Shown here: positions 1 to 45,809 of the stretch, piece after piece
How the letters are laid out: each line of letters begins with the position of its first letter
How positions within the stretch are numbered: the first letter of the stretch is position 1
IMG/VR virus record: IMGVR_UViG_3300032770_000036
Location: 1-45,809 of that record
Reading direction: 5' to 3' (one strand)
Length of the DNA: 45,809 bases
Source of the DNA: a virus
Notes under the pieces: generated by a model
Told to the model about the DNA's origin: nothing
Databases searched by the model: none
What the model saw: only the letters and a program-made list of their open reading frames with translations
Made by a program: the position numbers and the translations under genes

Positions 1-127
1 AAATTGGTCGGGTCGGTCGAGGCGGACGTCGGCGCGCCGACGACGGCGACGGGGATCGAGAAGCCCGAGCCGGTCCCGCCGACGCTGGCCGCCGCGACGC
101 CGAGCGTGTCCGTGGTCTTGTAGCCGG
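1..127. repeat. Terminal overlap, identical to 45683-45809
   Basis: Direct reading shows aaattggtcgggtcggtcgaggcgg...gtcttgtagccgg at both ends. It is 127 nt long and lies inside an ORF. Confidence 0.95.
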
Positions 128-728
128 TCCCGCGGGCTTCGAGCGCAACCGAGGAAATCGCGGTCCCGCCCGAGGCGATTTGGAACTGGCCCTTCGCGCC
201 CGAGCCCGAGCCGCCGGTGAAGGCGACGTTATCGTAGAACGCGCCCGTCGCCGCGACGGCGACCGACCAGCCCGAGCAGCCGGAGACGGAGCCGGTCAGC
301 GCGTCGTTGACGAGGTAGCCGGCGTTGTTCGCGCCGTGGCTGGTGATCGTGACGCTGATGACAGCGCCGCCGTAGGTGTTGACAGTCGCGACGGCGCCGG
401 TCGCGGCCGGCGTGGTGGCGTCGGTCAGGGCGACGGAGAAGCTGCCAGCCGCGCAGCCCGAGCCGCCGGTGATGGTCCCGAGCGACAGAACCGCCGTCCC
501 GGACGTGTAGCCGGAGCCGCCGGTGCGCGTCCCGAGGCTGCCGATCCCGCCGGTCGTGGTCGGAAAGACCGTGTTCGCCGCGCCGCCGAAGACGCCGGTG
601 AGCGCGATCGGGCCGGTATCCCACTGGATATTGTTGGAGGAGAAGAAGCCGGGCCTCGGCGGCGCGGCCTGCGCCCCAGCTAGGCTGAGCGCGAGGGCGC
701 TGACAGAGGCGATGAGGGCGCGCTTCAT
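1..728 (-). CDS. Signal-peptide tail-fibre/beta-helix-like protein, N-terminal part (gene crosses the contig junction and continues 45682 to 44389; 673 aa in total)
   Basis: My own reverse translation from ATG 728 gives MKRALIASVSALALSLAGAQA-APPRPGFF..., followed by GGxGY-type repeats. There is no stop before position 1. The frame joins exactly: 728+1294 = 2022 nt = 674 codons, matching track ORF 44389..45675. Confidence 0.7.
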   Translation of the reverse strand, partial: MKRALIASVSALALSLAGAQAAPPRPGFFSSNNIQWDTGPIALTGVFGGAANTVFPTTTGGIGSLGTRTGGSGYTSGTAVLSLGTITGGSGCAAGSFSVALTDATTPAATGAVATVNTYGGAVISVTITSHGANNAGYLVNDALTGSVSGCSGWSVAVAATGAFYDNVAFTGGSGSGAKGQFQIASGGTAISSVALEARGTGYKTTDTLGVAAASVGGTGSGFSIPVAVVGAPTSASTDPTN

Positions 729-773
729 GCGCCCCGACAGAGCGCGGGCGCGCGCGCCCCTCAACGCACTCCT

Positions 774-1115
774 TTAGTGCGCCGGGCCGCGCTTGAACGT
801 GGGCTGCTCGACCGCGGCGCCGCTCTTCTCAAGAGCCTGCTTCACCGCGCCGGCGGCGCCTATGAGCAGCATCAGGCCGGTGGCGCACTTGGGGTCGCCG
901 CAGCGGCACTGAACGCCGCCGGCCTCGATCGCGCCGACAAGGGCGGTCAGGGCGATGGTGGCCGCGTCCATCGCGTCGAGCTCAGCGAGCTTGCCCTCGG
1001 GGCCGCTGGCGATGATGCGGCGGATCGGAGCGCCGTCGGCGTCCGGGGCCTCGTCGAAGAGGCGGAACAGGAAGGAGGCTTCGTTGCGGGCGACGGGCTC
1101 GGTTTTCGCGCTCAT
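774..1115 (-). CDS. Hypothetical protein (113 aa)
   Basis: Track ORF with strong G/C third-position bias. It is the last small gene before the secreted-protein cassette. Confidence 0.55.
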   Translation of the reverse strand: MSAKTEPVARNEASFLFRLFDEAPDADGAPIRRIIASGPEGKLAELDAMDAATIALTALVGAIEAGGVQCRCGDPKCATGLMLLIGAAGAVKQALEKSGAAVEQPTFKRGPAH

Positions 1116-1233
1116 GGCCGCACCTTCGATCTGCCAGCGAGGCCGAGGGCCGCGCGCTTGCGGGCGTTGGCCGAGGCGATCTCCTTCGCGAGGTCGACCC
1201 GGAAGTTGCGCTTGCTCGATACTGACGAGCCTA

Positions 1234-1350
1234 TCACGTAATAGGCCCCGGCAGCGTCAGCACACAGACCATGACAGGCAAGTCCTGGCTGTAGAGAAAG
1301 TCCTCATCGATGATCGTAACCGAGATTTCTTCTGTTCTATTTTCGGACAT
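1234..1350 (-). CDS. Hypothetical small protein (38 aa, start at internal ATG 1350)
   Basis: Track ORF 1234..1440 trimmed to MSENRTEEISV.... The upstream part of that ORF overlaps a hairpin and a promoter-like region. Confidence 0.25.
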   Translation of the reverse strand: MSENRTEEISVTIIDEDFLYSQDLPVMVCVLTLPGPIT

Positions 1351-1373
1351 GGTTATGCAACCTATAAATAGCC

Positions 1374-1399
1374 CCGGCGCGACGCCGACATCGCGCCGG
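1374..1399 (-). terminator. GC-rich hairpin followed by a U-rich run on the minus strand (candidate intrinsic terminator or attenuator)
   Basis: ccggcgcga (1374-1382) pairs with tcgcgccgg (1391-1399) around an 8-nt loop. The minus-strand 3' flank reads GGCUAUUUAUAGG. Confidence 0.4.
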
Positions 1400-1461
1400 C
1401 CGGGGCAGTCTAAGGAGGAAACGCCATCGGACTGGTTCATCCTCTAGCGATAAAAACGTCT

Positions 1462-1475
1462 CACGCTTTTGCGAT
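1462..1475. promoter_or_regulatory. Operator variant CACGCTTTTGCGAT
   Basis: Hybrid half-site version of the 14-bp palindrome. It is the reverse complement of the 12028-12041 site. Confidence 0.45.
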
Positions 1476-1479
1476 AAAG

Positions 1480-1821
1480 TCAAGCACGCTTTTGCGTGTC
1501 GTCTCCGTCCCACTTTTCGAGCTGGTCGGCGTTGTAAATGTGGACTGAGCCGGGCTCGTGCAGGCTTTCGACGGCGACGCCGAACTCGGTGAGGCTTGTG
1601 CGGTAGAAGCCGACGACGCGGCCCCGCCAGGATGCGCCGCGCTTCGTCCGCACAAGGTCATGCGTGGCGAAGGGCCAACCGAGGAAGGTCGCCAGGTTGC
1701 AGGCCCGCATCGGGGGCGAGGCGAGGGCCTTGTCGATCTCGGAGAAGTCCTCGACCGCCTGAACCTCGGCCTTGCTCAATTGGGGTGCGCAGGCGCCGGA
1801 GGCGTCGCCGTCGAGAACCAT
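1480..1821 (-). CDS. Hypothetical protein (113 aa)
   Basis: Track ORF with high GC3. It abuts the upstream gene (1821/1822). Confidence 0.6.
   Translation of the reverse strand: MVLDGDASGACAPQLSKAEVQAVEDFSEIDKALASPPMRACNLATFLGWPFATHDLVRTKRGASWRGRVVGFYRTSLTEFGVAVESLHEPGSVHIYNADQLEKWDGDDTQKRA
1485..1498. promoter_or_regulatory. Operator palindrome CACGCTTTTGCGTG
   Basis: Perfect CACGC-N4-GCGTG inverted repeat. It overlaps the last codons of ORF 1480..1821. Confidence 0.55.
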
Positions 1822-2232
1822 TTACCCCTCCACGATCCCGAGGGCGATCTCGATGGCGCGGAGGTCGGCCTCGACGCCATCAAGGCCGAACATCGCTGCG
1901 CCAAGCCGGAGATGGAGTGTGGGCAGCAAACCTTCGGCGTTCGCGTCGACAGGCCCCGGGACGCCCCTCACCTTCGGCGGCGTGCCGGTTAGGGCGCCGC
2001 GCACGAACGCCAGGCGCGAATGCAGAGCCGCCGCGTTCGCCGCCAAGACCGCCGCCGCGTTCAGCACATCGCTACCCTTCGCCATAGCCTGCAGAAGCTC
2101 GTCCGTCGGCGTCCGCCCTTTCAGCGCCGCCTCTACGGCCTTGTGGCCCGCGGCCTCGGCGGTATAGCCATGCCCAGCGATCGGCTCGCGCCCAGCGACC
2201 CACTCCGCCGGCGACTTGAACTCGTGTCCCAT
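1822..2232 (-). CDS. Hypothetical protein (136 aa)
   Basis: Track ORF with high GC3, packed directly against the neighbouring gene. Confidence 0.6.
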   Translation of the reverse strand: MGHEFKSPAEWVAGREPIAGHGYTAEAAGHKAVEAALKGRTPTDELLQAMAKGSDVLNAAAVLAANAAALHSRLAFVRGALTGTPPKVRGVPGPVDANAEGLLPTLHLRLGAAMFGLDGVEADLRAIEIALGIVEG

Positions 2233-2253
2233 GCTTCTCTCCCTGGTTGAACC

Positions 2254-2331
2254 TCACGTCTCGCGCACGAGCACCAGCGCGATGAAGATCACGATCAGCG
2301 CCAGCACGATGTCCTGAGCCTCATGCGGCAT
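2254..2331 (-). CDS. 25-aa hydrophobic peptide
   Basis: My own translation gives MPHEAQDIVLALIVIFIALVLVRET. It overlaps the stop of the upstream gene by 11 nt and is too short for the ORF track. Confidence 0.3.
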   Translation of the reverse strand: MPHEAQDIVLALIVIFIALVLVRET

Positions 2332-2659
2332 GGGCGATCTCCTGGGCTAAGCCTCCGCTGACAGGAACGCCCGCTGACAGATCCGCCAGGCAGGCGCGCG
2401 CTTCCTGTTCGTCCGTGAAAAAATGAATGCCGTCGGGCGAGGCGACCCACGAGCCATCGATGTAGAGCGTCATCGGATCCCAGATCGAGACGCCGACCAT
2501 CCCGTCGACCTCGCGCACGAACACTCGCGGCGCATGGCAGCGCGAGGCGTAGGTGCGCGTGACCTCGTTCGCGGGCACAAGCAGCCGGCACAGCACGAAG
2601 CGCGAGGGGTCGACGAAGTCGTGGACGATCTTGAAGCCGACGAGGAAGGGCTGCGTCAT
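2321..2659 (-). CDS. Hypothetical protein (112 aa; start moved to ATG 2659)
   Basis: Track ORF 2321..2806 trimmed to MTQPFLVGFKIV.... The upstream gene ends at 2662. Confidence 0.55.
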   Translation of the reverse strand: MTQPFLVGFKIVHDFVDPSRFVLCRLLVPANEVTRTYASRCHAPRVFVREVDGMVGVSIWDPMTLYIDGSWVASPDGIHFFTDEQEARACLADLSAGVPVSGGLAQEIAHAA

Positions 2660-2661
2660 GG

Positions 2662-2868
2662 TCAGACGCCGAAGAAGTGGACGACCCCGAGCCGCGTCCA
2701 GCCCAGGAAGCAGGCGACGATCCCGGCCCGCGCGAAGAGGTTGATCAACGAGCGCGGCGGAAAGCGCGCGGCGCGGAAGGCCGACGGCGTCATGAGATAG
2801 ACCCACGCGGGGTAGAGCAGCGTGAGGATGACGAGGGCGAGGAACAGGAGGTCGAGGGCGAGGGCCAT
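2662..2868 (-). CDS. Small membrane protein (68 aa)
   Basis: Track ORF with two hydrophobic stretches (LALDLLFLALVILTLLYPAWVYL and AGIVACFLGW). Confidence 0.55.
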   Translation of the reverse strand: MALALDLLFLALVILTLLYPAWVYLMTPSAFRAARFPPRSLINLFARAGIVACFLGWTRLGVVHFFGV

Positions 2869-3074
2869 CTGTCAGGGGACCGGGTGCGTGGGGGAAAAAT
2901 TGTGCGGGGGATGCTGGAGCGCGCGCGGCCCTCCCGATTTTCGAACCCCGGCGGCCCGCTGGTGCGATTGAGAGGGACCGGGTAGGGGGTCGCGATCGGC
3001 GTCGAGCTGAGCGCGTTCCACTCGGTCTGATCGAACGGATGCAAGCGAGATCAATGGCTTAGCCTCTGTTTCGC

Positions 3075-3458
3075 TTAATTGCCGGTTACGGTGCGGGCTG
3101 CGCTGCCGGCGCCAGCGCTGTCAGCGCGGCTGTCAGTGGCAGCGCGTGACAGAATGCTCGGGCGCGCGAGGCCTGGGCATGAAGTCCTCAGCCCCAGCAT
3201 CCCATTCGCTCGCTTGTCTGTGCGCTCGCCCTGGCGCTTGTCCGCTCGCCTGCCGCGTCGCTCGCCGTAGCGTCTGTCAGCCCGTCGCCTGACGTGCTCT
3301 TCCTCGCCTTCGATCTGTCGCTCGATCGTCGCGACGCTCACGCCGTCCCTCAGCATGCCGAGGATCCTGCCAGCGTTGAAGTCCAGCGCCGTGTATCTCA
3401 GCCGCTCGCGTAGGGTCTGCGGCAGCGCGTCGAATGCGGCCATCGTGGTCTTGCTCAT
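3075..3458 (-). CDS. Hypothetical protein with an Arg/Asp-rich repetitive C-terminal tail (127 aa)
   Basis: Track ORF. Its start overlaps the stop of the upstream gene by 4 nt. Confidence 0.5.
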   Translation of the reverse strand: MSKTTMAAFDALPQTLRERLRYTALDFNAGRILGMLRDGVSVATIERQIEGEEEHVRRRADRRYGERRGRRADKRQGERTDKRANGMLGLRTSCPGLARPSILSRAATDSRADSAGAGSAARTVTGN

Positions 3459-4024
3459 GGCGCTGCCTCTGTCACGGCTTCAGGCTCGGCGATCGGGCTG
3501 GCGTCGATGGTCACGGGCTGGGCGGCGGGCAGCGCTGGCGCAGCGTCAGCCTTGAGCCTGATGACGTAGCCGGGATTGATCGCGACGTTGTTCGTCGTCT
3601 GATTGACGGTGACGCTGACAGATGCGGGCCCGTCGCGCCCTTCGATCGCTTGGATCGCCTTGAGCCTTACCGTCTTGATGGCGGCTGAGCCGTCGCCCTC
3701 TTCGTCTCGAATGGCGATCGCGGCTTTGAGGTTGCGCACGAGCTCGCCGGTGCGCAGCGCGTCGAGGCAGCGGGCGAATTCTTCGCGGAAGGCGCGCTGC
3801 GATAGCTGGGCTTGGCAGCGCGACATGCGAAAGCCCATGTACTTGCTGGCCTGGCGCAGCGTCAGCGGCTCGAAAGCCGGGACAAGCTCGTCGCCGATCA
3901 TTTCGCTGTCGGGCAGGCCGAACGCCATGAGGCGGGCCAGTTCCCGCAAGTCGTCATCGTCCGGCGTGCCTTTCCATGTCGGGCGGCCTTCGGTCTGGCG
4001 CGTCTCGGCAGTCTGTTCGCTCAT
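3455..4024 (-). CDS. Hypothetical protein (189 aa; start at ATG 4024), first gene of the long minus-strand block
   Basis: Track ORF 3455..4114 trimmed to MSEQTAETRQ.... The helical mid-region has only a weak DNA-binding or small-terminase-like flavour. Confidence 0.5.
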   Translation of the reverse strand: MSEQTAETRQTEGRPTWKGTPDDDDLRELARLMAFGLPDSEMIGDELVPAFEPLTLRQASKYMGFRMSRCQAQLSQRAFREEFARCLDALRTGELVRNLKAAIAIRDEEGDGSAAIKTVRLKAIQAIEGRDGPASVSVTVNQTTNNVAINPGYVIRLKADAAPALPAAQPVTIDASPIAEPEAVTEAAP

Positions 4025-4252
4025 CGTGGGTGGGTGAGGCTCTGGGCGCACGCATGCGCGAGGCTTGGCTTGCGCGGGGAAATCCGCGCCCAAATCGCCT
4101 TTTCTCCAACGCACCAGCGCATCGCTTCGCGCGCGAGGCCGAATACGTGAGTTATATCAATAGCATGTATAGTGGCCCATCAAACAAGTCAGCTACCCTG
4201 ACCTATTGACGGTGCGTCGCGAAGCAGGGGTTTATGCGCGTATCTGCACACT

Positions 4253-4564
4253 ATGGCGCGGCCCAAACTCGACCCTTCGGCGTTCGATGAAACCGTCCGC
4301 GGCGCGGTCGCGCTGGCGGCCTGGGGACGGCTCACGGCGGGCGAAGTGGCGAGCGCGCTGGGCGTGCATCCCGAGACGATCCGACGCTGGTCACGCGCCT
4401 TCTACGGCCGTTCGCCGAGCGAAGCGCGACGAACCTACGTGCGCAAGCTGATCGCCCAGGCCGAAGGCGTCGGCAAACGTCCCTTGACCAAAGCGCAGAT
4501 GCGCCACGCGCAAGAGACGCGCGGAACCCCTGACAGCGAAAACCACAGCACAATCAACGGCTGA
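4253..4564 (+). CDS. HTH DNA-binding protein (103 aa)
   Basis: Track ORF. LTAGEVASALGVHPETIRRWSRAF reads as a helix-turn-helix. Confidence 0.6.
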   Translation: MARPKLDPSAFDETVRGAVALAAWGRLTAGEVASALGVHPETIRRWSRAFYGRSPSEARRTYVRKLIAQAEGVGKRPLTKAQMRHAQETRGTPDSENHSTING

Positions 4565-4607
4565 CAGACGTTTTGCACGCAAAAACGATAAATCTGTCAG
4601 TCGCCTA

Positions 4608-4636
4608 TTGCACGCTAAAGCGTGTTGTGCGATAAA
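4608..4636 (+). promoter_or_regulatory. Candidate sigma70-type promoter TTGCAC-17-GATAAA
   Basis: The -35 is at 4608-4613 and the -10 at 4631-4636. The operator at 4611-4624 overlaps the -35 and spacer. Confidence 0.35.
4611..4624. promoter_or_regulatory. Operator palindrome CACGCTAAAGCGTG
   Basis: Perfect CACGC-N4-GCGTG in the intergenic region. Confidence 0.55.
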
Positions 4637-4644
4637 TCGCATTA

Positions 4645-4658
4645 CACGCAAAAGCGTG
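4645..4658. promoter_or_regulatory. Operator palindrome CACGCAAAAGCGTG (extends to TTACACGC-AAAA-GCGTGTAA, 4642-4661)
   Basis: Perfect inverted repeat, 26 nt upstream of ATG 4684. Confidence 0.55.
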
Positions 4659-4683
4659 TAACGAACGTCTTGGAGAGAACGTC

Positions 4684-4788
4684 ATGCGCTTGTCACTCGA
4701 AATCCTCGCCTTCCTGGCGCTGCTTGCGGCTTACGCCTGCGTCGCCGCCTTCGCCGGCGTCTGCCTCGCCCTCTCGCTCGGAGCTTGA
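4684..4788 (+). CDS. 34-aa hydrophobic peptide
   Basis: My own translation gives MRLSLEILAFLALLAAYACVAAFAGVCLALSLGA. Its stop lies 6 nt before the next ATG. Confidence 0.3.
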   Translation: MRLSLEILAFLALLAAYACVAAFAGVCLALSLGA

Positions 4789-4793
4789 TCGTC

Positions 4794-6356
4794 ATGGCGA
4801 TCCTCAACGACCGCGCGCTGATCACGATCAGCGCCGAGAGCCGCGCCCTCATCCGCGCCGCGATCCGCAGAAGCCCGGGCTGGCGCGCCTACGCCCTTGA
4901 GCGCGACGTCGATCTGTCAGACCTGACAGCGCGCGACGCGATCTTCGATTGCTGCGACGCGCTCGGGATCGATATCGCCGCGACGATCGCCGCCGGCGCG
5001 CAAGACGAGCCGCCCCCGCCGCCGAAAAAGCGCGGCTCGAAAGCTGCGCCTGTCATCGCCCGCCGAACCGAATTCGTCTCGACGTGGAAAAACGGCGAGC
5101 TCCCCCGCGACATTCAGCCCTCGCAAATCATCGCCGTGCTCGGGTTCGATCCTGCCCTGCCCGAGCAAGACGACGATGACGACGTCAAGGTCACGATGAA
5201 ATGGGACTTCACGATCGACGGCGAGCCGGCCGCGATTTGGGATTACAAGGGCGCACGCTGGTCGACGTTCGGCTGCGAGCGCATCGCGCATCTGTTCGCG
5301 TCGCCCCAAGCCCCGCAAGCCCCTCCCGCACCCGCTGGGATCGCCTACCAGCGGCCGCCCCCGCCCACGGCCGCCCCCGCCGCTCCCGTCCCGCAGGAAG
5401 CCGCTACACAGCTTCTCAGCCTCATCGCAGGCCTAGCGCCCAAGGCGACGATGGATGCGGCCGCTGTCACGGCGATTGTCGGCCAATTTGTCGAGGAGCG
5501 CGTCGACCCCGCATTCCTGGAATGGGCGACCACGACAAAGGCGCTCATGGGGCGCGTCTCGGCGATCGAGAACCGCGAAGCGCCCGCCATCGTCGTCAAG
5601 CTGCAGCGAGGCGACACCATCGCTCAAATCGAGGGTCATCATCATCCCAAGTTCGCGACCCTGCTTCGCGCGCTCGGCTCGCGCCAGGCGGACGGCTACG
5701 CCCCGAACGTATGGATCGCCGGGCCCGCGGGGTCTGGCAAGACGCATGCGGCCAAGATGGCGGCGAAGGCGATCGGCGTCGCCTGGCATTACAACGGCGC
5801 CCTCAGCATGCCGCATGAGCTCTTGGGCTTCATCGATGCGGCCGGCAAATATCATCGCACGCCGTTCCGCGAGGCCTACGAACACGGCGGCGTGTACCTG
5901 TTTGACGAAGTCGACGGGAGCGACAACTCGGCGTTGCTCGCGCTCAACGCCGCGCTCGCCAACGGGACAGCGACGTTCCCCGACGGCCAGGTCAAGCGAC
6001 ACGTTGACAGCTATATCATTGGGACTGCGAACACTTGGGGCTTGGGCGCGACTGCGGAGTATGTTGGCAGATCCAAGATCGACGCGGCGTTCCTGTCACG
6101 CTTTCCTGTCAGGCTCGCATGGGACTATGATGAGCCGCTTGAGCGCAATATCTCGGGCAATGAGGCTTTCGCGAAGCGCGTTCAGCGCGCTCGCGCCATG
6201 GCGCGCTCGGCCGGCCTCAAAGTTCTCATCGATCCCCGCGCCTCGATCGCCGGCGCGGCGCTGATCGCCAACGGGGCGAGCGAGGCCGAGGCGGCCGAGC
6301 TCACCTATCTCGCCAATCTCACGGCCGAACAGCGCCGCATGGTCGGGGAGGGCTGA
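4794..6356 (+). CDS. AAA+ ATPase (AAA_5/MoxR/CobS-like) with an N-terminal extension and a Pro-rich linker
   Basis: Walker A is GPAGSGKT and Walker B is VYLFDEVD. An arginine-finger-like GRSKIDAAFLSRF follows, and the linker reads QAPQAPPAPAG...PPPPTAAPAAPVP. The start was moved from TTG 4785 to ATG 4794. Confidence 0.75.
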   Translation: MAILNDRALITISAESRALIRAAIRRSPGWRAYALERDVDLSDLTARDAIFDCCDALGIDIAATIAAGAQDEPPPPPKKRGSKAAPVIARRTEFVSTWKNGELPRDIQPSQIIAVLGFDPALPEQDDDDDVKVTMKWDFTIDGEPAAIWDYKGARWSTFGCERIAHLFASPQAPQAPPAPAGIAYQRPPPPTAAPAAPVPQEAATQLLSLIAGLAPKATMDAAAVTAIVGQFVEERVDPAFLEWATTTKALMGRVSAIENREAPAIVVKLQRGDTIAQIEGHHHPKFATLLRALGSRQADGYAPNVWIAGPAGSGKTHAAKMAAKAIGVAWHYNGALSMPHELLGFIDAAGKYHRTPFREAYEHGGVYLFDEVDGSDNSALLALNAALANGTATFPDGQVKRHVDSYIIGTANTWGLGATAEYVGRSKIDAAFLSRFPVRLAWDYDEPLERNISGNEAFAKRVQRARAMARSAGLKVLIDPRASIAGAALIANGASEAEAAELTYLANLTAEQRRMVGEG

Positions 6357-6359
6357 CCG

Positions 6360-7226
6360 ATGCGCCGTCTCTCTCTCTCTAGCCCCGACATCATCCGGGC
6401 CAAGATCCATCGCCGCTCGACCGATCACTTCATGCTGTTCGACGGCATGGGCGAGCTCGCGGAACACTACGCGCAGATCCCTTGTCGCCGTCCGCGAGCC
6501 GATGCTTGGGTCGGTTATCTCAGCGCCGATGAGGCGCGCGAGCGCACACGCTACGGCGACCTGTCGCTTGTCGAGCCGAGCGACAAGCTTCTGGCGCGCA
6601 TGGAACAGGTCGAAATGCCGACGTCGCGCGCCAGGCTCGCCGATGACGTCTGCGGCGCGCTGCCGAATGTTCCCGCCTTCATCGCCGGCCATCCCCTCAA
6701 CATGCGCCGGCGCAAGCGCGAGGAAAGCGCCGCCGCGCCGCTCGCTATCATCGCCGACCTGACGACGTCGGCGGCCCTCAGCGCGGCGCAAATCGCGACG
6801 CGCGGCGCGGCTATTCTCGCCCTCGTGCGCGCCCTGTCAGCGCGGCGCCCGATCGAGCTATGGGTGTGCGCCATGCTCGACGCTGACAATTACCAGAATT
6901 GCGTCACGATCGCGGCGCGTATCGAAACGACGCCCCTGGATCTCGCCCGCGCGGCGTTCGCGCTGACGCACGCCGCGTTCCCCCGGCGCGTGCTTTACGA
7001 TCATGCGCACCACTTTCACGGCTACAAAGGCCAATGGCCTTACGGGACGGCCGCCCTCACGCGCGAGCAAATGGAGGCGGTTTGCGCGCCCGCCTTCTCG
7101 CACGTCAGCGAGACGCTATGCATCCCGGGCTTGCACCTGCAAGACCCGCTCCTCGCTGATCCCATCAAATGGGTCGAAGGCAAGATCGCCGAGCACGGCG
7201 CTGTCAATCTCGACGATGCGGCGTGA
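6360..7226 (+). CDS. Partner protein of the AAA+ ATPase (288 aa; possibly a degenerate vWA/CobT-like protein)
   Basis: Track ORF starting 4 nt after the ATPase stop. IIADLTTSAALS weakly resembles a MIDAS DxSxS motif. The function is not established. Confidence 0.5.
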   Translation: MRRLSLSSPDIIRAKIHRRSTDHFMLFDGMGELAEHYAQIPCRRPRADAWVGYLSADEARERTRYGDLSLVEPSDKLLARMEQVEMPTSRARLADDVCGALPNVPAFIAGHPLNMRRRKREESAAAPLAIIADLTTSAALSAAQIATRGAAILALVRALSARRPIELWVCAMLDADNYQNCVTIAARIETTPLDLARAAFALTHAAFPRRVLYDHAHHFHGYKGQWPYGTAALTREQMEAVCAPAFSHVSETLCIPGLHLQDPLLADPIKWVEGKIAEHGAVNLDDAA

Positions 7227-7237
7227 GGGGGGCTTGC

Positions 7238-7426
7238 ATGACAGATCCCCTTTTCGAGAACTTCTACCGCTGCGAGGCCTGCGGCGGGCGCGAGTGGCGC
7301 GACTACTGGCAGCATCAATGCAACGATCGCTGCCCGGTCTGCCAGCGCGAGACAGAACCCTACAAGAGCTTCGAGGTTGATCCCGAACAGAACGTCGCAG
7401 AGGGATGGCGCATCGATGTTGATTGA
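7238..7426 (+). CDS. Zinc-ribbon protein (62 aa)
   Basis: Track ORF 7169..7426 trimmed to MTDPLFENFYRCEACGG...CPVCQRE, which carries two CxxC pairs. Confidence 0.55.
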   Translation: MTDPLFENFYRCEACGGREWRDYWQHQCNDRCPVCQRETEPYKSFEVDPEQNVAEGWRIDVD

Positions 7427-7772
7427 ACTGACAGCGGCCGAGGCTTTCGAGCTCAAGGCCGCCGCTTCGCGCCGCCGGGCGCTACGCCCGATCGCCGCGC
7501 GGATCTCTGTAGAAATGATTGCTCGCGCGGCGGCGCTTGAGGCCTCGGCCAAGACCTGGGATAACCCCGGCCTTAAGGCCTGCCCGGGCTGTCCTTGGGA
7601 CGCCGGAAGATCGCGCCGCCGGCGAGGTGAGAACTCGCCAGCGGCGCTAACCGAACCAAAGGATGGATCCCTATGGAAACGGCTGTTCACCAGCATAGCA
7701 CAACTGCGCGCGCACGTCGAATTCACGCGTCTGCGCCGCCTTTCGGCCGAGCCTCCCGACGCCGCCCCTTGA
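7416..7772 (+). CDS. Hypothetical protein (118 aa)
   Basis: Track ORF 7377..7772 trimmed to MLIELTAAE.... It converges with the XRE gene and overlaps it by 50 nt. Confidence 0.4.
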   Translation: MLIELTAAEAFELKAAASRRRALRPIAARISVEMIARAAALEASAKTWDNPGLKACPGCPWDAGRSRRRRGENSPAALTEPKDGSLWKRLFTSIAQLRAHVEFTRLRRLSAEPPDAAP

Positions 7773-8175
7773 AGTGGCGTTTCCACCGCGCACGGGCCGC
7801 GCGCAACGCCGACGCGGAGCGCGCCGCGGGGGTCATCTTGTCGGCCAGGGCGTGACCGCCTTTCTGTTGCCGCGTCCGCGCATTTTTTTTCGACGAACCC
7901 GCTTCTCCGCCTAGAGCCTGCTCAGGATTTCCGGGATGCGTGCTGACAGCGCGCATCAACACGATTTCGAGGTCAAGCGCACCCAGGACCGCGTCGAGCG
8001 ACATGTCGCCGAATTTGCGGATCCCGACTTCGAGCTTATTCACATAGCCGCCGTGCAATCCCGCGAGCTCGTTGAGCGCTTCCTGCGTGAGGCCGAGCGC
8101 CCGCCGGCGCGCCGCGAGCGCCCGCCGCAGCCCCTCATAGCTCGCGACCCTCGCGATCTCCCCGCCTTCGTTCAT
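7723..8175 (-). CDS. XRE-family HTH regulator (150 aa)
   Basis: The HTH reads LRRALAARRRALGLTQEALNELAGLHGGYVNKLEVG and the C-terminus carries an ...AARARW motif. The start was moved to ATG 8175. Confidence 0.7.
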   Translation of the reverse strand: MNEGGEIARVASYEGLRRALAARRRALGLTQEALNELAGLHGGYVNKLEVGIRKFGDMSLDAVLGALDLEIVLMRAVSTHPGNPEQALGGEAGSSKKNARTRQQKGGHALADKMTPAARSASALRAARARWKRHFKGRRREARPKGGADA

Positions 8176-8399
8176 GGCTTCTGGCAAGCCTCGCGCTCGA
8201 CGATTTCCCCATATCGACAGACGATTTTGCGCCAGGCGCCAGGAGGGGCTCTGCACTTGTCGAGGCCGCCCACGATGAGGATCTCCATATAGTCGACGCA
8301 GGAGTTAGCGCCTTCGGGACAGCCTGTCCGGCAAAAGTCCGTCGGCGGCCGCGCCGCCTGCGCCGTCAGAATGAGGGCCACCACGATCATCGTCTTCAT
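8172..8399 (-). CDS. Small secreted Cys-rich protein (75 aa)
   Basis: Signal-like N-terminus MKTMIVVALILTAQAA, followed by six Cys residues. Confidence 0.5.
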   Translation of the reverse strand: MKTMIVVALILTAQAARPPTDFCRTGCPEGANSCVDYMEILIVGGLDKCRAPPGAWRKIVCRYGEIVEREACQKP

Positions 8400-8974
8400 C
8401 TCGTTTCTCCCGCCGCGAGCTTCGCGAGCCCGTCCTGCAGGCTCTTGACCTGCTCGTGCGTCGCCATCTTCGGCGGCTCGGCTGTCAGCGCGGGCGCGTC
8501 GAGCAGCTTCGCTATCTGCGCGAGCTCATGGCGATGAGGCGCTTCGCGCTTGCGGATCTCGGCGAGCAGCTTCGCGACGGAGGGCCGCCAACCGTCGCCG
8601 AGCGCGCCCTTCCGGAACGCCGCGCAAACATCTGTCAGCGCCCAAGCTGTCACGCCGAACAGGTCTTGCATGTCCTGGCGCATGAGCGCGGCTGCTTCCT
8701 CGCGGCTTGCGACCGTCTGCGAGGGCATGCCGCCGAGGCTGGCGAGCGAGCGCATGACGAAATCCGCCGGCGCGACGGCGAGCGCCTGCTCGAGCTCGAC
8801 GCGCCGCCGGCTGAGCGCCGTCACGACGCCGGAGCCGACGACGCCGCGGTGCAGGCGCCCATCAGCGAGCGCCTCTAAGCCAGCGTTCAAGCTCATCGTC
8901 AGAGCGTAGTGCAGGGGCGGCGGGGCTCGCGCCGGCAGTGTCGGGGTCTGTGGGACTGTGGGCGTGATATTCAT
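8396..8974 (-). CDS. Hypothetical protein (192 aa)
   Basis: Track ORF with AAGGAG 7 nt upstream of ATG 8974 and high GC3. Confidence 0.55.
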   Translation of the reverse strand: MNITPTVPQTPTLPARAPPPLHYALTMSLNAGLEALADGRLHRGVVGSGVVTALSRRRVELEQALAVAPADFVMRSLASLGGMPSQTVASREEAAALMRQDMQDLFGVTAWALTDVCAAFRKGALGDGWRPSVAKLLAEIRKREAPHRHELAQIAKLLDAPALTAEPPKMATHEQVKSLQDGLAKLAAGETR

Positions 8975-9539
8975 CGTGCATCTCCTTCAGCGCTGCCATT
9001 CGGGGGGAAAGCGGGCCATCACGCGCGGCGGGCGGCCCGCGCGGCAGTTGCTCGGCGGCGCGGCGCACCCAATTGCGCCAGGTCGCCGACCAGTCGAGCT
9101 TCGCCGCGTCGGCGCCGGCCTTGGCGCGCCAGAAGTCGCAGAACTTGCCGAGCTCGTCGTGACAGGCCGCCGACGAGGGAAGCCGATCGCGAGCGAACTG
9201 GCGATCGGCTTCAGATGGCTTCCAATCGTCGGGTAAGCGCGTCGCGCGCGCGGATTTTTGAGTGGGAGTGGAGAGGGTTTGTTTTTCTTTAGAGGGGGGA
9301 GCGGGGGGAGGGATTTCTTTTTCAGGGGGAGGCGAACCAAGCGTCTTGTTTAAGACGCTTTCAGACGTTTCAGACGCTTTAAGACGCTCTTTCCGCGCCT
9401 GGTAGTAGCGCGCGTTGCGCTCTTGGCGGGCGGTCTTCATCGGGATCGCGTTGCGCTCGAAGGCCTCGGCGGCGTCGAGCGCCTGCTCGATCGAGAAGCC
9501 CCGCGCGAGGAGCTCGCGTATCGCCGCTGTCACGCTCAC
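8862..9539 (-). CDS. Candidate replication-initiation/DNA-binding protein (225 aa, GTG start) with internal iterons
   Basis: The track ORF is 8862..9788. The GTG at 9539 overlaps the stop of the upstream gene (GTGA). The C-terminal W-rich motif reads LPDDWKPSEADRQFA...FCDFWRAKAG...DWSATWRNWVRRA. Tandem repeats lie at 9339-9388. Confidence 0.45.
   Translation of the reverse strand: MSVTAAIRELLARGFSIEQALDAAEAFERNAIPMKTARQERNARYYQARKERLKASETSESVLNKTLGSPPPEKEIPPPAPPSKEKQTLSTPTQKSARATRLPDDWKPSEADRQFARDRLPSSAACHDELGKFCDFWRAKAGADAAKLDWSATWRNWVRRAAEQLPRGPPAARDGPLSPRMAALKEMHDEYHAHSPTDPDTAGASPAAPALRSDDELERWLRGAR
9339..9388. repeat. Iteron-like cluster: inverted AAGCGTCTT/AAGACGCTT plus four tandem 9-10-bp T(A/C)AGACG(C)TT units
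   Basis: Direct reading gives aagcgtcttgtttaagacgctttcagacgtttcagacgctttaagacgct. Confidence 0.6.
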
Positions 9540-9784
9540 CCGCGCACCTGCAGCGCCAACCGGAACAAGTCTTGCCGGAACACGTTCAGCGCGTTGTCTT
9601 CGTCCCTCGGCGTGCAGGCCATGCGGAGCTCGTGCTCGGCGCCGGCGACGTTGAACGCGATGACGACGTGCTTCGTCTTCCAGACGCGCACATCGCGCGC
9701 GCCGATCTCGGCGAGTAGGTCGAGGGCGCCCGAGACATGGCGGCCGACCCGCCGGGGATGATGGATCGGCTCGCCGCGCATCAC
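9536..9784 (-). CDS. Hypothetical protein (82 aa)
   Basis: Track ORF with high GC3 and an ATGA overlap with the upstream gene. Confidence 0.55.
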   Translation of the reverse strand: MMRGEPIHHPRRVGRHVSGALDLLAEIGARDVRVWKTKHVVIAFNVAGAEHELRMACTPRDEDNALNVFRQDLFRLALQVRG

Positions 9785-10002
9785 TCATCCGTGTCCTCGA
9801 TGAGCGCCCGGATGACAGCTTCCTTCGCGGCCGCCTCTTTCAGCACCGTCGCCGCCTGGCGCAGCGCGCCGTGGATATAGTCGGCCTGCGCGTCGTTCAG
9901 CCGGTATTCGCGCTTCAGCGCTGCGCGCGGGTCGCGCTCATAGAGCCGCAGCAGCGTCTCGCCGAGCGTCGCGAACTTCGTCGGCGGGAGCTTATTTGAC
10001 AT
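9781..10002 (-). CDS. Hypothetical protein (73 aa)
   Basis: Track ORF, tightly packed in the operon. Confidence 0.55.
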   Translation of the reverse strand: MSNKLPPTKFATLGETLLRLYERDPRAALKREYRLNDAQADYIHGALRQAATVLKEAAAKEAVIRALIEDTDE

Positions 10003-10360
10003 CGAGCGTCGCCGCGCCTTCGTGGCGACGCTCGATGCGCGCGCTCCAGATTTCGGGCGGCTGGCCGCTCCTCAACTCGAAAAACGTGCAGGCCTTCGCC
10101 TGATGAGGGACCGCCGGGCCTTGAACGCCGGAGCTAAGCTGCGCGAAACGCTGACAGCGCTTCGGCTCAAGCTGGCCGTGGTGATCGTAACGGAAGCTCT
10201 TAACGCCCCAGAATTTGCATTCGCGGCACGTGTGCTTCGCGTCGGCCAGGCCCCACGAGGCCATGCCTGGGAACGAATTGCTGATCCTCTCGCTCATCTC
10301 CGGCGAATGACCCTTGGTCAGCCTCGGATCCCGGAAGCCCGGCGCTCGCAAGCTCGTCAT
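9992..10360 (-). CDS. Cys-containing hypothetical protein (122 aa)
   Basis: AGGGAGG lies 6 nt upstream of ATG 10360, and GC3 is high from the first codon. The sequence contains CRECKFW...CQRF...C. Confidence 0.55.
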   Translation of the reverse strand: MTSLRAPGFRDPRLTKGHSPEMSERISNSFPGMASWGLADAKHTCRECKFWGVKSFRYDHHGQLEPKRCQRFAQLSSGVQGPAVPHQAKACTFFELRSGQPPEIWSARIERRHEGAATLDVK

Positions 10361-10769
10361 CCCAGACCTCCCTTGTCGACGTCACGCGCACGCGCATCTC
10401 CGTGCCGCGGCCGTGCCAGCGAACCTCGATCGATTGCGTCAGATTGTCGTTCTGGATCACGCCGCAGAGCGCGAGCATGTCGAGCGTCGGCTTGATGATC
10501 CCGTCGAGATCAGCGCCGCGCGTCGAGCGCTCAGATGACAGCCAAAAGGCGAAGGGACCGCGCACGCCGCCGGGACGCTGCAGGGCGATCTGTTTCGCCG
10601 CGCTTTCGCGCCACTCGCGATATGCAGATGTCTTTATGCGTCCCTTGCCAGGCTTGTTCGCGTAGAGCCCATTCACGCCGGGCGGCCGGTCGAACCAAAG
10701 CTGCACCGTCTCCACGGGACTGAGAAGGCTCCACGGGGGCGGGAGCTGTGCTTTCAGGGACCGGCCCAA
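10200..10769 (-). CDS. rusA: RusA-like Holliday-junction resolvase (the long 3' tail overlaps the next gene)
   Basis: ADLDGIIKPTLDMLALCGVIQNDNLTQSIEVRW matches the RusA acidic core pattern DxD..K..xD......DD/ND. The start is TTG 10769, and GC3 decays after about residue 135. Confidence 0.6.
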   Translation of the reverse strand: MGRSLKAQLPPPWSLLSPVETVQLWFDRPPGVNGLYANKPGKGRIKTSAYREWRESAAKQIALQRPGGVRGPFAFWLSSERSTRGADLDGIIKPTLDMLALCGVIQNDNLTQSIEVRWHGRGTEMRVRVTSTREVWDDELASAGLPGSEADQGSFAGDEREDQQFVPRHGLVGPGRREAHVPRMQILGR

Positions 10770-10771
10770 GG

Positions 10772-11089
10772 CTAGGCCGCCTCTTCCTGCTGCTCCCGCC
10801 CCCGCTCTCGGCGCCTACGCCGCCGCCTAGCGCGGCCTTCGCGCCAAACCTCTTTCGCGAATTCTGGCGCGATCTCCTGCACGCCGATCTTGCGCCCTGT
10901 GGCGGCCGAGACACGCATCGCGATTTGCAGCGTCGGCTCTTTGTATTTGCGCATCACGCGATGAAAATAATTGCGCGAAAATCCGCATAGCCGCTCAAGC
11001 GCCGCCCAGCCGCCGACGAGCTCCGCGGCTCGCGCAAGCGCTTGTTTCCACTCTGGCAGCTCGTCAGAAGATGCTTGAGGATCTGTCAT
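10772..11089 (-). CDS. Cro/YdaS-like HTH protein (105 aa), divergent from the repressor gene
   Basis: Track ORF. Its position opposite the CI-like gene supports the call, and it has a basic C-terminal tail. Confidence 0.6.
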   Translation of the reverse strand: MTDPQASSDELPEWKQALARAAELVGGWAALERLCGFSRNYFHRVMRKYKEPTLQIAMRVSAATGRKIGVQEIAPEFAKEVWREGRARRRRRRRERGREQQEEAA

Positions 11090-11123
11090 CCCAGATTACC
11101 GGCGATTGATGCTTTGGCGATAA

Positions 11124-11152
11124 ATTCTTACACGCTTTAGCGTGTTGGTCAA
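11124..11152 (-). promoter_or_regulatory. Leftward promoter TTGACC-17-AAGAAT with the operator in the spacer
   Basis: The -35 is the reverse complement of 11147-11152 and the -10 is the reverse complement of 11124-11129. The 17-nt spacer contains the perfect palindrome at 11131-11144. Confidence 0.5.
11131..11144. promoter_or_regulatory. Operator palindrome CACGCTTTAGCGTG
   Basis: Perfect inverted repeat, identical to the site at 17514-17527. Confidence 0.6.
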
Positions 11153-11157
11153 GACAC

Positions 11158-11186
11158 TTGAACAGCACGCAAAAGAGTGTTAATCA
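11158..11186 (+). promoter_or_regulatory. Rightward promoter TTGAAC-17-TAATCA with an imperfect operator in the spacer
   Basis: The -35 is at 11158-11163 and the -10 at 11181-11186. The spacer contains CACGCAAAAGAGTG (11166-11179). Confidence 0.5.
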
Positions 11187-11281
11187 TTTCCGAAAATCGC
11201 ATACGAAATAATGGCTTTCGCGTGCAAGGGTGTCACAAATTCTGCATATACCCGCGTTCGATGTTAACAGGAGGGTGTGTT

Positions 11282-11986
11282 ATGACCGACAACAATGGCG
11301 ATGACGGAACCGGCTTCGTGCCAGCCCTCAGGCCGGCGACTACCCTGGCCCCGGACGACCCCCACGGGTTCGACGCGCGGATTAGGGAGCTTGGTCTCAC
11401 GCCGTACAGCTTTGCGATTGAAATCGGGCAGGATCCGCAAAAGCTGTACCGGCTCATCAAACCGACAAAGAGCGGCGCCTACCCGAGATCGGCCGCCTTT
11501 AAAGAGATCGTCAGAGCCCTCGAAGCCCTGGAAAAGGGGAGACTTGGCGGTCGGCGTCATACCCCTACGCGGTTGCCGGGCGCGAAGTTTCGCCATAGCT
11601 CTGCGAAGAGCGAAACGACGGTTTTCTCGACGATGATCGAGCCGGACGGCTCGGTCAAGGTCGCCGAGCACGCCCACGCTTACGCGCGCGTCCCCGCGTC
11701 GCTGGACGAAGTCTCCGGCGTCATCGGCATTATCGTCCGCGACAACGCCATGACGCCGGTCTACCGGCCCGGCGATACGCTGATCCTCAATCCCGCCGGA
11801 GTGCCGCAGCCCGGGAGCGGCGTCGCGCTTCTGCGCGCCGGCGAGCTCATCCTGCGCGAATATGTCGACGAGACGCCGGACAAGTGGATCGTCCGCCGCT
11901 ACGGCCGCGAGCCCGCGGAAGAAACGATCCTGAAACACGCCGGTCAGCGCGCCTACGTCGTCTCAGCGCTCTACCCGGGGCGATAA
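11282..11986 (+). CDS. CI-like repressor: N-terminal HTH plus an S24 (LexA-like) C-terminal domain with a substituted catalytic dyad
   Basis: AGGAGG lies 8 nt upstream of ATG 11282. VRDNAMTPVYRPGD aligns with lambda CI EVEGNSM...GD, and ELILREY aligns with FTFKKL. Confidence 0.7.
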   Translation: MTDNNGDDGTGFVPALRPATTLAPDDPHGFDARIRELGLTPYSFAIEIGQDPQKLYRLIKPTKSGAYPRSAAFKEIVRALEALEKGRLGGRRHTPTRLPGAKFRHSSAKSETTVFSTMIEPDGSVKVAEHAHAYARVPASLDEVSGVIGIIVRDNAMTPVYRPGDTLILNPAGVPQPGSGVALLRAGELILREYVDETPDKWIVRRYGREPAEETILKHAGQRAYVVSALYPGR

Positions 11987-12018
11987 ATGCGCGTCACAGG
12001 GTCAACACGCATTTACGA

Positions 12019-12047
12019 TTGACGTCTATCGCAAAAGCGTGTATTCC
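12019..12047 (+). promoter_or_regulatory. Promoter TTGACG-17-TATTCC with operator ATCGCAAAAGCGTG (12028-12041) in the spacer
   Basis: Direct reading. The operator-in-spacer layout is the same as at the immunity switch. Confidence 0.5.
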
Positions 12048-12080
12048 TTGCTATCGGAACACGAAGCAAGGCGCACGCAA

Positions 12081-12368
12081 ATGCGAGAAGGCGAAGCGGA
12101 GCGGTATTTTCGCGAATTCATCCTCCCCGCTTGCCGGAAGATAGGTGACACGGGCGAGCTCATCGCGGTCCTGCAGGGGCAGGTTGAGGCGTGGGAGCTC
12201 GTCAGGGATCGCGAGCCCGACGCGCCGCGCAAGCTTGCCTATCTTCAGATGACGCTGCTGCTGATCGAGGCCCGGACGCGCAACAGCGTCGAGGCCTTGC
12301 AGCGCGCGATCGACGCCGCGGTCGAGGCCTGCGAGATCGATAAGCTGCGCGCCGAGGGCGTGCTGTGA
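12081..12368 (+). CDS. Hypothetical protein (95 aa; start moved to ATG 12081)
   Basis: Track ORF 12039..12368. The GTG at 12039 lies inside the operator. Confidence 0.5.
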   Translation: MREGEAERYFREFILPACRKIGDTGELIAVLQGQVEAWELVRDREPDAPRKLAYLQMTLLLIEARTRNSVEALQRAIDAAVEACEIDKLRAEGVL

Positions 12369-13261
12369 TCGTGCTCACGCCCCCGGTGGGCGCTCCCGGC
12401 TTCTATGAGATGACCGCGGCGGAATATCACGCCGACCCGTGTCCGATACCGTCGCTGTCCGCCAGCATCGCGAAAAAGCTCTTGCGGCAGACGCCCAAGC
12501 ACGCCTGGGCCGCCCATCCGCGCCTCTGCGCGCAGATCCCGGACGATCCGACGCCCGCCATGCTGTTCGGCTCCGTCGTGCATAAGCTCGTGCTCGGCGC
12601 CGGCGCGCGGATCAAGGTCATCGACGCCGAGGACTATCGCTCGAAAGACGCGCAGCGCGCGCGCGACCTGGCGCTCGCCTCCGGCCGCCTGCCTATCCTG
12701 GCGAAGAAATTCGACGAGGCCGATCTTATCGCCGAGCATGTCAGAACGCGTGTGCAGCGCGCCGCGCCGCGCATGTTCACTGGCAGGCCCGAGCTCGTCG
12801 CCATCTGGCAGGAAGGCGATGTGTGGTGTCGCGCGATGATGGACAGCTACCAGCTCGCCGGCGGCCTCGCCTTGATTGACGACCTGAAGACCAGCGGCCA
12901 GGATATCTCGCCGCTCGGCGTCGGGAAGACGATCGCGAATATGGGCTATGAGATCCAGGCCGCCTTCTACTCGCTGGCGAGCCTGCGCCTCGCGCCAGAC
13001 GCCATGCCGACGTTCCGCTTCGCGTTCGCCGAAACCGAGCCGCCCTACGAGGCGAGCATCGTCGAGCTGACAGGCGCGGCTTTCGAGATCGGCCGCCGCC
13101 AGGTGAGCGCCGCGATCGAGCTGTGGCGGCGTTGCCTGAAGTCCAACGAATGGCCCGGCTATCCCGACACGCCCATACGCGCCGACCTGCCGCCCTGGCA
13201 CGTCGGCTCGTGGGAACAGCGCGAGCAGGACGACCCGCTGCTTGAGGGGGTGAGTTACTGA
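12365..13261 (+). CDS. PD-(D/E)XK exonuclease (RecE/YqaJ-type recombination nuclease)
   Basis: The motifs are ...EYHADP..., LIDDLKTSG and YEIQAAFY (D...DxK...QxxxY pattern). It overlaps the upstream gene by 4 nt. Confidence 0.7.
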   Translation: MIVLTPPVGAPGFYEMTAAEYHADPCPIPSLSASIAKKLLRQTPKHAWAAHPRLCAQIPDDPTPAMLFGSVVHKLVLGAGARIKVIDAEDYRSKDAQRARDLALASGRLPILAKKFDEADLIAEHVRTRVQRAAPRMFTGRPELVAIWQEGDVWCRAMMDSYQLAGGLALIDDLKTSGQDISPLGVGKTIANMGYEIQAAFYSLASLRLAPDAMPTFRFAFAETEPPYEASIVELTGAAFEIGRRQVSAAIELWRRCLKSNEWPGYPDTPIRADLPPWHVGSWEQREQDDPLLEGVSY

Positions 13262-13318
13262 GTTTGAGGAGGGGCTGGCCTGGGTGAGGTCAGGTCAGGT
13301 ATGGTCGGGTGTGGCGCG

Positions 13319-13354
13319 CCTCATCAAATAAGCTTCACGGATTATTTGATGAGG
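13319..13354. repeat. Hairpin 1: CCTCATCAAATAA / TTATTTGATGAGG, 13-bp perfect stem with a 10-nt loop
   Basis: Direct reading. Confidence 0.8.
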
Positions 13355-13403
13355 TTCGGCAGGTGGGGGTCCGGTAGGCCGAGGTAAGGTCGGGCATGGC
13401 GAG

Positions 13404-13443
13404 CTTCATCAAATAATCGTGCTGCGGCGAGTATTTGATGAGG
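13404..13443. repeat. Hairpin 2: CTTCATCAAATA / TATTTGATGAGG, 12-bp stem (one T-G pair) with a 16-nt loop
   Basis: Direct reading. The stem sequence is the same as in hairpin 1 but the loop differs. Confidence 0.8.
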
Positions 13444-13576
13444 CCCGCCTCGGTGCGGCATGGCTTGGCGAGGTCGGGTACGGTGTGGTTCGGTGAGCAA
13501 TGGTCAGGCGCGGCACGGGCCGCCTCGGTCTGGCGAGGTATGGCAACTAATTTGGTCTTAGCAAGGGGATGAGAGA

Positions 13577-14191
13577 ATGACAAAGCATGTGAAGAGCGAA
13601 CAAGTCACCAATGGGGCGAGGGATGCGGTTGAAGCTGGTATCCCATATGTGGTTTCGGTCACGATCGAGGGGAGCGCGGACATCTTGTTTCATCGCTGGA
13701 ACAACGAAGCCGTCGCCGCCAAGGCGGCCGCGAAAAAGGGCTCCGCGGAAAAGAAGACGGACAATGTCGAGACCTTCGTCTATCGAGACGAGAGGGGTCA
13801 AATCGCATTGCCTGGCGAGTATCTTCGGCAATCGATCATCAACGCGGCGAAGTTCAAGCAAGACCCGCGCTCTCCACGCAAAAGTGCGATGGACCTCTAC
13901 AAGGCCGGGGTTATCGCGCTTACGCCACTTGCGAGTTTCGGCAAAGAGAAGTGGGATTACGAAGACCGCCGAAGGGTGACAGTCCAGCGCGCCGGCGTCA
14001 CCCGCGTTCGACCGGCCATGACCAAGGGCTGGAAACTGACGTTCGATTTTCTCGTCAATCTTCCTGAGTACATAGACGCGAACGATCTGCGAGAAACGAT
14101 CGAGAGCGCCGGCAAGCTTGTAGGTCTAGGCGACTTCAGGCCGACCTACGGGCGGTTCGGGATCGTGTCGTTTGCGGCACGACTGCCTTAG
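13577..14191 (+). CDS. Unknown protein (204 aa) between the exonuclease and the ATPase
   Basis: Track ORF with AAGGGGA 8 nt upstream of the ATG and high GC3. I recognise no family. Confidence 0.65.
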   Translation: MTKHVKSEQVTNGARDAVEAGIPYVVSVTIEGSADILFHRWNNEAVAAKAAAKKGSAEKKTDNVETFVYRDERGQIALPGEYLRQSIINAAKFKQDPRSPRKSAMDLYKAGVIALTPLASFGKEKWDYEDRRRVTVQRAGVTRVRPAMTKGWKLTFDFLVNLPEYIDANDLRETIESAGKLVGLGDFRPTYGRFGIVSFAARLP

Positions 14192-14209
14192 TTTCCTCTG
14201 CCTCGCCGC

Positions 14210-14289
14210 GGTAGGGTTCGCAGCGGTTCGCCGCGGTATGGTCCGGTATGGCCGGGTCGCGTGAGGTAAGGTGTGGTCCGCTGTGGTTA
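14210..14289 (+). repeat. Second 5-nt-phased GGTNN tract (16 pentamers, 12 starting with GG)
   Basis: Direct reading gives ggtag ggttc gcagc ggttc gccgc ggtat ggtcc ggtat ggccg ggtcg cgtga ggtaa ggtgt ggtcc gctgt ggtta. Confidence 0.8.
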
Positions 14290-14309
14290 TATTATTTGGA
14301 GCTAAGGAA

Positions 14310-15263
14310 GTGACAACATTCCGCCCCGCCAACGAGATCCGCGATCGCATCGGCGTGTTCGTCGCGCTGACAGGCACAGCGAACTCCGGCAAGACCTACA
14401 GTGCGCTGGCGCTCGCCCGCGGGATCGCGGGGCCGGGCGGGAAGATCGCCGTCGTCGACACCGAGGGCGGTCGCACGCTGCACCTGAAAGAGCAGTTCAA
14501 ATTCGAGGCCCTCGTCATCGGGCCGCCGTTCAGGCCCGATCGGTTCAGTGAGCTCGCGCAGACCGCGGAGCAGGAAGGCTACGCGTGTTTGCTGATTGAC
14601 AGCTTCAGTCAGGAATGGGTCGGGATCGGCGGCGTGCTGTCATGGCACGAAGAAGAGCTGTCACGCATGGCGGGCGACGACTACGCCAAGCGCGAGCGCG
14701 TGAAGATGGCGGCCTGGATCAGGCCCAAGAGCGCGCACAAAGCGATGGTCAACAGCTTCCTGCAGCGCAGGATCCCGATCATCTTCGCGATCCGCGGCGA
14801 AGAGAGCGTCAAGCCTGCGGAAGCGGGCGGGAAGCCGCAAAAGATCTACAAGAGCCTCACGAACAAGGATTTCCCTTTCGAGATGACGGTCGCCTTCCGG
14901 CTCGACCCCGCGCGCAAGGGCTACATCGATCTGTCAGACCCCGCGACCTGGAAGATGGAAGGCGCGCATCAGGCCATCTTCAAGGACGGCGATCGGCTGG
15001 CGCCGGAGCACGGCCAGCGCCTCGGCGCGTGGGCGGCGAACTTGTCGCTGAGCGACGCCGCGCCGGCGTCGCCTATGGGCCGCGATCTCCTGACCGAAGG
15101 CTTCGAGGCCGCCTCGCGCGGCTCTGACACGCTGCGATCGTTCTGGGGCAGGCTGAGCGCCTCAGAGAAGCACGCCGCCGGCGGCGCGAACAAGCTGGCC
15201 GAGTGGAAGGACATCGCGTTCAAGGCCGACGCCGAGATCGCGTCGGAAGAGGGAGCGAGCTGA
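14310..15263 (+). CDS. RecA-fold P-loop ATPase (Sak4/AAA_24-like recombination ATPase)
   Basis: Walker A is LTGTANSGKT and Walker B-like is ACLLIDSF. The GTG at 14310 is preceded by AAGGAA; the track start at 14271 lies inside the repeat tract. Confidence 0.6.
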   Translation: MTTFRPANEIRDRIGVFVALTGTANSGKTYSALALARGIAGPGGKIAVVDTEGGRTLHLKEQFKFEALVIGPPFRPDRFSELAQTAEQEGYACLLIDSFSQEWVGIGGVLSWHEEELSRMAGDDYAKRERVKMAAWIRPKSAHKAMVNSFLQRRIPIIFAIRGEESVKPAEAGGKPQKIYKSLTNKDFPFEMTVAFRLDPARKGYIDLSDPATWKMEGAHQAIFKDGDRLAPEHGQRLGAWAANLSLSDAAPASPMGRDLLTEGFEAASRGSDTLRSFWGRLSASEKHAAGGANKLAEWKDIAFKADAEIASEEGAS

Positions 15264-15264
15264 C

Positions 15265-15612
15265 ATGGGCGAGGCGAAGATCAAGGCGGCGCAGCGCGCC
15301 GCGGCGGGCGGCCCTATGCCGACGCCGGAGGAGTTCAAGGCGATGGAAGCGCTGTCCGCGCGCTTCGCCGAGGCGCTGTGGCGCGAGGGAATGGCGCTCG
15401 CCGGCCCGAGCCCGCACTTCATGGCGCGGATGCTGGCGTTCGTCACCGCCGGCCGCGTGATCGCGGAGGCGGGGAAACAGCTTCACGAGCGGCCGGAGGC
15501 GACGCAAGAGGCCGCGGCGCTCGGCATGCGCCAGGCTGTCATCATCGCGCAGCGCCAGGCCTTCGTCGAAGAAGGGCGGCGGCTGGCGGCCGCGGGGGAG
15601 CGGCGGCAGTGA
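15265..15612 (+). CDS. Hypothetical protein (115 aa)
   Basis: Track ORF starting 2 nt after the ATPase stop. Confidence 0.55.
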   Translation: MGEAKIKAAQRAAAGGPMPTPEEFKAMEALSARFAEALWREGMALAGPSPHFMARMLAFVTAGRVIAEAGKQLHERPEATQEAAALGMRQAVIIAQRQAFVEEGRRLAAAGERRQ

Positions 15613-15773
15613 TCGAGGTATTTCAGGCGATCGTTTGGGGCTTGGTCATACTTTGCCTCGCGATTTGCGGCCTGGCGTCCATTTTAATCCTTACGATCCT
15701 GCTCTGCAGGATCCTTTCCGAGGTTGTCGCAGATGCTTGGCATGATTTGCGCGACTGGCGCGGGGGACGCTGA
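15609..15773 (+). CDS. 54-aa membrane peptide
   Basis: The GTG start overlaps the upstream TGA. The peptide reads VIEVFQAIVWGLVILCLAICGLASILILTILLCRIL.... Confidence 0.4.
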   Translation: MIEVFQAIVWGLVILCLAICGLASILILTILLCRILSEVVADAWHDLRDWRGGR

Positions 15774-15774
15774 C

Positions 15775-15921
15775 ATGCACAGAGTTTTCGAATACATGCT
15801 GTGCTTTGCTCTTTTCATGTGCGCCAACGCCCTCGCGATACACGCTGGTGCGGCGCAAGGGATTGAGCTTTTCTTGGCGATGGTCCTGGCCGGCTGCGTC
15901 GGCGTTTTCCTGCCAGATTAG
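15775..15921 (+). CDS. 48-aa membrane peptide
   Basis: Reads MHRVFEYMLCFALFMCANALAIHAGAAQGIELFLAMVLAGCVGVFLPD. The ATG lies 2 nt after the upstream stop. Confidence 0.4.
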   Translation: MHRVFEYMLCFALFMCANALAIHAGAAQGIELFLAMVLAGCVGVFLPD

Positions 15922-15929
15922 GACAAGGA

Positions 15930-16199
15930 ATGCCCCGCCGCCCGCTGCCTCTCCTCATCGACAGCTTGCCTCTCTACGCGACGAAGGGGCAGATTATGGG
16001 CGCGATCACCGCCAGCACGCACGGGCAGTCGAACTTGCGGAGCCTGTTCTCCGCCGCCGGCTTCCCGAAGCCGAACGCCTTCATGGACGGCTACTATGTG
16101 CCGGCGGTCATCGCCTTCATCGAGAAGTTTGAAGCCGATCGTTCTGGTTCTTTGTTGGGGAGTAAGTCATGGGGCGAAACATCGAGGCGCCCGGCCTAA
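15930..16199 (+). CDS. xis: Excisionase/AlpA-like DNA-binding protein (89 aa)
   Basis: It lies immediately upstream of the integrase and overlaps it. AAGFPKPNAFMDGYYVPAVIAFIEK resembles the AlpA/Xis motif FP.P....W....V..W. Confidence 0.4.
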   Translation: MPRRPLPLLIDSLPLYATKGQIMGAITASTHGQSNLRSLFSAAGFPKPNAFMDGYYVPAVIAFIEKFEADRSGSLLGSKSWGETSRRPA

Positions 16200-17362
16200 G
16201 GTGGCGCTCGCGCGCGAGCGGCGCGCGGATCCCGGTCTGGATCGCGAGCAACGAAGCGGCCATGCGTGGCTACCCCGTCAAGACCGTGAACCTGACGGGC
16301 CTGACGGACCGCGAGATCGTCGCGCGCTGCCACGCGCTGCAGGCCGAAATGAAGGCCTGGGTCGGCGGCCGACCCCAGGATGCCTACGACGGGACGCTGG
16401 GCTCGCTGATCAGGATCTACCAGACGCACGAGGAAAGCGGCTACCAGCGGCTCAAGCCGTCGAGCCGCATTCCCTACGATGTCTATCTCCGTCGCATCCA
16501 CGAGGTCTATGGGCGGGCCAAAATCGAGCGCCTGACAGGCTTGGACCTCCGGGCGTGGCACAAGGACATGCGCGCGCCCGACGCCGCCGGCGGCCGCGAG
16601 AAGCTCGGCGCGGCGGAAATGGGGATCTCGGTCCTCAAGGCGGTCTTTTCCTTCGGGCTCGTCGCGGGCATTCGAGAGTGCGAGCATATCGTCGCCGTTG
16701 CGCGCGAGCTGCGCCTGCCAGGCCCAAAGGCGCGCGACGTCGCGCCCACGGCGGATGAGGTCGAACTGGCGCGCGCGGCCGCGCACCGCCTCGGCCATCC
16801 CCGCGCCGCTCTCGCCTACGCGCTGCAATTCGAGACGATGGCCCGGCAATGGGATATCATCGGCCAATGGGTTCCGCTCGACGACCCGAGGCCGTCGGCG
16901 GTCATTCGCGGGCGCTTGAAGTGGATCGGGCCGACCTGGGCGGCGATCGACGAACGCGGCGTTCTCAAGATCAAGCCGACCAAGACGGAGGGCTCGACCG
17001 GCGCGACGATCCACGTCGATCTGTCAGGCTGTCAGATGGTCATGGCGGAGCTGGCGCAGATCCCCGGAGCCGAACGCGTCGGGCCGCTGGTCACGTTCGA
17101 GGGCGCGCCGTATCCCAAGAACGCCTTCGATCGGCTTTGGCGGCGCGTGCGCAAGGGCGCCGGGCTCCCCGATGGAATGTGGAACCGCGACTTGCGCGCC
17201 GGCGGCGTGACAGAAGCGCAGATCGCCGGCGCCAGCGCGGAGGATCGCGCGAAGCTGGCGGGCCACAGCAAGCGCGTCAACGAGCAGGTTTATGCGCGCG
17301 ACCGCCTCGCCGCGAGCGGGCGTGTGGTCGAGCTGCGGGCGAAACTGAGGAGTGAGAAATGA
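16169..17362 (+). CDS. int: Tyrosine integrase
   Basis: The protein is 397 aa. The C-terminal catalytic region reads ...RDLRAGGVTEA...LAGHSKRVNEQVYARD (R...HxxR-like...H...Y pattern). Confidence 0.8.
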   Translation: MGRNIEAPGLRWRSRASGARIPVWIASNEAAMRGYPVKTVNLTGLTDREIVARCHALQAEMKAWVGGRPQDAYDGTLGSLIRIYQTHEESGYQRLKPSSRIPYDVYLRRIHEVYGRAKIERLTGLDLRAWHKDMRAPDAAGGREKLGAAEMGISVLKAVFSFGLVAGIRECEHIVAVARELRLPGPKARDVAPTADEVELARAAAHRLGHPRAALAYALQFETMARQWDIIGQWVPLDDPRPSAVIRGRLKWIGPTWAAIDERGVLKIKPTKTEGSTGATIHVDLSGCQMVMAELAQIPGAERVGPLVTFEGAPYPKNAFDRLWRRVRKGAGLPDGMWNRDLRAGGVTEAQIAGASAEDRAKLAGHSKRVNEQVYARDRLAASGRVVELRAKLRSEK

Positions 17363-17513
17363 GCGCCTCGTCAATCGCAAGAACGTGTCGGCAACGCCGA
17401 AGCGAACGCGGGCGAACGCAGCGAACGCGGAGCCTGAAATCGTTGACGAAAAATAGCCTTGATCTTAACGATGCGTTAAGCCTTAGGCCTTGAAATCGTT
17501 GGCGGCCGTTCGA
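17363..17513. other. Candidate attP region
   Basis: GCGAACGC occurs three times (17402, 17412, 17421). The direct repeat TGAAATCGTTG (17435-17445 and 17491-17501) flanks the palindrome CTTAACG-ATG-CGTTAAG (17464-17480). Confidence 0.35.
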
Positions 17514-17527
17514 CACGCTTTAGCGTG
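17514..17527. promoter_or_regulatory. Operator palindrome CACGCTTTAGCGTG
   Basis: Perfect and identical to 11131-11144. A degenerate copy, ATTGCAAAAGCGTT, lies at 17548-17561. Confidence 0.55.
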
Positions 17528-17561
17528 CAATCTGATATTGCACGCTTATTGCAAAAGCGTT

Positions 17562-17810
17562 TCACGAGCCCGCCCATTTGAGGAAAGCGGCGATTGACGC
17601 GTGACCCGCCCAGCCGGCCCCGAAGACGCCGGCCGCGCCGATCAGCCAATGGGCGATCCGCACAGCGCCGCGCCCCTGCAGGAGCAGGCTTTCCATCGCC
17701 TTGAGCGTGTCCTTCATCTCGCGCAGGTGTTCCTGCACGGCGCGCATCTCCGTCTCTAGCGCGGCGATGCGCTCCAATCCGGTCGGCTGCGTAAAGGGCT
17801 GCAGGCTCAA
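17562..17810 (-). CDS. Small coiled-coil protein with a C-terminal transmembrane segment (82 aa), in the position of the T7 gp17.5 holin
   Basis: This is the tail of track ORF 17562..18464. The TTG at 17810 overlaps the tail-fibre stop. The sequence runs ...LETEMRAVQEHLREMKDTLKAMESLL...IAHWLIGAAGVFGAGWAGHASIAAFL. Confidence 0.4.
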   Translation of the reverse strand: MSLQPFTQPTGLERIAALETEMRAVQEHLREMKDTLKAMESLLLQGRGAVRIAHWLIGAAGVFGAGWAGHASIAAFLKWAGS

Positions 17811-20077
17811 AATGGAATGACCCTGATCGAGGGGGCGGAAGAATAGGTGACGTTGTATTTCCAGCCTGGCGGCAGGACGAACGGCACCTGCTCGCCGGTG
17901 ACTTGCGGGTTCCAATTCATCGACCCGCCGAGCGTGTCTTTCACGGTGACAACCGTGATATTGCCGGCCCACAGCGTCACATGCAGCGGGAAATTGTTCG
18001 TGTTCTGCCAGTCCGTGCCGCTGCTCGGGACGGAGGGCTGCGAAATAAGCGCGACCTGGTCGCCGCTTTTCTTGAGCGTGCCGTCCGAAAACTGCACCGG
18101 CTGCTCGACGACGATGTTCCCGCCCGCGAGATTGTTGATGTAGAAGTTCGCCCCGCTCTGCGAGAGGTTCGTCGTGTTCGGGCTGACGGACCCCTGCGTG
18201 ATCTGGATCGCGGCGACCGAAGCGTCGTTCGTCTGCACGACGAGCGGGCGGCCGCCGTAGAACTCGAATTGCCCATGCCCGCGCTCGATCAAGACCTGCT
18301 GCGCGTCGGCGCCGGTGATGATAGGCGCGGCCGCCGAGCCGAGGTTGCCGCTGATCGAAATATAGTTGGAGAGGGAGTTCGCGACGGCGAACGACGTCGT
18401 GCCGTCCTGGCAGGTGGTCGCGACATTCGCCGTGAGCGCGCCCCAGACGAATTGCCCGTGCCACTCGTCAGCCGCGCCGCCATAGGGGCTGTCGAACAGG
18501 AACGCCTGCTGGACGATCTCGATATCGCAGCCGTAGAACTTGTTCGCGAACGAATAGCCGTTGAGGTAGTGGATCGCGTAATTGCAGCCGCCGACGATGA
18601 TGCGCCCGCAAGACATCGTGACCGCCGCCATCTCGATACCGTAGGTCGGTCCCGGCGATGCGATGGTCGGGGCGGGCAGATTGACTTCGAGGCCAGCGAA
18701 GAAGCACGTAACCAACTGGTTCATGCGCAGGCCGACGCTGTTGGCCGCGCCAGACTTGTTCTCGACGATTATGTCGGTGTTGAGATCGTTGATGGCGTGC
18801 GGGAAGTTGAAGCCGTTGGGCGGGCTCTCGTCCGGTCCGAAGGTCGCCGCGCGGCCACCAGGGTTGTTACCCTGGATCTTGAAGCCCATCAGGTAGACGT
18901 AGAAGCTGTCGGTAACATTGCCGCCGGCGCTCGTATCTGTCAGCAAGAATTGCGTGTGCGTGCTCGTGCAGGCCGAGACGTCGAACACGGTCATGCTCTT
19001 GCCGGAGCCCTCGATCCATAGGCCCGTCTGCTGTGGCGTCCCCTGCACGCCGGGCGTCGCCATCGCGCCGCCGGAGGCGGTCAGCGAGGCAAGGTCGATG
19101 ACCCACTGCGAGCCGGAGATGATGTAGACGCCTGGCTCCGCGCGCAGGCGCTTCCCCGTGCTCATGCCGGCGGCGACCCAGGCGAGCACCGCCGTCGTGT
19201 CGTCGGTCAGATTGTCGCCGGCGGCGTCGAAGTCGCCCTTAAGCCATAGCTCGCCGGGGTTGGCGATCGCCTGCGTGGCGCGCGCGGCGATGAGCCGGAC
19301 GATGATGTCCGCGCCGCTCGCCGGCGCCTGCGTGAAGGTGATCGTCTGCGCGAGGGTGTCGAAGCTGTAGAGCGTGGGGTCGAGCAAGAGCTCGTTCGCG
19401 GTGACGAAGTAGGCGAGCGGGTTCAGGCTGATCGACGCGCCGAGGGTCGCGATCGAGAAGGTCGTCGTCGTCCCGTCGCCTGTCAGCGCGACATAGGCGA
19501 GCTGCGAGGCGGCCGAGCTCGACGCGAAGCTGCTGACGGCGTTGTTGATCGCCGTGACCAGCGTCTCAAGGTTCACCGCGTCTTCGTTCTGGACGGGATC
19601 CTTGACGTTGGAGATCGCCAGGCCGCCGGCGTTATAGAACCCGTCGCCGCCGAGGTCGGTCTGGTAGAACTGCAGCGCCAGGCGGGCGAGGCGAGAAACC
19701 TCGCGCTGCGCGGCGATGAGGGTCGAGATCGCCTGGTTGAACTCCCGTCGGGCGATACCGGGCGCGCTCGGCTGGATGAGCTGGCGGGCCTGCCAGTTGC
19801 CGATGATGACGATGACGCTCCCGGCGGCGACCGGCGTGTTGAAGGTCACGACGCCGTCGGTGATCGGAAGCGGGAGCTGGCTCAGGGGCGTCCCGGAAAG
19901 CGACGTGAACGTCCATTCGTTCGACGGGACGGGCGAGAAATTCACGAAGACGGCGAGATCTTCCTGCGCCCCAAAGACGGGGAAGGTCACGTTCATGGTC
20001 GACGTCGCCGTCCCCGGCGCGGACCAAATGTAGCGGTCCTCGTCGAGAATAGGGGGGACGTTCGGGAGGATCGCCAT
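17807..20077 (-). CDS. Tail fibre/tailspike (756 aa) with a T7 gp17-like N-terminal attachment domain and a beta-helix-like body
   Basis: The N-terminus follows the gp17 pattern (F.VPF....DL.V.VN......TF...; ...EFNQAISTLIAAQRE). GDNLTDDTTAVLAWVAAG resembles the pectate-lyase-type tailspike motif. Confidence 0.75.
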   Translation of the reverse strand: MAILPNVPPILDEDRYIWSAPGTATSTMNVTFPVFGAQEDLAVFVNFSPVPSNEWTFTSLSGTPLSQLPLPITDGVVTFNTPVAAGSVIVIIGNWQARQLIQPSAPGIARREFNQAISTLIAAQREVSRLARLALQFYQTDLGGDGFYNAGGLAISNVKDPVQNEDAVNLETLVTAINNAVSSFASSSAASQLAYVALTGDGTTTTFSIATLGASISLNPLAYFVTANELLLDPTLYSFDTLAQTITFTQAPASGADIIVRLIAARATQAIANPGELWLKGDFDAAGDNLTDDTTAVLAWVAAGMSTGKRLRAEPGVYIISGSQWVIDLASLTASGGAMATPGVQGTPQQTGLWIEGSGKSMTVFDVSACTSTHTQFLLTDTSAGGNVTDSFYVYLMGFKIQGNNPGGRAATFGPDESPPNGFNFPHAINDLNTDIIVENKSGAANSVGLRMNQLVTCFFAGLEVNLPAPTIASPGPTYGIEMAAVTMSCGRIIVGGCNYAIHYLNGYSFANKFYGCDIEIVQQAFLFDSPYGGAADEWHGQFVWGALTANVATTCQDGTTSFAVANSLSNYISISGNLGSAAAPIITGADAQQVLIERGHGQFEFYGGRPLVVQTNDASVAAIQITQGSVSPNTTNLSQSGANFYINNLAGGNIVVEQPVQFSDGTLKKSGDQVALISQPSVPSSGTDWQNTNNFPLHVTLWAGNITVVTVKDTLGGSMNWNPQVTGEQVPFVLPPGWKYNVTYSSAPSIRVIPF

Positions 20078-20198
20078 GCGCGCAAGTTGCGCGCGCGTGA
20101 CGGGCCCTCAACGCACCCTGTGCAGCAGTTGACAGGTCCGGGCCGCCCTTCGATGTTGCCAGCGCGCGCGATCGCGGGGGAGGGGCGGCGTGAGGGCG

Positions 20199-20360
20199 AT
20201 GCTGGCGATGATCGGGCTGCTCGGCCTGCCGGGCCTTGTGCTTCTGCTCATCTTCACGCCGTATCACGAGGTCATCTACGGGCTTGGCGAGTTGACGCTG
20301 GCGACGATCACGATCGTCGCGGTCTGTTTGCTGTACGAATATTTCAGCCCGAGGCGATGA
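20199..20360 (+). CDS. Opposite-strand 53-aa two-helix membrane peptide (moron-like)
   Basis: My own translation gives MLAMIGLLGLPGLVLLLIFTPYHEVIYGLGELTLATITIVAVCLLYEYFSPRR. GC3 is high, a GGGGGAGGGG run lies upstream, and TTGACA is at 20129-20134. Confidence 0.4.
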   Translation: MLAMIGLLGLPGLVLLLIFTPYHEVIYGLGELTLATITIVAVCLLYEYFSPRR

Positions 20361-20364
20361 ATAC

Positions 20365-20664
20365 TTAGCGCCAGGTCGAGGGGTCGGCGGGGTCGAAGTC
20401 CATCGGCAGATAGCCCTTCGTCTTATAGCGCACGATATGACCCCAGGTTTCGGGGTTGAGGGGCGGGAAGCCGCTCACGCCTGGCAGCGCGTTCGTGATG
20501 TTCGGCGCGCGGCGAATGTGGCGGCCCGTCCACCACCAGGGCTCGCCGGTCGCGGTGATCCACGTCACCCATTCCGGATCCTCGGCGTCCGCGAACACGC
20601 CGACGCAAATCGCCTTGCCCAGCGGCGTGAAGACGTGGAAATCTGACAGACGCGTCAGGATCAT
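20365..20664 (-). CDS. Hypothetical virion-module protein (99 aa; start at ATG 20664)
   Basis: Track ORF 20365..20718 trimmed, with an ATGA overlap with the upstream gene. The sequence is Trp-rich. Confidence 0.5.
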   Translation of the reverse strand: MILTRLSDFHVFTPLGKAICVGVFADAEDPEWVTWITATGEPWWWTGRHIRRAPNITNALPGVSGFPPLNPETWGHIVRYKTKGYLPMDFDPADPSTWR

Positions 20665-23159
20665 GGCGAGCCTCCGTATTGCGGCAGGCGCGTCGGCGCG
20701 CTTTCGCCGGGCCCCCACCAGAAGCCGCCGCCGAAATTCTTCTGCTGGCGCTGCTCGATCCGATCCCAGCTCGCGCGATAGTCGGGGTCGACGAGGGTCT
20801 GCAGCTTATCCCAGAACAGCCGATCGACCGCGAGCCGCGACCACCAGGTCGAGGGCGTCCAGCGGCGCAGGACGTTGATCGCCTCGCGCCCTTTCGTCCC
20901 GGTCCTGACGTTCTGCGTGTCGCTGAATTCCTCACGGATCGGCGCGACGCCGAACTTGGTCAGGTCCGCCATCATGCTCACCGTCGGGCCGCCGAAGGCC
21001 GCGACGATGTCGCTGGAGCTGCGATCGCCGCGCAGCGCCGCGTCGAGGAGCTCGCCGTAGTAGCCGGCCGCGCCGCCCTTGGTCATCGCCCTCGCCCAGA
21101 ACCCCGGCGCGTCCATGCGCTCGGGATCCTTGCCGTTGATCACGTTGAGCGCCTGCAGGGTCGCGGCGCCGGCGGCGGTTGACAGCGTCGTGAAGGCGAG
21201 GCCGCGCAGGATGCGCTTGGCGGGATCGCCGTCGGTGAAGACGCGCATCATCTGTGTGGTCATGCGGCTGAGCGCGAAGGTCTTGAACTGCATGAACGAT
21301 CGCCAGAAGTCCATCGCCAGACCCGGGCTCGCGCCGAACGCCGCGCCCGTCTCGATCCCGCGCAACCGGAAATCGGGCTGGTGCATCGCGAACGCGCCCT
21401 GCTCGTCGATCGCGTTCATGACGCGCTCGTAAAGCCCGCGGTCGGCCGTCTGCAGCGCCGTCGGATCGAGATAGCGCGCGCCGCGGAGATCCATCATCGC
21501 CCCCGTGCGCAGCGTGTCCCACTCCGCCGGGGTGAAGCCGTAGGCTGACAGGAAGTCGCGGAACTTCGGGCTCGCCTGGCCGAGCGCCGCCCAATCCTTG
21601 CCGCTCTGACTGGCGAACAGGTTCAGCATGTCGCCGGCCCAGGTGCGCTTGCCGACCTGGCCCCAGGCGTCGAGCCCGGTCGCCCGCACGACGCCCGACG
21701 AGAACTTGCCCGTCGCCTGCATCATCGAGATGTGGTCGTCGTAGTCGCGGATCCCGTTCACGAAATCCATGACGTTGTGGCCCTGCAGCGCCAGGTGCGT
21801 CGCGTCCTCCTTGCTGACACCGCCCCCGAAGACGCGCGCCATGTGGCCGATCCCGTCCATTCCCAGATGGTTAGCGGCGAGGAGCTGCGTCACGCTGTCC
21901 GTCGGGAGCACGGAGAACACCGCCTGCCGGAGGCTCGAAGCGACGTTCATGTTGCGCAGGGCCCCGAGCAGGCCGCCGATGAAGCTGTCATGGGTCGCGT
22001 GCGCCTGCCCGGTCGCCACCTTCCAGGCGCCCTCGATGGCGTTCGGGTGCTCCATGAAGGCGGCGATCATGCGCGCCGGGTTCCACTTGCCGATGGCGCT
22101 GGTCGGGATTTCTGTCACGCGGCCGGCCTGCTTGAGCAGCGCCCGGAAGTTCGCTTCGTAGCTTGGGCCGAAGGTTTCCATCAGCCCGATCTGATGCGCC
22201 ATGCGGTCAAGGTGCCCGACCATCATCTGCATGATGTTGGTCCCCGGGCCGTATTTCTTCTGCAGGCGTAACCAGCTCTCCGCGCCGGCGCTGTTCTGGG
22301 AGAAGACGAAGGTGCGCTGGTCTTTCGAGAACGGCGCGCTCGCCCCGTTGCCCGACCCCGTGATGTCCTTGAAGGCGCGTGTCAGCACGTCATCTGTCAG
22401 CGCCGCGGTGACAGGCTTGCCGGTGTCGCGATCCCAGACGGTCAAGCCGCCGCGCCGGATCTCCTGCAGGATGTCGGCCTTGAAGGTCGGCATGCCGATG
22501 TCGCGGGTCCGCCAGTCACGCCAGAACTGCGGCGTCGCCCAATCCTCCAACGGCGTGAAAATCTTGCCCGCCGCCTGGGCGCGCTGCACGGCGTAGTCGC
22601 TCGCCTGCTTGAACCCGCCGGCGGCCGCCTTGGCGATCTGGTCGCCGGTGTCGACGCCCTTGAGCTCGCGGATCATGTTGTCGACGGCGTTGAGCTGGCG
22701 GTCGGTCGAGCCGCGGAAGCCTGGCTTGAGCTGCTCCATGCCGGCGCTGAACTTGCCGAACAGCGTGCGCGAGATCGAGCGATACTTGCCCTCGACGTTC
22801 GGCCCCTGCTTCACGAGGCTCGCGTCGGGCAGGTCGCGGAAGGCGGTCGCGTCGCGCCACATATCGCGGGTGATCATGCCCATGAGGCCGGCGTGCGCGC
22901 CCATCGGATGCTCGGCGAGGCGCTGCTCGGCGTTGTGGAAGGCGCTGACCTGCGCCTGCGCGTTGCGGATCTTGGCGGCCGACTGCGCGCGCAGCGCCCT
23001 TGCGGCGGCGAGCGCCGAGGCGGCGTCGGCGCTGGCGGGCGCGGCCTCGGCCGTGAACTCGCGCTGCATGCGCTGGTGCATGCGCAAGGCGCTGTCGGCG
23101 TCTTTCTGCTTCACCGTCCCGGCGACGACCGCGCGGGAGAGGCAATCGGCGACGGACAT
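20661..23159 (-). CDS. Large internal virion/ejection-type protein (832 aa)
   Basis: Track ORF. The call rests on its size and its position between the nozzle and tail-fibre genes, as for T7 gp15/gp16. Confidence 0.55.
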   Translation of the reverse strand: MSVADCLSRAVVAGTVKQKDADSALRMHQRMQREFTAEAAPASADAASALAAARALRAQSAAKIRNAQAQVSAFHNAEQRLAEHPMGAHAGLMGMITRDMWRDATAFRDLPDASLVKQGPNVEGKYRSISRTLFGKFSAGMEQLKPGFRGSTDRQLNAVDNMIRELKGVDTGDQIAKAAAGGFKQASDYAVQRAQAAGKIFTPLEDWATPQFWRDWRTRDIGMPTFKADILQEIRRGGLTVWDRDTGKPVTAALTDDVLTRAFKDITGSGNGASAPFSKDQRTFVFSQNSAGAESWLRLQKKYGPGTNIMQMMVGHLDRMAHQIGLMETFGPSYEANFRALLKQAGRVTEIPTSAIGKWNPARMIAAFMEHPNAIEGAWKVATGQAHATHDSFIGGLLGALRNMNVASSLRQAVFSVLPTDSVTQLLAANHLGMDGIGHMARVFGGGVSKEDATHLALQGHNVMDFVNGIRDYDDHISMMQATGKFSSGVVRATGLDAWGQVGKRTWAGDMLNLFASQSGKDWAALGQASPKFRDFLSAYGFTPAEWDTLRTGAMMDLRGARYLDPTALQTADRGLYERVMNAIDEQGAFAMHQPDFRLRGIETGAAFGASPGLAMDFWRSFMQFKTFALSRMTTQMMRVFTDGDPAKRILRGLAFTTLSTAAGAATLQALNVINGKDPERMDAPGFWARAMTKGGAAGYYGELLDAALRGDRSSSDIVAAFGGPTVSMMADLTKFGVAPIREEFSDTQNVRTGTKGREAINVLRRWTPSTWWSRLAVDRLFWDKLQTLVDPDYRASWDRIEQRQQKNFGGGFWWGPGESAPTRLPQYGGSP

Positions 23160-25102
23160 CAGGCTTCCTCGGGCTGTTCGCTCATCGGCTTGACGCAGGC
23201 CTCGATTTGCTCGGCGGCGCGCTCGTCGGCCTTAGCGTCCTCGATCATGTCGGCGATCGAGCGATAGACCGGCTCGCCGTTCTCATCGACGCCGGCGGGG
23301 ACGCGCACGTCCTGTCCGGCCGCCGCGCGCGCGTCGAGCAGTCGCTCGGCGTCCGCCTGCAGAGCCTTCGCCATGCCAGGGTCTTGCAGGACCGCCGGGT
23401 CGGCCGCGGCCGCCGCGTCCGCTGACAGCGGCGGCTCTGCGGGGAGCTCGCCGCGTCGCGCGGCGGCGATCTCGGCGGCGCCCGGGAGCGTTTCTCGGAT
23501 TGTGCGCGGGCGCGCGACGATCTCGTTCAGGATCGCACGCCGCTCCCAATCGTCCTGCGTTTCGAGCAGCCGATCTGTCAGTGCGGCGGCGTCCTCGCGC
23601 GGCATGTCGTGACCTGTCAGAGACGCCAGGTTTCGGACGTTGCCCTCGACGCCGTTGCGGAAAGCGGCCCCCATTTCGGCGGGCTCCATCTCGGCGAGGC
23701 GCAGCATCTCCGCGGTGTTGTCGACCCGGCCGAGATGAATATCGAACAGCGAGGGCGGGACGCGCGAGGTCTGGCCGAGGTTCAGCGGCTCGGTGATTTC
23801 CTCCGGCGACAGTTTCGCCCGCTGAACCGCGATTTCGTTGAGCCTGCCGTTGATTTCCTCAAGCTCGCGCGTGGCGAGCCGGCGCTGCTCAAGCGGCGCA
23901 GCGGCGGCGCGCAGCGCCTCAGGCGTCGTGTCGGTGAGCAGCTCGTCGCGGCGCTCGCCCAGCGCCCGGCGCTCGTCCGCAGTCGTCGCGGCTGCGCGCT
24001 GGCGGTCGATCTCGTCGAGGCGGGCAAGCGTCTCGGCCGCGCCGCGATCACCCTCCGGCAAGCCCGCAAGCTGGTCGCCGAGGGCGGCCTGGCGCTCGCG
24101 GAGGCCGGCCTCTTCCGAGATGCGGGCGAGCTCAGCCCCGTCGACCTTGGGAACGGCGAAAGGCCGCTCGGCATGCAGGCGCGCCATCAGCTCGCGCGAC
24201 GCCGGCCCGATCTCGGCCATAACAGGATCGCCGTTGATGATCTGATCGAGGGAGCGCCCGAGCGCATCGCGGTGCGCGGCCTCGCCCTCTGCGCCGGGGA
24301 GGATATTCGACGCCTGGACGTTCGCCTCGCTCGCCACCGCGTTGCCGGCGTCCCTGACAGACCTCGGCCACGCGCCGGTCGCAACCCTCGTCCACAGGTC
24401 GCCAAGCCCGCGCACGGTCACGCCAAGCCCAGCGCCGGCTATGCCGGCCTCGGCGATCTCGGCGCCGGGCGAATAGGTCGGGTCGATCTGCTGGCGGCGT
24501 TGCGCGTTGATCGCTTCGTTCACGCGCTGAGAGCCCACGCCATAGCCGCCCCAGATGAGCGCCGAGGAGAGATAGCCGCCCTCGGCCTCGGGCGAGATGG
24601 CGAGCGCTGGCAGGTTCAGGGGGTCATTCAGGCCGGACAGCGCCGAGCCGGCGACGGAGCCGACCTTGCCGCCGAAGGTCTTTTCGCGCCCCTGCATCTC
24701 GTCGTAGTTCGCGACCGCGCCCTTCTGGATTTCGAGCGCCCGCCGGTCGATGTCGTCCGACGTCATCGGCTGCAGGTTGACCGCCGGGCTCTTGGTCCGG
24801 GCGGCGGCGAGCGCCGAGTTCGCGACGTCGAGGCCATCGGGTTCGATCACGCCCCCATCGGGGCCGGGCGCCAGGCGGTTCGCGTATTCGCTCGCGACGT
24901 CGCCGCCGGCTGCTTGCACCTTTTGCGAGAACTCGGCGATCGCCTGGTTGCGCGCGTTCGTGGCGCTGACAGAATTCGAGAACAGCTCGCCCCGCTGCCA
25001 AGCCGCGTCGAACGTGTCGCCGAAGCCGGCGGGAAGGTGAGAACCTTCACCCGGCTGCGGCGACGGATCGCCGAGGCTGTCAGCCCAGAGATCGAGCAGC
25101 AT
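23159..25102 (-). CDS. Large internal virion/ejection-type protein (647 aa)
   Basis: Track ORF, called by size and position. The central region is coiled-coil-rich. Confidence 0.55.
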   Translation of the reverse strand: MLLDLWADSLGDPSPQPGEGSHLPAGFGDTFDAAWQRGELFSNSVSATNARNQAIAEFSQKVQAAGGDVASEYANRLAPGPDGGVIEPDGLDVANSALAAARTKSPAVNLQPMTSDDIDRRALEIQKGAVANYDEMQGREKTFGGKVGSVAGSALSGLNDPLNLPALAISPEAEGGYLSSALIWGGYGVGSQRVNEAINAQRRQQIDPTYSPGAEIAEAGIAGAGLGVTVRGLGDLWTRVATGAWPRSVRDAGNAVASEANVQASNILPGAEGEAAHRDALGRSLDQIINGDPVMAEIGPASRELMARLHAERPFAVPKVDGAELARISEEAGLRERQAALGDQLAGLPEGDRGAAETLARLDEIDRQRAAATTADERRALGERRDELLTDTTPEALRAAAAPLEQRRLATRELEEINGRLNEIAVQRAKLSPEEITEPLNLGQTSRVPPSLFDIHLGRVDNTAEMLRLAEMEPAEMGAAFRNGVEGNVRNLASLTGHDMPREDAAALTDRLLETQDDWERRAILNEIVARPRTIRETLPGAAEIAAARRGELPAEPPLSADAAAAADPAVLQDPGMAKALQADAERLLDARAAAGQDVRVPAGVDENGEPVYRSIADMIEDAKADERAAEQIEACVKPMSEQPEEA

Positions 25103-25103
25103 G

Positions 25104-25409
25104 TCAGTCTGCTACGCCGGGAACCCCGAGCAGGCGCCCGCGGCCGCCGACCTTCTGGGCCGTCGTGTTGCCGCTGGTCCAAGTCGCGAAGGTGACGCCG
25201 TCGGACGAATATTCGCCCGGGCTCTTTTTGAGCGCCTGCGCGGCGTCGACCGGGTGAAGGTAGACCGGCGTGACGGTGAAGTTGGTCCCGTCGCCCTGGC
25301 GAAACCAGATGGTCGCGAGCCCATCGGCCTGGGTGTCGGCCGTCGCCTTGGAGGCCGAGGTCGGGGGCTGCTGCAACTTGCTGGGGTTATTTGCGTTCGT
25401 CGTCGTCAA
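25104..25409 (-). CDS. Hypothetical virion-module protein (101 aa)
   Basis: Track ORF packed between the two large genes. Confidence 0.5.
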   Translation of the reverse strand: MTTTNANNPSKLQQPPTSASKATADTQADGLATIWFRQGDGTNFTVTPVYLHPVDAAQALKKSPGEYSSDGVTFATWTSGNTTAQKVGGRGRLLGVPGVAD

Positions 25410-25418
25410 TTTTGCCTC

Positions 25419-28400
25419 CTACTGATAATTGTAGTTGTCCCAAGTATTGCTGCCAGAAGAAGCGGCCGGTTGCACGCGACGCAAATCGAGCACGAACTTG
25501 GTCGGCGCTTCGCTGTCAGCGCCCTGGTAGGCGTAGACGGGGCGCGCGGGGTCACTGCCAAGACGGACGAAGTAGCGGCCGCTGCCTATACTTTCAAGCT
25601 GCGCGTTGTTGCGCAAATAATCCGCTGTCACGGGTTCCCCATTGGGCGACGTCACGCCGGCGAGCATCGGATCGGTCACGCCGGCGATCGTGCGATCGAA
25701 CCCGCGCTGGTCCATGCCGCGCTGCGGCGCGATGATGCTGCTCCCGTTATGCGTCACGACGCCGCCGGTGACATCGGCGACGGACTGCCGCACGCGATCG
25801 GGGCTGTAGCCGCTCTGCCCGCTCTGTGCGGCGAGGTCGGCGTAGCGCGCCCGCGCCATCGCCCGGATCGTCTCATAGGCTCCCGCGGGGTTCGCGCGGT
25901 CCTGGATGCTGAACATCGTCGGCGGCAGGGCGGCGTCGAGGTTCTGTTGAAACTGCGACTTGCCTCCGAGCTCGCCCTCGGGCGCCCAGCGCTTGGCGTC
26001 CTCGCGGAGAAGCCCCTGGCCGCGCATGACAGACTGTGCGACGTCGGGCGCGGTCGGCATGAGCGACGCCGCGGCCGCCATCGCCATGCCCTCGACGCCG
26101 CCGGCGCCAAGCGCCCTGAACGTCGCTTCCCGGCGATCCTCAGGCAGCGTCCCGATGGCGTTCGCGAGGTTCACGCGCTGCTGCAGCGAGCCCGAAGTCA
26201 GGATCCCGCGCGCCTGGGGCAGCTCGTCGGGCGCCAGCGCGGGCGCGGTGTTATCGCCGGTGCGCGCGGCGATCGACGAAGCGAGATCGCTGCGCTGATG
26301 CAGGCCAACAGCGAGCGCGTTCTGGTCGTCGAAGTTGAGCCCGATCGGCGCGCCCTCGCCGCCATCCCAGCCCTTGGCGACCGCGGTTCCCCAGGGGTCT
26401 TTCTTGAGCTGCTCGACGCCCTTGTCATAGAACGTGCGCGCCTGCTCGGCGACTTGCGCCTGGTAGAGCGAGCCGCCCTGCGCGCGGTCCTTGATCATGT
26501 CGATATAGGCCTGCCCCTGGCCCGGTGGCAGATTGATGGCCTGGTCTGACAGCGCGCGCGCTGTCACGGCCGCTTGCAGTTGCGCCGCTTTCTCCGCGAG
26601 CCGCGGGTCCGTCTGGGCGATCTGCGCGATCGAGGCGAGCGTGTCGACGCTCGGCATGATCCCGGCGCCGACCGATTTCGTCGCCCCCTCGATCATCGTC
26701 GCGGCGTAATTGTATCGGTTCTCGGGATCGAGCGTAATCGATTGCACGTAGGTCGAAAGCAGGAACGGGTTCTGCCGCACCTGCTCGGGCGTGAACGGCG
26801 TCCCGTTCGCCGACATCCCCGTGCCCTCGCCGAGCACGGCGCGCGCCTCGGCCTGGCGGCGCGCGTAGTTCGCGCCATTATTGTCGCCGGCGTGCGCCCG
26901 GATGGCGGCGGCGATCGCCGCGGGGTCGCCCGTCGCCGCAGCGGCCGCGACGTTCTGCGGGACATGCCCGTAATTGTAAGCCATCGACGTGATGGCCGCC
27001 TGCGCGCCTGGCGTCATGCTCGCCCATGCCGGGCCGATCGCCTGCGCCGCGCCCTGGGCGTAAATGCCCGTCCGGCGCTGCAGGTCGCGCTCGGCGTCCG
27101 CCGGCGTGATGCGCGTGTCGGGGCCGACCTCCTCCACGGTCCCGTCAGCCCGCGTCACGGTGTCGGAGCCGTAGCCGGTCCGCAGATGGTTGACATCGGG
27201 ATAGGGCGTCGTGCGCAGGCCCTCGGAGGCGCGCAACGCGCCTTGCACGTCGCCCCTGGCGAGGGCGCTGAGATAGAACCCGGCCGTCGTGCCGCCGACG
27301 CGGCTCGCGGCCCCCGAGGCGTCGATGGCGCCCTCGGGACCGAGGCCCTGGCGCACGAGCGACTGGTTAGGGCTGTCGGTCCGGGTCGCGTTCTGCAACT
27401 GCCAGACCTGATGCTCGGCGAGCAGGCGCTTCGTGTCGTCTTCCGCGCCCGGGATCGCGGCGCTCTTGAGGATGGCGGCCTGCCAGACCGGCTCTGTCAG
27501 CTTCGCGCTCGCTTCCGGGTTGTGCGCGGCCTGCGTCAGCGCTTCGAGGTTCGCTCGGTTCGCCGCGGCGTCGGCCTTGTATTGGCCGATCACGAAGCCG
27601 ATACGGCTTTCGCCGACGGCCATGAAGTGCGCTTGCTGCGACGGCGAGAGGCCGAGCTTCGGATCATGCACGGCGTCGAAGAGGTTCTGGCGCGCCTGGT
27701 CGACGCCGCCCGGCCCCTTCATGTCGCGATCGACATTGCCGGCGATCGCGTAGCCGTGAAGCAGGTTCAGGTCGGCCTTGTCGTTCGCGTCCTGCAGGGT
27801 TTGCGAGACGCCGAAGGCGGGGTTGGCGACGAGCTGGCGGCCGGCGGCCTGATAATCCGCCTGCGCCTTCTCCCAATCCGGCCCGGTCGTGACCCCTTGC
27901 TGCGCCAGCGACGACAGCGTGTTGAAGGCGCTTGTGCGGGCGTCGGCGATCGCCGTGCGCGCGTTCTCGACGTTCACCGTCGCCTGCCGCGCGACGGCGC
28001 CGTCGTAGTGCTGCGTCAGGACGCTCGACGCCCGGTCGGCCATCGCCTCGCCGATCGGGCCGGGGTTGCGCGCGCGGACCCCCGCGACATAGGCGTTGCC
28101 CGCCTGCAGAAGCCCCTGCGGGTCACCCTGGTGCTGCGCGGCCAGGTCCGCCATGTCGCGCTGCGCGAGGTTATCACCCTGCGCCAACGCGCCCGCCTTG
28201 ATCGCCTGCTCGTATGCGATCCCGGCCTGCCCGAGGATCGGCATTCCGGCGGGCTTGCCGACGGTGATATTGCCCTGCGCGTCGCGCGTCACCATGCCCG
28301 ACTGCAGGTCGGTGACAGCCTGGTCCTTCGCCGCGTGAACGGCGACCGCCTCCAGGCCATCCGAGAGGCGATCGAGGCCGGCCGCCAGGAAAGAGCCCGA

Positions 28401-28484
28401 GCGGGCGTACTGGAAGCCCGAGACGCGCGGCGTCGGGGCCTGGGCCGTGACGTCGGGCTGGTCGGGGATGGGGAGGTCGACCAC
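25419..28484 (-). CDS. Internal virion protein (1021 aa) with a central GH24-type lysozyme domain
   Basis: Residues about 405-552 read ...RASEGLRTTPYPDVNHLRTGYGSDTV...ITPADAERDL...AQAAITSMAYNYG...RRQAEARAVLG. This follows the phage lysozyme pattern EG.r...Y.D..g..TiGYG. Confidence 0.7.
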   Translation of the reverse strand: MVDLPIPDQPDVTAQAPTPRVSGFQYARSGSFLAAGLDRLSDGLEAVAVHAAKDQAVTDLQSGMVTRDAQGNITVGKPAGMPILGQAGIAYEQAIKAGALAQGDNLAQRDMADLAAQHQGDPQGLLQAGNAYVAGVRARNPGPIGEAMADRASSVLTQHYDGAVARQATVNVENARTAIADARTSAFNTLSSLAQQGVTTGPDWEKAQADYQAAGRQLVANPAFGVSQTLQDANDKADLNLLHGYAIAGNVDRDMKGPGGVDQARQNLFDAVHDPKLGLSPSQQAHFMAVGESRIGFVIGQYKADAAANRANLEALTQAAHNPEASAKLTEPVWQAAILKSAAIPGAEDDTKRLLAEHQVWQLQNATRTDSPNQSLVRQGLGPEGAIDASGAASRVGGTTAGFYLSALARGDVQGALRASEGLRTTPYPDVNHLRTGYGSDTVTRADGTVEEVGPDTRITPADAERDLQRRTGIYAQGAAQAIGPAWASMTPGAQAAITSMAYNYGHVPQNVAAAAATGDPAAIAAAIRAHAGDNNGANYARRQAEARAVLGEGTGMSANGTPFTPEQVRQNPFLLSTYVQSITLDPENRYNYAATMIEGATKSVGAGIMPSVDTLASIAQIAQTDPRLAEKAAQLQAAVTARALSDQAINLPPGQGQAYIDMIKDRAQGGSLYQAQVAEQARTFYDKGVEQLKKDPWGTAVAKGWDGGEGAPIGLNFDDQNALAVGLHQRSDLASSIAARTGDNTAPALAPDELPQARGILTSGSLQQRVNLANAIGTLPEDRREATFRALGAGGVEGMAMAAAASLMPTAPDVAQSVMRGQGLLREDAKRWAPEGELGGKSQFQQNLDAALPPTMFSIQDRANPAGAYETIRAMARARYADLAAQSGQSGYSPDRVRQSVADVTGGVVTHNGSSIIAPQRGMDQRGFDRTIAGVTDPMLAGVTSPNGEPVTADYLRNNAQLESIGSGRYFVRLGSDPARPVYAYQGADSEAPTKFVLDLRRVQPAASSGSNTWDNYNYQ

Positions 28485-28486
28485 GC

Positions 28487-28942
28487 TCAGCTCCCCCCGC
28501 CGCTGAAGTTGATACCGGACACGCCCTTGAAGATGCTCCCGAGCGCGCCGAACGCGCCCCCGAGCAGGGCGTCGCCGGCGCTCTGCTGATAGAAATTCTC
28601 GGCGTTCTGATCCGATTTTATCTGCGCGTTGATGTTCGTCAGCGCCGCGGTGCGGTTGATGTCGCCCTGGCCCTGCACATTCGCGGCGATCGCGTTCCCG
28701 GTCGGGCTGTAGGGATTGAGCTGCGCCGAGGCGCGCACCGCCTGGATATTCGCCAGGGCGCCGGTCAGCCGGCGCGTCATGTCGCCCGAGGTCTGCGCGG
28801 CCTTGATCTTGCCCATCTCGACCGCGTTCGCCGCGTTCTGCGCCTCCATCTCCGCGCCCTGCGCGGCGCGATCGGCCCCGATGAAAGAGCCGACGGCGGA
28901 AAGCCCGGTGGCGGCGAGGGCGAGAGGGGCGGCGATCGCCAT
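28487..28942 (-). CDS. Small internal virion protein (151 aa) with an N-terminal hydrophobic helix and a Gly-rich C-terminus
   Basis: Track ORF 28487..29125 trimmed to MAIAAPLALAATGLSAVGSFIG.... It sits after the nozzle gene, as T7 gp13/gp14 do. Confidence 0.5.
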   Translation of the reverse strand: MAIAAPLALAATGLSAVGSFIGADRAAQGAEMEAQNAANAVEMGKIKAAQTSGDMTRRLTGALANIQAVRASAQLNPYSPTGNAIAANVQGQGDINRTAALTNINAQIKSDQNAENFYQQSAGDALLGGAFGALGSIFKGVSGINFSGGGS

Positions 28943-31158
28943 CAGACCGTGACCTCCGCCGTGAACTCGATCAGCCGGATTTGCCCATAGCGGCTCGACG
29001 TCAGCGAGATCGAGGGAAAGTAGGAGCGCCCGAGCGGCCGCTCGCGCACGCTGTTCAGGGCGAAGGTCGGCGGCTGCGTCGCGTCCTGGCCGAACTGGTA
29101 GGCGGGATAGCGCCGCGTTCCCCAATCAAACTCGCAGTTCGCCTCAAGCGTGATCATCGCGTTCTTGATTGAGCGCCGGCGCATGCGCTGCTTGACGTCT
29201 TGCCCGGGCTGGGCGGTGCGAATGACAGGGGTGTAAGTCTTCGAGATCGGCGAGCCGCCTGTCAGCGTCGGATCTGTCAGCACGTCCCCCTGAAGCTGCA
29301 CGATGTTCCCGAGGGCGTCGATCGAGCGATCGCCGTAGTCGACGCCGCCCTCGGCGAGCGTGACGGTCCCGTTCGCCAGCCACCAGAACGGGCCCTTGCC
29401 GCCGACCACGAGGTTCGCCGGCGGTGAGTTTACGAGGATCGTGCTGTCGAGATAGTCGGCAGCGTCTTCCTTCTCGATGATCGTCCCGCCGCTGTAGGTC
29501 GAGGAATACCAGACGTCGCCGATGTCGGTCACGACCCAATTCGCTGCGCCGACGCCGTTCTCGGGATGCCAGCCGACGAGATTGTTCTGCTCGTTGAACT
29601 TGCCGATCACCAGCGACCCGTCGGCGTTGACGACATAGGCCAGGCGCTCCGGCGCATTGTCGCCCGCCGAGACGGCGATGCAGCGCGGCCCGGTGAACAG
29701 GTCGGAATAGGCGTCCGACAGGTCTTGGCTCGCGTAGGGGAGGGTGATCGAGCCGGTCGCGCGCACGACGGAGATGCGGTCGCCGGCGGCGTTCAGATAG
29801 ATCACGGACTGCAGAAGCGGGACCGGGCGCACGGGCGAGCAGCCGTCGTTCGTGATCTCGCGAAAGGCGACCGAGCCCGGCTTGAGCGGCGTGCCGCTGA
29901 CAGCGAGCGGGATGAACCATACGCCGTGATCGGTGAAAATGAACTCGTCGCCGGTGTCGACGACATTGAGCACTTTCGGCCGCCGGTTGACGAATTCGAG
30001 GATCCCGCTGGTCGCGTCGGAGCCCGCGCTCTGATCGGTGACGGCCGCGGCGCTGTCGATGTAGCACTGCGTCAGCGCGCCGATGACCGTCCACAGGATC
30101 GCCTCTTGGCGCTGCGGGAACTGGCAGAATATGAACCTGTCATTGCCGAAGGCGACCGCGGCGGGCCATCCGTTCAGCGTGCTCATGAATTCCTCGGTCC
30201 ACTGCACGGTTTGCGTCGCGCCGCTGAACAGCGTGAAGCCCGACGTCGCCGAGCTCGCGGAGGGCGAGGAGATCGTGTCGGCCGTCGCGCCGCCGACCGT
30301 CGGCATGATGCGCCCGGACATCAGCGGGCCCGTGACCGTCGTCGCGCCGATGCTGACGACCTCGATCTTGAGGCCGCTGTTCGTCGTCGCCGCGACTTGC
30401 CCCTGCGAGAACGCGGTCGGATCGACGCCGGCGAAAACGACCGTATCGGGCAGGCGCGAAAGCACGGTCGCGGTCGCGTGCGTGCTGTCCGTCACGGTCG
30501 CGATCTGCACCTGGCCGCCGAGGATCGAAAGCACCGATCCGATCATGGCGTTGGTGAAATAGGGCAGCGAGCAGGTGAGGGCGAGCGACGCGCCGACGGT
30601 CTTGTAGTTGGAGGTCGACGAGCTCCACGACATCGCCGCGCCGAGCGCGTTGAAGCGGAAGAAGGGTTCCTGGTAGTTGCCGCCGATCGTCGTCCAGGCG
30701 AAGGGCGCGAAGGTCCAGCCCGAATTGGCCGGACTCCAGGTCAGCACTTGCGGCTGCATGCCGGGGAAGCAGACGCAGACCTGATAGAGCCCCTGGGCGA
30801 CGCTGATCTGCCAGAGGGTCGACGCGGTCCAGAGATACGAAGCGCTCGAATTCTGGGCGACGATGTTCCCCGCGAGATCGGTGATGACGATCTTCGCGTT
30901 GCCGCCGGCGGGCGGGTAAAAGTGAATGTGGTAGACGGCCGCCGCCGACATGCGGCAGAACTCGAAGCGCGCCGCGCCGACGTAGAGGGCGTCGCGGCCG
31001 GGGCGCGTCAACGCGGTCCCCTGGGCCTCCGAGCGGTAGTTCAGAAGCGCGAGGGCGCCGGTCGCAACCGCGGCGACGTCATCCCGGCGCAGCGCGCTCG
31101 CGTTGACCTGGCCGCCGGAAAAGTCGACCTGGCGGATAACCTCGCTCGGGATCGGCAT
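28942..31158 (-). CDS. Nozzle / tail tubular protein B (T7 gp12-like, 738 aa)
   Basis: The call rests on size, position directly after the adaptor gene, and an N-terminal pattern (..VDFSGGQV....R.D......N......G...RPG) that resembles gp12. Confidence 0.6.
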   Translation of the reverse strand: MPIPSEVIRQVDFSGGQVNASALRRDDVAAVATGALALLNYRSEAQGTALTRPGRDALYVGAARFEFCRMSAAAVYHIHFYPPAGGNAKIVITDLAGNIVAQNSSASYLWTASTLWQISVAQGLYQVCVCFPGMQPQVLTWSPANSGWTFAPFAWTTIGGNYQEPFFRFNALGAAMSWSSSTSNYKTVGASLALTCSLPYFTNAMIGSVLSILGGQVQIATVTDSTHATATVLSRLPDTVVFAGVDPTAFSQGQVAATTNSGLKIEVVSIGATTVTGPLMSGRIMPTVGGATADTISSPSASSATSGFTLFSGATQTVQWTEEFMSTLNGWPAAVAFGNDRFIFCQFPQRQEAILWTVIGALTQCYIDSAAAVTDQSAGSDATSGILEFVNRRPKVLNVVDTGDEFIFTDHGVWFIPLAVSGTPLKPGSVAFREITNDGCSPVRPVPLLQSVIYLNAAGDRISVVRATGSITLPYASQDLSDAYSDLFTGPRCIAVSAGDNAPERLAYVVNADGSLVIGKFNEQNNLVGWHPENGVGAANWVVTDIGDVWYSSTYSGGTIIEKEDAADYLDSTILVNSPPANLVVGGKGPFWWLANGTVTLAEGGVDYGDRSIDALGNIVQLQGDVLTDPTLTGGSPISKTYTPVIRTAQPGQDVKQRMRRRSIKNAMITLEANCEFDWGTRRYPAYQFGQDATQPPTFALNSVRERPLGRSYFPSISLTSSRYGQIRLIEFTAEVTV

Positions 31159-31838
31159 TACGGCCCCATGCCCCAGACGGTCCAGCCGGTGCGGCGGCGC
31201 CGGCGCGCCTCAAGCATCGGCGAACGGAACGGGAGCCGACGCGGCTCCGTCTCGTCGTCCTGCATGCGCGCTTGCTGCAGCTTCTCGTTGACCTTTTTCT
31301 CAAGCCCGAGCGCCGACTGCGGATCCTCGTTGTACCCCTGATAGATGAGCTGCTCGACGAGCCGCGTCACGGCGGCGGAGAAGCCGACGGTGAAGGCGCT
31401 TTCGTTCGCGGGGTTCTGCAGGTAGAGGCAACCCGCGCCCTCCGGCGCGATGCAATGCACCTGGCCGCCGAGGATCCTGTAGTCCATCGGCGGAAGTTTG
31501 ATCCCCTCTTTCGAGATGGTCCAAGTATCGATCGGCTGGATCAGCGCCGCGACGCGCTGATCGTAGCACTCGCGAAGCTGCAGGACGTCAGAGGGCGGCT
31601 GGTAAATGTCGGTGTAGCCGGGATAGTTCGATACGCCCTGGCGCGTCATCTGGCCGAGGACAAGTGAGAACTTCCAATCGTGCTGGATCAGCGTCTCGCG
31701 CAACGCCCGATCGTAGAAGTTGCTGGCGGCGGTCCAGGCGTCCGATCCGTCGGCGATCACCGTGAAGGGCTGGTTCCCCGTCGCCAGCATAGCGTCGTTG
31801 CAGATCTGCAGCTTGTCGATGGCGAAAGGGCTTCCCAT
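31158..31838 (-). CDS. Adaptor / tail tubular protein A (T7 gp11-like, 226 aa)
   Basis: ICNDAMLATGNQPF...DGSDA...YDRALRETLIQHDWKFS parallels T7 gp11 VNDILASIGEPPV...DA..A...L....R.IQSRGWTFN. Confidence 0.65.
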   Translation of the reverse strand: MGSPFAIDKLQICNDAMLATGNQPFTVIADGSDAWTAASNFYDRALRETLIQHDWKFSLVLGQMTRQGVSNYPGYTDIYQPPSDVLQLRECYDQRVAALIQPIDTWTISKEGIKLPPMDYRILGGQVHCIAPEGAGCLYLQNPANESAFTVGFSAAVTRLVEQLIYQGYNEDPQSALGLEKKVNEKLQQARMQDDETEPRRLPFRSPMLEARRRRRTGWTVWGMGP

Positions 31839-31884
31839 GACAGGACCATGCTCGCCGCATTCTGTCAGCGCTACGCACAGAGAA

Positions 31885-31915
31885 AGGGGCGCGCCGGTCC
31901 AGCAGTCGCGCCCCT
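31885..31915 (-). terminator. GC-rich hairpin plus a U-rich tail between the head and tail modules
   Basis: aggggcgcg (31885-31893) pairs with cgcgcccct (31907-31915) around a 13-nt loop. The minus-strand 3' flank reads UUCUCUGUG. Confidence 0.4.
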
Positions 31916-31946
31916 CGCCTTCGTTAGGCGACCTTGAATGCGGGGG

Positions 31947-32240
31947 TCAGGCCGCCTTGCCCGAAGCCTTGTGCGCCGCCGGCGCCGGTCGGATGACCTC
32001 TTTGACGCCGATCCCGCCGAGCAGCGACGGCTTGCCGCCGCTCGGCCCCGTGGCGTCCTCGAATTCCCTCACCGCCCGCGGCGGCGCGACGGCGGCGTGG
32101 CCGTCGGGCGTGGTCGCGTATTCGTGGGGGAACCGCCGGCAGGCGTCGCGCGCGTCGATCTGACAGAGGGTCATCTTGACGATCGCGTCGCCCTTTTCGT
32201 CGCGGGTCTTGAAGTAGACGTCTTCGGTAGGGATCGACAA
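31947..32240 (-). CDS. Hypothetical head-module protein (97 aa)
   Basis: Track ORF. Confidence 0.5.
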   Translation of the reverse strand: MSIPTEDVYFKTRDEKGDAIVKMTLCQIDARDACRRFPHEYATTPDGHAAVAPPRAVREFEDATGPSGGKPSLLGGIGVKEVIRPAPAAHKASGKAA

Positions 32241-32266
32241 CGCTCTCTCCGCCCTCTGTCAGGAAC

Positions 32267-32773
32267 TCAGACCTTGGCCGCGCTGTTCGGCGCGACCCAG
32301 CTCGAAAACGTGATGCTCGGCGAGGTTCCGCCGACGAGCACGTAGAGCTGCATGTACTGGAAGACGTAGTCGGCGACCTGGTTGATCCAGGCCTTCACGA
32401 ACAGCGTGCCGGCCGTCGCATCCTCGGGGATGGTCGGCGAGGCGGCGCAGACGGTGGCGAGCGTGCGCAGCGCGGCGGTCGCGGCGAGGTCGAACTGCGC
32501 CAAGACCTCCGTGTTGCCGTTGGCGAAGTTGACGTCATTCGAGCCGAGCAGCCAAAGCCCATAGAACTCGTTGGAGCTGCCCATATTGACAGCCGTGACG
32601 TTGATCGCCCACAGGCCATTGAAGCGGCCCGGGCCCATCGAGAGCTGCGTGTTCACGTTGCTCGCGTAGCCGCTGGCGGTGATCGTCTGCGCCAGGCAGA
32701 AGGCTTGCAGCGTGTCATACGGGACCGCGAACGTCGGCGTGATCGCGGGGAGGGTGGTTTTCGTCAGGGCCAT
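32267..32773 (-). CDS. Hypothetical protein (168 aa), possibly capsid decoration or cement
   Basis: Track ORF directly downstream of the capsid gene with beta-rich composition. The function is inferred from position only. Confidence 0.45.
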   Translation of the reverse strand: MALTKTTLPAITPTFAVPYDTLQAFCLAQTITASGYASNVNTQLSMGPGRFNGLWAINVTAVNMGSSNEFYGLWLLGSNDVNFANGNTEVLAQFDLAATAALRTLATVCAASPTIPEDATAGTLFVKAWINQVADYVFQYMQLYVLVGGTSPSITFSSWVAPNSAAKV

Positions 32774-32809
32774 GTGCTTCGCCTCGTCGGATCAGCAGGG
32801 ATCAGGGGG

Positions 32810-33775
32810 TTACGCGGTGATGGTCGCCTGCGTGATCGAGGTCAGGCGCGCGACGGCGCGCGGATGCTCGCGGGCGATACCCCAGTCCCACTTGATGTGA
32901 TCGCTGAGGAAGGGCACGCCGGGGACCGGGCCTTCGTCGCGGACCTGAAGCGAGGTCTGCTCGATCGCGTAAATGCCCGTGTCGTCGAAGCGGGTCAGGT
33001 AGATCGAGGCGGTCTGCGCCGCGCCGCCGCCGGCGCCGACTTCCGTGAACGGCAGCAGATCCGGCGTGTCGTCGGGATCATAGCCGAACAGGATCGGCAG
33101 CTCCTTGTACTTCATGATGCGCCGGCCGAAGTCGTCGCGGTCGAAGGCGACGGTCTGGTTGACCAGCGAATTGTTGCGCGCCGCGGCTTCCATGTAGGGC
33201 ATGAGGCCGCGCGGGAAGATCCAGTGCGTCGGCTTGTTGACCATCCAGAACAGGATGTCCAGGTTCGCCAGCGACAGCGCGCCGCCGCCCGAGGCGACGC
33301 TATTGTTGAGCAGATTGTAGTTGAGGTTCTGGCAGCGCGACTGCAGCCCGTCGGGCCCCTTCGGGTTCGAAGTATGGTCGCCCTTCATGAAGGTGGAGCT
33401 GAAATACTGCGCAAGCGCGATCGTCTTGAGCTCGCGCTGACGGGCGCGGTGGCCGGGGCCCATGCGGTCGGACAGCGCGCGGTCGACCTGAATGTACTCG
33501 TCGATGAAGAACGTGTCTTCCTCGCGGAGGTTGTACTGGCCGGTGTCCGTGTTGCCGGCGGCGTTCAGGCCGCGGAAGCCGACGACGGGCGTCTTGCTGA
33601 TGTCCATGAACTCGCGCTTGCCGGCGGTCGCGGTCAGGAACTTGACAGCGCGCATCACGTCGCTTTCGCGGACCATGTTCTCCACGAAGATGCGCGTCAG
33701 ATCACCTTCCGGGAAGGTCTGCGCGTACTGCGAGAGCGTCGTCGGGGTCGGGATCGTGACATTGATCGCGGCCAT
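32810..33775 (-). CDS. Major capsid protein (321 aa)
   Basis: The call rests on size and position in the order portal, scaffold, capsid, adaptor. Confidence 0.7.
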   Translation of the reverse strand: MAAINVTIPTPTTLSQYAQTFPEGDLTRIFVENMVRESDVMRAVKFLTATAGKREFMDISKTPVVGFRGLNAAGNTDTGQYNLREEDTFFIDEYIQVDRALSDRMGPGHRARQRELKTIALAQYFSSTFMKGDHTSNPKGPDGLQSRCQNLNYNLLNNSVASGGGALSLANLDILFWMVNKPTHWIFPRGLMPYMEAAARNNSLVNQTVAFDRDDFGRRIMKYKELPILFGYDPDDTPDLLPFTEVGAGGGAAQTASIYLTRFDDTGIYAIEQTSLQVRDEGPVPGVPFLSDHIKWDWGIAREHPRAVARLTSITQATITA

Positions 33776-33821
33776 CTGCTTGTCTCCTAGCCTTCCTTAA
33801 GCCGCCAACCCGGCTCGCTTC

Positions 33822-34640
33822 TCAGAGATGACCGCCCGCCTGAAGCTTCTCGACGAACGTCATCTTATCGTACCCCTCGATCTTGCCCGCCGGCGCCGCG
33901 CCATTGCCGCGCGCCCGCGTCAGCGACGTCACGCCCTGGTTGCCGAGGGCGCGCTGAACGCCCTCCCAAGCCTCGATCACGCCGGTCGTGAACAACGTCT
34001 TGCCGAGCTCGAAAGTGACCTTCTCGTTCGGCGCGATCGTCTTGAAGAACGTCGTCAGCGCGTCGATGCGCGCCGCCTTGTTCGGCCCTAGCGCTTCGTC
34101 GCGCGCCTTGATGGCGTCGGCGATCGCGCGCTGCTGCGCCATGAGGCGCTGCGCCTCGAAGCCGAGCATCGCGGAAAAGTCTTTCTGCGACAGGCCGGCG
34201 GCGTGCGCGAACTCGGCGGCGGCCTTGAAGCGCGGATCGTTCACGTCGATCTGCAGGCCCTCGGGCAGGCCGTCGATCTTCGGCAGCTCCGCCTTGTATT
34301 CGCCCGGCGCCTTCGGGACGCCTGCGGCGCGAGCGCGCGCCGCGTCGGCGTCGGCGAACAGCGCCTTGATGTCCTCGACCTTCGCGCCCTTGTCCTTGTC
34401 CCACAGTGTCTCGGGAAGCCAGTCGGGGCGAGCGGCTGCGGCGCTCGTAGCCGCCGCAGCGCCCTTGTCGTCGGCGGCAGGGCCCTTGATGAAGCTATCG
34501 CCGACGTTGTTGCTGCTGCTGGCGTTGCTGTTCTGTGAGGCCGGCGTCGTCGAGCTCCCCGACGCGCCGGAGGCTGCGCCCGAAGCCGACTGGCCGGGGT
34601 TCGCGTTTGCCGCCGAGGAGTTGTTCGGTTCGTCCGCCAT
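33822..34640 (-). CDS. Scaffolding protein (272 aa; start at ATG 34640)
   Basis: It lies between the portal and capsid genes. The N-terminus is low-complexity Ser/Asn/Ala and the body is helical and Ala/Lys/Asp-rich. Confidence 0.6.
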   Translation of the reverse strand: MADEPNNSSAANANPGQSASGAASGASGSSTTPASQNSNASSSNNVGDSFIKGPAADDKGAAAATSAAAARPDWLPETLWDKDKGAKVEDIKALFADADAARARAAGVPKAPGEYKAELPKIDGLPEGLQIDVNDPRFKAAAEFAHAAGLSQKDFSAMLGFEAQRLMAQQRAIADAIKARDEALGPNKAARIDALTTFFKTIAPNEKVTFELGKTLFTTGVIEAWEGVQRALGNQGVTSLTRARGNGAAPAGKIEGYDKMTFVEKLQAGGHL

Positions 34641-34836
34641 CGCCTGCGTATCTGTCCAGGAGCTCAACGAGTTCGCGCGCAAGACTGCGCCGCCCCTCAT
34701 GGCGCTCCAACGCACCAGCCCTGTCAGTGTGCGGGCAGACGGACATCATCTCGGCCAGAAGCAGCTCGCGGGCGTTGCGGCCCGCCGGCGTCGCCCCGAA
34801 GGCCGCCCAGGTTTCCTCGACGTCGTCGCGGTTCAT
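34495..34836 (-). CDS. Small head-module protein (Bbp19-like flavour)
   Basis: The ATG at 34836 overlaps the portal stop (ATGA). The sequence reads MNRDDVEETWAAFGATPAGRNARELLLAEMM...RHEGRRSLARELVELL. Its 3' 146 nt overlap the scaffold gene out of frame. Confidence 0.4.
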   Translation of the reverse strand: MNRDDVEETWAAFGATPAGRNARELLLAEMMSVCPHTDRAGALERHEGRRSLARELVELLDRYAGDGGRTEQLLGGKREPRPVGFGRSLRRVGELDDAGLTEQQRQQQQQRRR

Positions 34837-36545
34837 CTTTGCGCCCCCGACATCGCCCCGCGGATCTGCGTGATCGGCGGCGGCGCCGGCGCGGGACCGA
34901 CGGGCGCGGGCGGCGCGGGCTGGCCGGCGTTGGCCGCCGCCGCAGGCGCGCCGGGCGTCTGGCCGCCGAGAACCTGCGCCAGCAGCGGCGCGACCTTGGC
35001 GACGTCGTCGGGCTTGCGCATGACGATGACGTCGTCCGCGCCGCCCTTGCGGATCAGGTTCTCGATCGTCGCGCCGCCGTCGACCTTGAGCTTCCACTCC
35101 TCGGGGAAGGCCTGGCCGCCGATCTCGATCACGCGCGCCGCCTGCGCGACCTTCTGCTGGTCGGCCGCCTTGCGCGCGGGGTTCTGCGGCTGCAGCGAAA
35201 CCTCTTCGCCGTTGTGCTTGACCTTGCTGACAGCGCCGCGCTGGACGAGCAGATATTCAAAGCGCTCGAAGACGCCGACGCACCATTCGCCCCAGAACGC
35301 TTGCCCCGGCGTGCCGATGCGCCGCTGCGCCATCGTCATCTCGTCGAGCCATTGCGTCGCGCTCGGCGGCGTCTTGCCCATCTGGTCAGGGAAATCGAGG
35401 AAGTGCAGCCGCTTGATGCGCTGCTCGACGTCGTTTCTGTCATAGATCGCGACGTTCGGCGACGTGCTTTCGTAGATGTTCTTGATCGCGTCCTCGGAAC
35501 CGACGCGCACGGGATAGGCGTAGCCGGCCTCGATCCCCTCCTCGAAATTGACGACGCTGTCATCGGGAATGGCGATCGGCGGCCGCAGGCTGATGTCGCA
35601 GTTGAGGATCTTGGCCGCCGCCAGCTCGTCGAGATGGCGATAGTCCGGCAGGCACTTGATCCCCGGCCCGGCGCCGAACGCCCATTCCTTCATCGCGCCG
35701 AAACGCGCGACGACGAGCGGAATAGAGCCCGCGCCTTTGATTTTGGCGTCCTTGACGACGTGATTGTCGACGACGACCAAGTAATTCCAGACGATGTCAG
35801 AGTTGACGCGCCAATCACGCCAGAAGGACTTGCGGACCTCGACAGACTTCTTGCGGGCTTTCTTGTCCTTCATCTGCTTGACGATTTCGGCGGGCCACTC
35901 GGTTATGTCTGGCAATACTTCCGGCAGATGCTTGATCTGCGTGTGCTGGACATGCGACCGGAAGTCGACATGGCCGGTTGGCCCGGTGCCGATTTCGAGC
36001 TCGTGCAGCGGGACGGCCTGGCACTCAATACCCGCGTAGGCGCGGGGATCGTCGATCCACATGGCGACGGTTCCCGCCGCCAGGTCGGGCATGAAGCCGA
36101 CGCCGCTTTCCGCATAGAAGTTGCTCGCGCTGATCGCCTCGAAAATCTTGGCGTCTTCCTCTTTGATCTTGTCGGCGATGACGTCCTTGACCGCCGGAGG
36201 CACGTTGAGGCCGGGCGCGCGCGCGACCCACGGCGTGACCTCGGGCGTGAACGTGGTCATGATGACGGTCGCGAAGTCTTCCGCCATCTCGATCGCGTAG
36301 GACGTGTTGCTTTCGCCGGCGTCGAGCGGCTTGACGCTGTTCTTGGTGCGCGAGGAAAGCTGGCGCGCGCGGTGCGGCGCGGCGAAGAAATAGAGCTCGC
36401 GAAGGTCGCGCTCCCACTCGGCCTTGTGGACGCGGGCGTCTTCGAGCAGCTCGGCCTCGCGCTCCTTTAGCGTCAAGCGCCTGTCAGCGGTTTCCTTGTC
36501 GAGCGTCTCGACGATCGGCTCGTCGGCGGGGAGGTTGTCGGCCAT
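34833..36545 (-). CDS. Portal protein (T7 gp8-type head-to-tail connector, 570 aa)
   Basis: The call rests on size, position after the terminase, the conserved-looking segment ...GKTPPSATQWLDEMTMAQRRIG..., and a Pro/Ala-rich C-terminal tail. Confidence 0.75.
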   Translation of the reverse strand: MADNLPADEPIVETLDKETADRRLTLKEREAELLEDARVHKAEWERDLRELYFFAAPHRARQLSSRTKNSVKPLDAGESNTSYAIEMAEDFATVIMTTFTPEVTPWVARAPGLNVPPAVKDVIADKIKEEDAKIFEAISASNFYAESGVGFMPDLAAGTVAMWIDDPRAYAGIECQAVPLHELEIGTGPTGHVDFRSHVQHTQIKHLPEVLPDITEWPAEIVKQMKDKKARKKSVEVRKSFWRDWRVNSDIVWNYLVVVDNHVVKDAKIKGAGSIPLVVARFGAMKEWAFGAGPGIKCLPDYRHLDELAAAKILNCDISLRPPIAIPDDSVVNFEEGIEAGYAYPVRVGSEDAIKNIYESTSPNVAIYDRNDVEQRIKRLHFLDFPDQMGKTPPSATQWLDEMTMAQRRIGTPGQAFWGEWCVGVFERFEYLLVQRGAVSKVKHNGEEVSLQPQNPARKAADQQKVAQAARVIEIGGQAFPEEWKLKVDGGATIENLIRKGGADDVIVMRKPDDVAKVAPLLAQVLGGQTPGAPAAAANAGQPAPPAPVGPAPAPPPITQIRGAMSGAQR

Positions 36546-36736
36546 CAGGCTTTACCCTGCGCCGGCTGCTGCGGGAGCTGGATATAGCTAAGCTGCGTCC
36601 CATTTCCGAACATCGACCACAAATTCTCGGTCTGTTGGCCGAGGCTCTGCTGGATCTGCTGCGTCGCAAGCTGCTGGGCCTGCTGCTGCTGTTCGACCAG
36701 CGTCGGGTCCGGTTGCGCCTGGGGAATATCGACCAT
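36545..36736 (-). CDS. Gln-rich small protein (63 aa)
   Basis: Track ORF with high GC3 and a TGATG overlap with the portal start. Confidence 0.5.
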   Translation of the reverse strand: MVDIPQAQPDPTLVEQQQQAQQLATQQIQQSLGQQTENLWSMFGNGTQLSYIQLPQQPAQGKA

Positions 36737-37151
36737 GAATGACGATCTCGGCTCCGTTCGCGAGGCAGTCTCGCCACAGCGCGTCGGGCCTCAACGCACT
36801 TCCTGGCAGATTGAGCAGCCTGCGGACGGCCGGCACGCACCAGAAGCCGATCAGCGCTGACAGCGGCGGCCGGCCGGCGCTGCCACGGCGCATCTTCAGG
36901 ACCGACGCGCCGGCGACATATTTCGCGATCAGCGCGAAGCCCTCGGTGCCGCCCGGCGAGACTGTCAGCCGCGCGCCGCCGGTGAGCCAGACGTCGAAGA
37001 AAACCCATGCGTGGACGCCCTCGGCCCAGGCGAAGGCGCGCACGTGCTTGAAGCGGCCCGGCACGACGCGGCGCCAGAAGGCGTCATCGCATTCGGGATG
37101 GAAGACGATGAACCATTCCTCGATCTCTTGGGCGCGCGCGAGATAGATCAT
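36588..37151 (-). CDS. Hypothetical protein (187 aa; start at ATG 37151)
   Basis: Track ORF 36588..37376 trimmed, with an ATGA overlap with the terminase stop. GC3 collapses over the last 50 or so codons, which overlap the 63-aa ORF. Confidence 0.5.
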   Translation of the reverse strand: MIYLARAQEIEEWFIVFHPECDDAFWRRVVPGRFKHVRAFAWAEGVHAWVFFDVWLTGGARLTVSPGGTEGFALIAKYVAGASVLKMRRGSAGRPPLSALIGFWCVPAVRRLLNLPGSALRPDALWRDCLANGAEIVIHGRYSPGATGPDAGRTAAAGPAACDAADPAEPRPTDREFVVDVRKWDAA

Positions 37152-38704
37152 TCCGCGACCCGGCGCAGCGAGCGCCGCCCCTTCCAGACGCTCATCGGGC
37201 GGCGCGGCGCTTCCGCGGTGAGGCCGACCATGACGCGCCCCTCGCCGATCCCAAGACACAGATATTGCAGGCAATCCGCGACATCGGAATAAGGATCCTT
37301 GACCGGCTCGGGGTCGCCAAGGGCTTTCTTGCGGACGTGGTAGCGCCCCGCCATCGCCGCCTTGAGCGTCGGGCAATTGTCTTTCGAGATCTGCAGGCGC
37401 GGCATGCCGTTGTGCATGCTCGCCAGAATGCTGTCGACCGCGGCTAGCCGTGTTGGCAGATTGTTGTTCTTGACCGGCGCGGGCTCGACCTTGACGTCGT
37501 GCGCGTCGAAGATCTCGTAGGAGGAGCGCTCGGTCGCCTGTCCCTTGTCGCGCCCCTTGGGGTCGCCCCAGATCTTATAGCGAAAGCCGGGGTAGTGCTT
37601 CTCCAGGAATTTCTTGAAGATCGGCGCGAAGATGACGGACGACGCCCCGTAGGCGCGCAGCTCGTATTGCACGAACAGCCGATTATTGATTTCCTGGCCG
37701 AAGATCGCGCAGGGCCGGCGGCCGAAATCCATCCCGATGACGACGTCGTGACCCTTGACGGGATAGAGTGTCGTCGCCGAGACGTGCGTGTCGATGTTGA
37801 AGCTGGGGTGAACGGGGTCGCCGTCGATGACGAGGGTGATCACGTTGCGCAGGCGGCTGTCGATCCAGGCCTTGGTCTTGCCGCGCGACTTCTCCTCGTA
37901 ATAGCCGGGCTTGAGCCATTTGAGGTTTTCGGCCTTCTCGTTGGTCCTGTAGCCGACGACCACGCCGCGGCTGTCACGGACCTCGTCGAGGGCGTGCGGC
38001 TGGATATGGTAGGCCCAATTCGAGGGCAGACCGAGCAGCTCACGCTCGGCCTCCGGCATGTTCTCGGGCGCCGGGACTTCGCCTGTCATGATCGGGAGCC
38101 AATGGTCCTCGGGCGGCGCGTTCATGTCAGCGATGACACCGTCCCAATTCGAGCCGCCCTCTTTCATCGAGGGGAAGCGGCCGGTCCTGCTTTCGGCCTC
38201 GTCGAAGATCGGCTTGTTGACGAATTCCAGCTCGTTGAACCACGCGCCGGTGTATTCGAGCGAGCGCAGTTTCTTGATGTCCTCAGGCTCGTCGAGGGCG
38301 AGAAAGATCACGTCGAGCTCGACGTCGCCGACCCTGACCTCGTGCGTCGGCGGCCGCTCCCAGCTCATGCGGCCGTAGAGATGCTCGGGGAACCAGTCGA
38401 GCCATGTCTTGATCGTGGTTTCGTGCAGCTCGGGATAGGTCGAGCGAACGACGATCCACTTCGAGCGACGCTTGCCTGTCAGTGTGCTTCTGCGCTGGCC
38501 GATCGCCTGGCGGTAGATCTTGATGCACGACGCCGACGACGTGCCCGATCCGATCGGGCCGCGAATGATGACGACGTGCTTGTCGTCCTCGATATAGGCT
38601 GACAGCACCGAGCCGTCGGGCTCGTAGATGAGCTGGCCGCTTTCCGAGACCTCAAGCCCGGGCGGTTTATCCCGCGGCTTTGCCGGGTCCGCCATCGGAT
38701 CCAT
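37148..38704 (-). CDS. terL: Terminase large subunit
   Basis: The P-loop reads IIRGPIGSGTSSA and the Walker B/coupling segment reads GAWFNELEF. Nuclease acidic residues lie in VVIGMDFG and ...SDVADCLQYL. The protein is 518 aa. Confidence 0.8.
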   Translation of the reverse strand: MDPMADPAKPRDKPPGLEVSESGQLIYEPDGSVLSAYIEDDKHVVIIRGPIGSGTSSASCIKIYRQAIGQRRSTLTGKRRSKWIVVRSTYPELHETTIKTWLDWFPEHLYGRMSWERPPTHEVRVGDVELDVIFLALDEPEDIKKLRSLEYTGAWFNELEFVNKPIFDEAESRTGRFPSMKEGGSNWDGVIADMNAPPEDHWLPIMTGEVPAPENMPEAERELLGLPSNWAYHIQPHALDEVRDSRGVVVGYRTNEKAENLKWLKPGYYEEKSRGKTKAWIDSRLRNVITLVIDGDPVHPSFNIDTHVSATTLYPVKGHDVVIGMDFGRRPCAIFGQEINNRLFVQYELRAYGASSVIFAPIFKKFLEKHYPGFRYKIWGDPKGRDKGQATERSSYEIFDAHDVKVEPAPVKNNNLPTRLAAVDSILASMHNGMPRLQISKDNCPTLKAAMAGRYHVRKKALGDPEPVKDPYSDVADCLQYLCLGIGEGRVMVGLTAEAPRRPMSVWKGRRSLRRVAE

Positions 38705-38966
38705 GCCCGGAGTTGTCGTGCATCCAGCGGAATTTCAGCACTTCCATGCCGGACGTGATCTCGTGGAACCAGCCGTCGGTCGCGGCCCAGCACGTTCCTA
38801 TTGCGCCGGGCCCCTCGACCGTGACAGCCGCGAGCGACCTGATCTTGCCATCCTTCGCGAGGGCGAGCAGATCCTCAAGCAGCATAACGAGCTGCGGCAT
38901 GGCTCTTGTCTTCGTCCGTTCCGCGAAACCCGAATTGTGGTGCGGCAGGTCGACGACGTTCGTCAT
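38667..38966 (-). CDS. Hypothetical protein (99 aa) immediately upstream of terL
   Basis: Track ORF overlapping terL by 38 nt. A small-terminase role is possible from position only. Confidence 0.45.
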   Translation of the reverse strand: MTNVVDLPHHNSGFAERTKTRAMPQLVMLLEDLLALAKDGKIRSLAAVTVEGPGAIGTCWAATDGWFHEITSGMEVLKFRWMHDNSGHGSDGGPGKAAG

Positions 38967-39331
38967 CAGCGCCCTCGATACGGGCCAGGACCGCCGCCGG
39001 CGGGAAAGGCGTCGGGGATACCGCCCTTGATGATCCCGGAGGCGTAGGCGCCATAGACGATCGGGGCGAGCTTCTCCAACACCTTGCTCAGCTCAAGCGC
39101 GGTTCCGGGCTCGATACCGAAGTCGACGAGGATCTGCTGCACGCCGTTCGCGAAGGCGACCGCGTCGTTGAAGTCGAGCTTTCGATCGTGGATTTCGCGG
39201 ACCAGCACGACGGCGGCGCCGGCGGCGGTCGAGATGTCATCTATGACCACGGCGTCGCTCGCCTTCGCCTTGCCGCCGAGCGGCCCCGCCAGGAAGCGGA
39301 GCGCCGCGGCAAGAACAGATTTCCAGTTCAC
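38966..39331 (-). CDS. Hypothetical protein (121 aa)
   Basis: Track ORF. Confidence 0.5.
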   Translation of the reverse strand: MNWKSVLAAALRFLAGPLGGKAKASDAVVIDDISTAAGAAVVLVREIHDRKLDFNDAVAFANGVQQILVDFGIEPGTALELSKVLEKLAPIVYGAYASGIIKGGIPDAFPAGGGPGPYRGR

Positions 39332-39708
39332 TGCGCGCCGTTCTGGATCTTGTTGACCTGGGCGATCGCGGCCCCGATCTTGGCGATCAGCGTCGCCGAA
39401 TTAACCGTGGCGGGGTTCTCGCAGATCGTGTTGATGACAGCCTGCGCGCTCTGCACGTCCTTGCTCTGCTGTGCTGTCAGCTTGGAGATCCCGAGCACGA
39501 GATTGACGTCAGCCTGCAGGAACGGGACGAAGCCGCAGGCGAGCGCAGTGCTCATGCCCGCCTCGCTCTCGATGTTCTGCAGGTCCGATTGGACCTTGGC
39601 GAGCGAGCCCTGCAGGTCGGCGCTGCAGGCGTCGGGCGCCGTGGCGTCGAAGATGAAGGGCAGCGCGACAACCGTGAGGATCAGGTAAGAGCGGAATGTG
39701 AGCTGCAC
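39328..39708 (-). CDS. Signal-anchored periplasmic protein (126 aa; possibly spanin-like)
   Basis: The N-terminus reads MQLTFRSYLILTVVALPFIFDATA, followed by a helical Gln-rich body with four Cys. It lies within the lysis cluster. Confidence 0.45.
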   Translation of the reverse strand: MQLTFRSYLILTVVALPFIFDATAPDACSADLQGSLAKVQSDLQNIESEAGMSTALACGFVPFLQADVNLVLGISKLTAQQSKDVQSAQAVINTICENPATVNSATLIAKIGAAIAQVNKIQNGAQ

Positions 39709-39720
39709 GGGAAACTCCTG

Positions 39721-40128
39721 TCAGTTCGGCTTCGGGGGAGGCGCGACGGCGGTCATGCTGGCTTGCAGGCGGCCGAACGACGCGACGAGCTTGTGAGCGA
39801 CGGCGACGGGGTCGAGGCCGACGGCGTGAAGCTCCTCGGGGATCGCGCCGGTGATCTTGGTCACGAGGTCGGCGATCATCGGAGAATGCACGTCGATCGA
39901 CTTCGTCGCGAGATTGTCGGTCGCCTTGGCGATTTCCTGCGCCGCCTTGTCGTCGATGTATTTCTCGACCTTGGCGAGGAGCGCCTGATCGACGGCGATC
40001 CCGGTGTAGCGCTTGACCTCGGCCACGAGGATACCGCCGACGCCGGTCACGATGGCGCCGAAGATGGCGACGAAATAGGGCTGCGCGGCGGCGAGCATCG
40101 AGCCGAGGGTGATGGTCGTGTCGGACAC
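39721..40128 (-). CDS. Holin-like membrane protein (135 aa)
   Basis: There is one N-terminal transmembrane helix (AAQPYFVAIFGAIVTGVGGILVA). The gene lies directly downstream of the endolysin gene. Confidence 0.4.
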   Translation of the reverse strand: MSDTTITLGSMLAAAQPYFVAIFGAIVTGVGGILVAEVKRYTGIAVDQALLAKVEKYIDDKAAQEIAKATDNLATKSIDVHSPMIADLVTKITGAIPEELHAVGLDPVAVAHKLVASFGRLQASMTAVAPPPKPN

Positions 40129-40140
40129 AGGGTTCTCCTG

Positions 40141-40629
40141 TCAGGCGACGAGGGGCTGTTCGGGTGACAGATCGTAGAGGTCGAGCGCGTTGTCCTCGAT
40201 CTCGTGAATGATGACCGTCGCGTAGTTCGGCGCGGTCGCGTAGTGCTTCGCCATCGCCGCCACGAAGTCGCGCCAGTCGGTCCCCGCCTCGCCGCCGGCG
40301 GCGCGCGCATCGGCGTAGATCGGGCTGTCAGCGAGCAGGCGGGCGTGGGCGAGGAAGCAGGCGGTCGCGGAGGGATATCTCGCGAAGGGTTGGCTCACCG
40401 AAACCATGCGGCCGCCGATGAACTCGTGCGTGCGCGCCATGACGAAGGCCTGGCCGCGCACCGCCTTGATCCCGAAATAATTGTTCGACCCCGGCGGGAT
40501 TTCGCGCCCGTAGGCGCTCTCGATCGCCCATTGCGCGAGGGTCACGCAGGCGGGAACGGCGGGATAGGCGCGCTGTGCGTCCTGCGCCGCCTGGATGATC
40601 TCGGGCGGAAAGAGGGAGAGGTTCGACAT
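40141..40629 (-). CDS. Endolysin, glucosaminidase (GH73/FlgJ-type) domain
   Basis: TLAQWAIESAYGREIPPGSNNYFGIKA...ARTHEF...FARYPS follows the pattern AQ.A.ESGWG....NN.FGIK...T.E....F..Y. The start was moved to ATG 40629. Confidence 0.8.
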   Translation of the reverse strand: MSNLSLFPPEIIQAAQDAQRAYPAVPACVTLAQWAIESAYGREIPPGSNNYFGIKAVRGQAFVMARTHEFIGGRMVSVSQPFARYPSATACFLAHARLLADSPIYADARAAGGEAGTDWRDFVAAMAKHYATAPNYATVIIHEIEDNALDLYDLSPEQPLVA

Positions 40630-40690
40630 CGGCGGCCTCAGTTCGCGGCGAGCGATGCGCCGCGGGCGCGCGCGGGCCAACGCACTCAGG

Positions 40691-42748
40691 TCAGTAATAT
40701 CCTTTCGACTGCAGCCATGACCGGACGCACTTGGTGATGCGGGAAGCGAACACGCGGTTGCCTAGCGCGTTGTTATGCGAGGCGGCGTCATAGGTGAAGT
40801 CGGTGTTTCCGGTCCCGTTCGGCGAGGCAATGGATCCCGTTCCGGTCTCGAATGGCCCATCGGCCGCGTTCGTCCAGGGGCAAAATACCGCCATCGGGTC
40901 GTTCATGGCCGCAAGCGCGGCTTGCGTCGCCTGCTCGGTGGCGACGCAGTTGTTCGTGCAGGATGTTCCCCCGAAGTTGTGAGCGTAAGCGCCAAGGACG
41001 ATGATCGGTATATTTGCTGTCTGAGGATGAGCGCGGAGGGTCTGTATGTAGGTCGTTTGAGCCGCCGCGATCTGCGAAGCGCTTAAGCTCGGGTAATCAT
41101 TGGTCCCGTTGCTTATGAGTAGAATATCCGGCCCAGCTCCGTTCTTCACGTTGAAGACGTCACTAATGCGACTGAGCGCTGAGCCTGACGTGCAGTCGGC
41201 GGCATTATATCCGCACCCCCCGATTGCCGTATTCACGAGGCCGATTATTCCTAGTTCGTCGGCTACGATGCGCGGATATGCCCACGCGCCGGAAAGCACG
41301 CCTCCCCCAAACGGGTAGCTATCGCCCATCGTCGCCATCGTAAGCACCGGAGGGCCGCCCGGATAATAGATGTCATCGCCCACGGCTATGTCGACGCCGC
41401 CAAAATGGCCAGAACCATCGTTCTCGACAATAATATCGCGAGCGGATCGGCCGCCTACACTGGAAAAGTCAAGTATTGTGTATTCCCAACCCGTGGTAAC
41501 AAGAGGGCCGTAATGATTAGGAGAAACATACTGGCAATGATCATGGTTAATCCCGCAGACAGCAAATCTCCACGCGCCACCAGCGCTCAGGGTAGATTGA
41601 TCGTAAGCCCTGAATACCATTACGGGCGCGGTCGTGACGAACTCGAACCGCCCAAAGCTGTTGGACGCGACCCCGGCGACCGTAGGCCCTCCGAAGCCCA
41701 CGTAGGATGTCCCTGAGCTATTGAGCGCGGTCGCGCCCTCCAGGCTGAAGTATGTCAGAAGGTTGCCCGCGCCGCCGTTCCAAAGCACCGAATGCGGCCC
41801 GCTATTTGAGTTGATAGCGGTCGGGAGATTGCGCAAATAGTTCCACGTGCAGGTGTTGTCGGTCTGGCCGCTTCCGGTCCCGCTTGGGCCGCTGCCGCTG
41901 GCCGCCGATGTGCAGGCGCCGGTGTTCTGGTAGAAATATCCAAGGGCGGTCGCCCCGGATCCCGTGAACGTGACCGCAACCGTCCCCGCGGGGTAGGCCG
42001 TATTTATGGCCCATCTGCTCGCGACCGTAACCGTAGGGGCGCCACCTGTCGGCGATTTCTGCACGGAATTCCAAAGACAGGTTCCGTCTGTAATCATTGA
42101 CCCCGCGGCCGACGGGCCTGAACCGGTTCCGGCGGAAGTACATGGCGTCGTATTTGAAGCGCCTCCCTGCATCTCCTCAAAGTATAAGCCGTTGTCAGAG
42201 ACAATCTCGCCGGGATAATAGGACGTGCTTTGCGCCCAGGCGGGAATGCCCATCGGCTGGTTGACTTGAAGGTTGTCCGACTGCGCGGCCCGCGCAAAGC
42301 GCGCTATGATGGCGAGTGTGTTGGGCGCGGCTCCGTCGACCTCTGAGGCCAGCAAGCCGAGCGTGGCCGGTATTTGAAGGCCGATCCCGGAGCCCGAGGT
42401 CGAGGTTTGGCTGCAATTCGTGGCCCCTCTCAGGACCATCCCCGTCGTCTTCCCTCCGGAAAGCAACGTCGCCGCCGTCGCGACGCCGCTCGCCGCAGTC
42501 ACGCTGATTACAGGGGGAATTGAGAAGGTTACGCCGTTGCATCCCAGAACGACCGTGTCCCCGGTCGCGTAACCCGTCATGGTTCCTGTCGGGGCGCCAA
42601 GACCATTCGGCGACAGGGCGAATTGGACGCCGGCGAAGTCGCTGACCTCTCGGCCTAGACCGCTTTGCTGAGCAAGAGCGGGGGGCGAGAACGCCAGCAG
42701 GGCACTGAGCGTGGCCGCTGCGAATGGGCTTCTGCGAGTGTATTTCAT
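40691..42748 (-). CDS. Signal-peptide protein (685 aa) with a C-terminal SGNH/GDSL hydrolase domain
   Basis: The start was moved to ATG 42748, giving MKYTRRSPFAAATLSALLAFSPPALA-QQ. The GDS block is TMGDSYPFGGG and the GxND block is LISNGTNDY. The C-terminus reads ...YDAASHNNALGN. Confidence 0.7.
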   Translation of the reverse strand: MKYTRRSPFAAATLSALLAFSPPALAQQSGLGREVSDFAGVQFALSPNGLGAPTGTMTGYATGDTVVLGCNGVTFSIPPVISVTAASGVATAATLLSGGKTTGMVLRGATNCSQTSTSGSGIGLQIPATLGLLASEVDGAAPNTLAIIARFARAAQSDNLQVNQPMGIPAWAQSTSYYPGEIVSDNGLYFEEMQGGASNTTPCTSAGTGSGPSAAGSMITDGTCLWNSVQKSPTGGAPTVTVASRWAINTAYPAGTVAVTFTGSGATALGYFYQNTGACTSAASGSGPSGTGSGQTDNTCTWNYLRNLPTAINSNSGPHSVLWNGGAGNLLTYFSLEGATALNSSGTSYVGFGGPTVAGVASNSFGRFEFVTTAPVMVFRAYDQSTLSAGGAWRFAVCGINHDHCQYVSPNHYGPLVTTGWEYTILDFSSVGGRSARDIIVENDGSGHFGGVDIAVGDDIYYPGGPPVLTMATMGDSYPFGGGVLSGAWAYPRIVADELGIIGLVNTAIGGCGYNAADCTSGSALSRISDVFNVKNGAGPDILLISNGTNDYPSLSASQIAAAQTTYIQTLRAHPQTANIPIIVLGAYAHNFGGTSCTNNCVATEQATQAALAAMNDPMAVFCPWTNAADGPFETGTGSIASPNGTGNTDFTYDAASHNNALGNRVFASRITKCVRSWLQSKGYY

Positions 42749-42764
42749 TTGTCCCCCCAGCGCA

Positions 42765-43757
42765 TCAGAAGCGTTCCACGATGATCGCGTAGCCCGCGCC
42801 GCCCGCAGCGCCAGCGCCGGCCGTGCCGCCATTCTGCGCCGAGCCGCCGCCGCCGCCCCCGCCGGCCGGCAGGCCCCCGGCGCCGCCCGCGAACGCCACG
42901 GTGGTCGACGAAGCGCCGCCGCCGCCGCCGCCGCCGACGAAGAGGTCAAGGGGGTAGGTCGACAGCGACGCCGCGACGCCGGCGCCGCCCGCGCCGGCGC
43001 CGGCCGTCCCGTTGGTGTTGGGGAAGGCCCCGTTGCCGCCGATCGCGCCATTGGCCGTCGCATTGCCGGACGTGATCCCGCCGCCGGAGCCGCCGGCGCC
43101 CGCGCCTGCCAGGCCAGGGCCGCCATTGCTCGCGCCGCCGGTCGCCGTGCCGCCGCCGCCGGCGCCCCCATAGCCCGGCGCGACCCCGACATTGCCGACC
43201 GCCCCGGAGCCGCCGTTGCTCTGCCCGGTTCCGTTGACGCCGCCCGTGCCGTTGGTCGAGCTGCCGCCAGCGGCGTAGCCCGTGTTGCCGCCCTGGCCGC
43301 CGCCGGACGCGCCGCCGAGCTGGCCGCCGGCGCCGCCGCCGCCGCCGAAGCCCGTCAGCAGCGAGCCAAACGTCGTGGCGCCGCCGGCGCCGCCGTTGCC
43401 GCCCGCCGTCGTGCTGACGGTGGCGGCCGCGCCCGCCGTTCCCGCCGCGCCGATCGTGACGGTCTGCGAGCTCCCAATCTCCGCCGCCGTGAACCTCGCG
43501 CAGCGATGGCCGCCGCCGCCCCCTCCGCCGCCGCCGGAAACGACCGTGGAGGCCGCCTGGAGCGCGCCGCCGCCGCCTCCGCCGCCCGCGCCGTAGACGC
43601 AGACCTCAGCCTCGGTGAGGCCCGGCGAGGGGGTATAGGTTCCGTTGGCGGAAATGGTCACGATGTTGATGCGCCGCGGCGCATAGCCGCCGCCGGCGAG
43701 CGCTGGGGAGGCGGCGAGCAGGGCGGCGAGGGAGATGAGGGCGCGGCGCGTCATCAT
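42765..43757 (-). CDS. Signal-peptide glycine-rich protein (330 aa)
   Basis: The sequence starts MMTRRALISLAALLAASPALA-GGG. It continues VCVYGAGGGGGGG...GGGGGGGGG...VTIGAAG...TTFG...GGGGG... and ends GYAIIVERF, the layout of phage and bacterial glycine-rich domain proteins. Confidence 0.65.
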   Translation of the reverse strand: MMTRRALISLAALLAASPALAGGGYAPRRINIVTISANGTYTPSPGLTEAEVCVYGAGGGGGGGALQAASTVVSGGGGGGGGGHRCARFTAAEIGSSQTVTIGAAGTAGAAATVSTTAGGNGGAGGATTFGSLLTGFGGGGGAGGQLGGASGGGQGGNTGYAAGGSSTNGTGGVNGTGQSNGGSGAVGNVGVAPGYGGAGGGGTATGGASNGGPGLAGAGAGGSGGGITSGNATANGAIGGNGAFPNTNGTAGAGAGGAGVAASLSTYPLDLFVGGGGGGGASSTTVAFAGGAGGLPAGGGGGGGSAQNGGTAGAGAAGGAGYAIIVERF

Positions 43758-44164
43758 TGAGCCCCCACGGTGAGCAAGCCGCCCGCGGCCGAGCCGATCG
43801 CATTGACGCTGTCGGTCGGCAGGGCGACGTCGAAGAACCGGAAACCGCCGGGTTGCAGCGCGATCTCGCCGGCCGCGCAGACGCCGGAGGAGATCGTCGC
43901 CGTTCCTCCGAATTTGATGCACAGCGTCGTCGAGCCGACGTTTTCGAGATAGAGAAACTGCGAGATCGACGTGACAGGCGTCCCCAGGATTGAACCGGAG
44001 CCGATGACGACCTGGTTCGACGCGCCGATCGTCGCGCCCTGGAAAGAGCCGGCGGCAAGGGGGATCGCCGAGGCGCGCGCGTTCTCGTAAGCGAAGAGGC
44101 CAGCGACGAGGCTGGCCGCGCTGACGGCGACGGCTAGGAGGGTCTTGGGCTTGGCGCGGCGCAT
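43754..44164 (-). CDS. Signal-peptide beta-rich small protein (136 aa)
   Basis: The N-terminus reads MRRAKPKTLLAVAVSAASLVAGLFAYENARA-SA. It has an ATGA overlap with the next gene. Confidence 0.55.
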   Translation of the reverse strand: MRRAKPKTLLAVAVSAASLVAGLFAYENARASAIPLAAGSFQGATIGASNQVVIGSGSILGTPVTSISQFLYLENVGSTTLCIKFGGTATISSGVCAAGEIALQPGGFRFFDVALPTDSVNAIGSAAGGLLTVGAQ

Positions 44165-44176
44165 TTGCGAAACTCC

Positions 44177-44386
44177 CTATTCCGGCGACTGATCTTGAAG
44201 CTCGTCCTGCGCCTGGTCGGCGTCGCGCAGCGTTTCGGCGTCGACCTCAACCTTCACAGCGCAGGCGACGGCCTTGTTTGTTTCCTCATGCCAGCGCGCC
44301 TCGATTTCTCGCTGGATGACCTGCGCGGGATCGGCGCGGGCCGCGGTGATAGCCGCGACGAAGGCGAAGAGGATGAGCAGCTTCAT
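44177..44386 (-). CDS. Signal-peptide acidic small protein (69 aa)
   Basis: Track ORF trimmed to MKLLILFAFVAAITAARA-DPAQ.... The ATG lies 2 nt after the upstream stop. Confidence 0.5.
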   Translation of the reverse strand: MKLLILFAFVAAITAARADPAQVIQREIEARWHEETNKAVACAVKVEVDAETLRDADQAQDELQDQSPE

Positions 44387-44388
44387 GA

Positions 44389-45682
44389 TCAGCACGCGGG
44401 GATGTAGCGGACCGTGCCGGAGGCGTCGGTGAAGGTGAGCCATTCCTGCACGGTCGAGTGAATGCCGCTCGGGCCGAGCGTGCCGACGCAGGCGGTGGTC
44501 GAGCCGTTGGCGGTCCAGCCGCCAGTCGTGCCGACCTTCAGGACTTCCGAGCCCGTGCCGAAGACGATCGGGGCGTTCGCCGTGTTGAAGAGCTGCAGCG
44601 CGTTCGCGCCCTGGCCGCCGGAGAATGCGCCGCCGTTGAGGGCGACGCCGGCCTGGTTGATCGCATTCGAGTTGCCGAAGTAGAGCGTCTCTTTGGCGGC
44701 CGTCCCGGTCGAGGAATTGCGCAGCGTCGCCGAGCTGACGCCGTTCGTATTGTTGAAGGTCGCGAACTGATCGGTCGAGTTGATCGGAGCGTTGATGTCG
44801 ATCCCTTCAAACCCGCTGTTCGTCGAGGCGAACTGCGCGACCGGCGAATTGCCGCTGTCGATCGTCGTGTTGCCGGCGCCCGAGACGTGCATGCCGTTCT
44901 GCGTCGTCGCGGTCCCGGAAATCGTGATCGTGCCGCCGACGAAGTTGAAGGAGCCGTCGATGTAGCCGTTGCCCTGCGGGCCGCGCAGCGTGAAGCCGGA
45001 GACGGCGGAATAATTGTAGAGGTCGACGCCGGCGTAGATCGAGCCGCAATTGCCCGCCGCGGCGTGGCCATTCGTGTTGGTCAGCGAGGCGTGAACCCAG
45101 CAGCCGACGAGCTCGCCCGTCGTCTTGATCGAGGGGAAGCCGTCGTAGGAGCCGTCGGCGAAGCCCATGTCGAAGCCGGGATTGGCGGCCAGCGACTTGT
45201 TGATGGAATAGCCGAGCGTATTGATCAGCGAGGCGTTCTCGTACCCCGGCGACTGCACGATTTGCTCGCCGATGACGACGTCGACCGTCGCGCCGGGCCG
45301 GATGTCGAGATCGTTCTCCTGACCGATGCACTGGTGCCAGTAGAGCGCGCCGGCGAGCAGGCGACAGATCGGGTTAAGGGAGAAGGCGTCGCCGCGCCCG
45401 TTGCCCGCGCCCGCCGTCCCGGTCGGCCCGGGGACCGAGATCTGCGTGACAGGCGAGAGGGACGTGTAGTCGCGCCACGTCGTGTCGATCGGCGCGACGT
45501 TGAGGTTGAGCACGAACTGGCCGGTGAGGCGGCTCCCCTGGCCGCCGCCGGTGTTGAGGTTCCAATTGAAGGCGACGACGCCGTTCGGCGAGGACGTGTC
45601 CTGCACCGTGTCGGCGGTATACGTGAAGTTGTTGTAGATAGTTTCAACGGGGTCGGCGCTAACGCCCGACGCCACGCTGGTG
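44389..45682 (-). CDS. C-terminal part of the junction-spanning signal-peptide beta-helix-like protein (see 1..728)
   Basis: The track ORF 44389..45675 has no stop upstream through 45809. The GTG at 45675 is an artefact of the window edge; the true start is ATG 728 across the junction. Confidence 0.7.
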
Positions 45683-45809
45683 AAATTGGTCGGGTCGGTC
45701 GAGGCGGACGTCGGCGCGCCGACGACGGCGACGGGGATCGAGAAGCCCGAGCCGGTCCCGCCGACGCTGGCCGCCGCGACGCCGAGCGTGTCCGTGGTCT
45801 TGTAGCCGG
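45683..45809. repeat. Terminal overlap, identical to 1-127
   Basis: Same 127-nt string as the window start. Confidence 0.95.

Follow-up and report, generated by a model that had tools for sequence, protein, structure and literature searches.

Phage genomes usually hold fewer short palindromes than expected, and the hyper-abundant words known so far, HIP1, Chi and uptake sequences among them, are properties of cellular genomes that phages at most copy. To our knowledge, the reader of HIP1 and the reason for selection on its density are still unsolved after 30 years. HIP1 (GCGATCGC) and the alternate cyanobacterial HIPs are 15–300-fold over-represented, at about one per kb (PMC4390886, PMC5861425). 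The heptamer CTGWCAG, analyzed here in a stretch of viral DNA of 45,809 nucleotides (the window), resembles HIP1 as a short GC-containing palindrome in order-of-magnitude excess with about one copy per kb, which occurs in all frames and in intergenic DNA and is written with non-preferred codons. HIP1 is a trait of bacterial chromosomes, whereas CTGWCAG appears to be a phage trait (pSymA, from the host of phage phiM5, and five other alphaproteobacterial replicons are at or below expectation). Cognate orphan methyltransferases exist for HIP1, and none was found among the window ORFs. HIP1 sites keep their positions from one genome to another, whereas CTGWCAG sites are mostly lineage-specific and seem to turn over fast; their minimal unit is an asymmetric 5- to 6-mer.

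Chi, which Bobay, Touchon & Rocha are said to have reported in 2013 as over-represented in some lambdoid phages, is likewise a short host-interaction word piled up in phages, with its number and not its exact position selected. Chi, however, is the host's own over-represented word, which CTGWCAG is not (2 vs. 4.8 in pSymA), and it is orientation-dependent, clustering in a single orientation between ori and cos, whereas CTGWCAG is unbiased and its phage carries its own recombination genes. The Pho box (CTGTCAT-N4-CTGTCAT) contains a PhoB half-site identical to the enriched CTGTCA; in contrast, CTGWCAG lacks the 11-bp direct repeats, has G as its seventh base, and is intragenic and in both orientations. 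Phage restriction-site avoidance is a comparable genome-wide, frame-independent, DNA-level bias on a short palindrome, seen here for GANTC (1 vs. 240), but for CTGWCAG the sign is opposite, with enrichment to near saturation.

The window is a temperate phage genome of ~45.7 kb. The identity of its two ends indicates that the contig is circular and in truth 45,682 bp long. Its main features are listed in Table 1.

Table 1. Features of the window and positions of the CTGWCAG sites.
Feature	Position	Strand	Remark
Terminal assembly overlap	1..127	.	exact copy of 45683-45809
Small helix-turn-helix (HTH) protein (excisionase/MerR/BldC-like)	4253..4564	+	candidate DNA binder
CobS/MoxR-like AAA+ ATPase	4785..6356	+	Pfam AAA_5, phrog_249
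DUF7192 protein	6360..7226	+	'VDLTxS' MIDAS-like motif
Integrase-like gene	16169-17362		holds adjacent heptamer pair 17021..17035
All 57 CTGWCAG sites	700..40331	.	exact count
Site starts, part 1	700, 2358, 2374, 2869, 3118, 3130, 3274, 3615, 4530, 4561, 4594, 4914, 4923, 6106, 6834		
Site starts, part 2	7428, 7943, 8482, 8632, 10151, 13067, 14367, 14931, 16532, 17021, 17029, 18937, 19480, 20643		
Site starts, part 3	21545, 22394, 23422, 23575, 23614, 24354, 24966, 25077, 25513, 26546, 27494, 29259, 29274, 29897		
Site starts, part 4	31862, 32160, 32256, 34721, 35227, 36481, 36857, 36962, 38476, 38599, 39474, 39718, 40138, 40325		
Adjacent pair CTGTCAGCGCGGCTGTCAG	3118..3136	.	12 bp start to start
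Three-heptamer cluster	4530..4600	.	starts 4530, 4561, 4594; gaps 31 and 33 bp
Adjacent pair CTGTCAGACCTGACAG	4914..4929	+	encodes Leu-Ser-Asp-Leu-Thr within ATPase gene
Adjacent pair CTGTCAGGCTGTCAG	17021..17035	+	within integrase-like gene
Gene-junction copy CTGACAGGAG	39718..39724	-	gives TGA stop and next Shine-Dalgarno
Gene-junction copy CTGACAGGAG	40138..40144	-	gives TGA stop and next Shine-Dalgarno
Only GANTC in window	30732..30736	.	
Motif-poor module	40332..45809, on to 699 across circular junction	.	GDSL-esterase and fibre-like late genes

Exact counting gave 57 CTGWCAG copies (33 CTGTCAG and 24 CTGACAG), a density of 1.24 per kb of window. An earlier note on this DNA had counted about 57 by eye and claimed a roughly ten-fold over-representation; the number is exact, and the excess is real, at 10–15-fold. 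Dinucleotide shuffles (n = 100) yielded 3.68 ± 2.04 copies with a maximum of 13, making the enrichment ~15-fold, and an order-3 Markov model predicted 7.2, with the z-score of CTGWCAG the highest among all 7-mers of the window. Synonymous-codon shuffles within genes yielded a total of 14.7 ± 2.0. About 12 of these are extragenic sites that the shuffle holds fixed, so the genic expectation is only 3–4 (~3.9), against 45 genic copies observed (~11-fold). Whole-codon shuffles likewise fail to recreate the enrichment. Synonymous opportunities in the main genome, with the motif-poor module left out, are filled in 44 of 111 cases (~40%), vs. ~2% predicted by codon usage. The test that the earlier note had named as capable of refuting the excess, k-mer counting against Markov and codon-shuffled expectations, leaves it standing, since codon-preserving shuffles do not reproduce the sites.

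The palindromic heptamer should not, however, be taken as the minimal unit. The essential element is a TGWCA core (TGTCA in one strand or the other), most often preceded by C, and the heptamer is its doubly flanked form. The excess is greatest for the hexamer CTGTCA/TGACAG (81 in genes vs. 9.4 expected, z = 23), and the pentamer TGWCA occurs 101 times in genes vs. 31 expected. The whole window holds 130 TGWCA cores, nearly all within 700..40331, and its half-flanked sites comprise 46 CTGTCAH vs. 12 CTGACAH. After the CTGTCA core the seventh base is preferred in the order G > C > T.

Genic heptamers are distributed over frames 0, 1 and 2 as 26, 16 and 3, the 26 in-frame copies among 45 reading CTG-TCA-G or CTG-ACA-G. 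TCA accounts for 3.8% of Ser codons and ACA for 6.4% of Thr codons, in agreement with the proposed use of rare A-ending codons, and 42 of the 79 TCA/ACA codons are preceded by an xTG codon. Sites occur in all usable frames, on both strands and in intergenic DNA, the core also in frames 1 and 2, and heptamers number 1.19 per kb of coding sequence vs. 1.49 per kb elsewhere. One-step intermediates are not enriched (CGWCA/TGWCG 1.0–1.2x, CTGWCGG 0.8x), which argues that the whole DNA word is under selection; the presumed mutational sources are not depleted (CGWCG 1.39x, CCGWCGG 1.44x). The synonymous shuffles, the rare codons and the use of opportunities all bear out the proposal that selection acts on the DNA word and not on the protein.

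Site spacing is near-Poisson (CV about 1) with no regular spacing, and the flanks are unconserved beyond ±2 nt. Neither feature fits a repeat element, tandem or dispersed, such as a REP, a MITE or an iteron array. Hexamers are split 82 plus/90 minus and asymmetric sites 25 plus/33 minus, interspersed. The stretch 2869-4600 is site-rich, with 8 heptamers in 1.8 kb, and the three-heptamer cluster lies at and beyond the 3' terminus of the HTH ORF, the TGA stop of which falls within the 4561 heptamer, just upstream of the AAA+/DUF7192 genes. The individual examples quoted in the earlier note (4914-4929, 17021-17035, 6106, and the minus-strand stop-plus-Shine-Dalgarno copies at 39718 and 40138) are all correct.

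The motif-poor module contains zero CTGWCAG, leaving a 6-kb gap (P = 0.015). Its TGWCA count is near baseline (7 vs. 4.3), 1 of its 14 synonymous opportunities is filled, and its GANTC count is 0 vs. 26 expected. The module was probably acquired recently. It fares well without the word. Over the whole window, GANTC, the CcrM word, occurs once vs. 239.7 ± 12.9 expected. GANTC is erased alongside TGWCA enrichment in the strongest cases, namely the window clade, phiM5 and L203. TGWCA is not enriched in the strongly GANTC-depleted relatives L147, L177, L148 and L178, and is enriched in L190, L198, L209 and L210, yet these retain GANTC.

Individual site positions are mostly lineage-specific and mostly unshared with relatives at 70–80% nucleotide identity; the window and L149 share about 6 of 15 sites, a small sample. 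Relatives often have CGWCA, TGWCG or CCGWC at the orthologous position, and gains mostly resemble CpG-to-TpG or CpG-to-CpA changes. The enrichment is polyphyletic in the capsid family, being present in the window, L149, L151, L145, L152 and L003, and absent from L147/L177, L148, L154-L172 and L170. Relatives also have excesses of GAGCTC, CTGCAG and GTCGAC, but these, in contrast to that of CTGWCAG, are artefacts of codons in frame 0.

With DUF7192 as a marker for other enriched phages, the TGWCA core was found to be enriched in at least five unrelated phage lineages with 47–66% GC, and it is the sole consistently raised family among 32 palindromic pentamer families. Restriction-avoidance signatures differ among the enriched loci, GANTC being absent in some and CCWGG in others. 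The early pair of CobS-like AAA+ ATPase and DUF7192 is common to these at least five lineages (L003 and L152 are partial contigs in which the pair is not checkable), and a non-enriched sister genome lacks the pair at the syntenic position. TGWCA O/E is ≥1.8 at 18 of 32 DUF7192 loci vs. 1 of 43 control loci (Fisher p = 7e-8), although the 32 loci represent roughly 10 independent lineages and the association is therefore weaker than this p implies. The other 14 DUF7192 loci are not enriched, two of them nesting within the "enriched" ATPase clade, and the association between word and gene pair could be hitch-hiking. The loci have no third gene in common within ±10 kb.

The cultured Sinorhizobium phage phiM5 has 84 CTGWCAG vs. 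4.8 expected (17-fold) and 423 TGWCA vs. 60 expected. Its AAA+ ATPase (gene 64) shares 65% identity with that of the window. A heptamer triple (276, 288, 298) in the phiM5 terminal repeat is comparable to the 4530..4600 cluster, and in both phages the triple is upstream of the AAA+/DUF7192 module. DNA of the phiM5 host, S. meliloti, is at baseline in pSymA (TGWCA 52 vs. 64, CTGWCAG 2 vs. 4.8), as is phage 16-3, which infects the same host (CTGWCAG 3 vs. 4.7). Six alphaproteobacterial replicons, pSymA among them, have TGWCA O/E of 0.41–0.86. The enrichment is a phage trait and not host-derived, a conclusion that is based on the host of phiM5; for the window phage itself a host-specific cause is conceivable.

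The explanation we prefer, to which we give about as much credence as doubt, is a dispersed, phage-owned dsDNA recognition word that has CTGWCAG as its strongest form and is kept at high density by DNA-level selection. The word would have a TGTCA/TGACA core, with a 5' C favored on one strand or both, and would be written wherever proteins tolerate it, including gene junctions, on both strands. Near-Poisson spacing and fast positional turnover indicate selection on density, not position, and a word common to unrelated phages and missing from host DNA looks like a phage-owned recognition site. A protein encoded or recruited by the phage would bind or recognize the word along the whole chromosome, possibly for self-marking or protection, or to handle the genome in an ATP-dependent way as it enters or replicates. 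No reader protein was found, but a site for a regulatory, nucleoid or packaging protein, as suggested earlier, is still the most suitable type of explanation. A reader may be functionally tied to the AAA+/DUF7192 pair. DUF7192 is probably a VWA-like partner of the ATPase, and the pair resembles a MoxR/CobS-type chaperone with such a partner, not a sequence reader; its Foldseek matches are weak (E > 0.2). The HTH protein is not conserved across the enriched lineages, L176 having the sole homologue found, and no similarity to phiM5 ORF 01.1 was seen.

A wider and more tentative version is that of a "genome dialect", in which unrelated phages saturate their DNA with the private word TGWCA/CTGWCAG, the strongest also erasing GANTC, the CcrM word ubiquitous in the host, for self/non-self discrimination or chromosome handling. 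The word would be read by a putative factor tied to the first-expressed CobS/MoxR-like ATPase and DUF7192. Phage DNA might then be spared while host DNA is attacked, or the genome might be gripped at many points in entry, condensation or replication.

The word may instead be the target of a methyltransferase or base-modifying enzyme, of the host or from an unrecognized phage gene, with the modified sites helping, for example, to choose the strand for repair, a role that has been proposed for HIP1, or to protect the DNA. A palindromic core of 5–7 bp with a central W is a typical type II specificity form, one heptamer per kb is the density that Elhai discussed for HIP words (PMC4390886), and the total GANTC purge shows that site-specific DNA enzymes have left their mark on these phages. 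No methyltransferase domain was recognized in window ORFs of plausible size, however, no motif of this kind was found in the searchable literature, pSymA is not enriched, and the excess of CTGTCAH over CTGACAH is odd for a symmetric enzyme. The methyltransferase proposed earlier thus has no candidate among the phage ORFs, though a host enzyme may provide it, and we regard this explanation as rather unlikely.

It is improbable that the sites are half-sites of host PhoB, or of another OmpR-family winged-helix regulator, sensed or titrated by the phage. The specificity of PhoB is conserved across Proteobacteria, which would fit enrichment across hosts of 47–66% GC without enrichment of host genomes. 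The half-site is CTGTCAT, with TGWCAM-N4-CYKTCAK as the S. meliloti form (PMC2573895), and CTGTCA is the top hexamer of the window. Same-orientation pairs at 11-bp spacing, however, are not in excess (11 pooled pairs at d = 11, no more than at neighboring distances, and none in the window), the preferred seventh base is G and not T, and the sites are mostly intragenic and in both orientations, not upstream of promoters.

Amelioration toward a host-wide abundant word (HIP1-like, Chi-like or uptake-sequence-like), as had been suggested, is very unlikely. Lambdoid phages reportedly can over-represent Chi, and the probably recent module lacks the word. The density, frame independence and non-preferred codons resemble those of HIP1 (PMC5861425). 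The idea is contradicted for phiM5 by the baseline counts in pSymA and phage 16-3, and the other five replicons are also at baseline; the core is enriched at 47–66% GC amid differing restriction-avoidance signatures, sister phages that avoid GANTC in the same way are unenriched, and the asymmetric sites have no orientation bias.

We give equally little weight to a mutational or repair by-product, by which deamination of methylated CCGWCGG/CGWCG, or biased very-short-patch-type repair, would yield CTGWCAG/TGWCA. The CpG-containing forms at orthologous positions are consistent with it, but in a GC-rich genome CG forms are the nearest neighbors of any TG..CA word anyway, the intermediates stand at 0.8–1.2x with their sources undepleted, and 40% saturation of synonymous opportunities far exceeds known repair biases. 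It is hardly credible that the enrichment follows from the usage of codons, dipeptides or codon pairs, or from the GANTC purge (e.g., Asp-Ser forced to GAC-AGC). In favor of this, GACAGC is raised in window genes (59 vs. 20), as expected if avoidance forbids GAC-TCN. The synonymous and whole-codon shuffles refute it, however, and further points against it are the occurrence of sites in three classes of frame, in both orientations and in intergenic DNA, the mismatch between GANTC depletion and enrichment among relatives, the frame-0 nature of the other excesses, and the rare element (xCT/xxT or WCA codon) that GANTC avoidance leaves unaccounted for.

In these phages a word has been driven to ~40% of its coding-compatible maximum, and host DNA lacks it. 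That its core recurs in unrelated phages whose base compositions differ widely suggests a portable phage-encoded or recruited activity of conserved specificity; we know of no previous description of such an activity. Since phiM5 is cultured and S. meliloti is genetically tractable, the question of hyper-abundant words becomes directly testable. Host prediction based on k-mers will be misled by phage-private words of this kind, and the word could serve to mark this class of phages.

The palindromic heptamer CTGWCAG occurs exactly 57 times in the window, 33 times with a central T and 24 times with a central A. Dinucleotide-preserving shuffles predict 3.7 ± 2.0 sites, with a maximum of 13, and an order-3 Markov model ranks CTGWCAG highest among all 7-mers of the window. 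The over-representation claimed in the earlier note is confirmed and strengthened. Forty-five of the sites lie in genes and 12 outside called genes. Shuffling of synonymous codons within each gene, which preserves proteins and codon usage, leaves only about 4 genic sites and does not reproduce the enrichment, supporting the proposal that selection acts on the DNA word. On the coding strand, the genic heptamers read CTGTCAG 23 times and CTGACAG 22 times, and they fall in the frames CTG-WCA-G (26), xCT-GWC-AGx (16) and the third frame (3). The word was also said to be written with rare A-ending codons, and this holds. TCA makes up 3.8% of Ser codons and ACA 6.4% of Thr codons (CTG, 39% of Leu), yet CTG-WCA-G is used for 26 of 57 Leu-(Ser/Thr)-(G-initial residue) tripeptides, versus about 2% predicted from codon usage. 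An xTG codon precedes more than half of the TCA/ACA codons (42 of 79), and 44 of the 111 positions at which synonymous codons would permit the heptamer in any frame are filled. Excesses of GAGCTC, CTGCAG and GTCGAC in relatives were first read as a different palindrome in each lineage, a reading dropped because each of these words arises from two preferred codons side by side in frame 0.

When synonymous shuffles serve as the null, the hexamer CTGTCA/TGACAG (81 genic copies, 9.4 expected, z = 23) outranks every other word, whatever the length tested. Genic counts are also raised for CTGACA/TGTCAG (54, 9.3 expected), TGWCA (101, 31 expected), CTGTCAC (16, 2.2 expected) and CTGTCAT (13, 1.6 expected). 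TGWCA is just TGTCA read from one strand or the other, so the palindrome amounts to an asymmetric core flanked on both sides. The window has 130 TGWCA cores. In 57 of them the 5' C is present on both strands, giving the heptamer; another 58 have it on a single strand, and 15 lack it. The singly flanked sites comprise 46 CTGTCAH and 12 CTGACAH. Relatives have both forms, and the favoured seventh base varies, for example CTGWCAC in the related contig L145. Sequence beyond the immediate flanks is unconserved, so a repeat element copied around the genome does not account for the CTGWCAG sites.

The window has a G+C content of 66.5% and encodes a podovirus-type phage. Bases 1-127 are an exact copy of 45683-45809. 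This terminal duplication is an assembler k-mer overlap, and the contig is thus circular, with a true length of 45,682 bp. One minus-strand gene of about 715 aa crosses the circular junction, running from 728 through the junction to 44389. Two further metagenome contigs of about 45.7-45.8 kb carry capsid genes identical to that of the window. The two parts of the window searched against the phage collection, 20000-40000 (megablast) and 40500-45700 (blastn), have no DNA-level match to sequenced phages. Relatives include a Pleomorphomonas prophage and a Bradyrhizobium phage-plasmid, indicating that the family infects Alphaproteobacteria. A 113-aa ORF placed within the late operon (1480-1821, minus strand) matches R67-type dihydrofolate reductase (Pfam DHFR_2, E = 3.5e-15). 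R67-type dihydrofolate reductases are trimethoprim-resistant.

Principal genes of the phage and their positions in the window
Feature	Coordinates	Assignment
AAA_5 ATPase	4785-6356	early gene
DUF7192 protein	6360-7226	early gene
S24 repressor-like gene	11282-11986	lysogeny
Integrase-like gene	16169-17362	lysogeny
Major capsid protein	32810-33775	Pfam GP7
Portal	34833-36545	
Large terminase	37148-38704	
PD-(D/E)XK nuclease		recombination
AAA_24 ATPase		recombination

Spacing of the heptamers in the window is near Poisson (CV about 1.0), and pairs no more than 40 bp apart are two to three times commoner than expected. Coding DNA and the remaining sequence have similar densities (1.19 and 1.49 per kb), and the orientations of the asymmetric sites follow no pattern. 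A heptamer triple, with copies 31 and 33 bp apart, lies directly upstream of the early ATPase gene (4530-4600). It is mirrored in Sinorhizobium phage phiM5, where three CTGACAG(CG) copies, 12 and 10 bp apart, sit in the 357-bp direct terminal repeat (276-304 and 43924-43952), the last copy containing the stop codon of ORF 01.1. The small ORFs bearing the triples in the window and phiM5 are not homologous. Among the matches listed when viral contigs were scanned for three heptamers inside 30 bp, most were tandem repeats or chance clusters of low-GC contigs. Between genes, ahead of the ATPase operon, lie two inverted repeats that are almost identical, GCACGCTAAAGCGTGT and ACACGCAAAAGCGTGT (4595-4665), of the form ACACGC-N4-GCGTGT. 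They are probably operators; ACACGCT/AGCGTGT is over-represented across the window (17 versus 4.1). Two juxtaposed heptamers at 4914-4929 give CTGT-N8-ACAG, matching the gammaproteobacterial LexA-box consensus, probably a coincidence of two words 9 bp apart.

A 6-kb stretch, from 40332 to 45809 and through the junction to 699, is free of the heptamer (P = 0.015 for a gap of this length by chance). It codes for a GDSL esterase and glycine-rich, fibre-like late proteins. A single one of its 14 synonymous opportunities is filled, and TGWCA is near baseline (7 versus 4.3 expected). GANTC, the CcrM/HinfI word, is absent from this late module (0 versus 26 expected). The module may have been acquired recently by exchange with a phage in which GANTC is avoided but TGWCA does not accumulate.

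When seven structural genes are codon-aligned with relatives 55-86% identical in nucleotide sequence, most word sites prove lineage-specific, each genome having gained its own. The usual orthologous sequences are CGWCA, TGWCG or CCGWC, which initially pointed to deamination of methylated CCGWCGG to CTGWCAG. This reading, which would make the sites a deamination graveyard, was rejected because the one-step intermediates are not enriched (0.8-1.2x); the presumed source CGWCG, at 1.39x, is not depleted. It is thus the complete word that is favoured, and the turnover of positions implies that density, not the location of individual sites, is under selection.

Enrichment follows neither phage phylogeny nor host origin. 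Within the capsid family, the word is enriched in the window, L149 (capsid 90% identical), L151 and L145 (82%), L152 (79%) and the distant L003 (63%). It is not enriched in L147/L177 (74%), the Pleomorphomonas prophage (66%) or about 40 further portal/capsid relatives. The same is true of the Bradyrhizobium phage-plasmid (NZ_CP094518), in which the early ATPase/DUF7192 module is also absent. A metagenome scan with the capsid protein returned only 5 loci, none of them enriched. In the portal relatives L008/L009, AGTCTCA, AGACTGA and CTCAGTC each exceed expectation about 5- to 11-fold, which points to a longer dispersed repeat, for instance GACTGAGACT.

Apart from L003, L152 and L145, represented by partial contigs, enriched relatives share the early gene pair of the window, AAA_5 ATPase plus DUF7192, and the non-enriched sister genome lacks it at the syntenic position. 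Scans of viral contigs with the single ATPase or DUF7192 protein gave no match, and only an alignment-based scan succeeded. The DUF7192 alignment fetched 30 viral contigs that otherwise have no genes in common with the window; together with L209 and L210 they form a set of 32 loci. TGWCA O/E is 2.2-6.0 in 18 of the 32, versus enrichment in 1 of 43 controls (Fisher p = 7e-8), and its distribution among the loci is bimodal. TGWCA is the only one of all 32 palindromic pentamer families to be consistently raised, and in roughly half of the 18 enriched loci the hexamer ranked first is CTGTCA or CTGACA. Enriched loci range in G+C content from 47 to 66% and differ in their depleted words, with GANTC absent in some and CCWGG in others, indicating that they live under different host restriction regimes. 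The association between the word and DUF7192 is real but not tight. The 32 loci collapse to about 5 enriched and about 5 non-enriched lineages, two non-enriched loci nest inside the "enriched" ATPase clade, and no third gene within ±10 kb is common to the groups and separates them. In DUF7192 contigs that show no TGWCA excess or have additional words (L182-L184, L206-L208, L192, L181 and L202), other words stand far above expectation: AAAAAAA (75 versus 10), ATATATA (12 versus 0.2), CCGTGCC(A) (31 versus 5), GAACCGA (17 versus 1.8) and GTTTACA (17 versus 2.1). CCWGG is essentially absent from DUF7192 contig groups b and c (O/E 0.01-0.05).

Among cultured phages in the GenBank collection, a DUF7192 homologue is found only in phiM5, a 44-kb phage of S. 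meliloti, whose adjacent ATPase is 65% identical to that of the window. In phiM5 the DUF7192 protein is Sm_phiM5_63 and the ATPase Sm_phiM5_64. phiM5 contains 423 TGWCA (60 expected) and 84 CTGWCAG (4.8 expected). In 50 kb of the S. meliloti replicon pSymA, the counts are 52 (64 expected) and 2 (4.8 expected). The first 45 kb of phage 16-3, which infects the same host, hold 3 CTGWCAG (4.7 expected), and TGWCA O/E in five further alphaproteobacterial replicons is 0.41-0.86. These contrasts contradict the suggestion of the earlier note that a host-wide word was inherited by amelioration. The word is neither a host property nor common to all phages of one host, but a property of certain phages. 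GANTC is nearly erased from the window (1 site, 30732-30736, versus 239.7 ± 12.9 expected) and absent from phiM5 (197 expected) and from contigs L176 (60 expected) and L203 (83 expected). O/E is kept at about 0.25-0.45 in hosts and phage 16-3 (76 versus 285 in pSymA, 89 versus 202 in phage 16-3). The depletion far exceeds the known alphaproteobacterial under-representation, and it does not depend on the TGWCA enrichment.

No DNA methyltransferase could be recognised in the window, nor any domain like that of the ParB-like virion protein present in L152. The early ATPase is CobS/MoxR-like (phrog_249) and weakly matches a CobS structure. The predicted DUF7192 structure is confident (pLDDT 84) and has VWA domains as its best, non-significant, fold matches, and the protein carries a MIDAS-like VDLTxS motif. 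The two proteins resemble a chaperone-type pair rather than a DNA reader. They may simply mark the relevant phages; alternatively, the word may be read by the uncharacterised N-terminal region of the ATPase. PhoB dimers need 11-bp direct-repeat phasing. Such phasing is absent among the sites, and a Pho-box organisation was rejected for CTGTCA, which is also the Pho box half-site (PMC2573895).

In the literature searched, the word is not mentioned in connection with prokaryotes or phages. CTGWCAG belongs, as a variant, to the known class of hyper-abundant genomic words. Its closest analogue is HIP1 of cyanobacteria, but unlike HIP1, it is owned by phage, its sites turn over and its minimal unit is asymmetric. 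With phiM5, a cultured, tractable carrier of a hyper-abundant word now exists.

Follow-up and report, generated by a model that had tools for sequence, protein, structure and literature searches.

Organisation of the locus

The window, by which the whole analysed stretch of 45,809 nucleotides (45.8 kb) is meant, derives from a tailed phage that is probably temperate. Among its products are the large terminase, major head protein, adaptor, tail proteins and endolysin, and it also has genes resembling those of an S24-peptidase repressor and an integrase. All genes from ~11177 to 17362 are located on the plus strand. A DUF3799/PDDEXK exonuclease gene (12365-13261) is separated from a gene for a 204-aa protein by a gap of 315 nt (13262-13576), a length correctly given in an earlier reading made from the letters alone (hereafter the sequence-only reading). 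The gene for the 204-aa protein, called vipr below, is preceded by a Shine-Dalgarno-like AAGGGGA (13563-13569) and followed by a gene for a Sak4-like, AAA_24/25-like ATPase. The gap is built from pentamers starting with GG on the plus strand, and the tracts that they form are listed in Table 1, where vrRNA refers to the guide RNA of the systems described further below.

Table 1. Tracts, hairpins and the vipr gene at the locus, with positions in the window.
Feature	Position	Strand	Description
Putative vrRNA unit 1 tract	13268..13317	+	10 GGYNN pentamers; the last 7 are tract 1 of the sequence-only reading
Hairpin 1, after tract 1	13318..13354	+	Inverted repeat; candidate constant 3' tail or processing element
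Putative vrRNA unit 2 tract	13353..13402	+	10 pentamers; the last 7 are tract 2 of the sequence-only reading
Hairpin 2 (second copy)	13403..13449	+	Inverted repeat CTTCATCAAATAA ... TATTTGATGAGG
Tract 3a	13442..13516	+	15 pentamers, without hairpin tail
Tract 3b	13517..13546	+	6 pentamers: GGGCC GCCTC GGTCT GGCGA GGTAT GGCAA
vipr gene	13577..14191	+	204 aa; single-RRM RAMP protein, predicted pentamer-repeat binder
Downstream tract 4	14205..14289	+	17 pentamers; clean core 14235-14279

Three tracts had been described in the sequence-only reading. The first (13283-13317) was recovered as stated, with seven pentamers that all start with GG, and so was the third (13452-13546), in which 19 pentamers keep one register and 17 start with GG. 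For the second (13368-13402) the count of seven pentamers held, but six and not all of them start with GG, the exception being GCCGA, which makes the original wording a small overstatement. Taken together, 30/33 of these pentamers start with GG and 29/33 with GGY. The tracts had also been drawn too short, as tracts 1 and 2 reach 10 repeats each and tract 3 reaches 21, and tract 4 and the two hairpins had been missed.

The pentamers of unit 1 are GGAGG GGCTG GCCTG GGTGA GGTCA GGTCA GGTAT GGTCG GGTGT GGCGC, and those of unit 2 are GGTTC GGCAG GTGGG GGTCC GGTAG GCCGA GGTAA GGTCG GGCAT GGCGA. Two very stable AT-rich hairpin copies (CTCATCAAATAA...TTATTTGATGAG) punctuate the upstream tracts. The arms of hairpin 1 are CCTCATCAAATAA / TTATTTGATGAGG with a loop of 10-12 nt, the 3' arm being overlapped by the first pentamer of unit 2, and the stem of hairpin 2 is lengthened through GGCG/CGCC pairing. 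Folding energies were -23.7 kcal/mol for hairpin 1 (13313-13362; z = -5.35 vs shuffles) and -31.5 kcal/mol for hairpin 2 (13398-13451; z = -6.12 vs shuffles). A structured repeated element stands behind tracts 1 and 2; tracts 3 and 4 lack one and fold like shuffles (z = +0.45 and -0.14, respectively). By repeat search, an 85-nt unit consisting of tract plus hairpin is present twice, with 72% identity between 13265-13331 and 13350-13416.

Tract 3 as a whole spans 13442-13546. Tract 3a opens with GGCCC GCCTC, a motif that returns 75 nt on, and a direct repeat (13442-13469 / 13517-13544) with this 75-nt periodicity separates a unit of 15 repeats from a remnant of six. Tract 3b, which ends 30 nt 5' of the vipr start codon, may be a unit of its own, short or remnant, or else form the 3' part of a single long vrRNA. 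Tract 4 occupies part of the space from the vipr stop codon to the ATPase gene, and is fully intergenic because gene callers put the start of the ATPase gene at 14310 in identical contigs.

Tandem Repeats Finder returned only short period-10 fragments of the array and not its period-5 structure. An Rfam search of the window gave no credible match and no family for the array, and on the related loci described below it found only two tRNAs, both in one locus (L044). No hammerhead ribozyme was matched in 12800-14800 at E <= 10, nor in 15 related loci at the Rfam gathering score. A plus-strand consensus scan for a sigma-70 promoter and an intrinsic terminator gave nothing, such a scan being uninformative for a GC-rich host.

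Period-5 signal and pentamer composition

The period-5 Fourier amplitude of GG positions in 13262-13576 was 33.3, compared with 6.35 +/- 3.27 (maximum 20.8) in 2000 dinucleotide-preserving shuffles. This corresponds to a z of ~8 over the gap, and all other periods from 3 to 11 remained below 10. The 5-nt phase asserted in the sequence-only reading was thus borne out against shuffled controls. Using a 60-nt scan of the whole window, the top three period-5 peaks (10.4, 11.6 and 9.8) were all found at the vipr locus. The per-shuffle maximum of the same whole-window scan was 7.9 +/- 0.6, with a highest value of 9.96; the locus peaks exceeded this highest maximum, except for one that was roughly equal to it. 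Further peaks in the window, among them CC 5317-5435 (8.8) and GG 34858-34947 (8.0), were rejected, since they lay within the per-shuffle-maximum distribution and held no tract of at least six net GG pentamers.

Base composition was determined position by position for 58 pentamers of the window. G was found at position 1 in 57/58 (98%), G at position 2 in 48/58 (83%) and a pyrimidine at position 3 in 53/58 (91%; binomial p 2e-11). Positions 4 and 5, designated NN, had entropies of 1.96 and 1.98 bits, respectively, with every one of the 16 dinucleotides represented. In 929 pentamers collected from IMG/VR relatives the corresponding frequencies were 98% for G1, 91% for G2 and 90% for Y3, with positions 4 and 5 roughly uniform, where G1 and G2 were partly chosen by the tract finder and Y3 was not. 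The period-5 GG tracts are confirmed as real; the element is far from random and is conserved.

The 204-aa protein and the published VIPR systems

When the 204-aa protein was searched with phmmer against PDB sequences, one entry was matched, 36pp_D, 'SUSP1 Vipr protein' (E 3.3e-6). A family profile built from 42 sequences matched 36pp with E 2.1e-10 over nearly the full length (profile 28-196, chain residues 6-187), and BLASTP against the phiSUSP1 Vipr gave 27% identity (E 2e-11). The AF2 model of the protein reached a pLDDT of 84.8 and a pTM of 0.77, and its best Foldseek matches in the PDB were all Csm3/Cas7 subunits (type III, type VII and gRAMP; E 4e-7 to 4e-5, TM ~0.5). According to this model, the protein has a Cas7/Csm3 RAMP fold. 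The Pfam search of the protein returned no family; it matches PHROG 4652, a family without known function. For the clade of this protein, 6,905 protein clusters match at E <= 1e-3.

VIPR (Viral Interference Programmable Repeat) is a CRISPR-like RNA-guided DNA-silencing system first described between April and June 2026 in two preprints on bioRxiv by the Doudna and Brohawn laboratories (10.64898/2026.04.26.720920,.720927), and the statement of the sequence-only reading that no phage element of this architecture had been described is superseded by them. Vipr is a small (~20 kDa) ancestral Cas7-like RAMP with a single RRM, a glycine-rich loop and a thumb, and its guide, the vrRNA, consists of 9-16 YNNGG repeats with a conserved GGY and a hypervariable NN, behind which stands a constant structured tail (10.64898/2026.04.26.720920,.720927). 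The detection criterion for vrRNAs used there was at least four repeats (10.64898/2026.04.26.720920,.720927). One Vipr protomer binds each repeat, and the resulting right-handed helical filament sequesters GGY and leaves NN free (10.64898/2026.04.26.720927). The free dinucleotides pair with dsDNA with one target base skipped per repeat, forming an R-loop triplex, and the outcome is PAM-independent transcriptional repression (10.64898/2026.04.26.720920,.720927). Satellites, prophages and other VIPR loci are the natural targets, and most VIPR loci are themselves proviral or viral (10.64898/2026.04.26.720920,.720927), a report with which the tailed-phage context of the window agrees.

In the SUSP1 protein, G1 is read by H17/D177, G2 by R138/W178 and Y3 by R179/E71, and K82 acts as a clamp on the non-target strand (10.64898/2026.04.26.720927). 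In a MAFFT alignment, H17, E71, K82, R138, D177 and R179 were invariant and W178 was replaced by an aromatic F. The counterparts in the window protein are H39 (H17), E81 (E71), R145 (R138), D186 (D177), F187 (W178) and R188 (R179). Judged from these alignments, the 204-aa protein is a Vipr homologue in which the residues predicted to read G1, G2 and Y3 are kept. Two proposals of the sequence-only reading agree with the published VIPR logic: a phased array for a filament-forming protein based on a triplet plus spacer (10.64898/2026.04.26.720927), and, by homology to Vipr, the 204-aa protein as candidate RNA binder.

Related loci and neighbouring genes

A scan of IMG/VR with the 204-aa protein gave 22 loci with 55-68% protein identity. 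Strong period-5 GG tracts were present directly upstream or downstream of the homologue in 21/22 of them, on contigs with a GC content of 41-68%. Every homologue locus fetched later also carried tracts; these comprised phage DSL-LC04, four bacterial genomes, each from a different phylum (Steroidobacteraceae, Blastocatellia, Alicyclobacillus and Raineya) and three closer relatives (72-73% identity). A lack of comparable tracts at homologous loci, by which the sequence-only reading had said its claim would be refuted, was thus not observed. Overall, nearly all of ~35 homologue loci from several phyla, with a GC content of 34-68%, have tracts beside the gene, and within the clade, which spans phages and bacteria of four phyla or more, identities range from 55 to 75%. 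The tracts share the strand of the homologue except in L022, where an additional, divergent tract stands upstream of the gene on the minus strand.

The arrangement of the tracts varies within the clade. In ~10/30 related loci, 20-50 nt separate the end of a tract from vipr downstream of it, and in many (L004, L006, L009, L011, L019, L020, L049 and L052) the tracts lie solely downstream of the gene. Arrays are punctuated by hairpins, by T-rich separators or not at all, and relatives have long uninterrupted arrays, for example one of 51 repeats in L042. The phage is present in samples JGI 3300032954, SRR8881745, ERZ27256474 and ERZ27256576. Four further contigs of the same phage in public assemblies have arrays that are 100% identical to those of the window, and they are therefore uninformative on NN variation between near-identical phages.

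Neighbouring genes were compared by tblastn of the window neighbours against the 22 loci and by all-against-all clustering of ORFs within +/-2.5 kb in 30 non-redundant loci. In the clustering no family occurred in more than 3/30 loci. The exonuclease recurs in 3/30, a PDDEXK gene adjoining vipr also in L017 and L052, and by both approaches no other type of neighbouring ORF is met again in unrelated loci. Across the 30 loci there is no conserved accessory vap gene, a homologue of SUSP1 vap1 is absent from the window, and comparison of the gene downstream of the DSL-LC04 vipr with the window revealed no conserved accessory gene. As conservation does not extend to the neighbouring protein genes, the conserved unit consists of the Vipr protein and the GGY-NN tracts.

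This result bears on a reading at the DNA level, in which the array would serve as a loading or nucleation site for the exonuclease and the Sak4-like ATPase, or as an origin. The position of the array between exactly these two genes would suit such a role, as would the adjacent PDDEXK gene in L017 and L052, but these neighbours are absent from 27/30 non-redundant loci that still have tracts, and the tracts are strand-specific relative to vipr in all loci but L022. Such exonuclease or ATPase enzymes are not known to have specificity for a 5-nt footprint. We give this reading hardly any credence; loading of recombination proteins, as proposed in the sequence-only reading, is not supported, neither gene being conserved beside the homologues, and the proposed origin found no support.

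The sequence-only reading had also suggested stacked two-tetrad G-quadruplexes. Folded from the GG runs either of the transcript or of the displaced DNA strand, these would serve as a structural regulator. Although (GGNNN)n formally fits a two-tetrad motif, such an element would leave unexplained both the pyrimidine preference at position 3 (53/58, p 2e-11) and the strict co-occurrence of the tracts with one protein family at a GC content between 34 and 68%. In the cryo-EM structure of the homologous SUSP1 complex, moreover, each G is held singly, in syn, by protein side chains (10.64898/2026.04.26.720927). A G-quadruplex element is accordingly considered extremely unlikely, and no support was obtained for it.

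Identity of the locus and proposed mechanism

The homology to Vipr, the GGY-NN tracts and their recurring association together identify a VIPR locus as published (10.64898/2026.04.26.720920,.720927). With a probability of roughly 0.9, the tracts make up the guide-RNA (vrRNA) array of a phage-borne VIPR system, and the 204-aa gene encodes its Vipr. The locus is a new example of VIPR from an uncharacterised clade and not a new class of element. The tracts are indistinguishable in style from vrRNA1 of phiSUSP1, which was verified by sRNA-seq (L024 2171-2230; GGTAA GGTGT GGTTC ...). As VIPR was recovered here by a simple period-5 GG test on raw sequence, the same test can be used to find vrRNA arrays.

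The mechanism is modelled by homology on the SUSP1 and P. fulva work. A plus-strand early transcript running from the exonuclease through the array, vipr and the downstream tract to the ATPase would be processed into vrRNAs, whose ends and number are guesses. The two hairpins are probably constant 3' tails or processing sites, and units 1 and 2, of 85 nt each, would resemble the published design of tract plus tail. Tail-less tracts 3 and 4 appear closer to the long arrays of relatives such as L042 and to the 'staggered' arrays of the preprints. An invariable 3' tail is stated for type II, tail-less or staggered arrays are mentioned for other types, and vrRNA arrays interspersed with hammerheads are known from types I and V (10.64898/2026.04.26.720920,.720927).

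One Vipr protomer per pentamer would build a right-handed helical filament that buries GGY, with G1 presumably read by H39/D186, G2 by R145/F187 and Y3 by R188/E81. The NN dinucleotides would be exposed and pair with dsDNA, one base being skipped per repeat (xNN); this 1-nt skip rule was worked out in type II, whose protein is 27% identical to the window Vipr, and is assumed for the present clade. The bound complex is expected to form an R-loop triplex and block transcription. No nuclease, helicase or other partner gene is consistently linked to the clade, and repression rather than cleavage is therefore expected.

A vap gene beside vipr is typical but not universal, and six vap genes have been described for seven types (10.64898/2026.04.26.720920,.720927). 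A type without vap is therefore compatible with the description of VIPR, and the present clade seems to work without any accessory gene.

The sequence-only reading had treated the gap as a leader of the 204-aa gene. In a rival explanation of this kind, Vipr would polymerise in a TRAP-like manner on its own 5' UTR, and the main purpose would be control of vipr translation or of transcript stability in cis instead of guiding to DNA. Vipr would be expected to bind just this motif (10.64898/2026.04.26.720927), tail-less tract 3 lies against the ribosome-binding site of vipr, and a tract stops 20-50 nt 5' of the gene in about a third of the related loci (~10/30). On the other hand, many loci have tracts only downstream of vipr, and a leader that merely binds protein needs neither a near-maximal NN entropy nor all 16 dinucleotides. 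The upstream vrRNA1 of SUSP1, in addition, is a functional guide by experiment (10.64898/2026.04.26.720920,.720927). Autoregulation as the main function is for these reasons very unlikely, although it could occur as a secondary effect; given the guide-RNA array and the further tract downstream of the gene, the description as a mere leader does not stand.

Beyond silencing by a guide-RNA array, two additional roles were considered for this vap-less clade, separately or combined. The tail-less tract at the ribosome-binding site might act as a feedback sensor on which growing Vipr filaments, in the 5' UTR of their own gene, match the dosage of Vipr to the guide load, and the R-loop triplex might direct recombination at matching sites, in view of the placement of PDDEXK or Sak4-like genes in the window, L017 and L052. 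Both are speculative and are regarded as very unlikely.

Predicted guides and search for targets

Under the VIPR interpretation, the locus predicts four or five guides, and their targets, if found, would name the competitors of the phage. Such competitors are expected among phages, prophages or satellites that share its host. The guides would address targets of 30 bp (each of units 1 and 2), ~45-63 bp (tract 3) and 33-51 bp (tract 4). With the 1-nt skip, the predicted target code is nGGnTGnTGnGAnCAnCAnATnCGnGTnGC for unit 1 and nTCnAGnGGnCCnAGnGAnAAnCGnATnGA for unit 2, and the predicted xNN-coded dsDNA site reads nGGnTGnTGnGAnCAnCAnATnCGnGT(nGC).

The window was first compared with its own guides. 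With the 10-repeat guides the best NN match was 14/20 (70%), the long guides did not exceed 59%, no 9-repeat sub-guide reached 17/18, and the 45.8 kb hold no target at >=80% NN, the value used as target criterion in the preprints, where no self-target was found either (10.64898/2026.04.26.720920,.720927). The lack of a self-target is as expected for a weapon aimed at others.

Natural targets were searched in IMG/VR, JGI metagenomes and GTDB genomes with exact patterns of 16-20 specified bases per guide. Only chance-like matches without extension over the remaining repeats were obtained, which is a weak negative given exact seeds, assumed boundaries and the assumed skip rule. A part in conflict between phages is thus not backed by a natural target here. 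The best of them, L031/L040, agreed at 23/24 NN bases with repeats 4-15 of tract 4, with an estimated chance probability of ~0.3 given 10 seed matches. It lies on a contig of 70% GC inside an 888-aa ORF, and the skipped base falls on codon position 2, not on the wobble position. L023 was tried as a target of tract 1 and rejected, as it matches 18/18 bases but on a 44%-GC contig and without extension. When 387 nine-repeat sub-guides, taken from the fetched loci as well as the window, were compared among themselves, no cross-targeting of at least 17/18 was seen apart from L023.

Comparison with known systems

With the Cas7 filaments of Class 1 CRISPR systems (Csm3/Cmr4/Cas7 on crRNA) the predicted assembly shares the RAMP fold (Foldseek E ~1e-6), one protomer per fixed RNA increment, a thumb that flips bases out periodically, and RNA-guided recognition. 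In Class 1 CRISPR the increment is 6 nt with 5 pairing, whereas in VIPR it is 5 nt with 2 pairing, so that the guide information of VIPR is non-contiguous; VIPR is also phage-borne and not adaptive. No repeat-spacer array, cas1/cas2 or other Cas subunits are present in the window. A CRISPR array, with identical repeats of 23-47 bp, unique spacers and cas genes, was rejected, as the locus has only degenerate 85- and 75-nt units plus hairpin arms, and no Rfam match.

The TRAP leader, (G/U)AG-NN, is similar in that a multimer reads a triplet at an RNA period of ~5 nt and leaves 2-3 spacer bases unread. The folds are unrelated, however, and no Pfam TRAP domain was found; the motif here is GGY and not GAG/UAG. 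TRAP forms a closed 11-mer ring and VIPR an open helical filament, the spacers of TRAP carry no information whereas those of VIPR do, and TRAP attenuates in cis whereas the output of VIPR is DNA targeting in trans. Attenuation of the TRAP type does not fit the RAMP fold, the missing Pfam family and the GGY motif, and the plus-strand scan gave no terminator-like site.

The closest counterpart is the type II system of phiSUSP1 (PDB 36pp). Both have a protein of ~200 aa with one RRM, a G-loop plus thumb and the motif GD(W/F)RPxxGRF, and GGY-NN tracts of ~10-15 repeats in intergenic DNA on both sides of vipr and on the same strand. The repeated structured element behind tracts 1 and 2 here would be the counterpart of the phiSUSP1 tail. 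Both are encoded by a phage and lack a self-target. The two proteins, in contrast, are only 27% identical, and the pseudoknot tail of phiSUSP1 is replaced here by a simple 13-bp AT-rich hairpin, which the longest tract (15 + 6) and the downstream tract lack. A vap1 homologue and a conserved accessory gene are missing here, and the host is GC-rich (66%). The locus thus adds a widely spread and uncharacterised Vipr clade, at 27% identity to the SUSP1 Vipr, to a system known only since 2026, and it differs from SUSP1 in its architecture by hairpin tails, a tail-less tract beside the vipr ribosome-binding site and the absence of a vap gene.

Array boundaries and punctuation

In the mechanical ORF list, the ATPase gene downstream of vipr (the 204-aa gene, encoding a RAMP protein predicted to bind GGYNN pentamers) starts at a GTG at 14271, within the pentamer tract. 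Gene calls of identical contigs place the start at 14310 (317 aa), preceded by an AAGGAA ribosome-binding site; a start at 14310 therefore leaves the downstream tract entirely intergenic.

Two AT-rich hairpins separate the upstream tracts, in a genome of 66% GC. Their inner loop helices differ in sequence between the copies, with pairing present in both. As no T-run was found 3' of either copy, their identity as intrinsic terminators was rejected. The stem reaches approximately 19 bp once flanking pairs are counted, and the hairpins could thus be where an RNase III-type enzyme processes the array. Array punctuation varied widely among relatives, as L042, L044, L004 and L015 illustrate, and none of the punctuation elements of these four matched an Rfam family.

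Features of the vipr loci and of the candidate target
Feature	Locus	Positions	Description
Hairpin copy 1	window	13318-13354	AT-rich, 13-bp stem, arms CTCATCAAATAA / TTATTTGATGAG
Hairpin copy 2	window	13403-13449	AT-rich, 13-bp stem, arms CTCATCAAATAA / TTATTTGATGAG
Array	L042	1306-1560	51 repeats, uninterrupted
Array	L044	2409-2949	every tract followed by same AGGGCGTAAGCCCT... hairpin tail
Array	L004	1230-1900	T-rich separators, GGATACTTTGTTTATTT
Array	L015	2290-2990	structured separators, two different families
Candidate target match	L031 (Ga0078894_10011935)	5323-5358	also in L040
Vipr homologue	L025 (OR003939.1)	2468-3085	WJZ48083.1
vipr beside a PDDEXK exonuclease	L052	2434-3603	followed by AAA_24 ATPase
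vipr beside a PDDEXK exonuclease	L017	1788-2654	adjacent genes
tRNA genes	L044	3611-3670, 3777-3847	directly downstream of vipr

Target search

Exact-seed scans of IMG/VR, JGI metagenomes and GTDB genomes looked for matches to the NN bases of the guides, with one base skipped per repeat. The only near-complete match found, to the tract downstream of vipr, lies in contigs L031 and L040 and was judged to be at chance level (p about 0.3).

Annotation

Tandem Repeats Finder reported only three short period-10 fragments in window positions 13000-14500 and did not detect the period-5 arrays there, and Rfam 15 holds no family for vrRNA, the guide RNA of VIPR systems; standard annotation pipelines would for these reasons overlook such arrays. 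The Vipr homologue of phage DSL-LC04 (L025) is 61.6% identical to the window protein. Its GenBank label, ‘helix-turn-helix transcriptional regulator’, is probably a misannotation.

Genomic context and conservation

A PDDEXK exonuclease adjoins vipr also in homologue loci L052 and L017, the former with an AAA_24 ATPase coming next as well. This adjacency, seen in only 3 of 30 loci, could mean that the recombination module of phages is a place where insertion recurs, or just that the genes share an early-region location. In the Raineya genome (L044), two tRNA genes were observed immediately downstream of vipr.

Vipr proteins of the window clade keep 55-68% identity in Gammaproteobacteria, Acidobacteriota, Bacillota and Bacteroidota alike, on contigs spanning 34-68% GC (bacterial loci L041-L044 and IMG/VR loci L001-L022). 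Accessory proteins of phages are rarely conserved so strongly, which suggests that the compact vipr and vrRNA cassette has often been transferred horizontally.

Follow-up and report, generated by a model that had tools for sequence, protein, structure and literature searches.

Phased GGYNN tracts on both sides of a vipr gene in a soil phage: a probable VIPR guide-RNA locus

A phage locus with two repeat-filled gaps

The DNA studied here (the window, a whole stretch of ~45.8 kb) looks like the genome of a complete temperate phage. It carries an integrase gene (16169-17362), an S24 repressor-like gene (11177-11986), a gene for a RecE-like DUF3799 exonuclease, and head, portal, terminase and tail genes, with the structural genes on the minus strand. 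The same phage, with an identical Vipr protein and flanking tracts, is present in four further metagenome assemblies, including two contigs of ~45.7-45.8 kb. Soil metagenomes in which it occurs are JGI 3300032954, SRR8881745, ERZ27256474 and ERZ27256576. The locus of interest sits inside the recombination module, which comprises the DUF3799 exonuclease and a Sak4-like ATPase.

[quoted passage not shown] In these systems, Vipr, a RAMP-like protein of ~20 kDa, works with vrRNAs of ~100 nt, each composed of 9-16 YNNGG (GGY/NN) repeats that a 3' tail follows. Genes for the vrRNAs lie in the intergenic stretches beside vipr, and most such loci belong to phages or prophages (bioRxiv 10.64898/2026.04.26.720920). 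A phage with an integrase and a repressor-like gene is the usual home of a VIPR system, and the setting was therefore counted in favor of the vrRNA reading. The features of the locus are as follows.

13268-13317, plus strand: tract A, repeat tract of a putative vrRNA; 10 units, 9 of them GG-initial
13318-13355, plus strand: hairpin 1; 14-pair outer stem (CCUCAUCAAAUA/UAUUUGAUGAGG) with ~10 nt enclosed; dG -18.6 kcal/mol, z -6.1
13353-13402, plus strand: tract B, repeat tract of a putative vrRNA; 10 units, 8 of them GG-initial; holds GAGGTAAGGT at 13381
13403-13444, plus strand: hairpin 2; stem sequence of hairpin 1 with a different loop; dG -22.5 kcal/mol, z -5.6
13452-13546, plus strand: tract C, putative vrRNA tract; 19 units, 17 of them GG-initial, in a single register; ends 30 nt before the vipr ATG
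13577-14191, plus strand: vipr gene; 204-aa Cas7-like RAMP protein, predicted to bind the GGY motif
14210-14289, plus strand: tract D, repeat tract of a putative vrRNA; 16 GGYNN units, 12 of them canonical, recognized by periodicity and its statistics
14290-14309, plus strand: U-rich stretch after tract D, TATTATTTGG; possible unstructured 3' tail, overlapping the ribosome-binding region of the ATPase (GGAG, 14298-14301)
14310-15263, plus strand: neighboring ATPase; phrog_1366, Sak4-like, with weak AAA_24/AAA_25 matches; true start at GTG 14310, 317 aa

All four tracts (D with 16 units, A and B with 10 each, C with 19) exceed the minimum of 4 repeats set for a VIPR tract and lie on the plus strand, and no others are found in the window. 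The initial annotation had seen in tract D a return of the architecture of the upstream gap (13262-13576), and phased tracts are indeed present there too.

Phased repeats, their ends and the start of the ATPase

Tract D begins 18 nt past the vipr stop codon and ends 20 nt short of GTG 14310. Read from 14210, its pentamers are GGTAG GGTTC GCAGC GGTTC GCCGC GGTAT GGTCC GGTAT, continuing to 14289 with GGCCG GGTCG CGTGA GGTAA GGTGT GGTCC GCTGT GGTTA. On this re-reading the counts first given for the tract hold: 16 in-register pentamers, 12 beginning with GG and 11 with GGT. The other four units (GCAGC, GCCGC, CGTGA and GCTGT) are degenerate, and an extra in-register degenerate unit, GCCGC, stands just ahead of the tract at 14205-14209. 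The remaining four registers of the same 80 nt hold 0, 0, 0 and 2 GG. The stop codon of vipr (TAG, 14189-14191) and a GTG at 14271, inside the tract, are where the annotation had put them, and GAGGTAAGGT, said to be shared with 13381, is present at 13381 and at 14263. One detail has to be corrected. The word GGTATGG(T/C)CCGG was reported to occur twice and is found once, at 14235; the copy at 14245 is GGTATGGCCGGG, and the part common to both is only GGTATGG[T/C]C.

The periodicity statistics proposed with the initial annotation were run, and the phasing is significant. GG accounts for 0.082 and GGT for 0.014 of the positions in the window (GC 66.5%). At these base rates, the binomial probability of at least 12 GG in 16 units is 1.2e-10, or 1e-5 once multiplied by all positions on both strands, and that of at least 11 GGT in 16 is 1.9e-17. 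In 20,000 shuffles of tract D, the best register never exceeded 9 GG. Outside the two gaps flanking vipr, the best 16-unit score is 7 GG and 4 GGT on the plus strand and 9 and 3 on the minus strand. When the whole window was scanned for phased GG, the plus strand returned only 13263-13551 and 14210-14289. A minus-strand match at 5347-5396 was set aside as G-rich coding sequence with no GGYNN tract.

The upstream gap is divided by a pair of AT-rich hairpins, which partition tracts A, B and C and could serve as a 3' tail or as a processing signal. The last GG of hairpin 1 is also where tract B starts, and the hairpin is a candidate for the 3' tail of vrRNA A or for an element that directs the processing of this RNA. 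Both hairpins are less stable when folded from the minus strand (-16.1 kcal/mol for hairpin 1 and -17.0 kcal/mol for hairpin 2), because the G.U pair, which in hairpin 2 exists only in plus-strand RNA, turns into a mismatch. The hairpin motif, TCATCAAATA, was absent from all other fetched loci. Tract D has no significant RNA structure of its own (z -0.5), and folding of the sequence after it gave no hairpin (z 0.0), only TATTATTTGG; tract C likewise has TATTATTTGG as its tail, without significant structure. The motif TATTTG[AG] occurs seven times in the window, three of them directly 3' of tracts A, B and D.

Tract C is probably two abutting vrRNAs, C1 at 13452-13501 (ending GGTGA GCAAT) and C2 at 13502-13546. 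Degenerate GC[AT]NN units often follow directly after GGYRA, the example in the window being GGTGA GCAAT at 13492-13501, and such junctions recur in the long tracts of relatives (loci L001, L005, L012, L014 and L020). These sites may mark the joins of abutting vrRNAs, the "staggered arrays" of the published description. A second junction is more regular. All four tracts of the window end in G[GC]YRT-GG (GGTGT GG at 13308-13317, GGCAT GG at 13393-13402, GGTAT GG at 13537-13546 and GCTGT GG at 14280-14289), the same 3' junction as in the four vrRNAs of Escherichia phage SUSP1, and the last NN (AT or GT) therefore appears conserved and not free to vary. The 10-mer CCGCCTCGGT occurs twice inside tract C (13446-13455 and 13521-13530), and GCCTCG stands just ahead of tract D (14200-14205). 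CGCCTC also starts hairpin 1. It could be a leader or processing motif or a coincidence, since the window holds 36 copies of CGCCTC.

Tracts that precede a gene are followed by a U-rich stretch, then a Shine-Dalgarno sequence and a start codon, both in the window (13547-13576 and 14290-14309) and in relatives (L003, L008, L012, L013, L014 and L017). Several relatives read GGTTTTT(N)TTAAC..GAGG..ATG between tract and vipr. The arrangement suggests that such tracts are transcribed together with the gene that follows and that binding by Vipr may influence translation of this gene. A scan of 11900-15400 for sigma-70-like promoters and terminators found none on the plus strand near the tracts. A search of the whole window against Rfam had no match at the gathering threshold, and at E<=10 over 13150-14400 the only matches were spurious ones to miRNA and lncRNA families; a search of the window for tRNA and tmRNA genes was negative. 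In a published VIPR variant, hammerhead ribozymes are interspersed among the vrRNAs; here Rfam matched no ribozyme in 13150-14400, whether the cutoff was the gathering threshold or E<=10. The UGAUGAG present in a hairpin arm just complements the opposite arm.

Where the ATPase begins decides whether tract D is translated. The initial annotation had placed the tract outside the coding sequence, a view that a start at GTG 14271 would contradict. Four lines of evidence agree that the ATPase starts at GTG 14310, which leaves tract D untranslated. The phrog_1366 profile match begins only at residue 21 of the long open reading frame that starts at GTG 14271. The equivalent of the 317-aa product from 14310 is the one called in four other, independent assemblies of this phage. 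The homologue in Microcystis phage Mwe-JY08 (68% identical) starts five residues before a shared TFRP motif. Finally, a GGAG at 14298-14301, 9 nt past the end of tract D, lies 8 nt upstream of GTG 14310 as its Shine-Dalgarno sequence.

The 204-residue protein and its relatives

By sequence comparison, the product of the 204-aa gene is a Vipr protein. A profile built from 40 family members matched the PDB entry 36pp_D, "SUSP1 Vipr protein," over residues 28-196 with an E-value of 6.4e-11, and this was the sole solved structure matched; pairwise BLASTP against SUSP1 Vipr gave 27% identity and an E-value of 2e-11. The AlphaFold2 model of the protein (pLDDT 88, pTM 0.80) has its best Foldseek matches in the PDB among Csm3, type VII Cas7 and Cas7-11, at E ~1e-6, a probability of 1.0 and a TM score of ~0.5. 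The RAMP fold of Vipr proteins consists of an RRM, a G-loop and a thumb. In SUSP1 Vipr, the residues touching G1, G2 and Y3 are H17, R138, D177, W178, R179 and E71 (bioRxiv 10.64898/2026.04.26.720927). They align here with H39, R145, D186, F187, R188 and E81. Each of these is either invariant or conserved to at least 90% among the 40 family members, and F187 keeps the aromatic character. M72 of SUSP1 aligns with Y82, and K33 with a position that is not conserved.

The protein belongs to phrog_4652, of "unknown function," and searches of Pfam and NCBIfam with it returned no match. Its family is large and well conserved, with 6,905 homologues at E<=1e-3; the nearest are 60-75% identical, and those named by their source are all "hypothetical." With a family this large and no Pfam or NCBIfam match, many loci are annotated as hypothetical or wrongly, as in phage DSL-LC04. 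In this complete phage genome (L063, OR003939.1, 22429-23046), a Vipr homologue 62% identical to the present one is annotated as a "helix-turn-helix transcriptional regulator," and the gap upstream of it, which is unannotated, holds GGYNN tracts.

The link between the gene and the tracts holds across the family. It was examined in 25 distinct loci: 22 IMG/VR loci (20 of them distinct), DSL-LC04, three closer metagenomic relatives and the window. Phased-GG tracts adjoin the vipr homologue in all 25, nearly always on the same strand and at a GC content from 41 to 68%. In the IMG/VR set, where the homologue is 55-68% identical, tracts lie on the strand of the gene in 22 of 22, and two loci have minus-strand tracts in addition. 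The unit logo, drawn from 904 units in 21 loci, reads G, G, Y (90%; T 52%, C 38%), N, N, with 0.01 bit at each of positions 4 and 5. A fixed GGY with a free NN is the published GGY/NN code, and the tracts thus fit vrRNAs. The only gene common to all 25 loci is vipr. A PD-(D/E)XK nuclease is found beside it in three of them, the window included, and the ATPase of the window in none of the others. With only vipr in common, the flanking exonuclease and ATPase are not conserved partners. The view that the gene makes up a single unit with the tracts on its two sides is borne out.

As a positive control, the same scan was applied to the SUSP1 locus, where it found one tract upstream and three downstream, the published number and layout of vrRNAs. 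These four tracts hold 0-5 degenerate units each, a range that includes the 4 of 16 in tract D. A search of the window and the loci of its clade for a vap1 homologue found none.

Individual relatives show some variety. In L005 (1976-2840 and 3597-3690), every tract comes with a promoter-like sequence of the TTGACA type and a terminator of its own, the latter formed by GGGGAGGCGAAAGCCTCCCC and a T-run; the vrRNAs of this locus look like independent transcription units, in contrast to those of the window. In L012, L013 and L015, a conserved double hairpin stands behind the tracts. It is composed of GCTGCTATGCAGC and another stem, variable in sequence with apparent compensatory changes, and forms a clade-specific structured tail. 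In L022, a strong phased-GG tract (2744-2888, minus strand) lies opposite the vipr strand, just upstream of the gene.

Guide RNAs, alternatives and wider meaning

It is very probable that 14210-14289 is the repeat (guide) region of a plus-strand vrRNA in a compact VIPR locus of a temperate phage. The locus, a new example of the kind first described in the 2026 preprints, comprises the vipr gene together with some five vrRNA tracts, of which three or four lie upstream (13268-13546) and one downstream. Tract D, with 16 units, is inside the published range of 9-16, and its 80 nt plus a tail fit the reported transcripts of ~100 nt. By analogy with SUSP1, the tracts are most likely genes for trans-acting guide RNAs bound by the 204-aa Vipr. 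The initial annotation had favored coupled regulation or a cis-acting DNA site used by the flanking exonuclease and ATPase. The evidence favors trans-acting guides instead, as the flanking genes are not shared among the 25 loci.

How such a guide might work can be proposed from the published system. There, one protomer sits on each repeat, GGY is sequestered, and NN pairs with dsDNA, every third target base being skipped; the outcome is transcriptional silencing of competing phages (bioRxiv 10.64898/2026.04.26.720927). If the phage of the window follows SUSP1, Vipr protomers would polymerize along the vrRNA, one per pentamer, each sequestering a GGY trinucleotide and presenting the two variable bases. 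The string of NN would then pair with a dsDNA target of the form NNxNNx..., skipping every third base, and the binding would silence transcription in a competing phage or prophage. With no recognizable plus-strand promoter, terminator or ribozyme, the RNAs would have to be cut from an operon transcript. We infer that the tract is transcribed and processed, that a ribonucleoprotein forms, that DNA is targeted and what the target would be, and the mechanism is carried over from a homologue of 27% identity described only in preprints.

Read as a guide, the NN string of tract D (AG TC GC TC GC AT CC AT CG CG GA AA GT CC GT TA) predicts, with a 1-nt skip, the target AGxTCxGCxTCxGCxATxCCxATxCGxCGxGAxAAxGTxCCxGTxTA. 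Searches within the window for self-targets gave best matches no better than those of shuffled controls; the VIPR preprint likewise reports that its own systems have no self-target (bioRxiv 10.64898/2026.04.26.720920). The guides of relatives showed no excess over shuffles when compared with the window, and an all-against-all scan of the fetched loci at skips of 0-3 found strong matches only to loci that the seeds used here had brought in. Sequence collections were searched for exact patterns with seeds of 8-10 units. For tract D, units 1-10, 6-15 and 6-13 gave 0, 0 and 10 matches in viral contigs, and units 1-10 gave 13 matches in the metagenome and 13 in the genome collection. These matches lay in unrelated taxa, and none extended past the seed; the best reached 26 of 34, which is at chance level and below the published target threshold of at least 80% NN match (bioRxiv 10.64898/2026.04.26.720920). 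C1 and C2 seeds had no matches. Tracts A and B had one each, as many as chance would give, the contigs having 44% and 53% GC. In the tract A match, which is in coding sequence, the skip base does not fall on the wobble position, and the tract B match lies in no convincing coding sequence.

Other explanations have to be weighed against the guide-RNA reading, and the one with the most in its favor concerns a function in cis. Tract D could be mainly an element bound by Vipr to control translation or processing of the ATPase, as tract C would be for vipr, or it could be a decaying vrRNA that has lost its role as a guide. Tract D does abut a ribosome-binding site (GGAG 14298, GTG 14310), tract C stops 30 nt from the vipr ATG, and the gene-preceding tracts of many relatives run into a U-rich stretch, a Shine-Dalgarno sequence and an ATG. 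Tract D also has no promoter, terminator or hairpin tail of its own, 4 of its 16 units are degenerate, and no target was found. However, the SUSP1 vrRNA tracts are equally rich in degenerate units, and the conserved G[GC]YRT-GG junction is intact at the 3' end of tract D. The next downstream gene differs among the loci, which means that what is conserved cannot be the control of one particular gene, and control in cis would supplement guiding rather than replace it. Either form of this explanation is decidedly unlikely as the main one, and Vipr binding may still have a secondary effect in cis on translation of the ATPase. The position of the tracts in a recombination module, together with the PD-(D/E)XK nuclease that adjoins vipr in two further loci, suggests instead dsDNA or ssDNA sites (iterons, a recombination hot spot or a loading site) for the exonuclease and the ATPase. 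This is very unlikely, as 22 of the 25 loci have neither protein and yet keep their tracts with vipr. Fixed GGY with variable NN, a preference for one strand and the conserved residues that read GGY in an RNA-binding RAMP protein all fit an RNA guide. For the homologous tracts of SUSP1, expression and co-purification with Vipr in the form of RNA have been reported (bioRxiv 10.64898/2026.04.26.720920).

Two more explanations were considered. An open frame does run from GTG 14271 into the ATPase, and the tract could be translated as an N-terminal extension of that protein. The frame would cover at most the last 19 bases of tract D, and the profile match from residue 21, the four assemblies, the Mwe-JY08 homologue and the GGAG all favor 14310, which makes translation extremely improbable. 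Finally, a G-rich microsatellite that arose by chance or slippage, without function, has little but the repetitive look of the sequence to recommend it, and there is next to no likelihood that it is correct. The probabilities of ~1e-10 to 1e-17, units that are not identical and form no simple repeat, and comparative data that place the same architecture beside every homologue examined, at 41-68% GC, contradict it. On these same grounds, the earlier argument that the tracts are nonrandom and functional, and no microsatellite, is upheld.

The closest known system to the guide-RNA locus proposed here is that of SUSP1, which is type II among VIPR types I-VII. Both have a phage-encoded RAMP-fold protein of ~200 aa with a conserved H, R, D, aromatic residue and R reading GGY, tandem GGYNN repeats on both sides of the gene and on its strand with a hypervariable NN, and the G[GC]YRT-GG junction at the 3' end. 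The differences are a protein identity of only 27% and a window locus without vap1 or any conserved accessory gene; the vap accessory gene is typical of VIPR systems and not universal, and stand-alone vipr genes also occur (bioRxiv 10.64898/2026.04.26.720920). SUSP1 vrRNAs have a pseudoknot tail, whereas in the window two tracts are followed by the AT-rich 14-pair hairpin and tract D by a U-rich stretch. In addition, no individual promoters can be recognized in the window, tract D runs up to the ribosome-binding site of the next gene, and the phage is a high-GC, temperate one from soil.

VIPR has been described as phage-borne, PAM-free, RNA-guided DNA binding that uses a gapped 2-of-5 code, and it has been put forward as a possible ancestor of the RAMP proteins of CRISPR. 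The class 1 CRISPR Cas7 proteins on crRNA (Csm3, Cmr4 and type VII Cas7) share the fold of the 204-aa protein, as the Foldseek matches indicate; in both, one RAMP protomer occupies each fixed step of the guide RNA, and a thumb flips out bases periodically. The step is 5 nt with three bases sequestered in VIPR and 6 nt with one base flipped in class 1 Cas7. A vrRNA embeds its gapped code in the repeats and reads the target with a 1-nt skip, whereas a CRISPR guide is a contiguous spacer. The window holds only 5-nt units; a search for a CRISPR array (25-40-nt direct repeats), cas1/cas2 and other cas genes found none, and the genes around the locus encode an exonuclease, an ATPase and an integrase. 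Another protein that reads phased motifs is TRAP, the trp RNA-binding attenuation protein, which binds (G/U)AG triplets as a closed 11-mer ring and acts in cis on one leader. TRAP, too, is an oligomer reading a short motif about every 5 nt on one RNA strand with nonconserved spacers between; its fold is unrelated, and its spacers carry no information, whereas those of vrRNAs are the guide. TRAP-like RNA binding, CsrA sponges, two-tetrad G-quadruplexes, Chi-like sites, iterons and telomere-like repeats were all considered for the tracts and dropped in view of the homology to Vipr.

The locus adds a clean and probably complete example of VIPR from a high-GC temperate soil phage, in which vipr stands alone with some five guides; a hairpin that separates two of the guides was not seen in the other fetched loci. 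A simple scan for phased GG recognizes the VIPR signature in raw sequence, and it also recovered the published layout of SUSP1. For tract D itself, the gains are a corrected start of the ATPase and a predicted target string that can be tested. One could also consider a bolder proposal, which is unlikely: that the clade represents a vap-less variant of VIPR, in which the tracts lie inside an early or recombination operon transcript, are released by hairpins or host RNases, and also act in cis as Vipr sites that gate the translation of vipr and the Sak4-like ATPase. If this were true, a guide-RNA gene would double as an autoregulatory operator on mRNA.

Follow-up and report, generated by a model that had tools for sequence, protein, structure and literature searches.

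Five consecutive minus-strand genes (g1 to g5) of the soil phage analysed here encode products that all begin with a predicted signal peptide. To the reading that they form a mobile, late-expressed, periplasm-exported and probably glycan-directed phage accessory module acting on the host envelope, we give an even chance. If so, phages carry a type of accessory module that has not been described before, with the host envelope and not the virion as its target.

Arrangement of the cassette and its surroundings

The whole stretch of DNA analysed (the window) has 45,809 nucleotides. Its nt 45683-45809 (127 nt) exactly repeat nt 1-127 as an assembly overlap, and the circle is 45,682 bp. The full g1 gene crosses the junction (728..1 joined to 45682..44389). 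The five minus-strand reading frames of the original prediction lie where it placed them, with the N-terminal sequences that it quoted, and encode products of 673, 69, 136, 330 and 685 aa (Table 1). Independent gene calls on identical public contigs (JGI 3300032954 and Logan SRR8881745) gave the same five lengths. The spacing is tight: g1/g2 and g3/g4 overlap by 4 nt, and gaps of 12-16 nt precede g3 and g5. Upstream of g3, g4 and g5 the sequence is rich in purines.

Table 1. Positions of the cassette genes and neighbouring features in the window
Feature	Position (nt)	Strand	Remarks
Upstream control node	1374..1496	-	two palindrome copies, then GC-rich hairpin
g1, 5' part	1..728	-	codons 1-243 of 673-aa protein; signal peptide MKRALIASVSALALSLAGAQA encoded at 666-728
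g1, 3' part	44389..45682	-	aa 243-673; central and C-terminal domain
g2, 69 aa	44177..44386	-	signal peptide MKLLILFAFVAAITAARA, then short charged helical tail
g3, 136 aa	43754..44164	-	long signal peptide; 2 Cys in mature part
g4, 330 aa	42765..43757	-	Tat-like signal peptide MMTRRALISLAALLAASPALA at nt 43695-43757
g5, 685 aa	40691..42748	-	signal peptide at nt 42671-42748
Endolysin (glucosaminidase, FlgJ-type)	40141..40629	-	immediately downstream of cassette
Small membrane proteins after endolysin	39721-40128 and 39328-39708		
Virion tail fibre or spike, 756 aa	17807..20077	-	no signal peptide; end of structural operon; comparator

Because the cassette shares its strand with the lysis and virion genes and lies directly upstream of them, we infer that it is co-transcribed late. 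A promoter-plus-terminator node had been proposed on its other side. A GC-rich hairpin with an 11-bp stem (1399-1374, minus strand) and two copies of the operator-like palindrome CACGCAAAAGCGTG (1462-1473 and 1485-1496) were present there, but a search of the cassette strand and of the region upstream gave no sigma-70-like promoter. Two small ORFs (1234-1350 and 774-1115) separate the node from g1. The sole terminator-like match on the cassette strand within the cassette (42485-42470) falls inside g5, and such matches occurred at shuffle level.

These observations bear on whether the genes are lysogenic-conversion morons, which a prophage would express to change the cell surface (seroconversion or exclusion) in the manner of the O-antigen acetylases and glucosyltransferases of P22-like and Sf6-like phages. 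A temperate lifestyle is possible for this phage, in which a weakly matching Peptidase_S24 (CI/LexA-like) protein and an HTH_3 protein adjoin clustered operator-like palindromes; an esterase could alter O-antigen acetylation, and the cassette is missing from relatives. However, no integrase was found in this phage, the searches above gave no sigma-70-like promoter and only the terminator-like match inside g5, and the genes are tightly packed in one orientation with the lysis and virion genes. The operator-like sites upstream make it more likely that the unit is repressed in a lysogen. We therefore regard conversion as quite improbable.

In lambdoid phages, non-essential genes for signal-peptide-bearing products (stx, and lambda bor and lom) lie in late units upstream of or beside the lysis genes. 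The cassette, likewise a set of non-essential genes, resembles them in its late position near lysis genes, its signal-peptide products and its absence from close relatives. In contrast, its products are fibre-like and esterase-like rather than toxins or outer-membrane proteins and show no homology to them, and it consists of five tightly spaced genes for which neither a separate promoter nor a separate terminator was identified. Likening its site to that of Shiga-toxin morons was fair as a positional analogy and nothing beyond that.

Signal peptides and cysteine pairing

Signal peptides were scored on 55 curated genes of this phage with a self-written n-h-c heuristic, which looks for a positive n-region, a hydrophobic h-region free of charge and an AXA-type site. 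The cassette genes occupied the top five places with scores of 4.8-5.9; next, at 3.8, came a membrane protein from the lysis region. The probability that the top five scorers are adjacent on the circle by chance is 1.6e-5. This result bears out the run of five back-to-back signal-peptide genes. The N-terminus of g4 (T-R-R-A-L-I-S) fits the twin-arginine consensus, and that of g5 (T-R-R-S-P-F) does so only partly. The endolysin did not pass the test. Elsewhere in the genome the heuristic gave a few weak false positives.

The signals recur in homologues. They were present in 8 of 10 close g1 homologues and in 43 of 61 full-length proteins that represent the central domain of g1, and the homologues with signal peptides come from contigs of 45% to 68% GC. 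An even number of cysteines in the mature part was counted for 46 of 47 g1-family members with a signal versus 10 of 19 without one, in a set slightly larger than the 61 full-length relatives. The g4 family gave 7 of 7 versus 63%. In contig L107, a signal-bearing Gly-rich protein has 8 Cys; of the six proteins encoded upstream of it, five are free of Cys.

It could be argued that the N-termini are hydrophobic by chance or that starts were mis-called in ordinary cytoplasmic phage proteins, since Ala/Leu-rich stretches are common in GC-rich genomes and the heuristic is not free of false positives. Against this, two independent pipelines called the same starts, the starts are tightly spaced with purine-rich stretches before three of them, the top scores are adjacent, signals recur over a wide range of GC and the even-Cys rule holds. 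This explanation is very improbable. Export of the cassette products, as originally claimed, is strongly supported by these features: the signal peptides are kept across divergent homologues, and the cysteines occur in conserved or pairwise-gained pairs. The compartment reached would be the periplasm.

Domains of the products

Residues 60-230 of g1 consist of two copies of a beta-rich repeat domain of about 70 aa (about nt 39-551), which is also conserved in homologues. The AF2 model of g1 has a helix at aa 2-18, and pLDDT was about 72-90 per 10-residue block for aa 60-230 only. At E<=1e-3, g1 homologues fell into 271 representative clusters. By similarity, the 3' part of g1 belongs to a mostly exported, fibre-like family, whose members without signal carry fibre-type N-termini in its place. 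Some members (P0010, P0011, P0165, P0166 and P0168) have a Peptidase_S74 chaperone at the C-terminus, a domain that g1 lacks.

In g4, a glycine-rich domain follows directly after the signal peptide, from about aa 31. It matched phrog_863 and Gly_rich_2, the latter at 18 bits and under the cut-off. A stretch of 107 aa starting at residue 31 of g4 shares 52% identity with residues 226-332 of a 530-aa DUF2793+Gly_rich_2 protein of Methylocystis, encoded by the last gene of a GTA-like tail cluster. The resemblance is to the Gly-rich C-terminal domain of fibre proteins from Methylocystis GTAs or prophages. From the g4 relatives, we would guess that the host is a Hyphomicrobiales-like alphaproteobacterium. 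No anchor domain was detectable in mature g1 or g4; judged by their sequences, the two are receptor-binding-protein bodies with an export signal in place of the virion anchor.

The SGNH esterase domain expected at the end of one product was found at the C-terminus of g5 (aa 473-671, nt 40736-41332), where PF00657 scored 27.6 bits against a cut-off of 23.6. The conserved residues are GDS475-477, N547-G-x-N-D551 and H658, with catalytic Ser and His intact. The N-terminal ~450 aa are putatively Cys-paired. The 14 Cys of g5 make seven putative pairs, conserved or gained pairwise relative to P0002, its sole homologue, which has a signal peptide too. From the SGNH and receptor-binding-protein-type domains we infer a glycan-directed action of the cassette; SGNH enzymes also act on lipids and peptidoglycan O-acetyl groups. 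The AF2 models made of two cassette proteins were poor (mean pLDDT 49 and 35.5). Foldseek returned no matches, and no glycan-active fold was identified in the cassette.

SGNH esterases are also known from virions, for example in the tailspike of phage G7C, an O-antigen deacetylase, and in spikes with acetyl esterase activity on Vi capsule. Like g5, they carry the SGNH domain on a large receptor-binding-type carrier, and receptor de-O-acetylation is plausible in both. Unlike g5, with its signal peptide and putatively paired cysteines, they have N-terminal virion-attachment domains, lack a signal peptide and are components of the particle. Outside the SGNH core, no similarity of g5 to them was detectable.

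As for the small products, coiled-coil proteins with signals follow g1 homologues in L084, L085 and L101, in a position like that of g2, and no sequence homology with g2 was detected. A weak match of g3 was to phrog_29535. In other contigs small proteins with signals are encoded ahead of g1 homologues, and g3 has no significant similarity to them.

The products may instead be virion appendages, that is, secondary receptor-binding proteins exported for folding and disulfide formation in the periplasm, which would join fibre-less or stub-bearing particles once lysis brings the compartments together. In L084, L085 and L101, signal-bearing g1 homologues lie among connector, adaptor or virion-structural genes, the usual surroundings of true fibre genes. 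The S74 chaperone is typical of virion fibres and spikes, and the signal-less relatives with fibre-like N-termini show that the same body can serve as a fibre. Short signal-less proteins resembling fibre N-termini are encoded just upstream of the signal-bearing genes in L104 and L081, which could be a stub-plus-distal-part arrangement. However, this phage already has an anchored fibre at the canonical position: the 756-aa protein matched the T7 tail-fibre N-domain weakly and tail-spike and tail-fibre PHROGs, confirming the separate signal-less fibre noted earlier. The cassette is placed apart from the tail module and ahead of the lysis and terminase genes, its mature g1 and g4 show no detectable anchor, and it also holds small exported partners and an esterase without fibre features. 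No tailed phage is known to us that adds fibres matured in the periplasm, and we consider appendages unlikely. The claim that these are not virion proteins is plausible for this phage, given the separate fibre and the gene position, but the structural surroundings of the three homologues count against it.

Mobility and possible role of the cassette

The three closest IMG/VR relatives (TerL 64% identical) were syntenic from TerL on through the structural module, as far as the internal-protein gene in which the compared loci end. A different, shorter stretch replaces the cassette and lysis genes in all three, and no homologue of any of g1-g5 occurred among 80 TerL-related loci. The motif CTGWCAG has 57 sites on the genome against 3.7 expected. 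It is absent from 40332-45682 plus 1..699 (6,050 nt, with 7.5-8.7 sites expected), the longest such gap of the genome, which coincides with the cassette; a maximum gap this long has P about 0.02. The claim of zero sites holds over these 6,050 nt, but one site (700-706) lies in the signal-peptide codons of g1. The GC3 of g5 (0.69) is atypical, most other clearly coding ORFs having 0.78-0.93. In another phage lineage, L103 and L104 have flanks 94-99% identical and differ in their signal-protein cassette. Absence from relatives, the CTGWCAG desert, the GC3 of g5 and this swap all support the original view of an acquired cassette.

Signal-bearing fibre, beta-helix, Gly-rich or SGNH genes were also found next to endolysin genes in the unrelated contigs L081, L100, L107 and L108, where large products adjoin GH108, lysozyme or amidase endolysins. 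Together with the position of the cassette, immediately ahead of the endolysin gene and in the same orientation, this raises the possibility of a lysis accessory: enzymes and binding proteins in the periplasm would attack the envelope from its inner side and complete or speed endolysin lysis; g5, for example, could strip peptidoglycan O-acetyl groups or cleave ester-linked outer-membrane lipids. None of the three small proteins past the endolysin matched a PHROG family or was annotated as a spanin. Exported lysis proteins have precedents in the secreted and SAR endolysins (fOg44 Lys44 and P1 Lyz; PMC6116005), which are likewise late proteins that the host Sec system exports ahead of lysis, and whose genes lie within or next to the lysis cassette. 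In contrast to these peptidoglycan hydrolases, none of the products of g1-g5 contains a peptidoglycan-hydrolase domain, and fibre, repeat and Gly-rich receptor-binding architectures are unexpected in lysis enzymes. In L100 a lipobox protein (LSGC) stands beside the endolysin, so that the signal-bearing fibre is no spanin replacement there; in L104, L085 and L101 the module lies away from the lysis genes, and the adjacency may simply mirror a frequent arrangement in which lysis genes come after fibre genes. We consider a role in lysis unlikely.

In the accessory-module reading that we favour, the five genes would be a horizontally mobile cassette built from parts of receptor-binding proteins. 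In this scheme g1 supplies the fibre body, g4 the glycine-rich domain of a fibre tip and g5 an SGNH esterase borne by a large, Cys-rich carrier, with g2 and g3 as two small partners. Since a predicted Sec or Tat signal peptide occupies the position of the virion-attachment domain in each product, the host would export them to the periplasm in late infection, where they would fold with disulfide bonds. Most likely they would bind and modify envelope polysaccharide (O-antigen, capsule or EPS), both in the periplasm and in the post-burst lysate, with de-O-acetylation by g5 as one possible change. Receptors on the infected cell and on its debris would be stripped or altered, which would help progeny to escape and/or block superinfection. 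The glycan substrate, the benefit to the phage and the presumed non-incorporation into virions belong to this proposal. A Sec substrate in a diderm halts in the periplasm, and action on surface glycan before lysis would therefore need access to nascent chains, which we assume.

Tailspike-like glycan enzymes delivered to the periplasm by Tat or Sec offer a parallel. WceF of Pantoea stewartii is Tat-exported and trims EPS (PMC7949094), and a phage Vi depolymerase artificially directed to the periplasm degrades capsule in transit (PMC6003464). The two show that the proposed periplasmic mechanism is physically possible. WceF, likened here by architecture alone, is a host gene within an EPS biosynthesis cluster and the Vi depolymerase was targeted artificially; neither is a natural phage-encoded exported enzyme.

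The mosaic adhesive trimer (MAT) fibres of Bdellovibrio bacteriovorus (PMC10769870) have a signal peptide, a body resembling that of phage tail fibres and tips that can be exchanged; they are exported and not virion-attached, and many end in Peptidase_S74, as some g1-family members do. Unlike the phage-encoded g1, which is without S74, they are chromosomal in a predatory bacterium and serve prey recognition. They share a beta-rich domain of ~130 aa after the signal peptide, and their likeness to g1 is one of architecture.

Export signals of the cassette proteins

The original prediction was that five back-to-back minus-strand genes (g1-g5, the cassette) all begin with Sec-type signal peptides. 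The five open reading frames, their coordinates and the N-termini quoted for them proved correct, and an independent gene caller returned the same five products. The genes are closely spaced, with 4-nt overlaps at g1/g2 and g3/g4 and gaps of 12-16 nt elsewhere, and purine-rich stretches lie upstream of three of the five starts. Signal peptides were scored on the 55 curated genes of the phage with our own n-h-c heuristic, in which a Sec signal has a positive n-region, about 8-18 uncharged, hydrophobic residues as its h-region and a cleavage site with small residues at both -3 and -1. All five cassette proteins passed and took the five top scores among the 55 genes (4.8-5.9); the runner-up, at 3.8, was a membrane protein of the lysis region. 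The chance adjacency of five such genes has P ~1.6e-5, and it is hardly conceivable that the signal peptides or the cassette are an artefact. The Tat motif was defined as S/T-R-R-x-F-L-K ahead of the h-region. T-R-R-A-L-I-S of g4 fits it and T-R-R-S-P-F-A of g5 fits it partially, RR being common at 66% GC; RR is lacking in g1 and g2, and in g3 it stands at positions 2-3, outside any Tat motif.

The sole g5 homologue found (P0002, 44% identical by BLAST) carries a signal peptide that is different in sequence and equally typical, and a signal peptide was present in 8 of 10 g1 homologues. When g1 residues 244-673 were employed for a HMMER search, 271 representative clusters were recovered at E<=1e-3, and 43 of the 61 matches of this g1-domain search that covered the central domain and were seemingly full-length begin with a signal peptide. 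The minority of g1 relatives without a signal have N-termini that look fibre-like to us.

The 14 cysteines of g5 form seven putative pairs by position, each of which is kept in P0002 or gained or lost whole. In the g1 family (the 61 full-length matches and five close homologues), an even number of cysteines was counted in the mature part of 46/47 signal-bearing members versus 10/19 members without signal; for the g4 family the figures were 7/7 and 63%. On contig L107, a signal-bearing glycine-rich protein has 8 cysteines, and five of its six upstream neighbours have none. Thus export of the cassette proteins looks real from three independent lines, namely the signal conserved despite divergence, the cysteine pairing of g5 and the even-cysteine rule of the family.

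Receptor-binding-type modules and their N-termini

After its signal, g1 has two copies of a ~70-aa beta-rich repeat, followed by the central and C-terminal region that defines the family. Some flagellar hook proteins, and proteins that have a phage-stabilisation domain, contain the same type of repeat as an insert, and an IMG/VR scan with the full g1 alignment returned repeat-domain matches only. Several g1 relatives (including P0010, P0011 and P0166) end in Peptidase_S74, the intramolecular chaperone of phage fibres and spikes; g1 itself has no S74. The ten g1-family clusters looked up were all on metagenomic contigs only, nine of them as singletons, and no g1-domain or g5 relative was confirmed when 185,579 species-representative genomes were scanned.

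In g4 the signal peptide is joined directly to a glycine-rich domain. Its Pfam score for Gly_rich_2 (PF21722) was 18.3 bits, under the cut-off of 24.3. Residues 31-137 are 52% identical to residues 226-332 of P0054, a Methylocystis echinoides protein that carries PF21722, and g4 is assigned as a predicted Gly_rich_2 protein by this homology and not by the Pfam score alone. The best g4 relatives are ~530-aa proteins of Methylocystis, Rhodoblastus, other Hyphomicrobiales and Rhizobium, in which an N-terminal DUF2793 or Mtd_N/HylP-type domain precedes the same glycine-rich domain. The M. echinoides relative is the last gene of a GTA-like tail cluster, directly after the GTA_TIM/Phage-tail_3 host-specificity gene. 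The closest named g4 relatives suggest a Hyphomicrobiales-type host for the phage. At this locus (L106, CP156084.1) the DUF2793+Gly_rich_2 gene that closes the cluster is followed by a Peptidase_M15_4 gene. A protein with a g1-like body and a Gly-rich tail (P0008) was considered as proof of a g1-g4 link and rejected, with a BLAST E of 0.45 between its tail and g4 and no Pfam domain in the tail; this fusion is only suggestive.

The Cys-rich N-terminal part of g5 (~450 aa) is followed by a C-terminal SGNH esterase domain, which scored above the cut-off for PF00657 (27.6 versus 23.6 bits) and below it for PF13472 (29.8 versus 32.9). The catalytic blocks G475-D-S477, N547-G-T-N-D551 and H658 are invariant in P0002. 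The Asp of block V is ambiguous: D654 is in g5 only, and D650 is invariant with P0002. The Pfam cut-off and catalytic blocks I (GDS), III (GxND) and V (DxxH) identify this domain as a putative SGNH/GDSL hydrolase. g2 and g3 are predicted small exported proteins without informative homologues, and neither NCBIfam nor PADLOC gave a match for any of g1-g5.

Of the HHpred or structure and Foldseek comparison proposed originally, AlphaFold2 was run for g1 and g5 and Foldseek for g1, and they gave no fold. The g1 model (with 10 homologues) had a mean pLDDT of 49 and was confident only in the repeat domain (aa 60-230), the g5 model (with a single homologue) had a pLDDT of 35.5, and Foldseek of the g1 model against the PDB found no match at E<=0.001. 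Because of these poor models and the Foldseek result, no fold was assigned to either protein. Searches of PDB sequences returned nothing useful for either protein.

An N-terminal virion-attachment domain (T7 gp17-N, DUF2793, Mtd_N/HylP-N or similar) is absent from g1, g4 and g5, and in g4 the signal peptide occupies the place of the anchor domain of its relatives. As judged from these domain comparisons, g1 and g4 are probably distal receptor-binding-type parts of fibres, in which an export signal has taken the place of the virion anchor. The most economical reading, to which we give about an even chance, is that the cassette is mobile, is expressed late and encodes exported receptor-binding-type proteins, which are outside the particle and act on envelope polysaccharide. 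Its compartment, substrate and benefit to the phage are what we infer. The proteins would be exported late, fold in the periplasm and stay out of the particle. On envelope polysaccharide they would modify or destroy receptors, with predicted esterase chemistry from g5 and binding from g1 and g4, and this action would aid release or exclude competitors.

Such a scheme is physically possible because there are precedents. A phage depolymerase artificially routed to the periplasm degrades capsule in transit (PMC6003464). WceF of Pantoea is Tat-exported and tailspike-like and trims EPS (PMC7949094). Bdellovibrio has exported proteins that are fibre-like and end in S74 (PMC10769870); the body of these MAT fibres is trimeric, a signal peptide and a conserved ~130-aa beta-rich domain directly after it stand at the N-terminus (PMC10769870), and many have Peptidase_S74 at the C-terminus. 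In g1 a signal peptide is present and S74, found in some of its relatives, is absent, and its model (pLDDT 49) resolves no fibre fold.

Position, control and mobility of the cassette

The window is a complete, circularly assembled phage genome with 66.5% GC. Its last 127 nt exactly repeat nt 1-127, an assembler k-mer overlap that marks a circular contig, so the true genome length is 45,682 bp; when the ends are joined naively with the overlap kept, a false frameshift is created in g1. The identical sequence is also JGI metagenome contig Ga0335083_10004251 and a Logan assembly of SRR8881745. A single long minus-strand unit begins at about 4.1 kb, crosses the junction and reaches down to 17.8 kb, with small genes, the cassette, a glucosaminidase endolysin and small membrane proteins, and then the virion genes. 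The latter are, in order, TerL, a T7-type portal, a scaffold candidate, the major capsid protein, tail tube proteins A and B, internal virion proteins and a 756-aa fibre or spike, which ends the series and has a weak T7 fibre N-domain match. One of the internal virion proteins has a Phage_lysozyme domain, which we liken to the cell-wall-degrading domain of T7 gp16-type ejection proteins.

Coordinates of the features discussed (window numbering unless a contig is named)
Feature	Position	Strand	Remark
g1 (junction gene)	728..1 + 45682..44389	-	673 aa
g2	44177..44386	-	69 aa
g3	43754..44164	-	136 aa
g4	42765..43757	-	330 aa
g5	40691..42748	-	685 aa
Endolysin	40141-40629	-	
Terminal repeat	45683-45809		copy of nt 1-127
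Fibre or spike	17807-20077	-	
Phage_lysozyme-domain internal virion protein	25419-28484	-	1,021 aa; domain at aa 420-531
R67-type DHFR-domain protein	1480-1821	-	113 aa
Gene shared with closest relatives	3455-4024		
HTH_3 protein	7723-8256	-	177 aa
Peptidase_S24-like protein	11177-11986	+	269 aa
Product without Pfam match	16169-17362		397 aa
Hairpin upstream of cassette	1399-1374		
Operator-like palindrome clusters	1462-1496, 4573-4658, 11131-11179, 12006-12041, 17514-17561		first cluster in node upstream of cassette
CTGWCAG example sites	2358, 3118, 4914, 17021, 29259		57 sites in whole window
L085 (MAG GCA_040384185.1)	1103-13283		signal-peptide-protein run
L103	7135-10796		exchanged cassette
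L104	9390-12031		exchanged cassette
L106 (CP156084.1)	1-10121		GTA-like cluster

The cassette had been likened to Shiga-toxin morons, and its position agrees with this: a late control node lies upstream, the endolysin lies downstream and the cassette is missing in relatives. It therefore shares with lambdoid-type late-operon morons the node-to-lysis-gene position and the dispensability among relatives; unlike them, no promoter and terminator of its own were found. A promoter-plus-terminator node had also been claimed upstream. A hairpin and operator-like repeats are present there, but no sigma-70-like site was found, and a scan for the sigma-70 consensus type on the minus strand, in and upstream of the cassette, gave no promoter. 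The sole minus-strand terminator-like match within the cassette lies inside g5, and such matches are at shuffle level. Just upstream of the control node is a gene for an R67-type dihydrofolate reductase domain (PF06442, 56 bits versus a cut-off of 25), the fold of the plasmid-borne trimethoprim-insensitive enzyme; its product has 113 aa.

An operator-like palindrome, CACGCAAAAGCGTG, often TTGCACGCAAAAGCGTG, occurs in clusters, two or three copies each, that for the most part lie within intergenic gaps or border them. In total, 21 matches with <=2 mismatches were counted versus 8 expected, and the divergent early region and the node ahead of the cassette are among the places with clusters. The Peptidase_S24 (LexA/CI-type) match of the 269-aa protein is weak, and its gene adjoins palindrome clusters; a 177-aa HTH_3 protein is also encoded. 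These S24-like and HTH_3 genes hint that the phage may be temperate. Expression of the cassette from a prophage, as conversion genes, would be consistent with the repressor-like gene and with the clustered palindromes, of which two copies lie upstream of the cassette; however, no integrase was detected in the window, where the 397-aa product has no Pfam match, and no promoter was found on the cassette strand. We regard this explanation as quite improbable.

Cultured phages are all distant from this phage (best TerL identity 45%). The three closest IMG/VR relatives are 64% identical in TerL and 74% in the capsid protein, and are syntenic from TerL onward along the covered structural module, their loci ending in an internal-protein gene. 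The gene at 3455-4024 has a homologue in them as well; from there to TerL they have ~4.6 kb of unrelated small genes versus ~10 kb in the window. The cassette is missing from these relatives, and homologues of g1-g5 were likewise missing from all of 80 TerL-related loci. Virion fibres would be sought in the tail module and conserved in relatives, and the cassette is instead upstream of the lysis genes and TerL and missing in syntenic relatives.

The 7-nt palindrome CTGWCAG is ~15-fold over-represented, with 57 sites versus 3.7 expected. Its sites are mostly within genes on both strands, often as GCTGWCAGC, and some are paired 8-16 nt apart. The cassette had been described as free of this site. 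The sole long site-free stretch, 6,050 nt (probability of so long a maximum gap ~0.02), is indeed the cassette; it begins inside the endolysin gene and stops at g1 codon 8. CTGWCAG may serve as a packaging signal, bind a protein or be tied to a methylase or to restriction. A stop-plus-Shine-Dalgarno junction element, for which absence from the cassette would be trivial, was rejected because most sites are inside genes. As for composition, GC3 is 0.69 in g5, with local GC down to 0.59, and 0.78-0.93 in most other clearly coding ORFs, including g1 and g4. By its absence from relatives, the site-free stretch and the composition of g5, the cassette looks acquired.

The clearest sign of cassette mobility comes from another lineage, two 72-kb IMG/VR phages (L103 and L104). 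Their flanks are 94-99% identical over >13 kb, and their signal-peptide-protein cassettes (2.6 kb versus 3.7 kb) are non-homologous and appear to have been exchanged. The recombination break is inside a small signal-bearing gene, so that a common signal peptide is joined to different mature parts.

Related cassettes in other phages

Signal-bearing g1-type fibres, beta-helix, Gly-rich or SGNH proteins recur in unrelated phage contigs with 45%-68% GC. Adjacency to a lysis cassette is common (L100, L081, L107 and L108). The order in L100 is a fibre, a 269-aa protein with a signal peptide, a GH108 endolysin and a lipobox protein, and in L081 GH108 is flanked by two signal-bearing proteins. A lysis-accessory role next to the endolysin would suit this arrangement, and we consider it unlikely.

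In three other contigs (L084, L085 and L101), signal-bearing g1 homologues are among connector, adaptor and structural genes, and in L104 the signal-bearing genes are in an insert between head-morphogenesis and protease genes. Their presence in structural modules would fit proteins that mature in the periplasm and join the particle at lysis as true virion appendages, which is an improbable reading of the cassette proteins. A more specific version is that fibres or secondary receptor-binding proteins are sent via Sec or Tat, are disulfide-stabilised in the periplasm and dock at lysis onto anchor stubs of otherwise complete particles. The homologues inside these connector/adaptor modules, the S74 fibre chaperone on some of them and short anchor-only fibre N-terminus proteins ahead of signal-bearing genes in L104 and L081 are in its favour. 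To our knowledge, a two-compartment virion assembly pathway exists in no tailed phage, and we rate this version as a little less probable still.

A small signal-bearing coiled-coil protein comes after the g1 homologue in L084, L085 and L101, and g2 is likewise positioned in the window; a small signal-bearing beta protein is ahead of the g1 homologue in L084, L100 and L104. Membership of g3 in the latter family was tried and rejected, as a three-sequence profile gave E=0.14 against a tiny database. Since this score is not significant, only an analogous position is claimed for g2 and g3, not homology.

Phage receptor-binding proteins and depolymerases are usually seen as parts of the particle or as soluble by-products freed at lysis. 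In the literature we found no description of phage-encoded cassettes whose receptor-binding modules bear export signals in place of anchors, and single ingredients have precedent in phage late genes for exported products, exported bacterial fibre-like proteins and SGNH tailspikes. A tblastn search of 50,697 cultured-phage records returned none for g1, g3 and g4 and only weak SGNH matches for g5; by this search, none of them appears to carry such a cassette. The family is sizeable: the g1 domain alone accounts for 271 representative clusters, and members were found here almost exclusively on metagenomic contigs. It combines anchor replacement by an export signal and a periplasmic-folding cysteine signature with cassette exchange between near-identical phages. 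Should the proteins work on glycans of the envelope from within the infected cell, they would be the phage analogue of the receptor-destroying enzymes of viruses, with a bearing on superinfection exclusion, on how progeny leave hosts rich in capsule or EPS and on the evolution of host range; they could also supply disulfide-stabilised proteins that bind or modify glycans. If they are instead added to virions after export, this would be a new assembly route. Either way, the 'tail fibre' labels of annotation pipelines would mislead for such genes.

A run of signal-bearing genes was also observed in L085, a phage-like contig, with seven signal-peptide proteins in ten consecutive genes. They include two Tat-like TRR motifs, one SGNH protein and one S74-ended fibre, and SU10-adaptor-like genes are interspersed among them.
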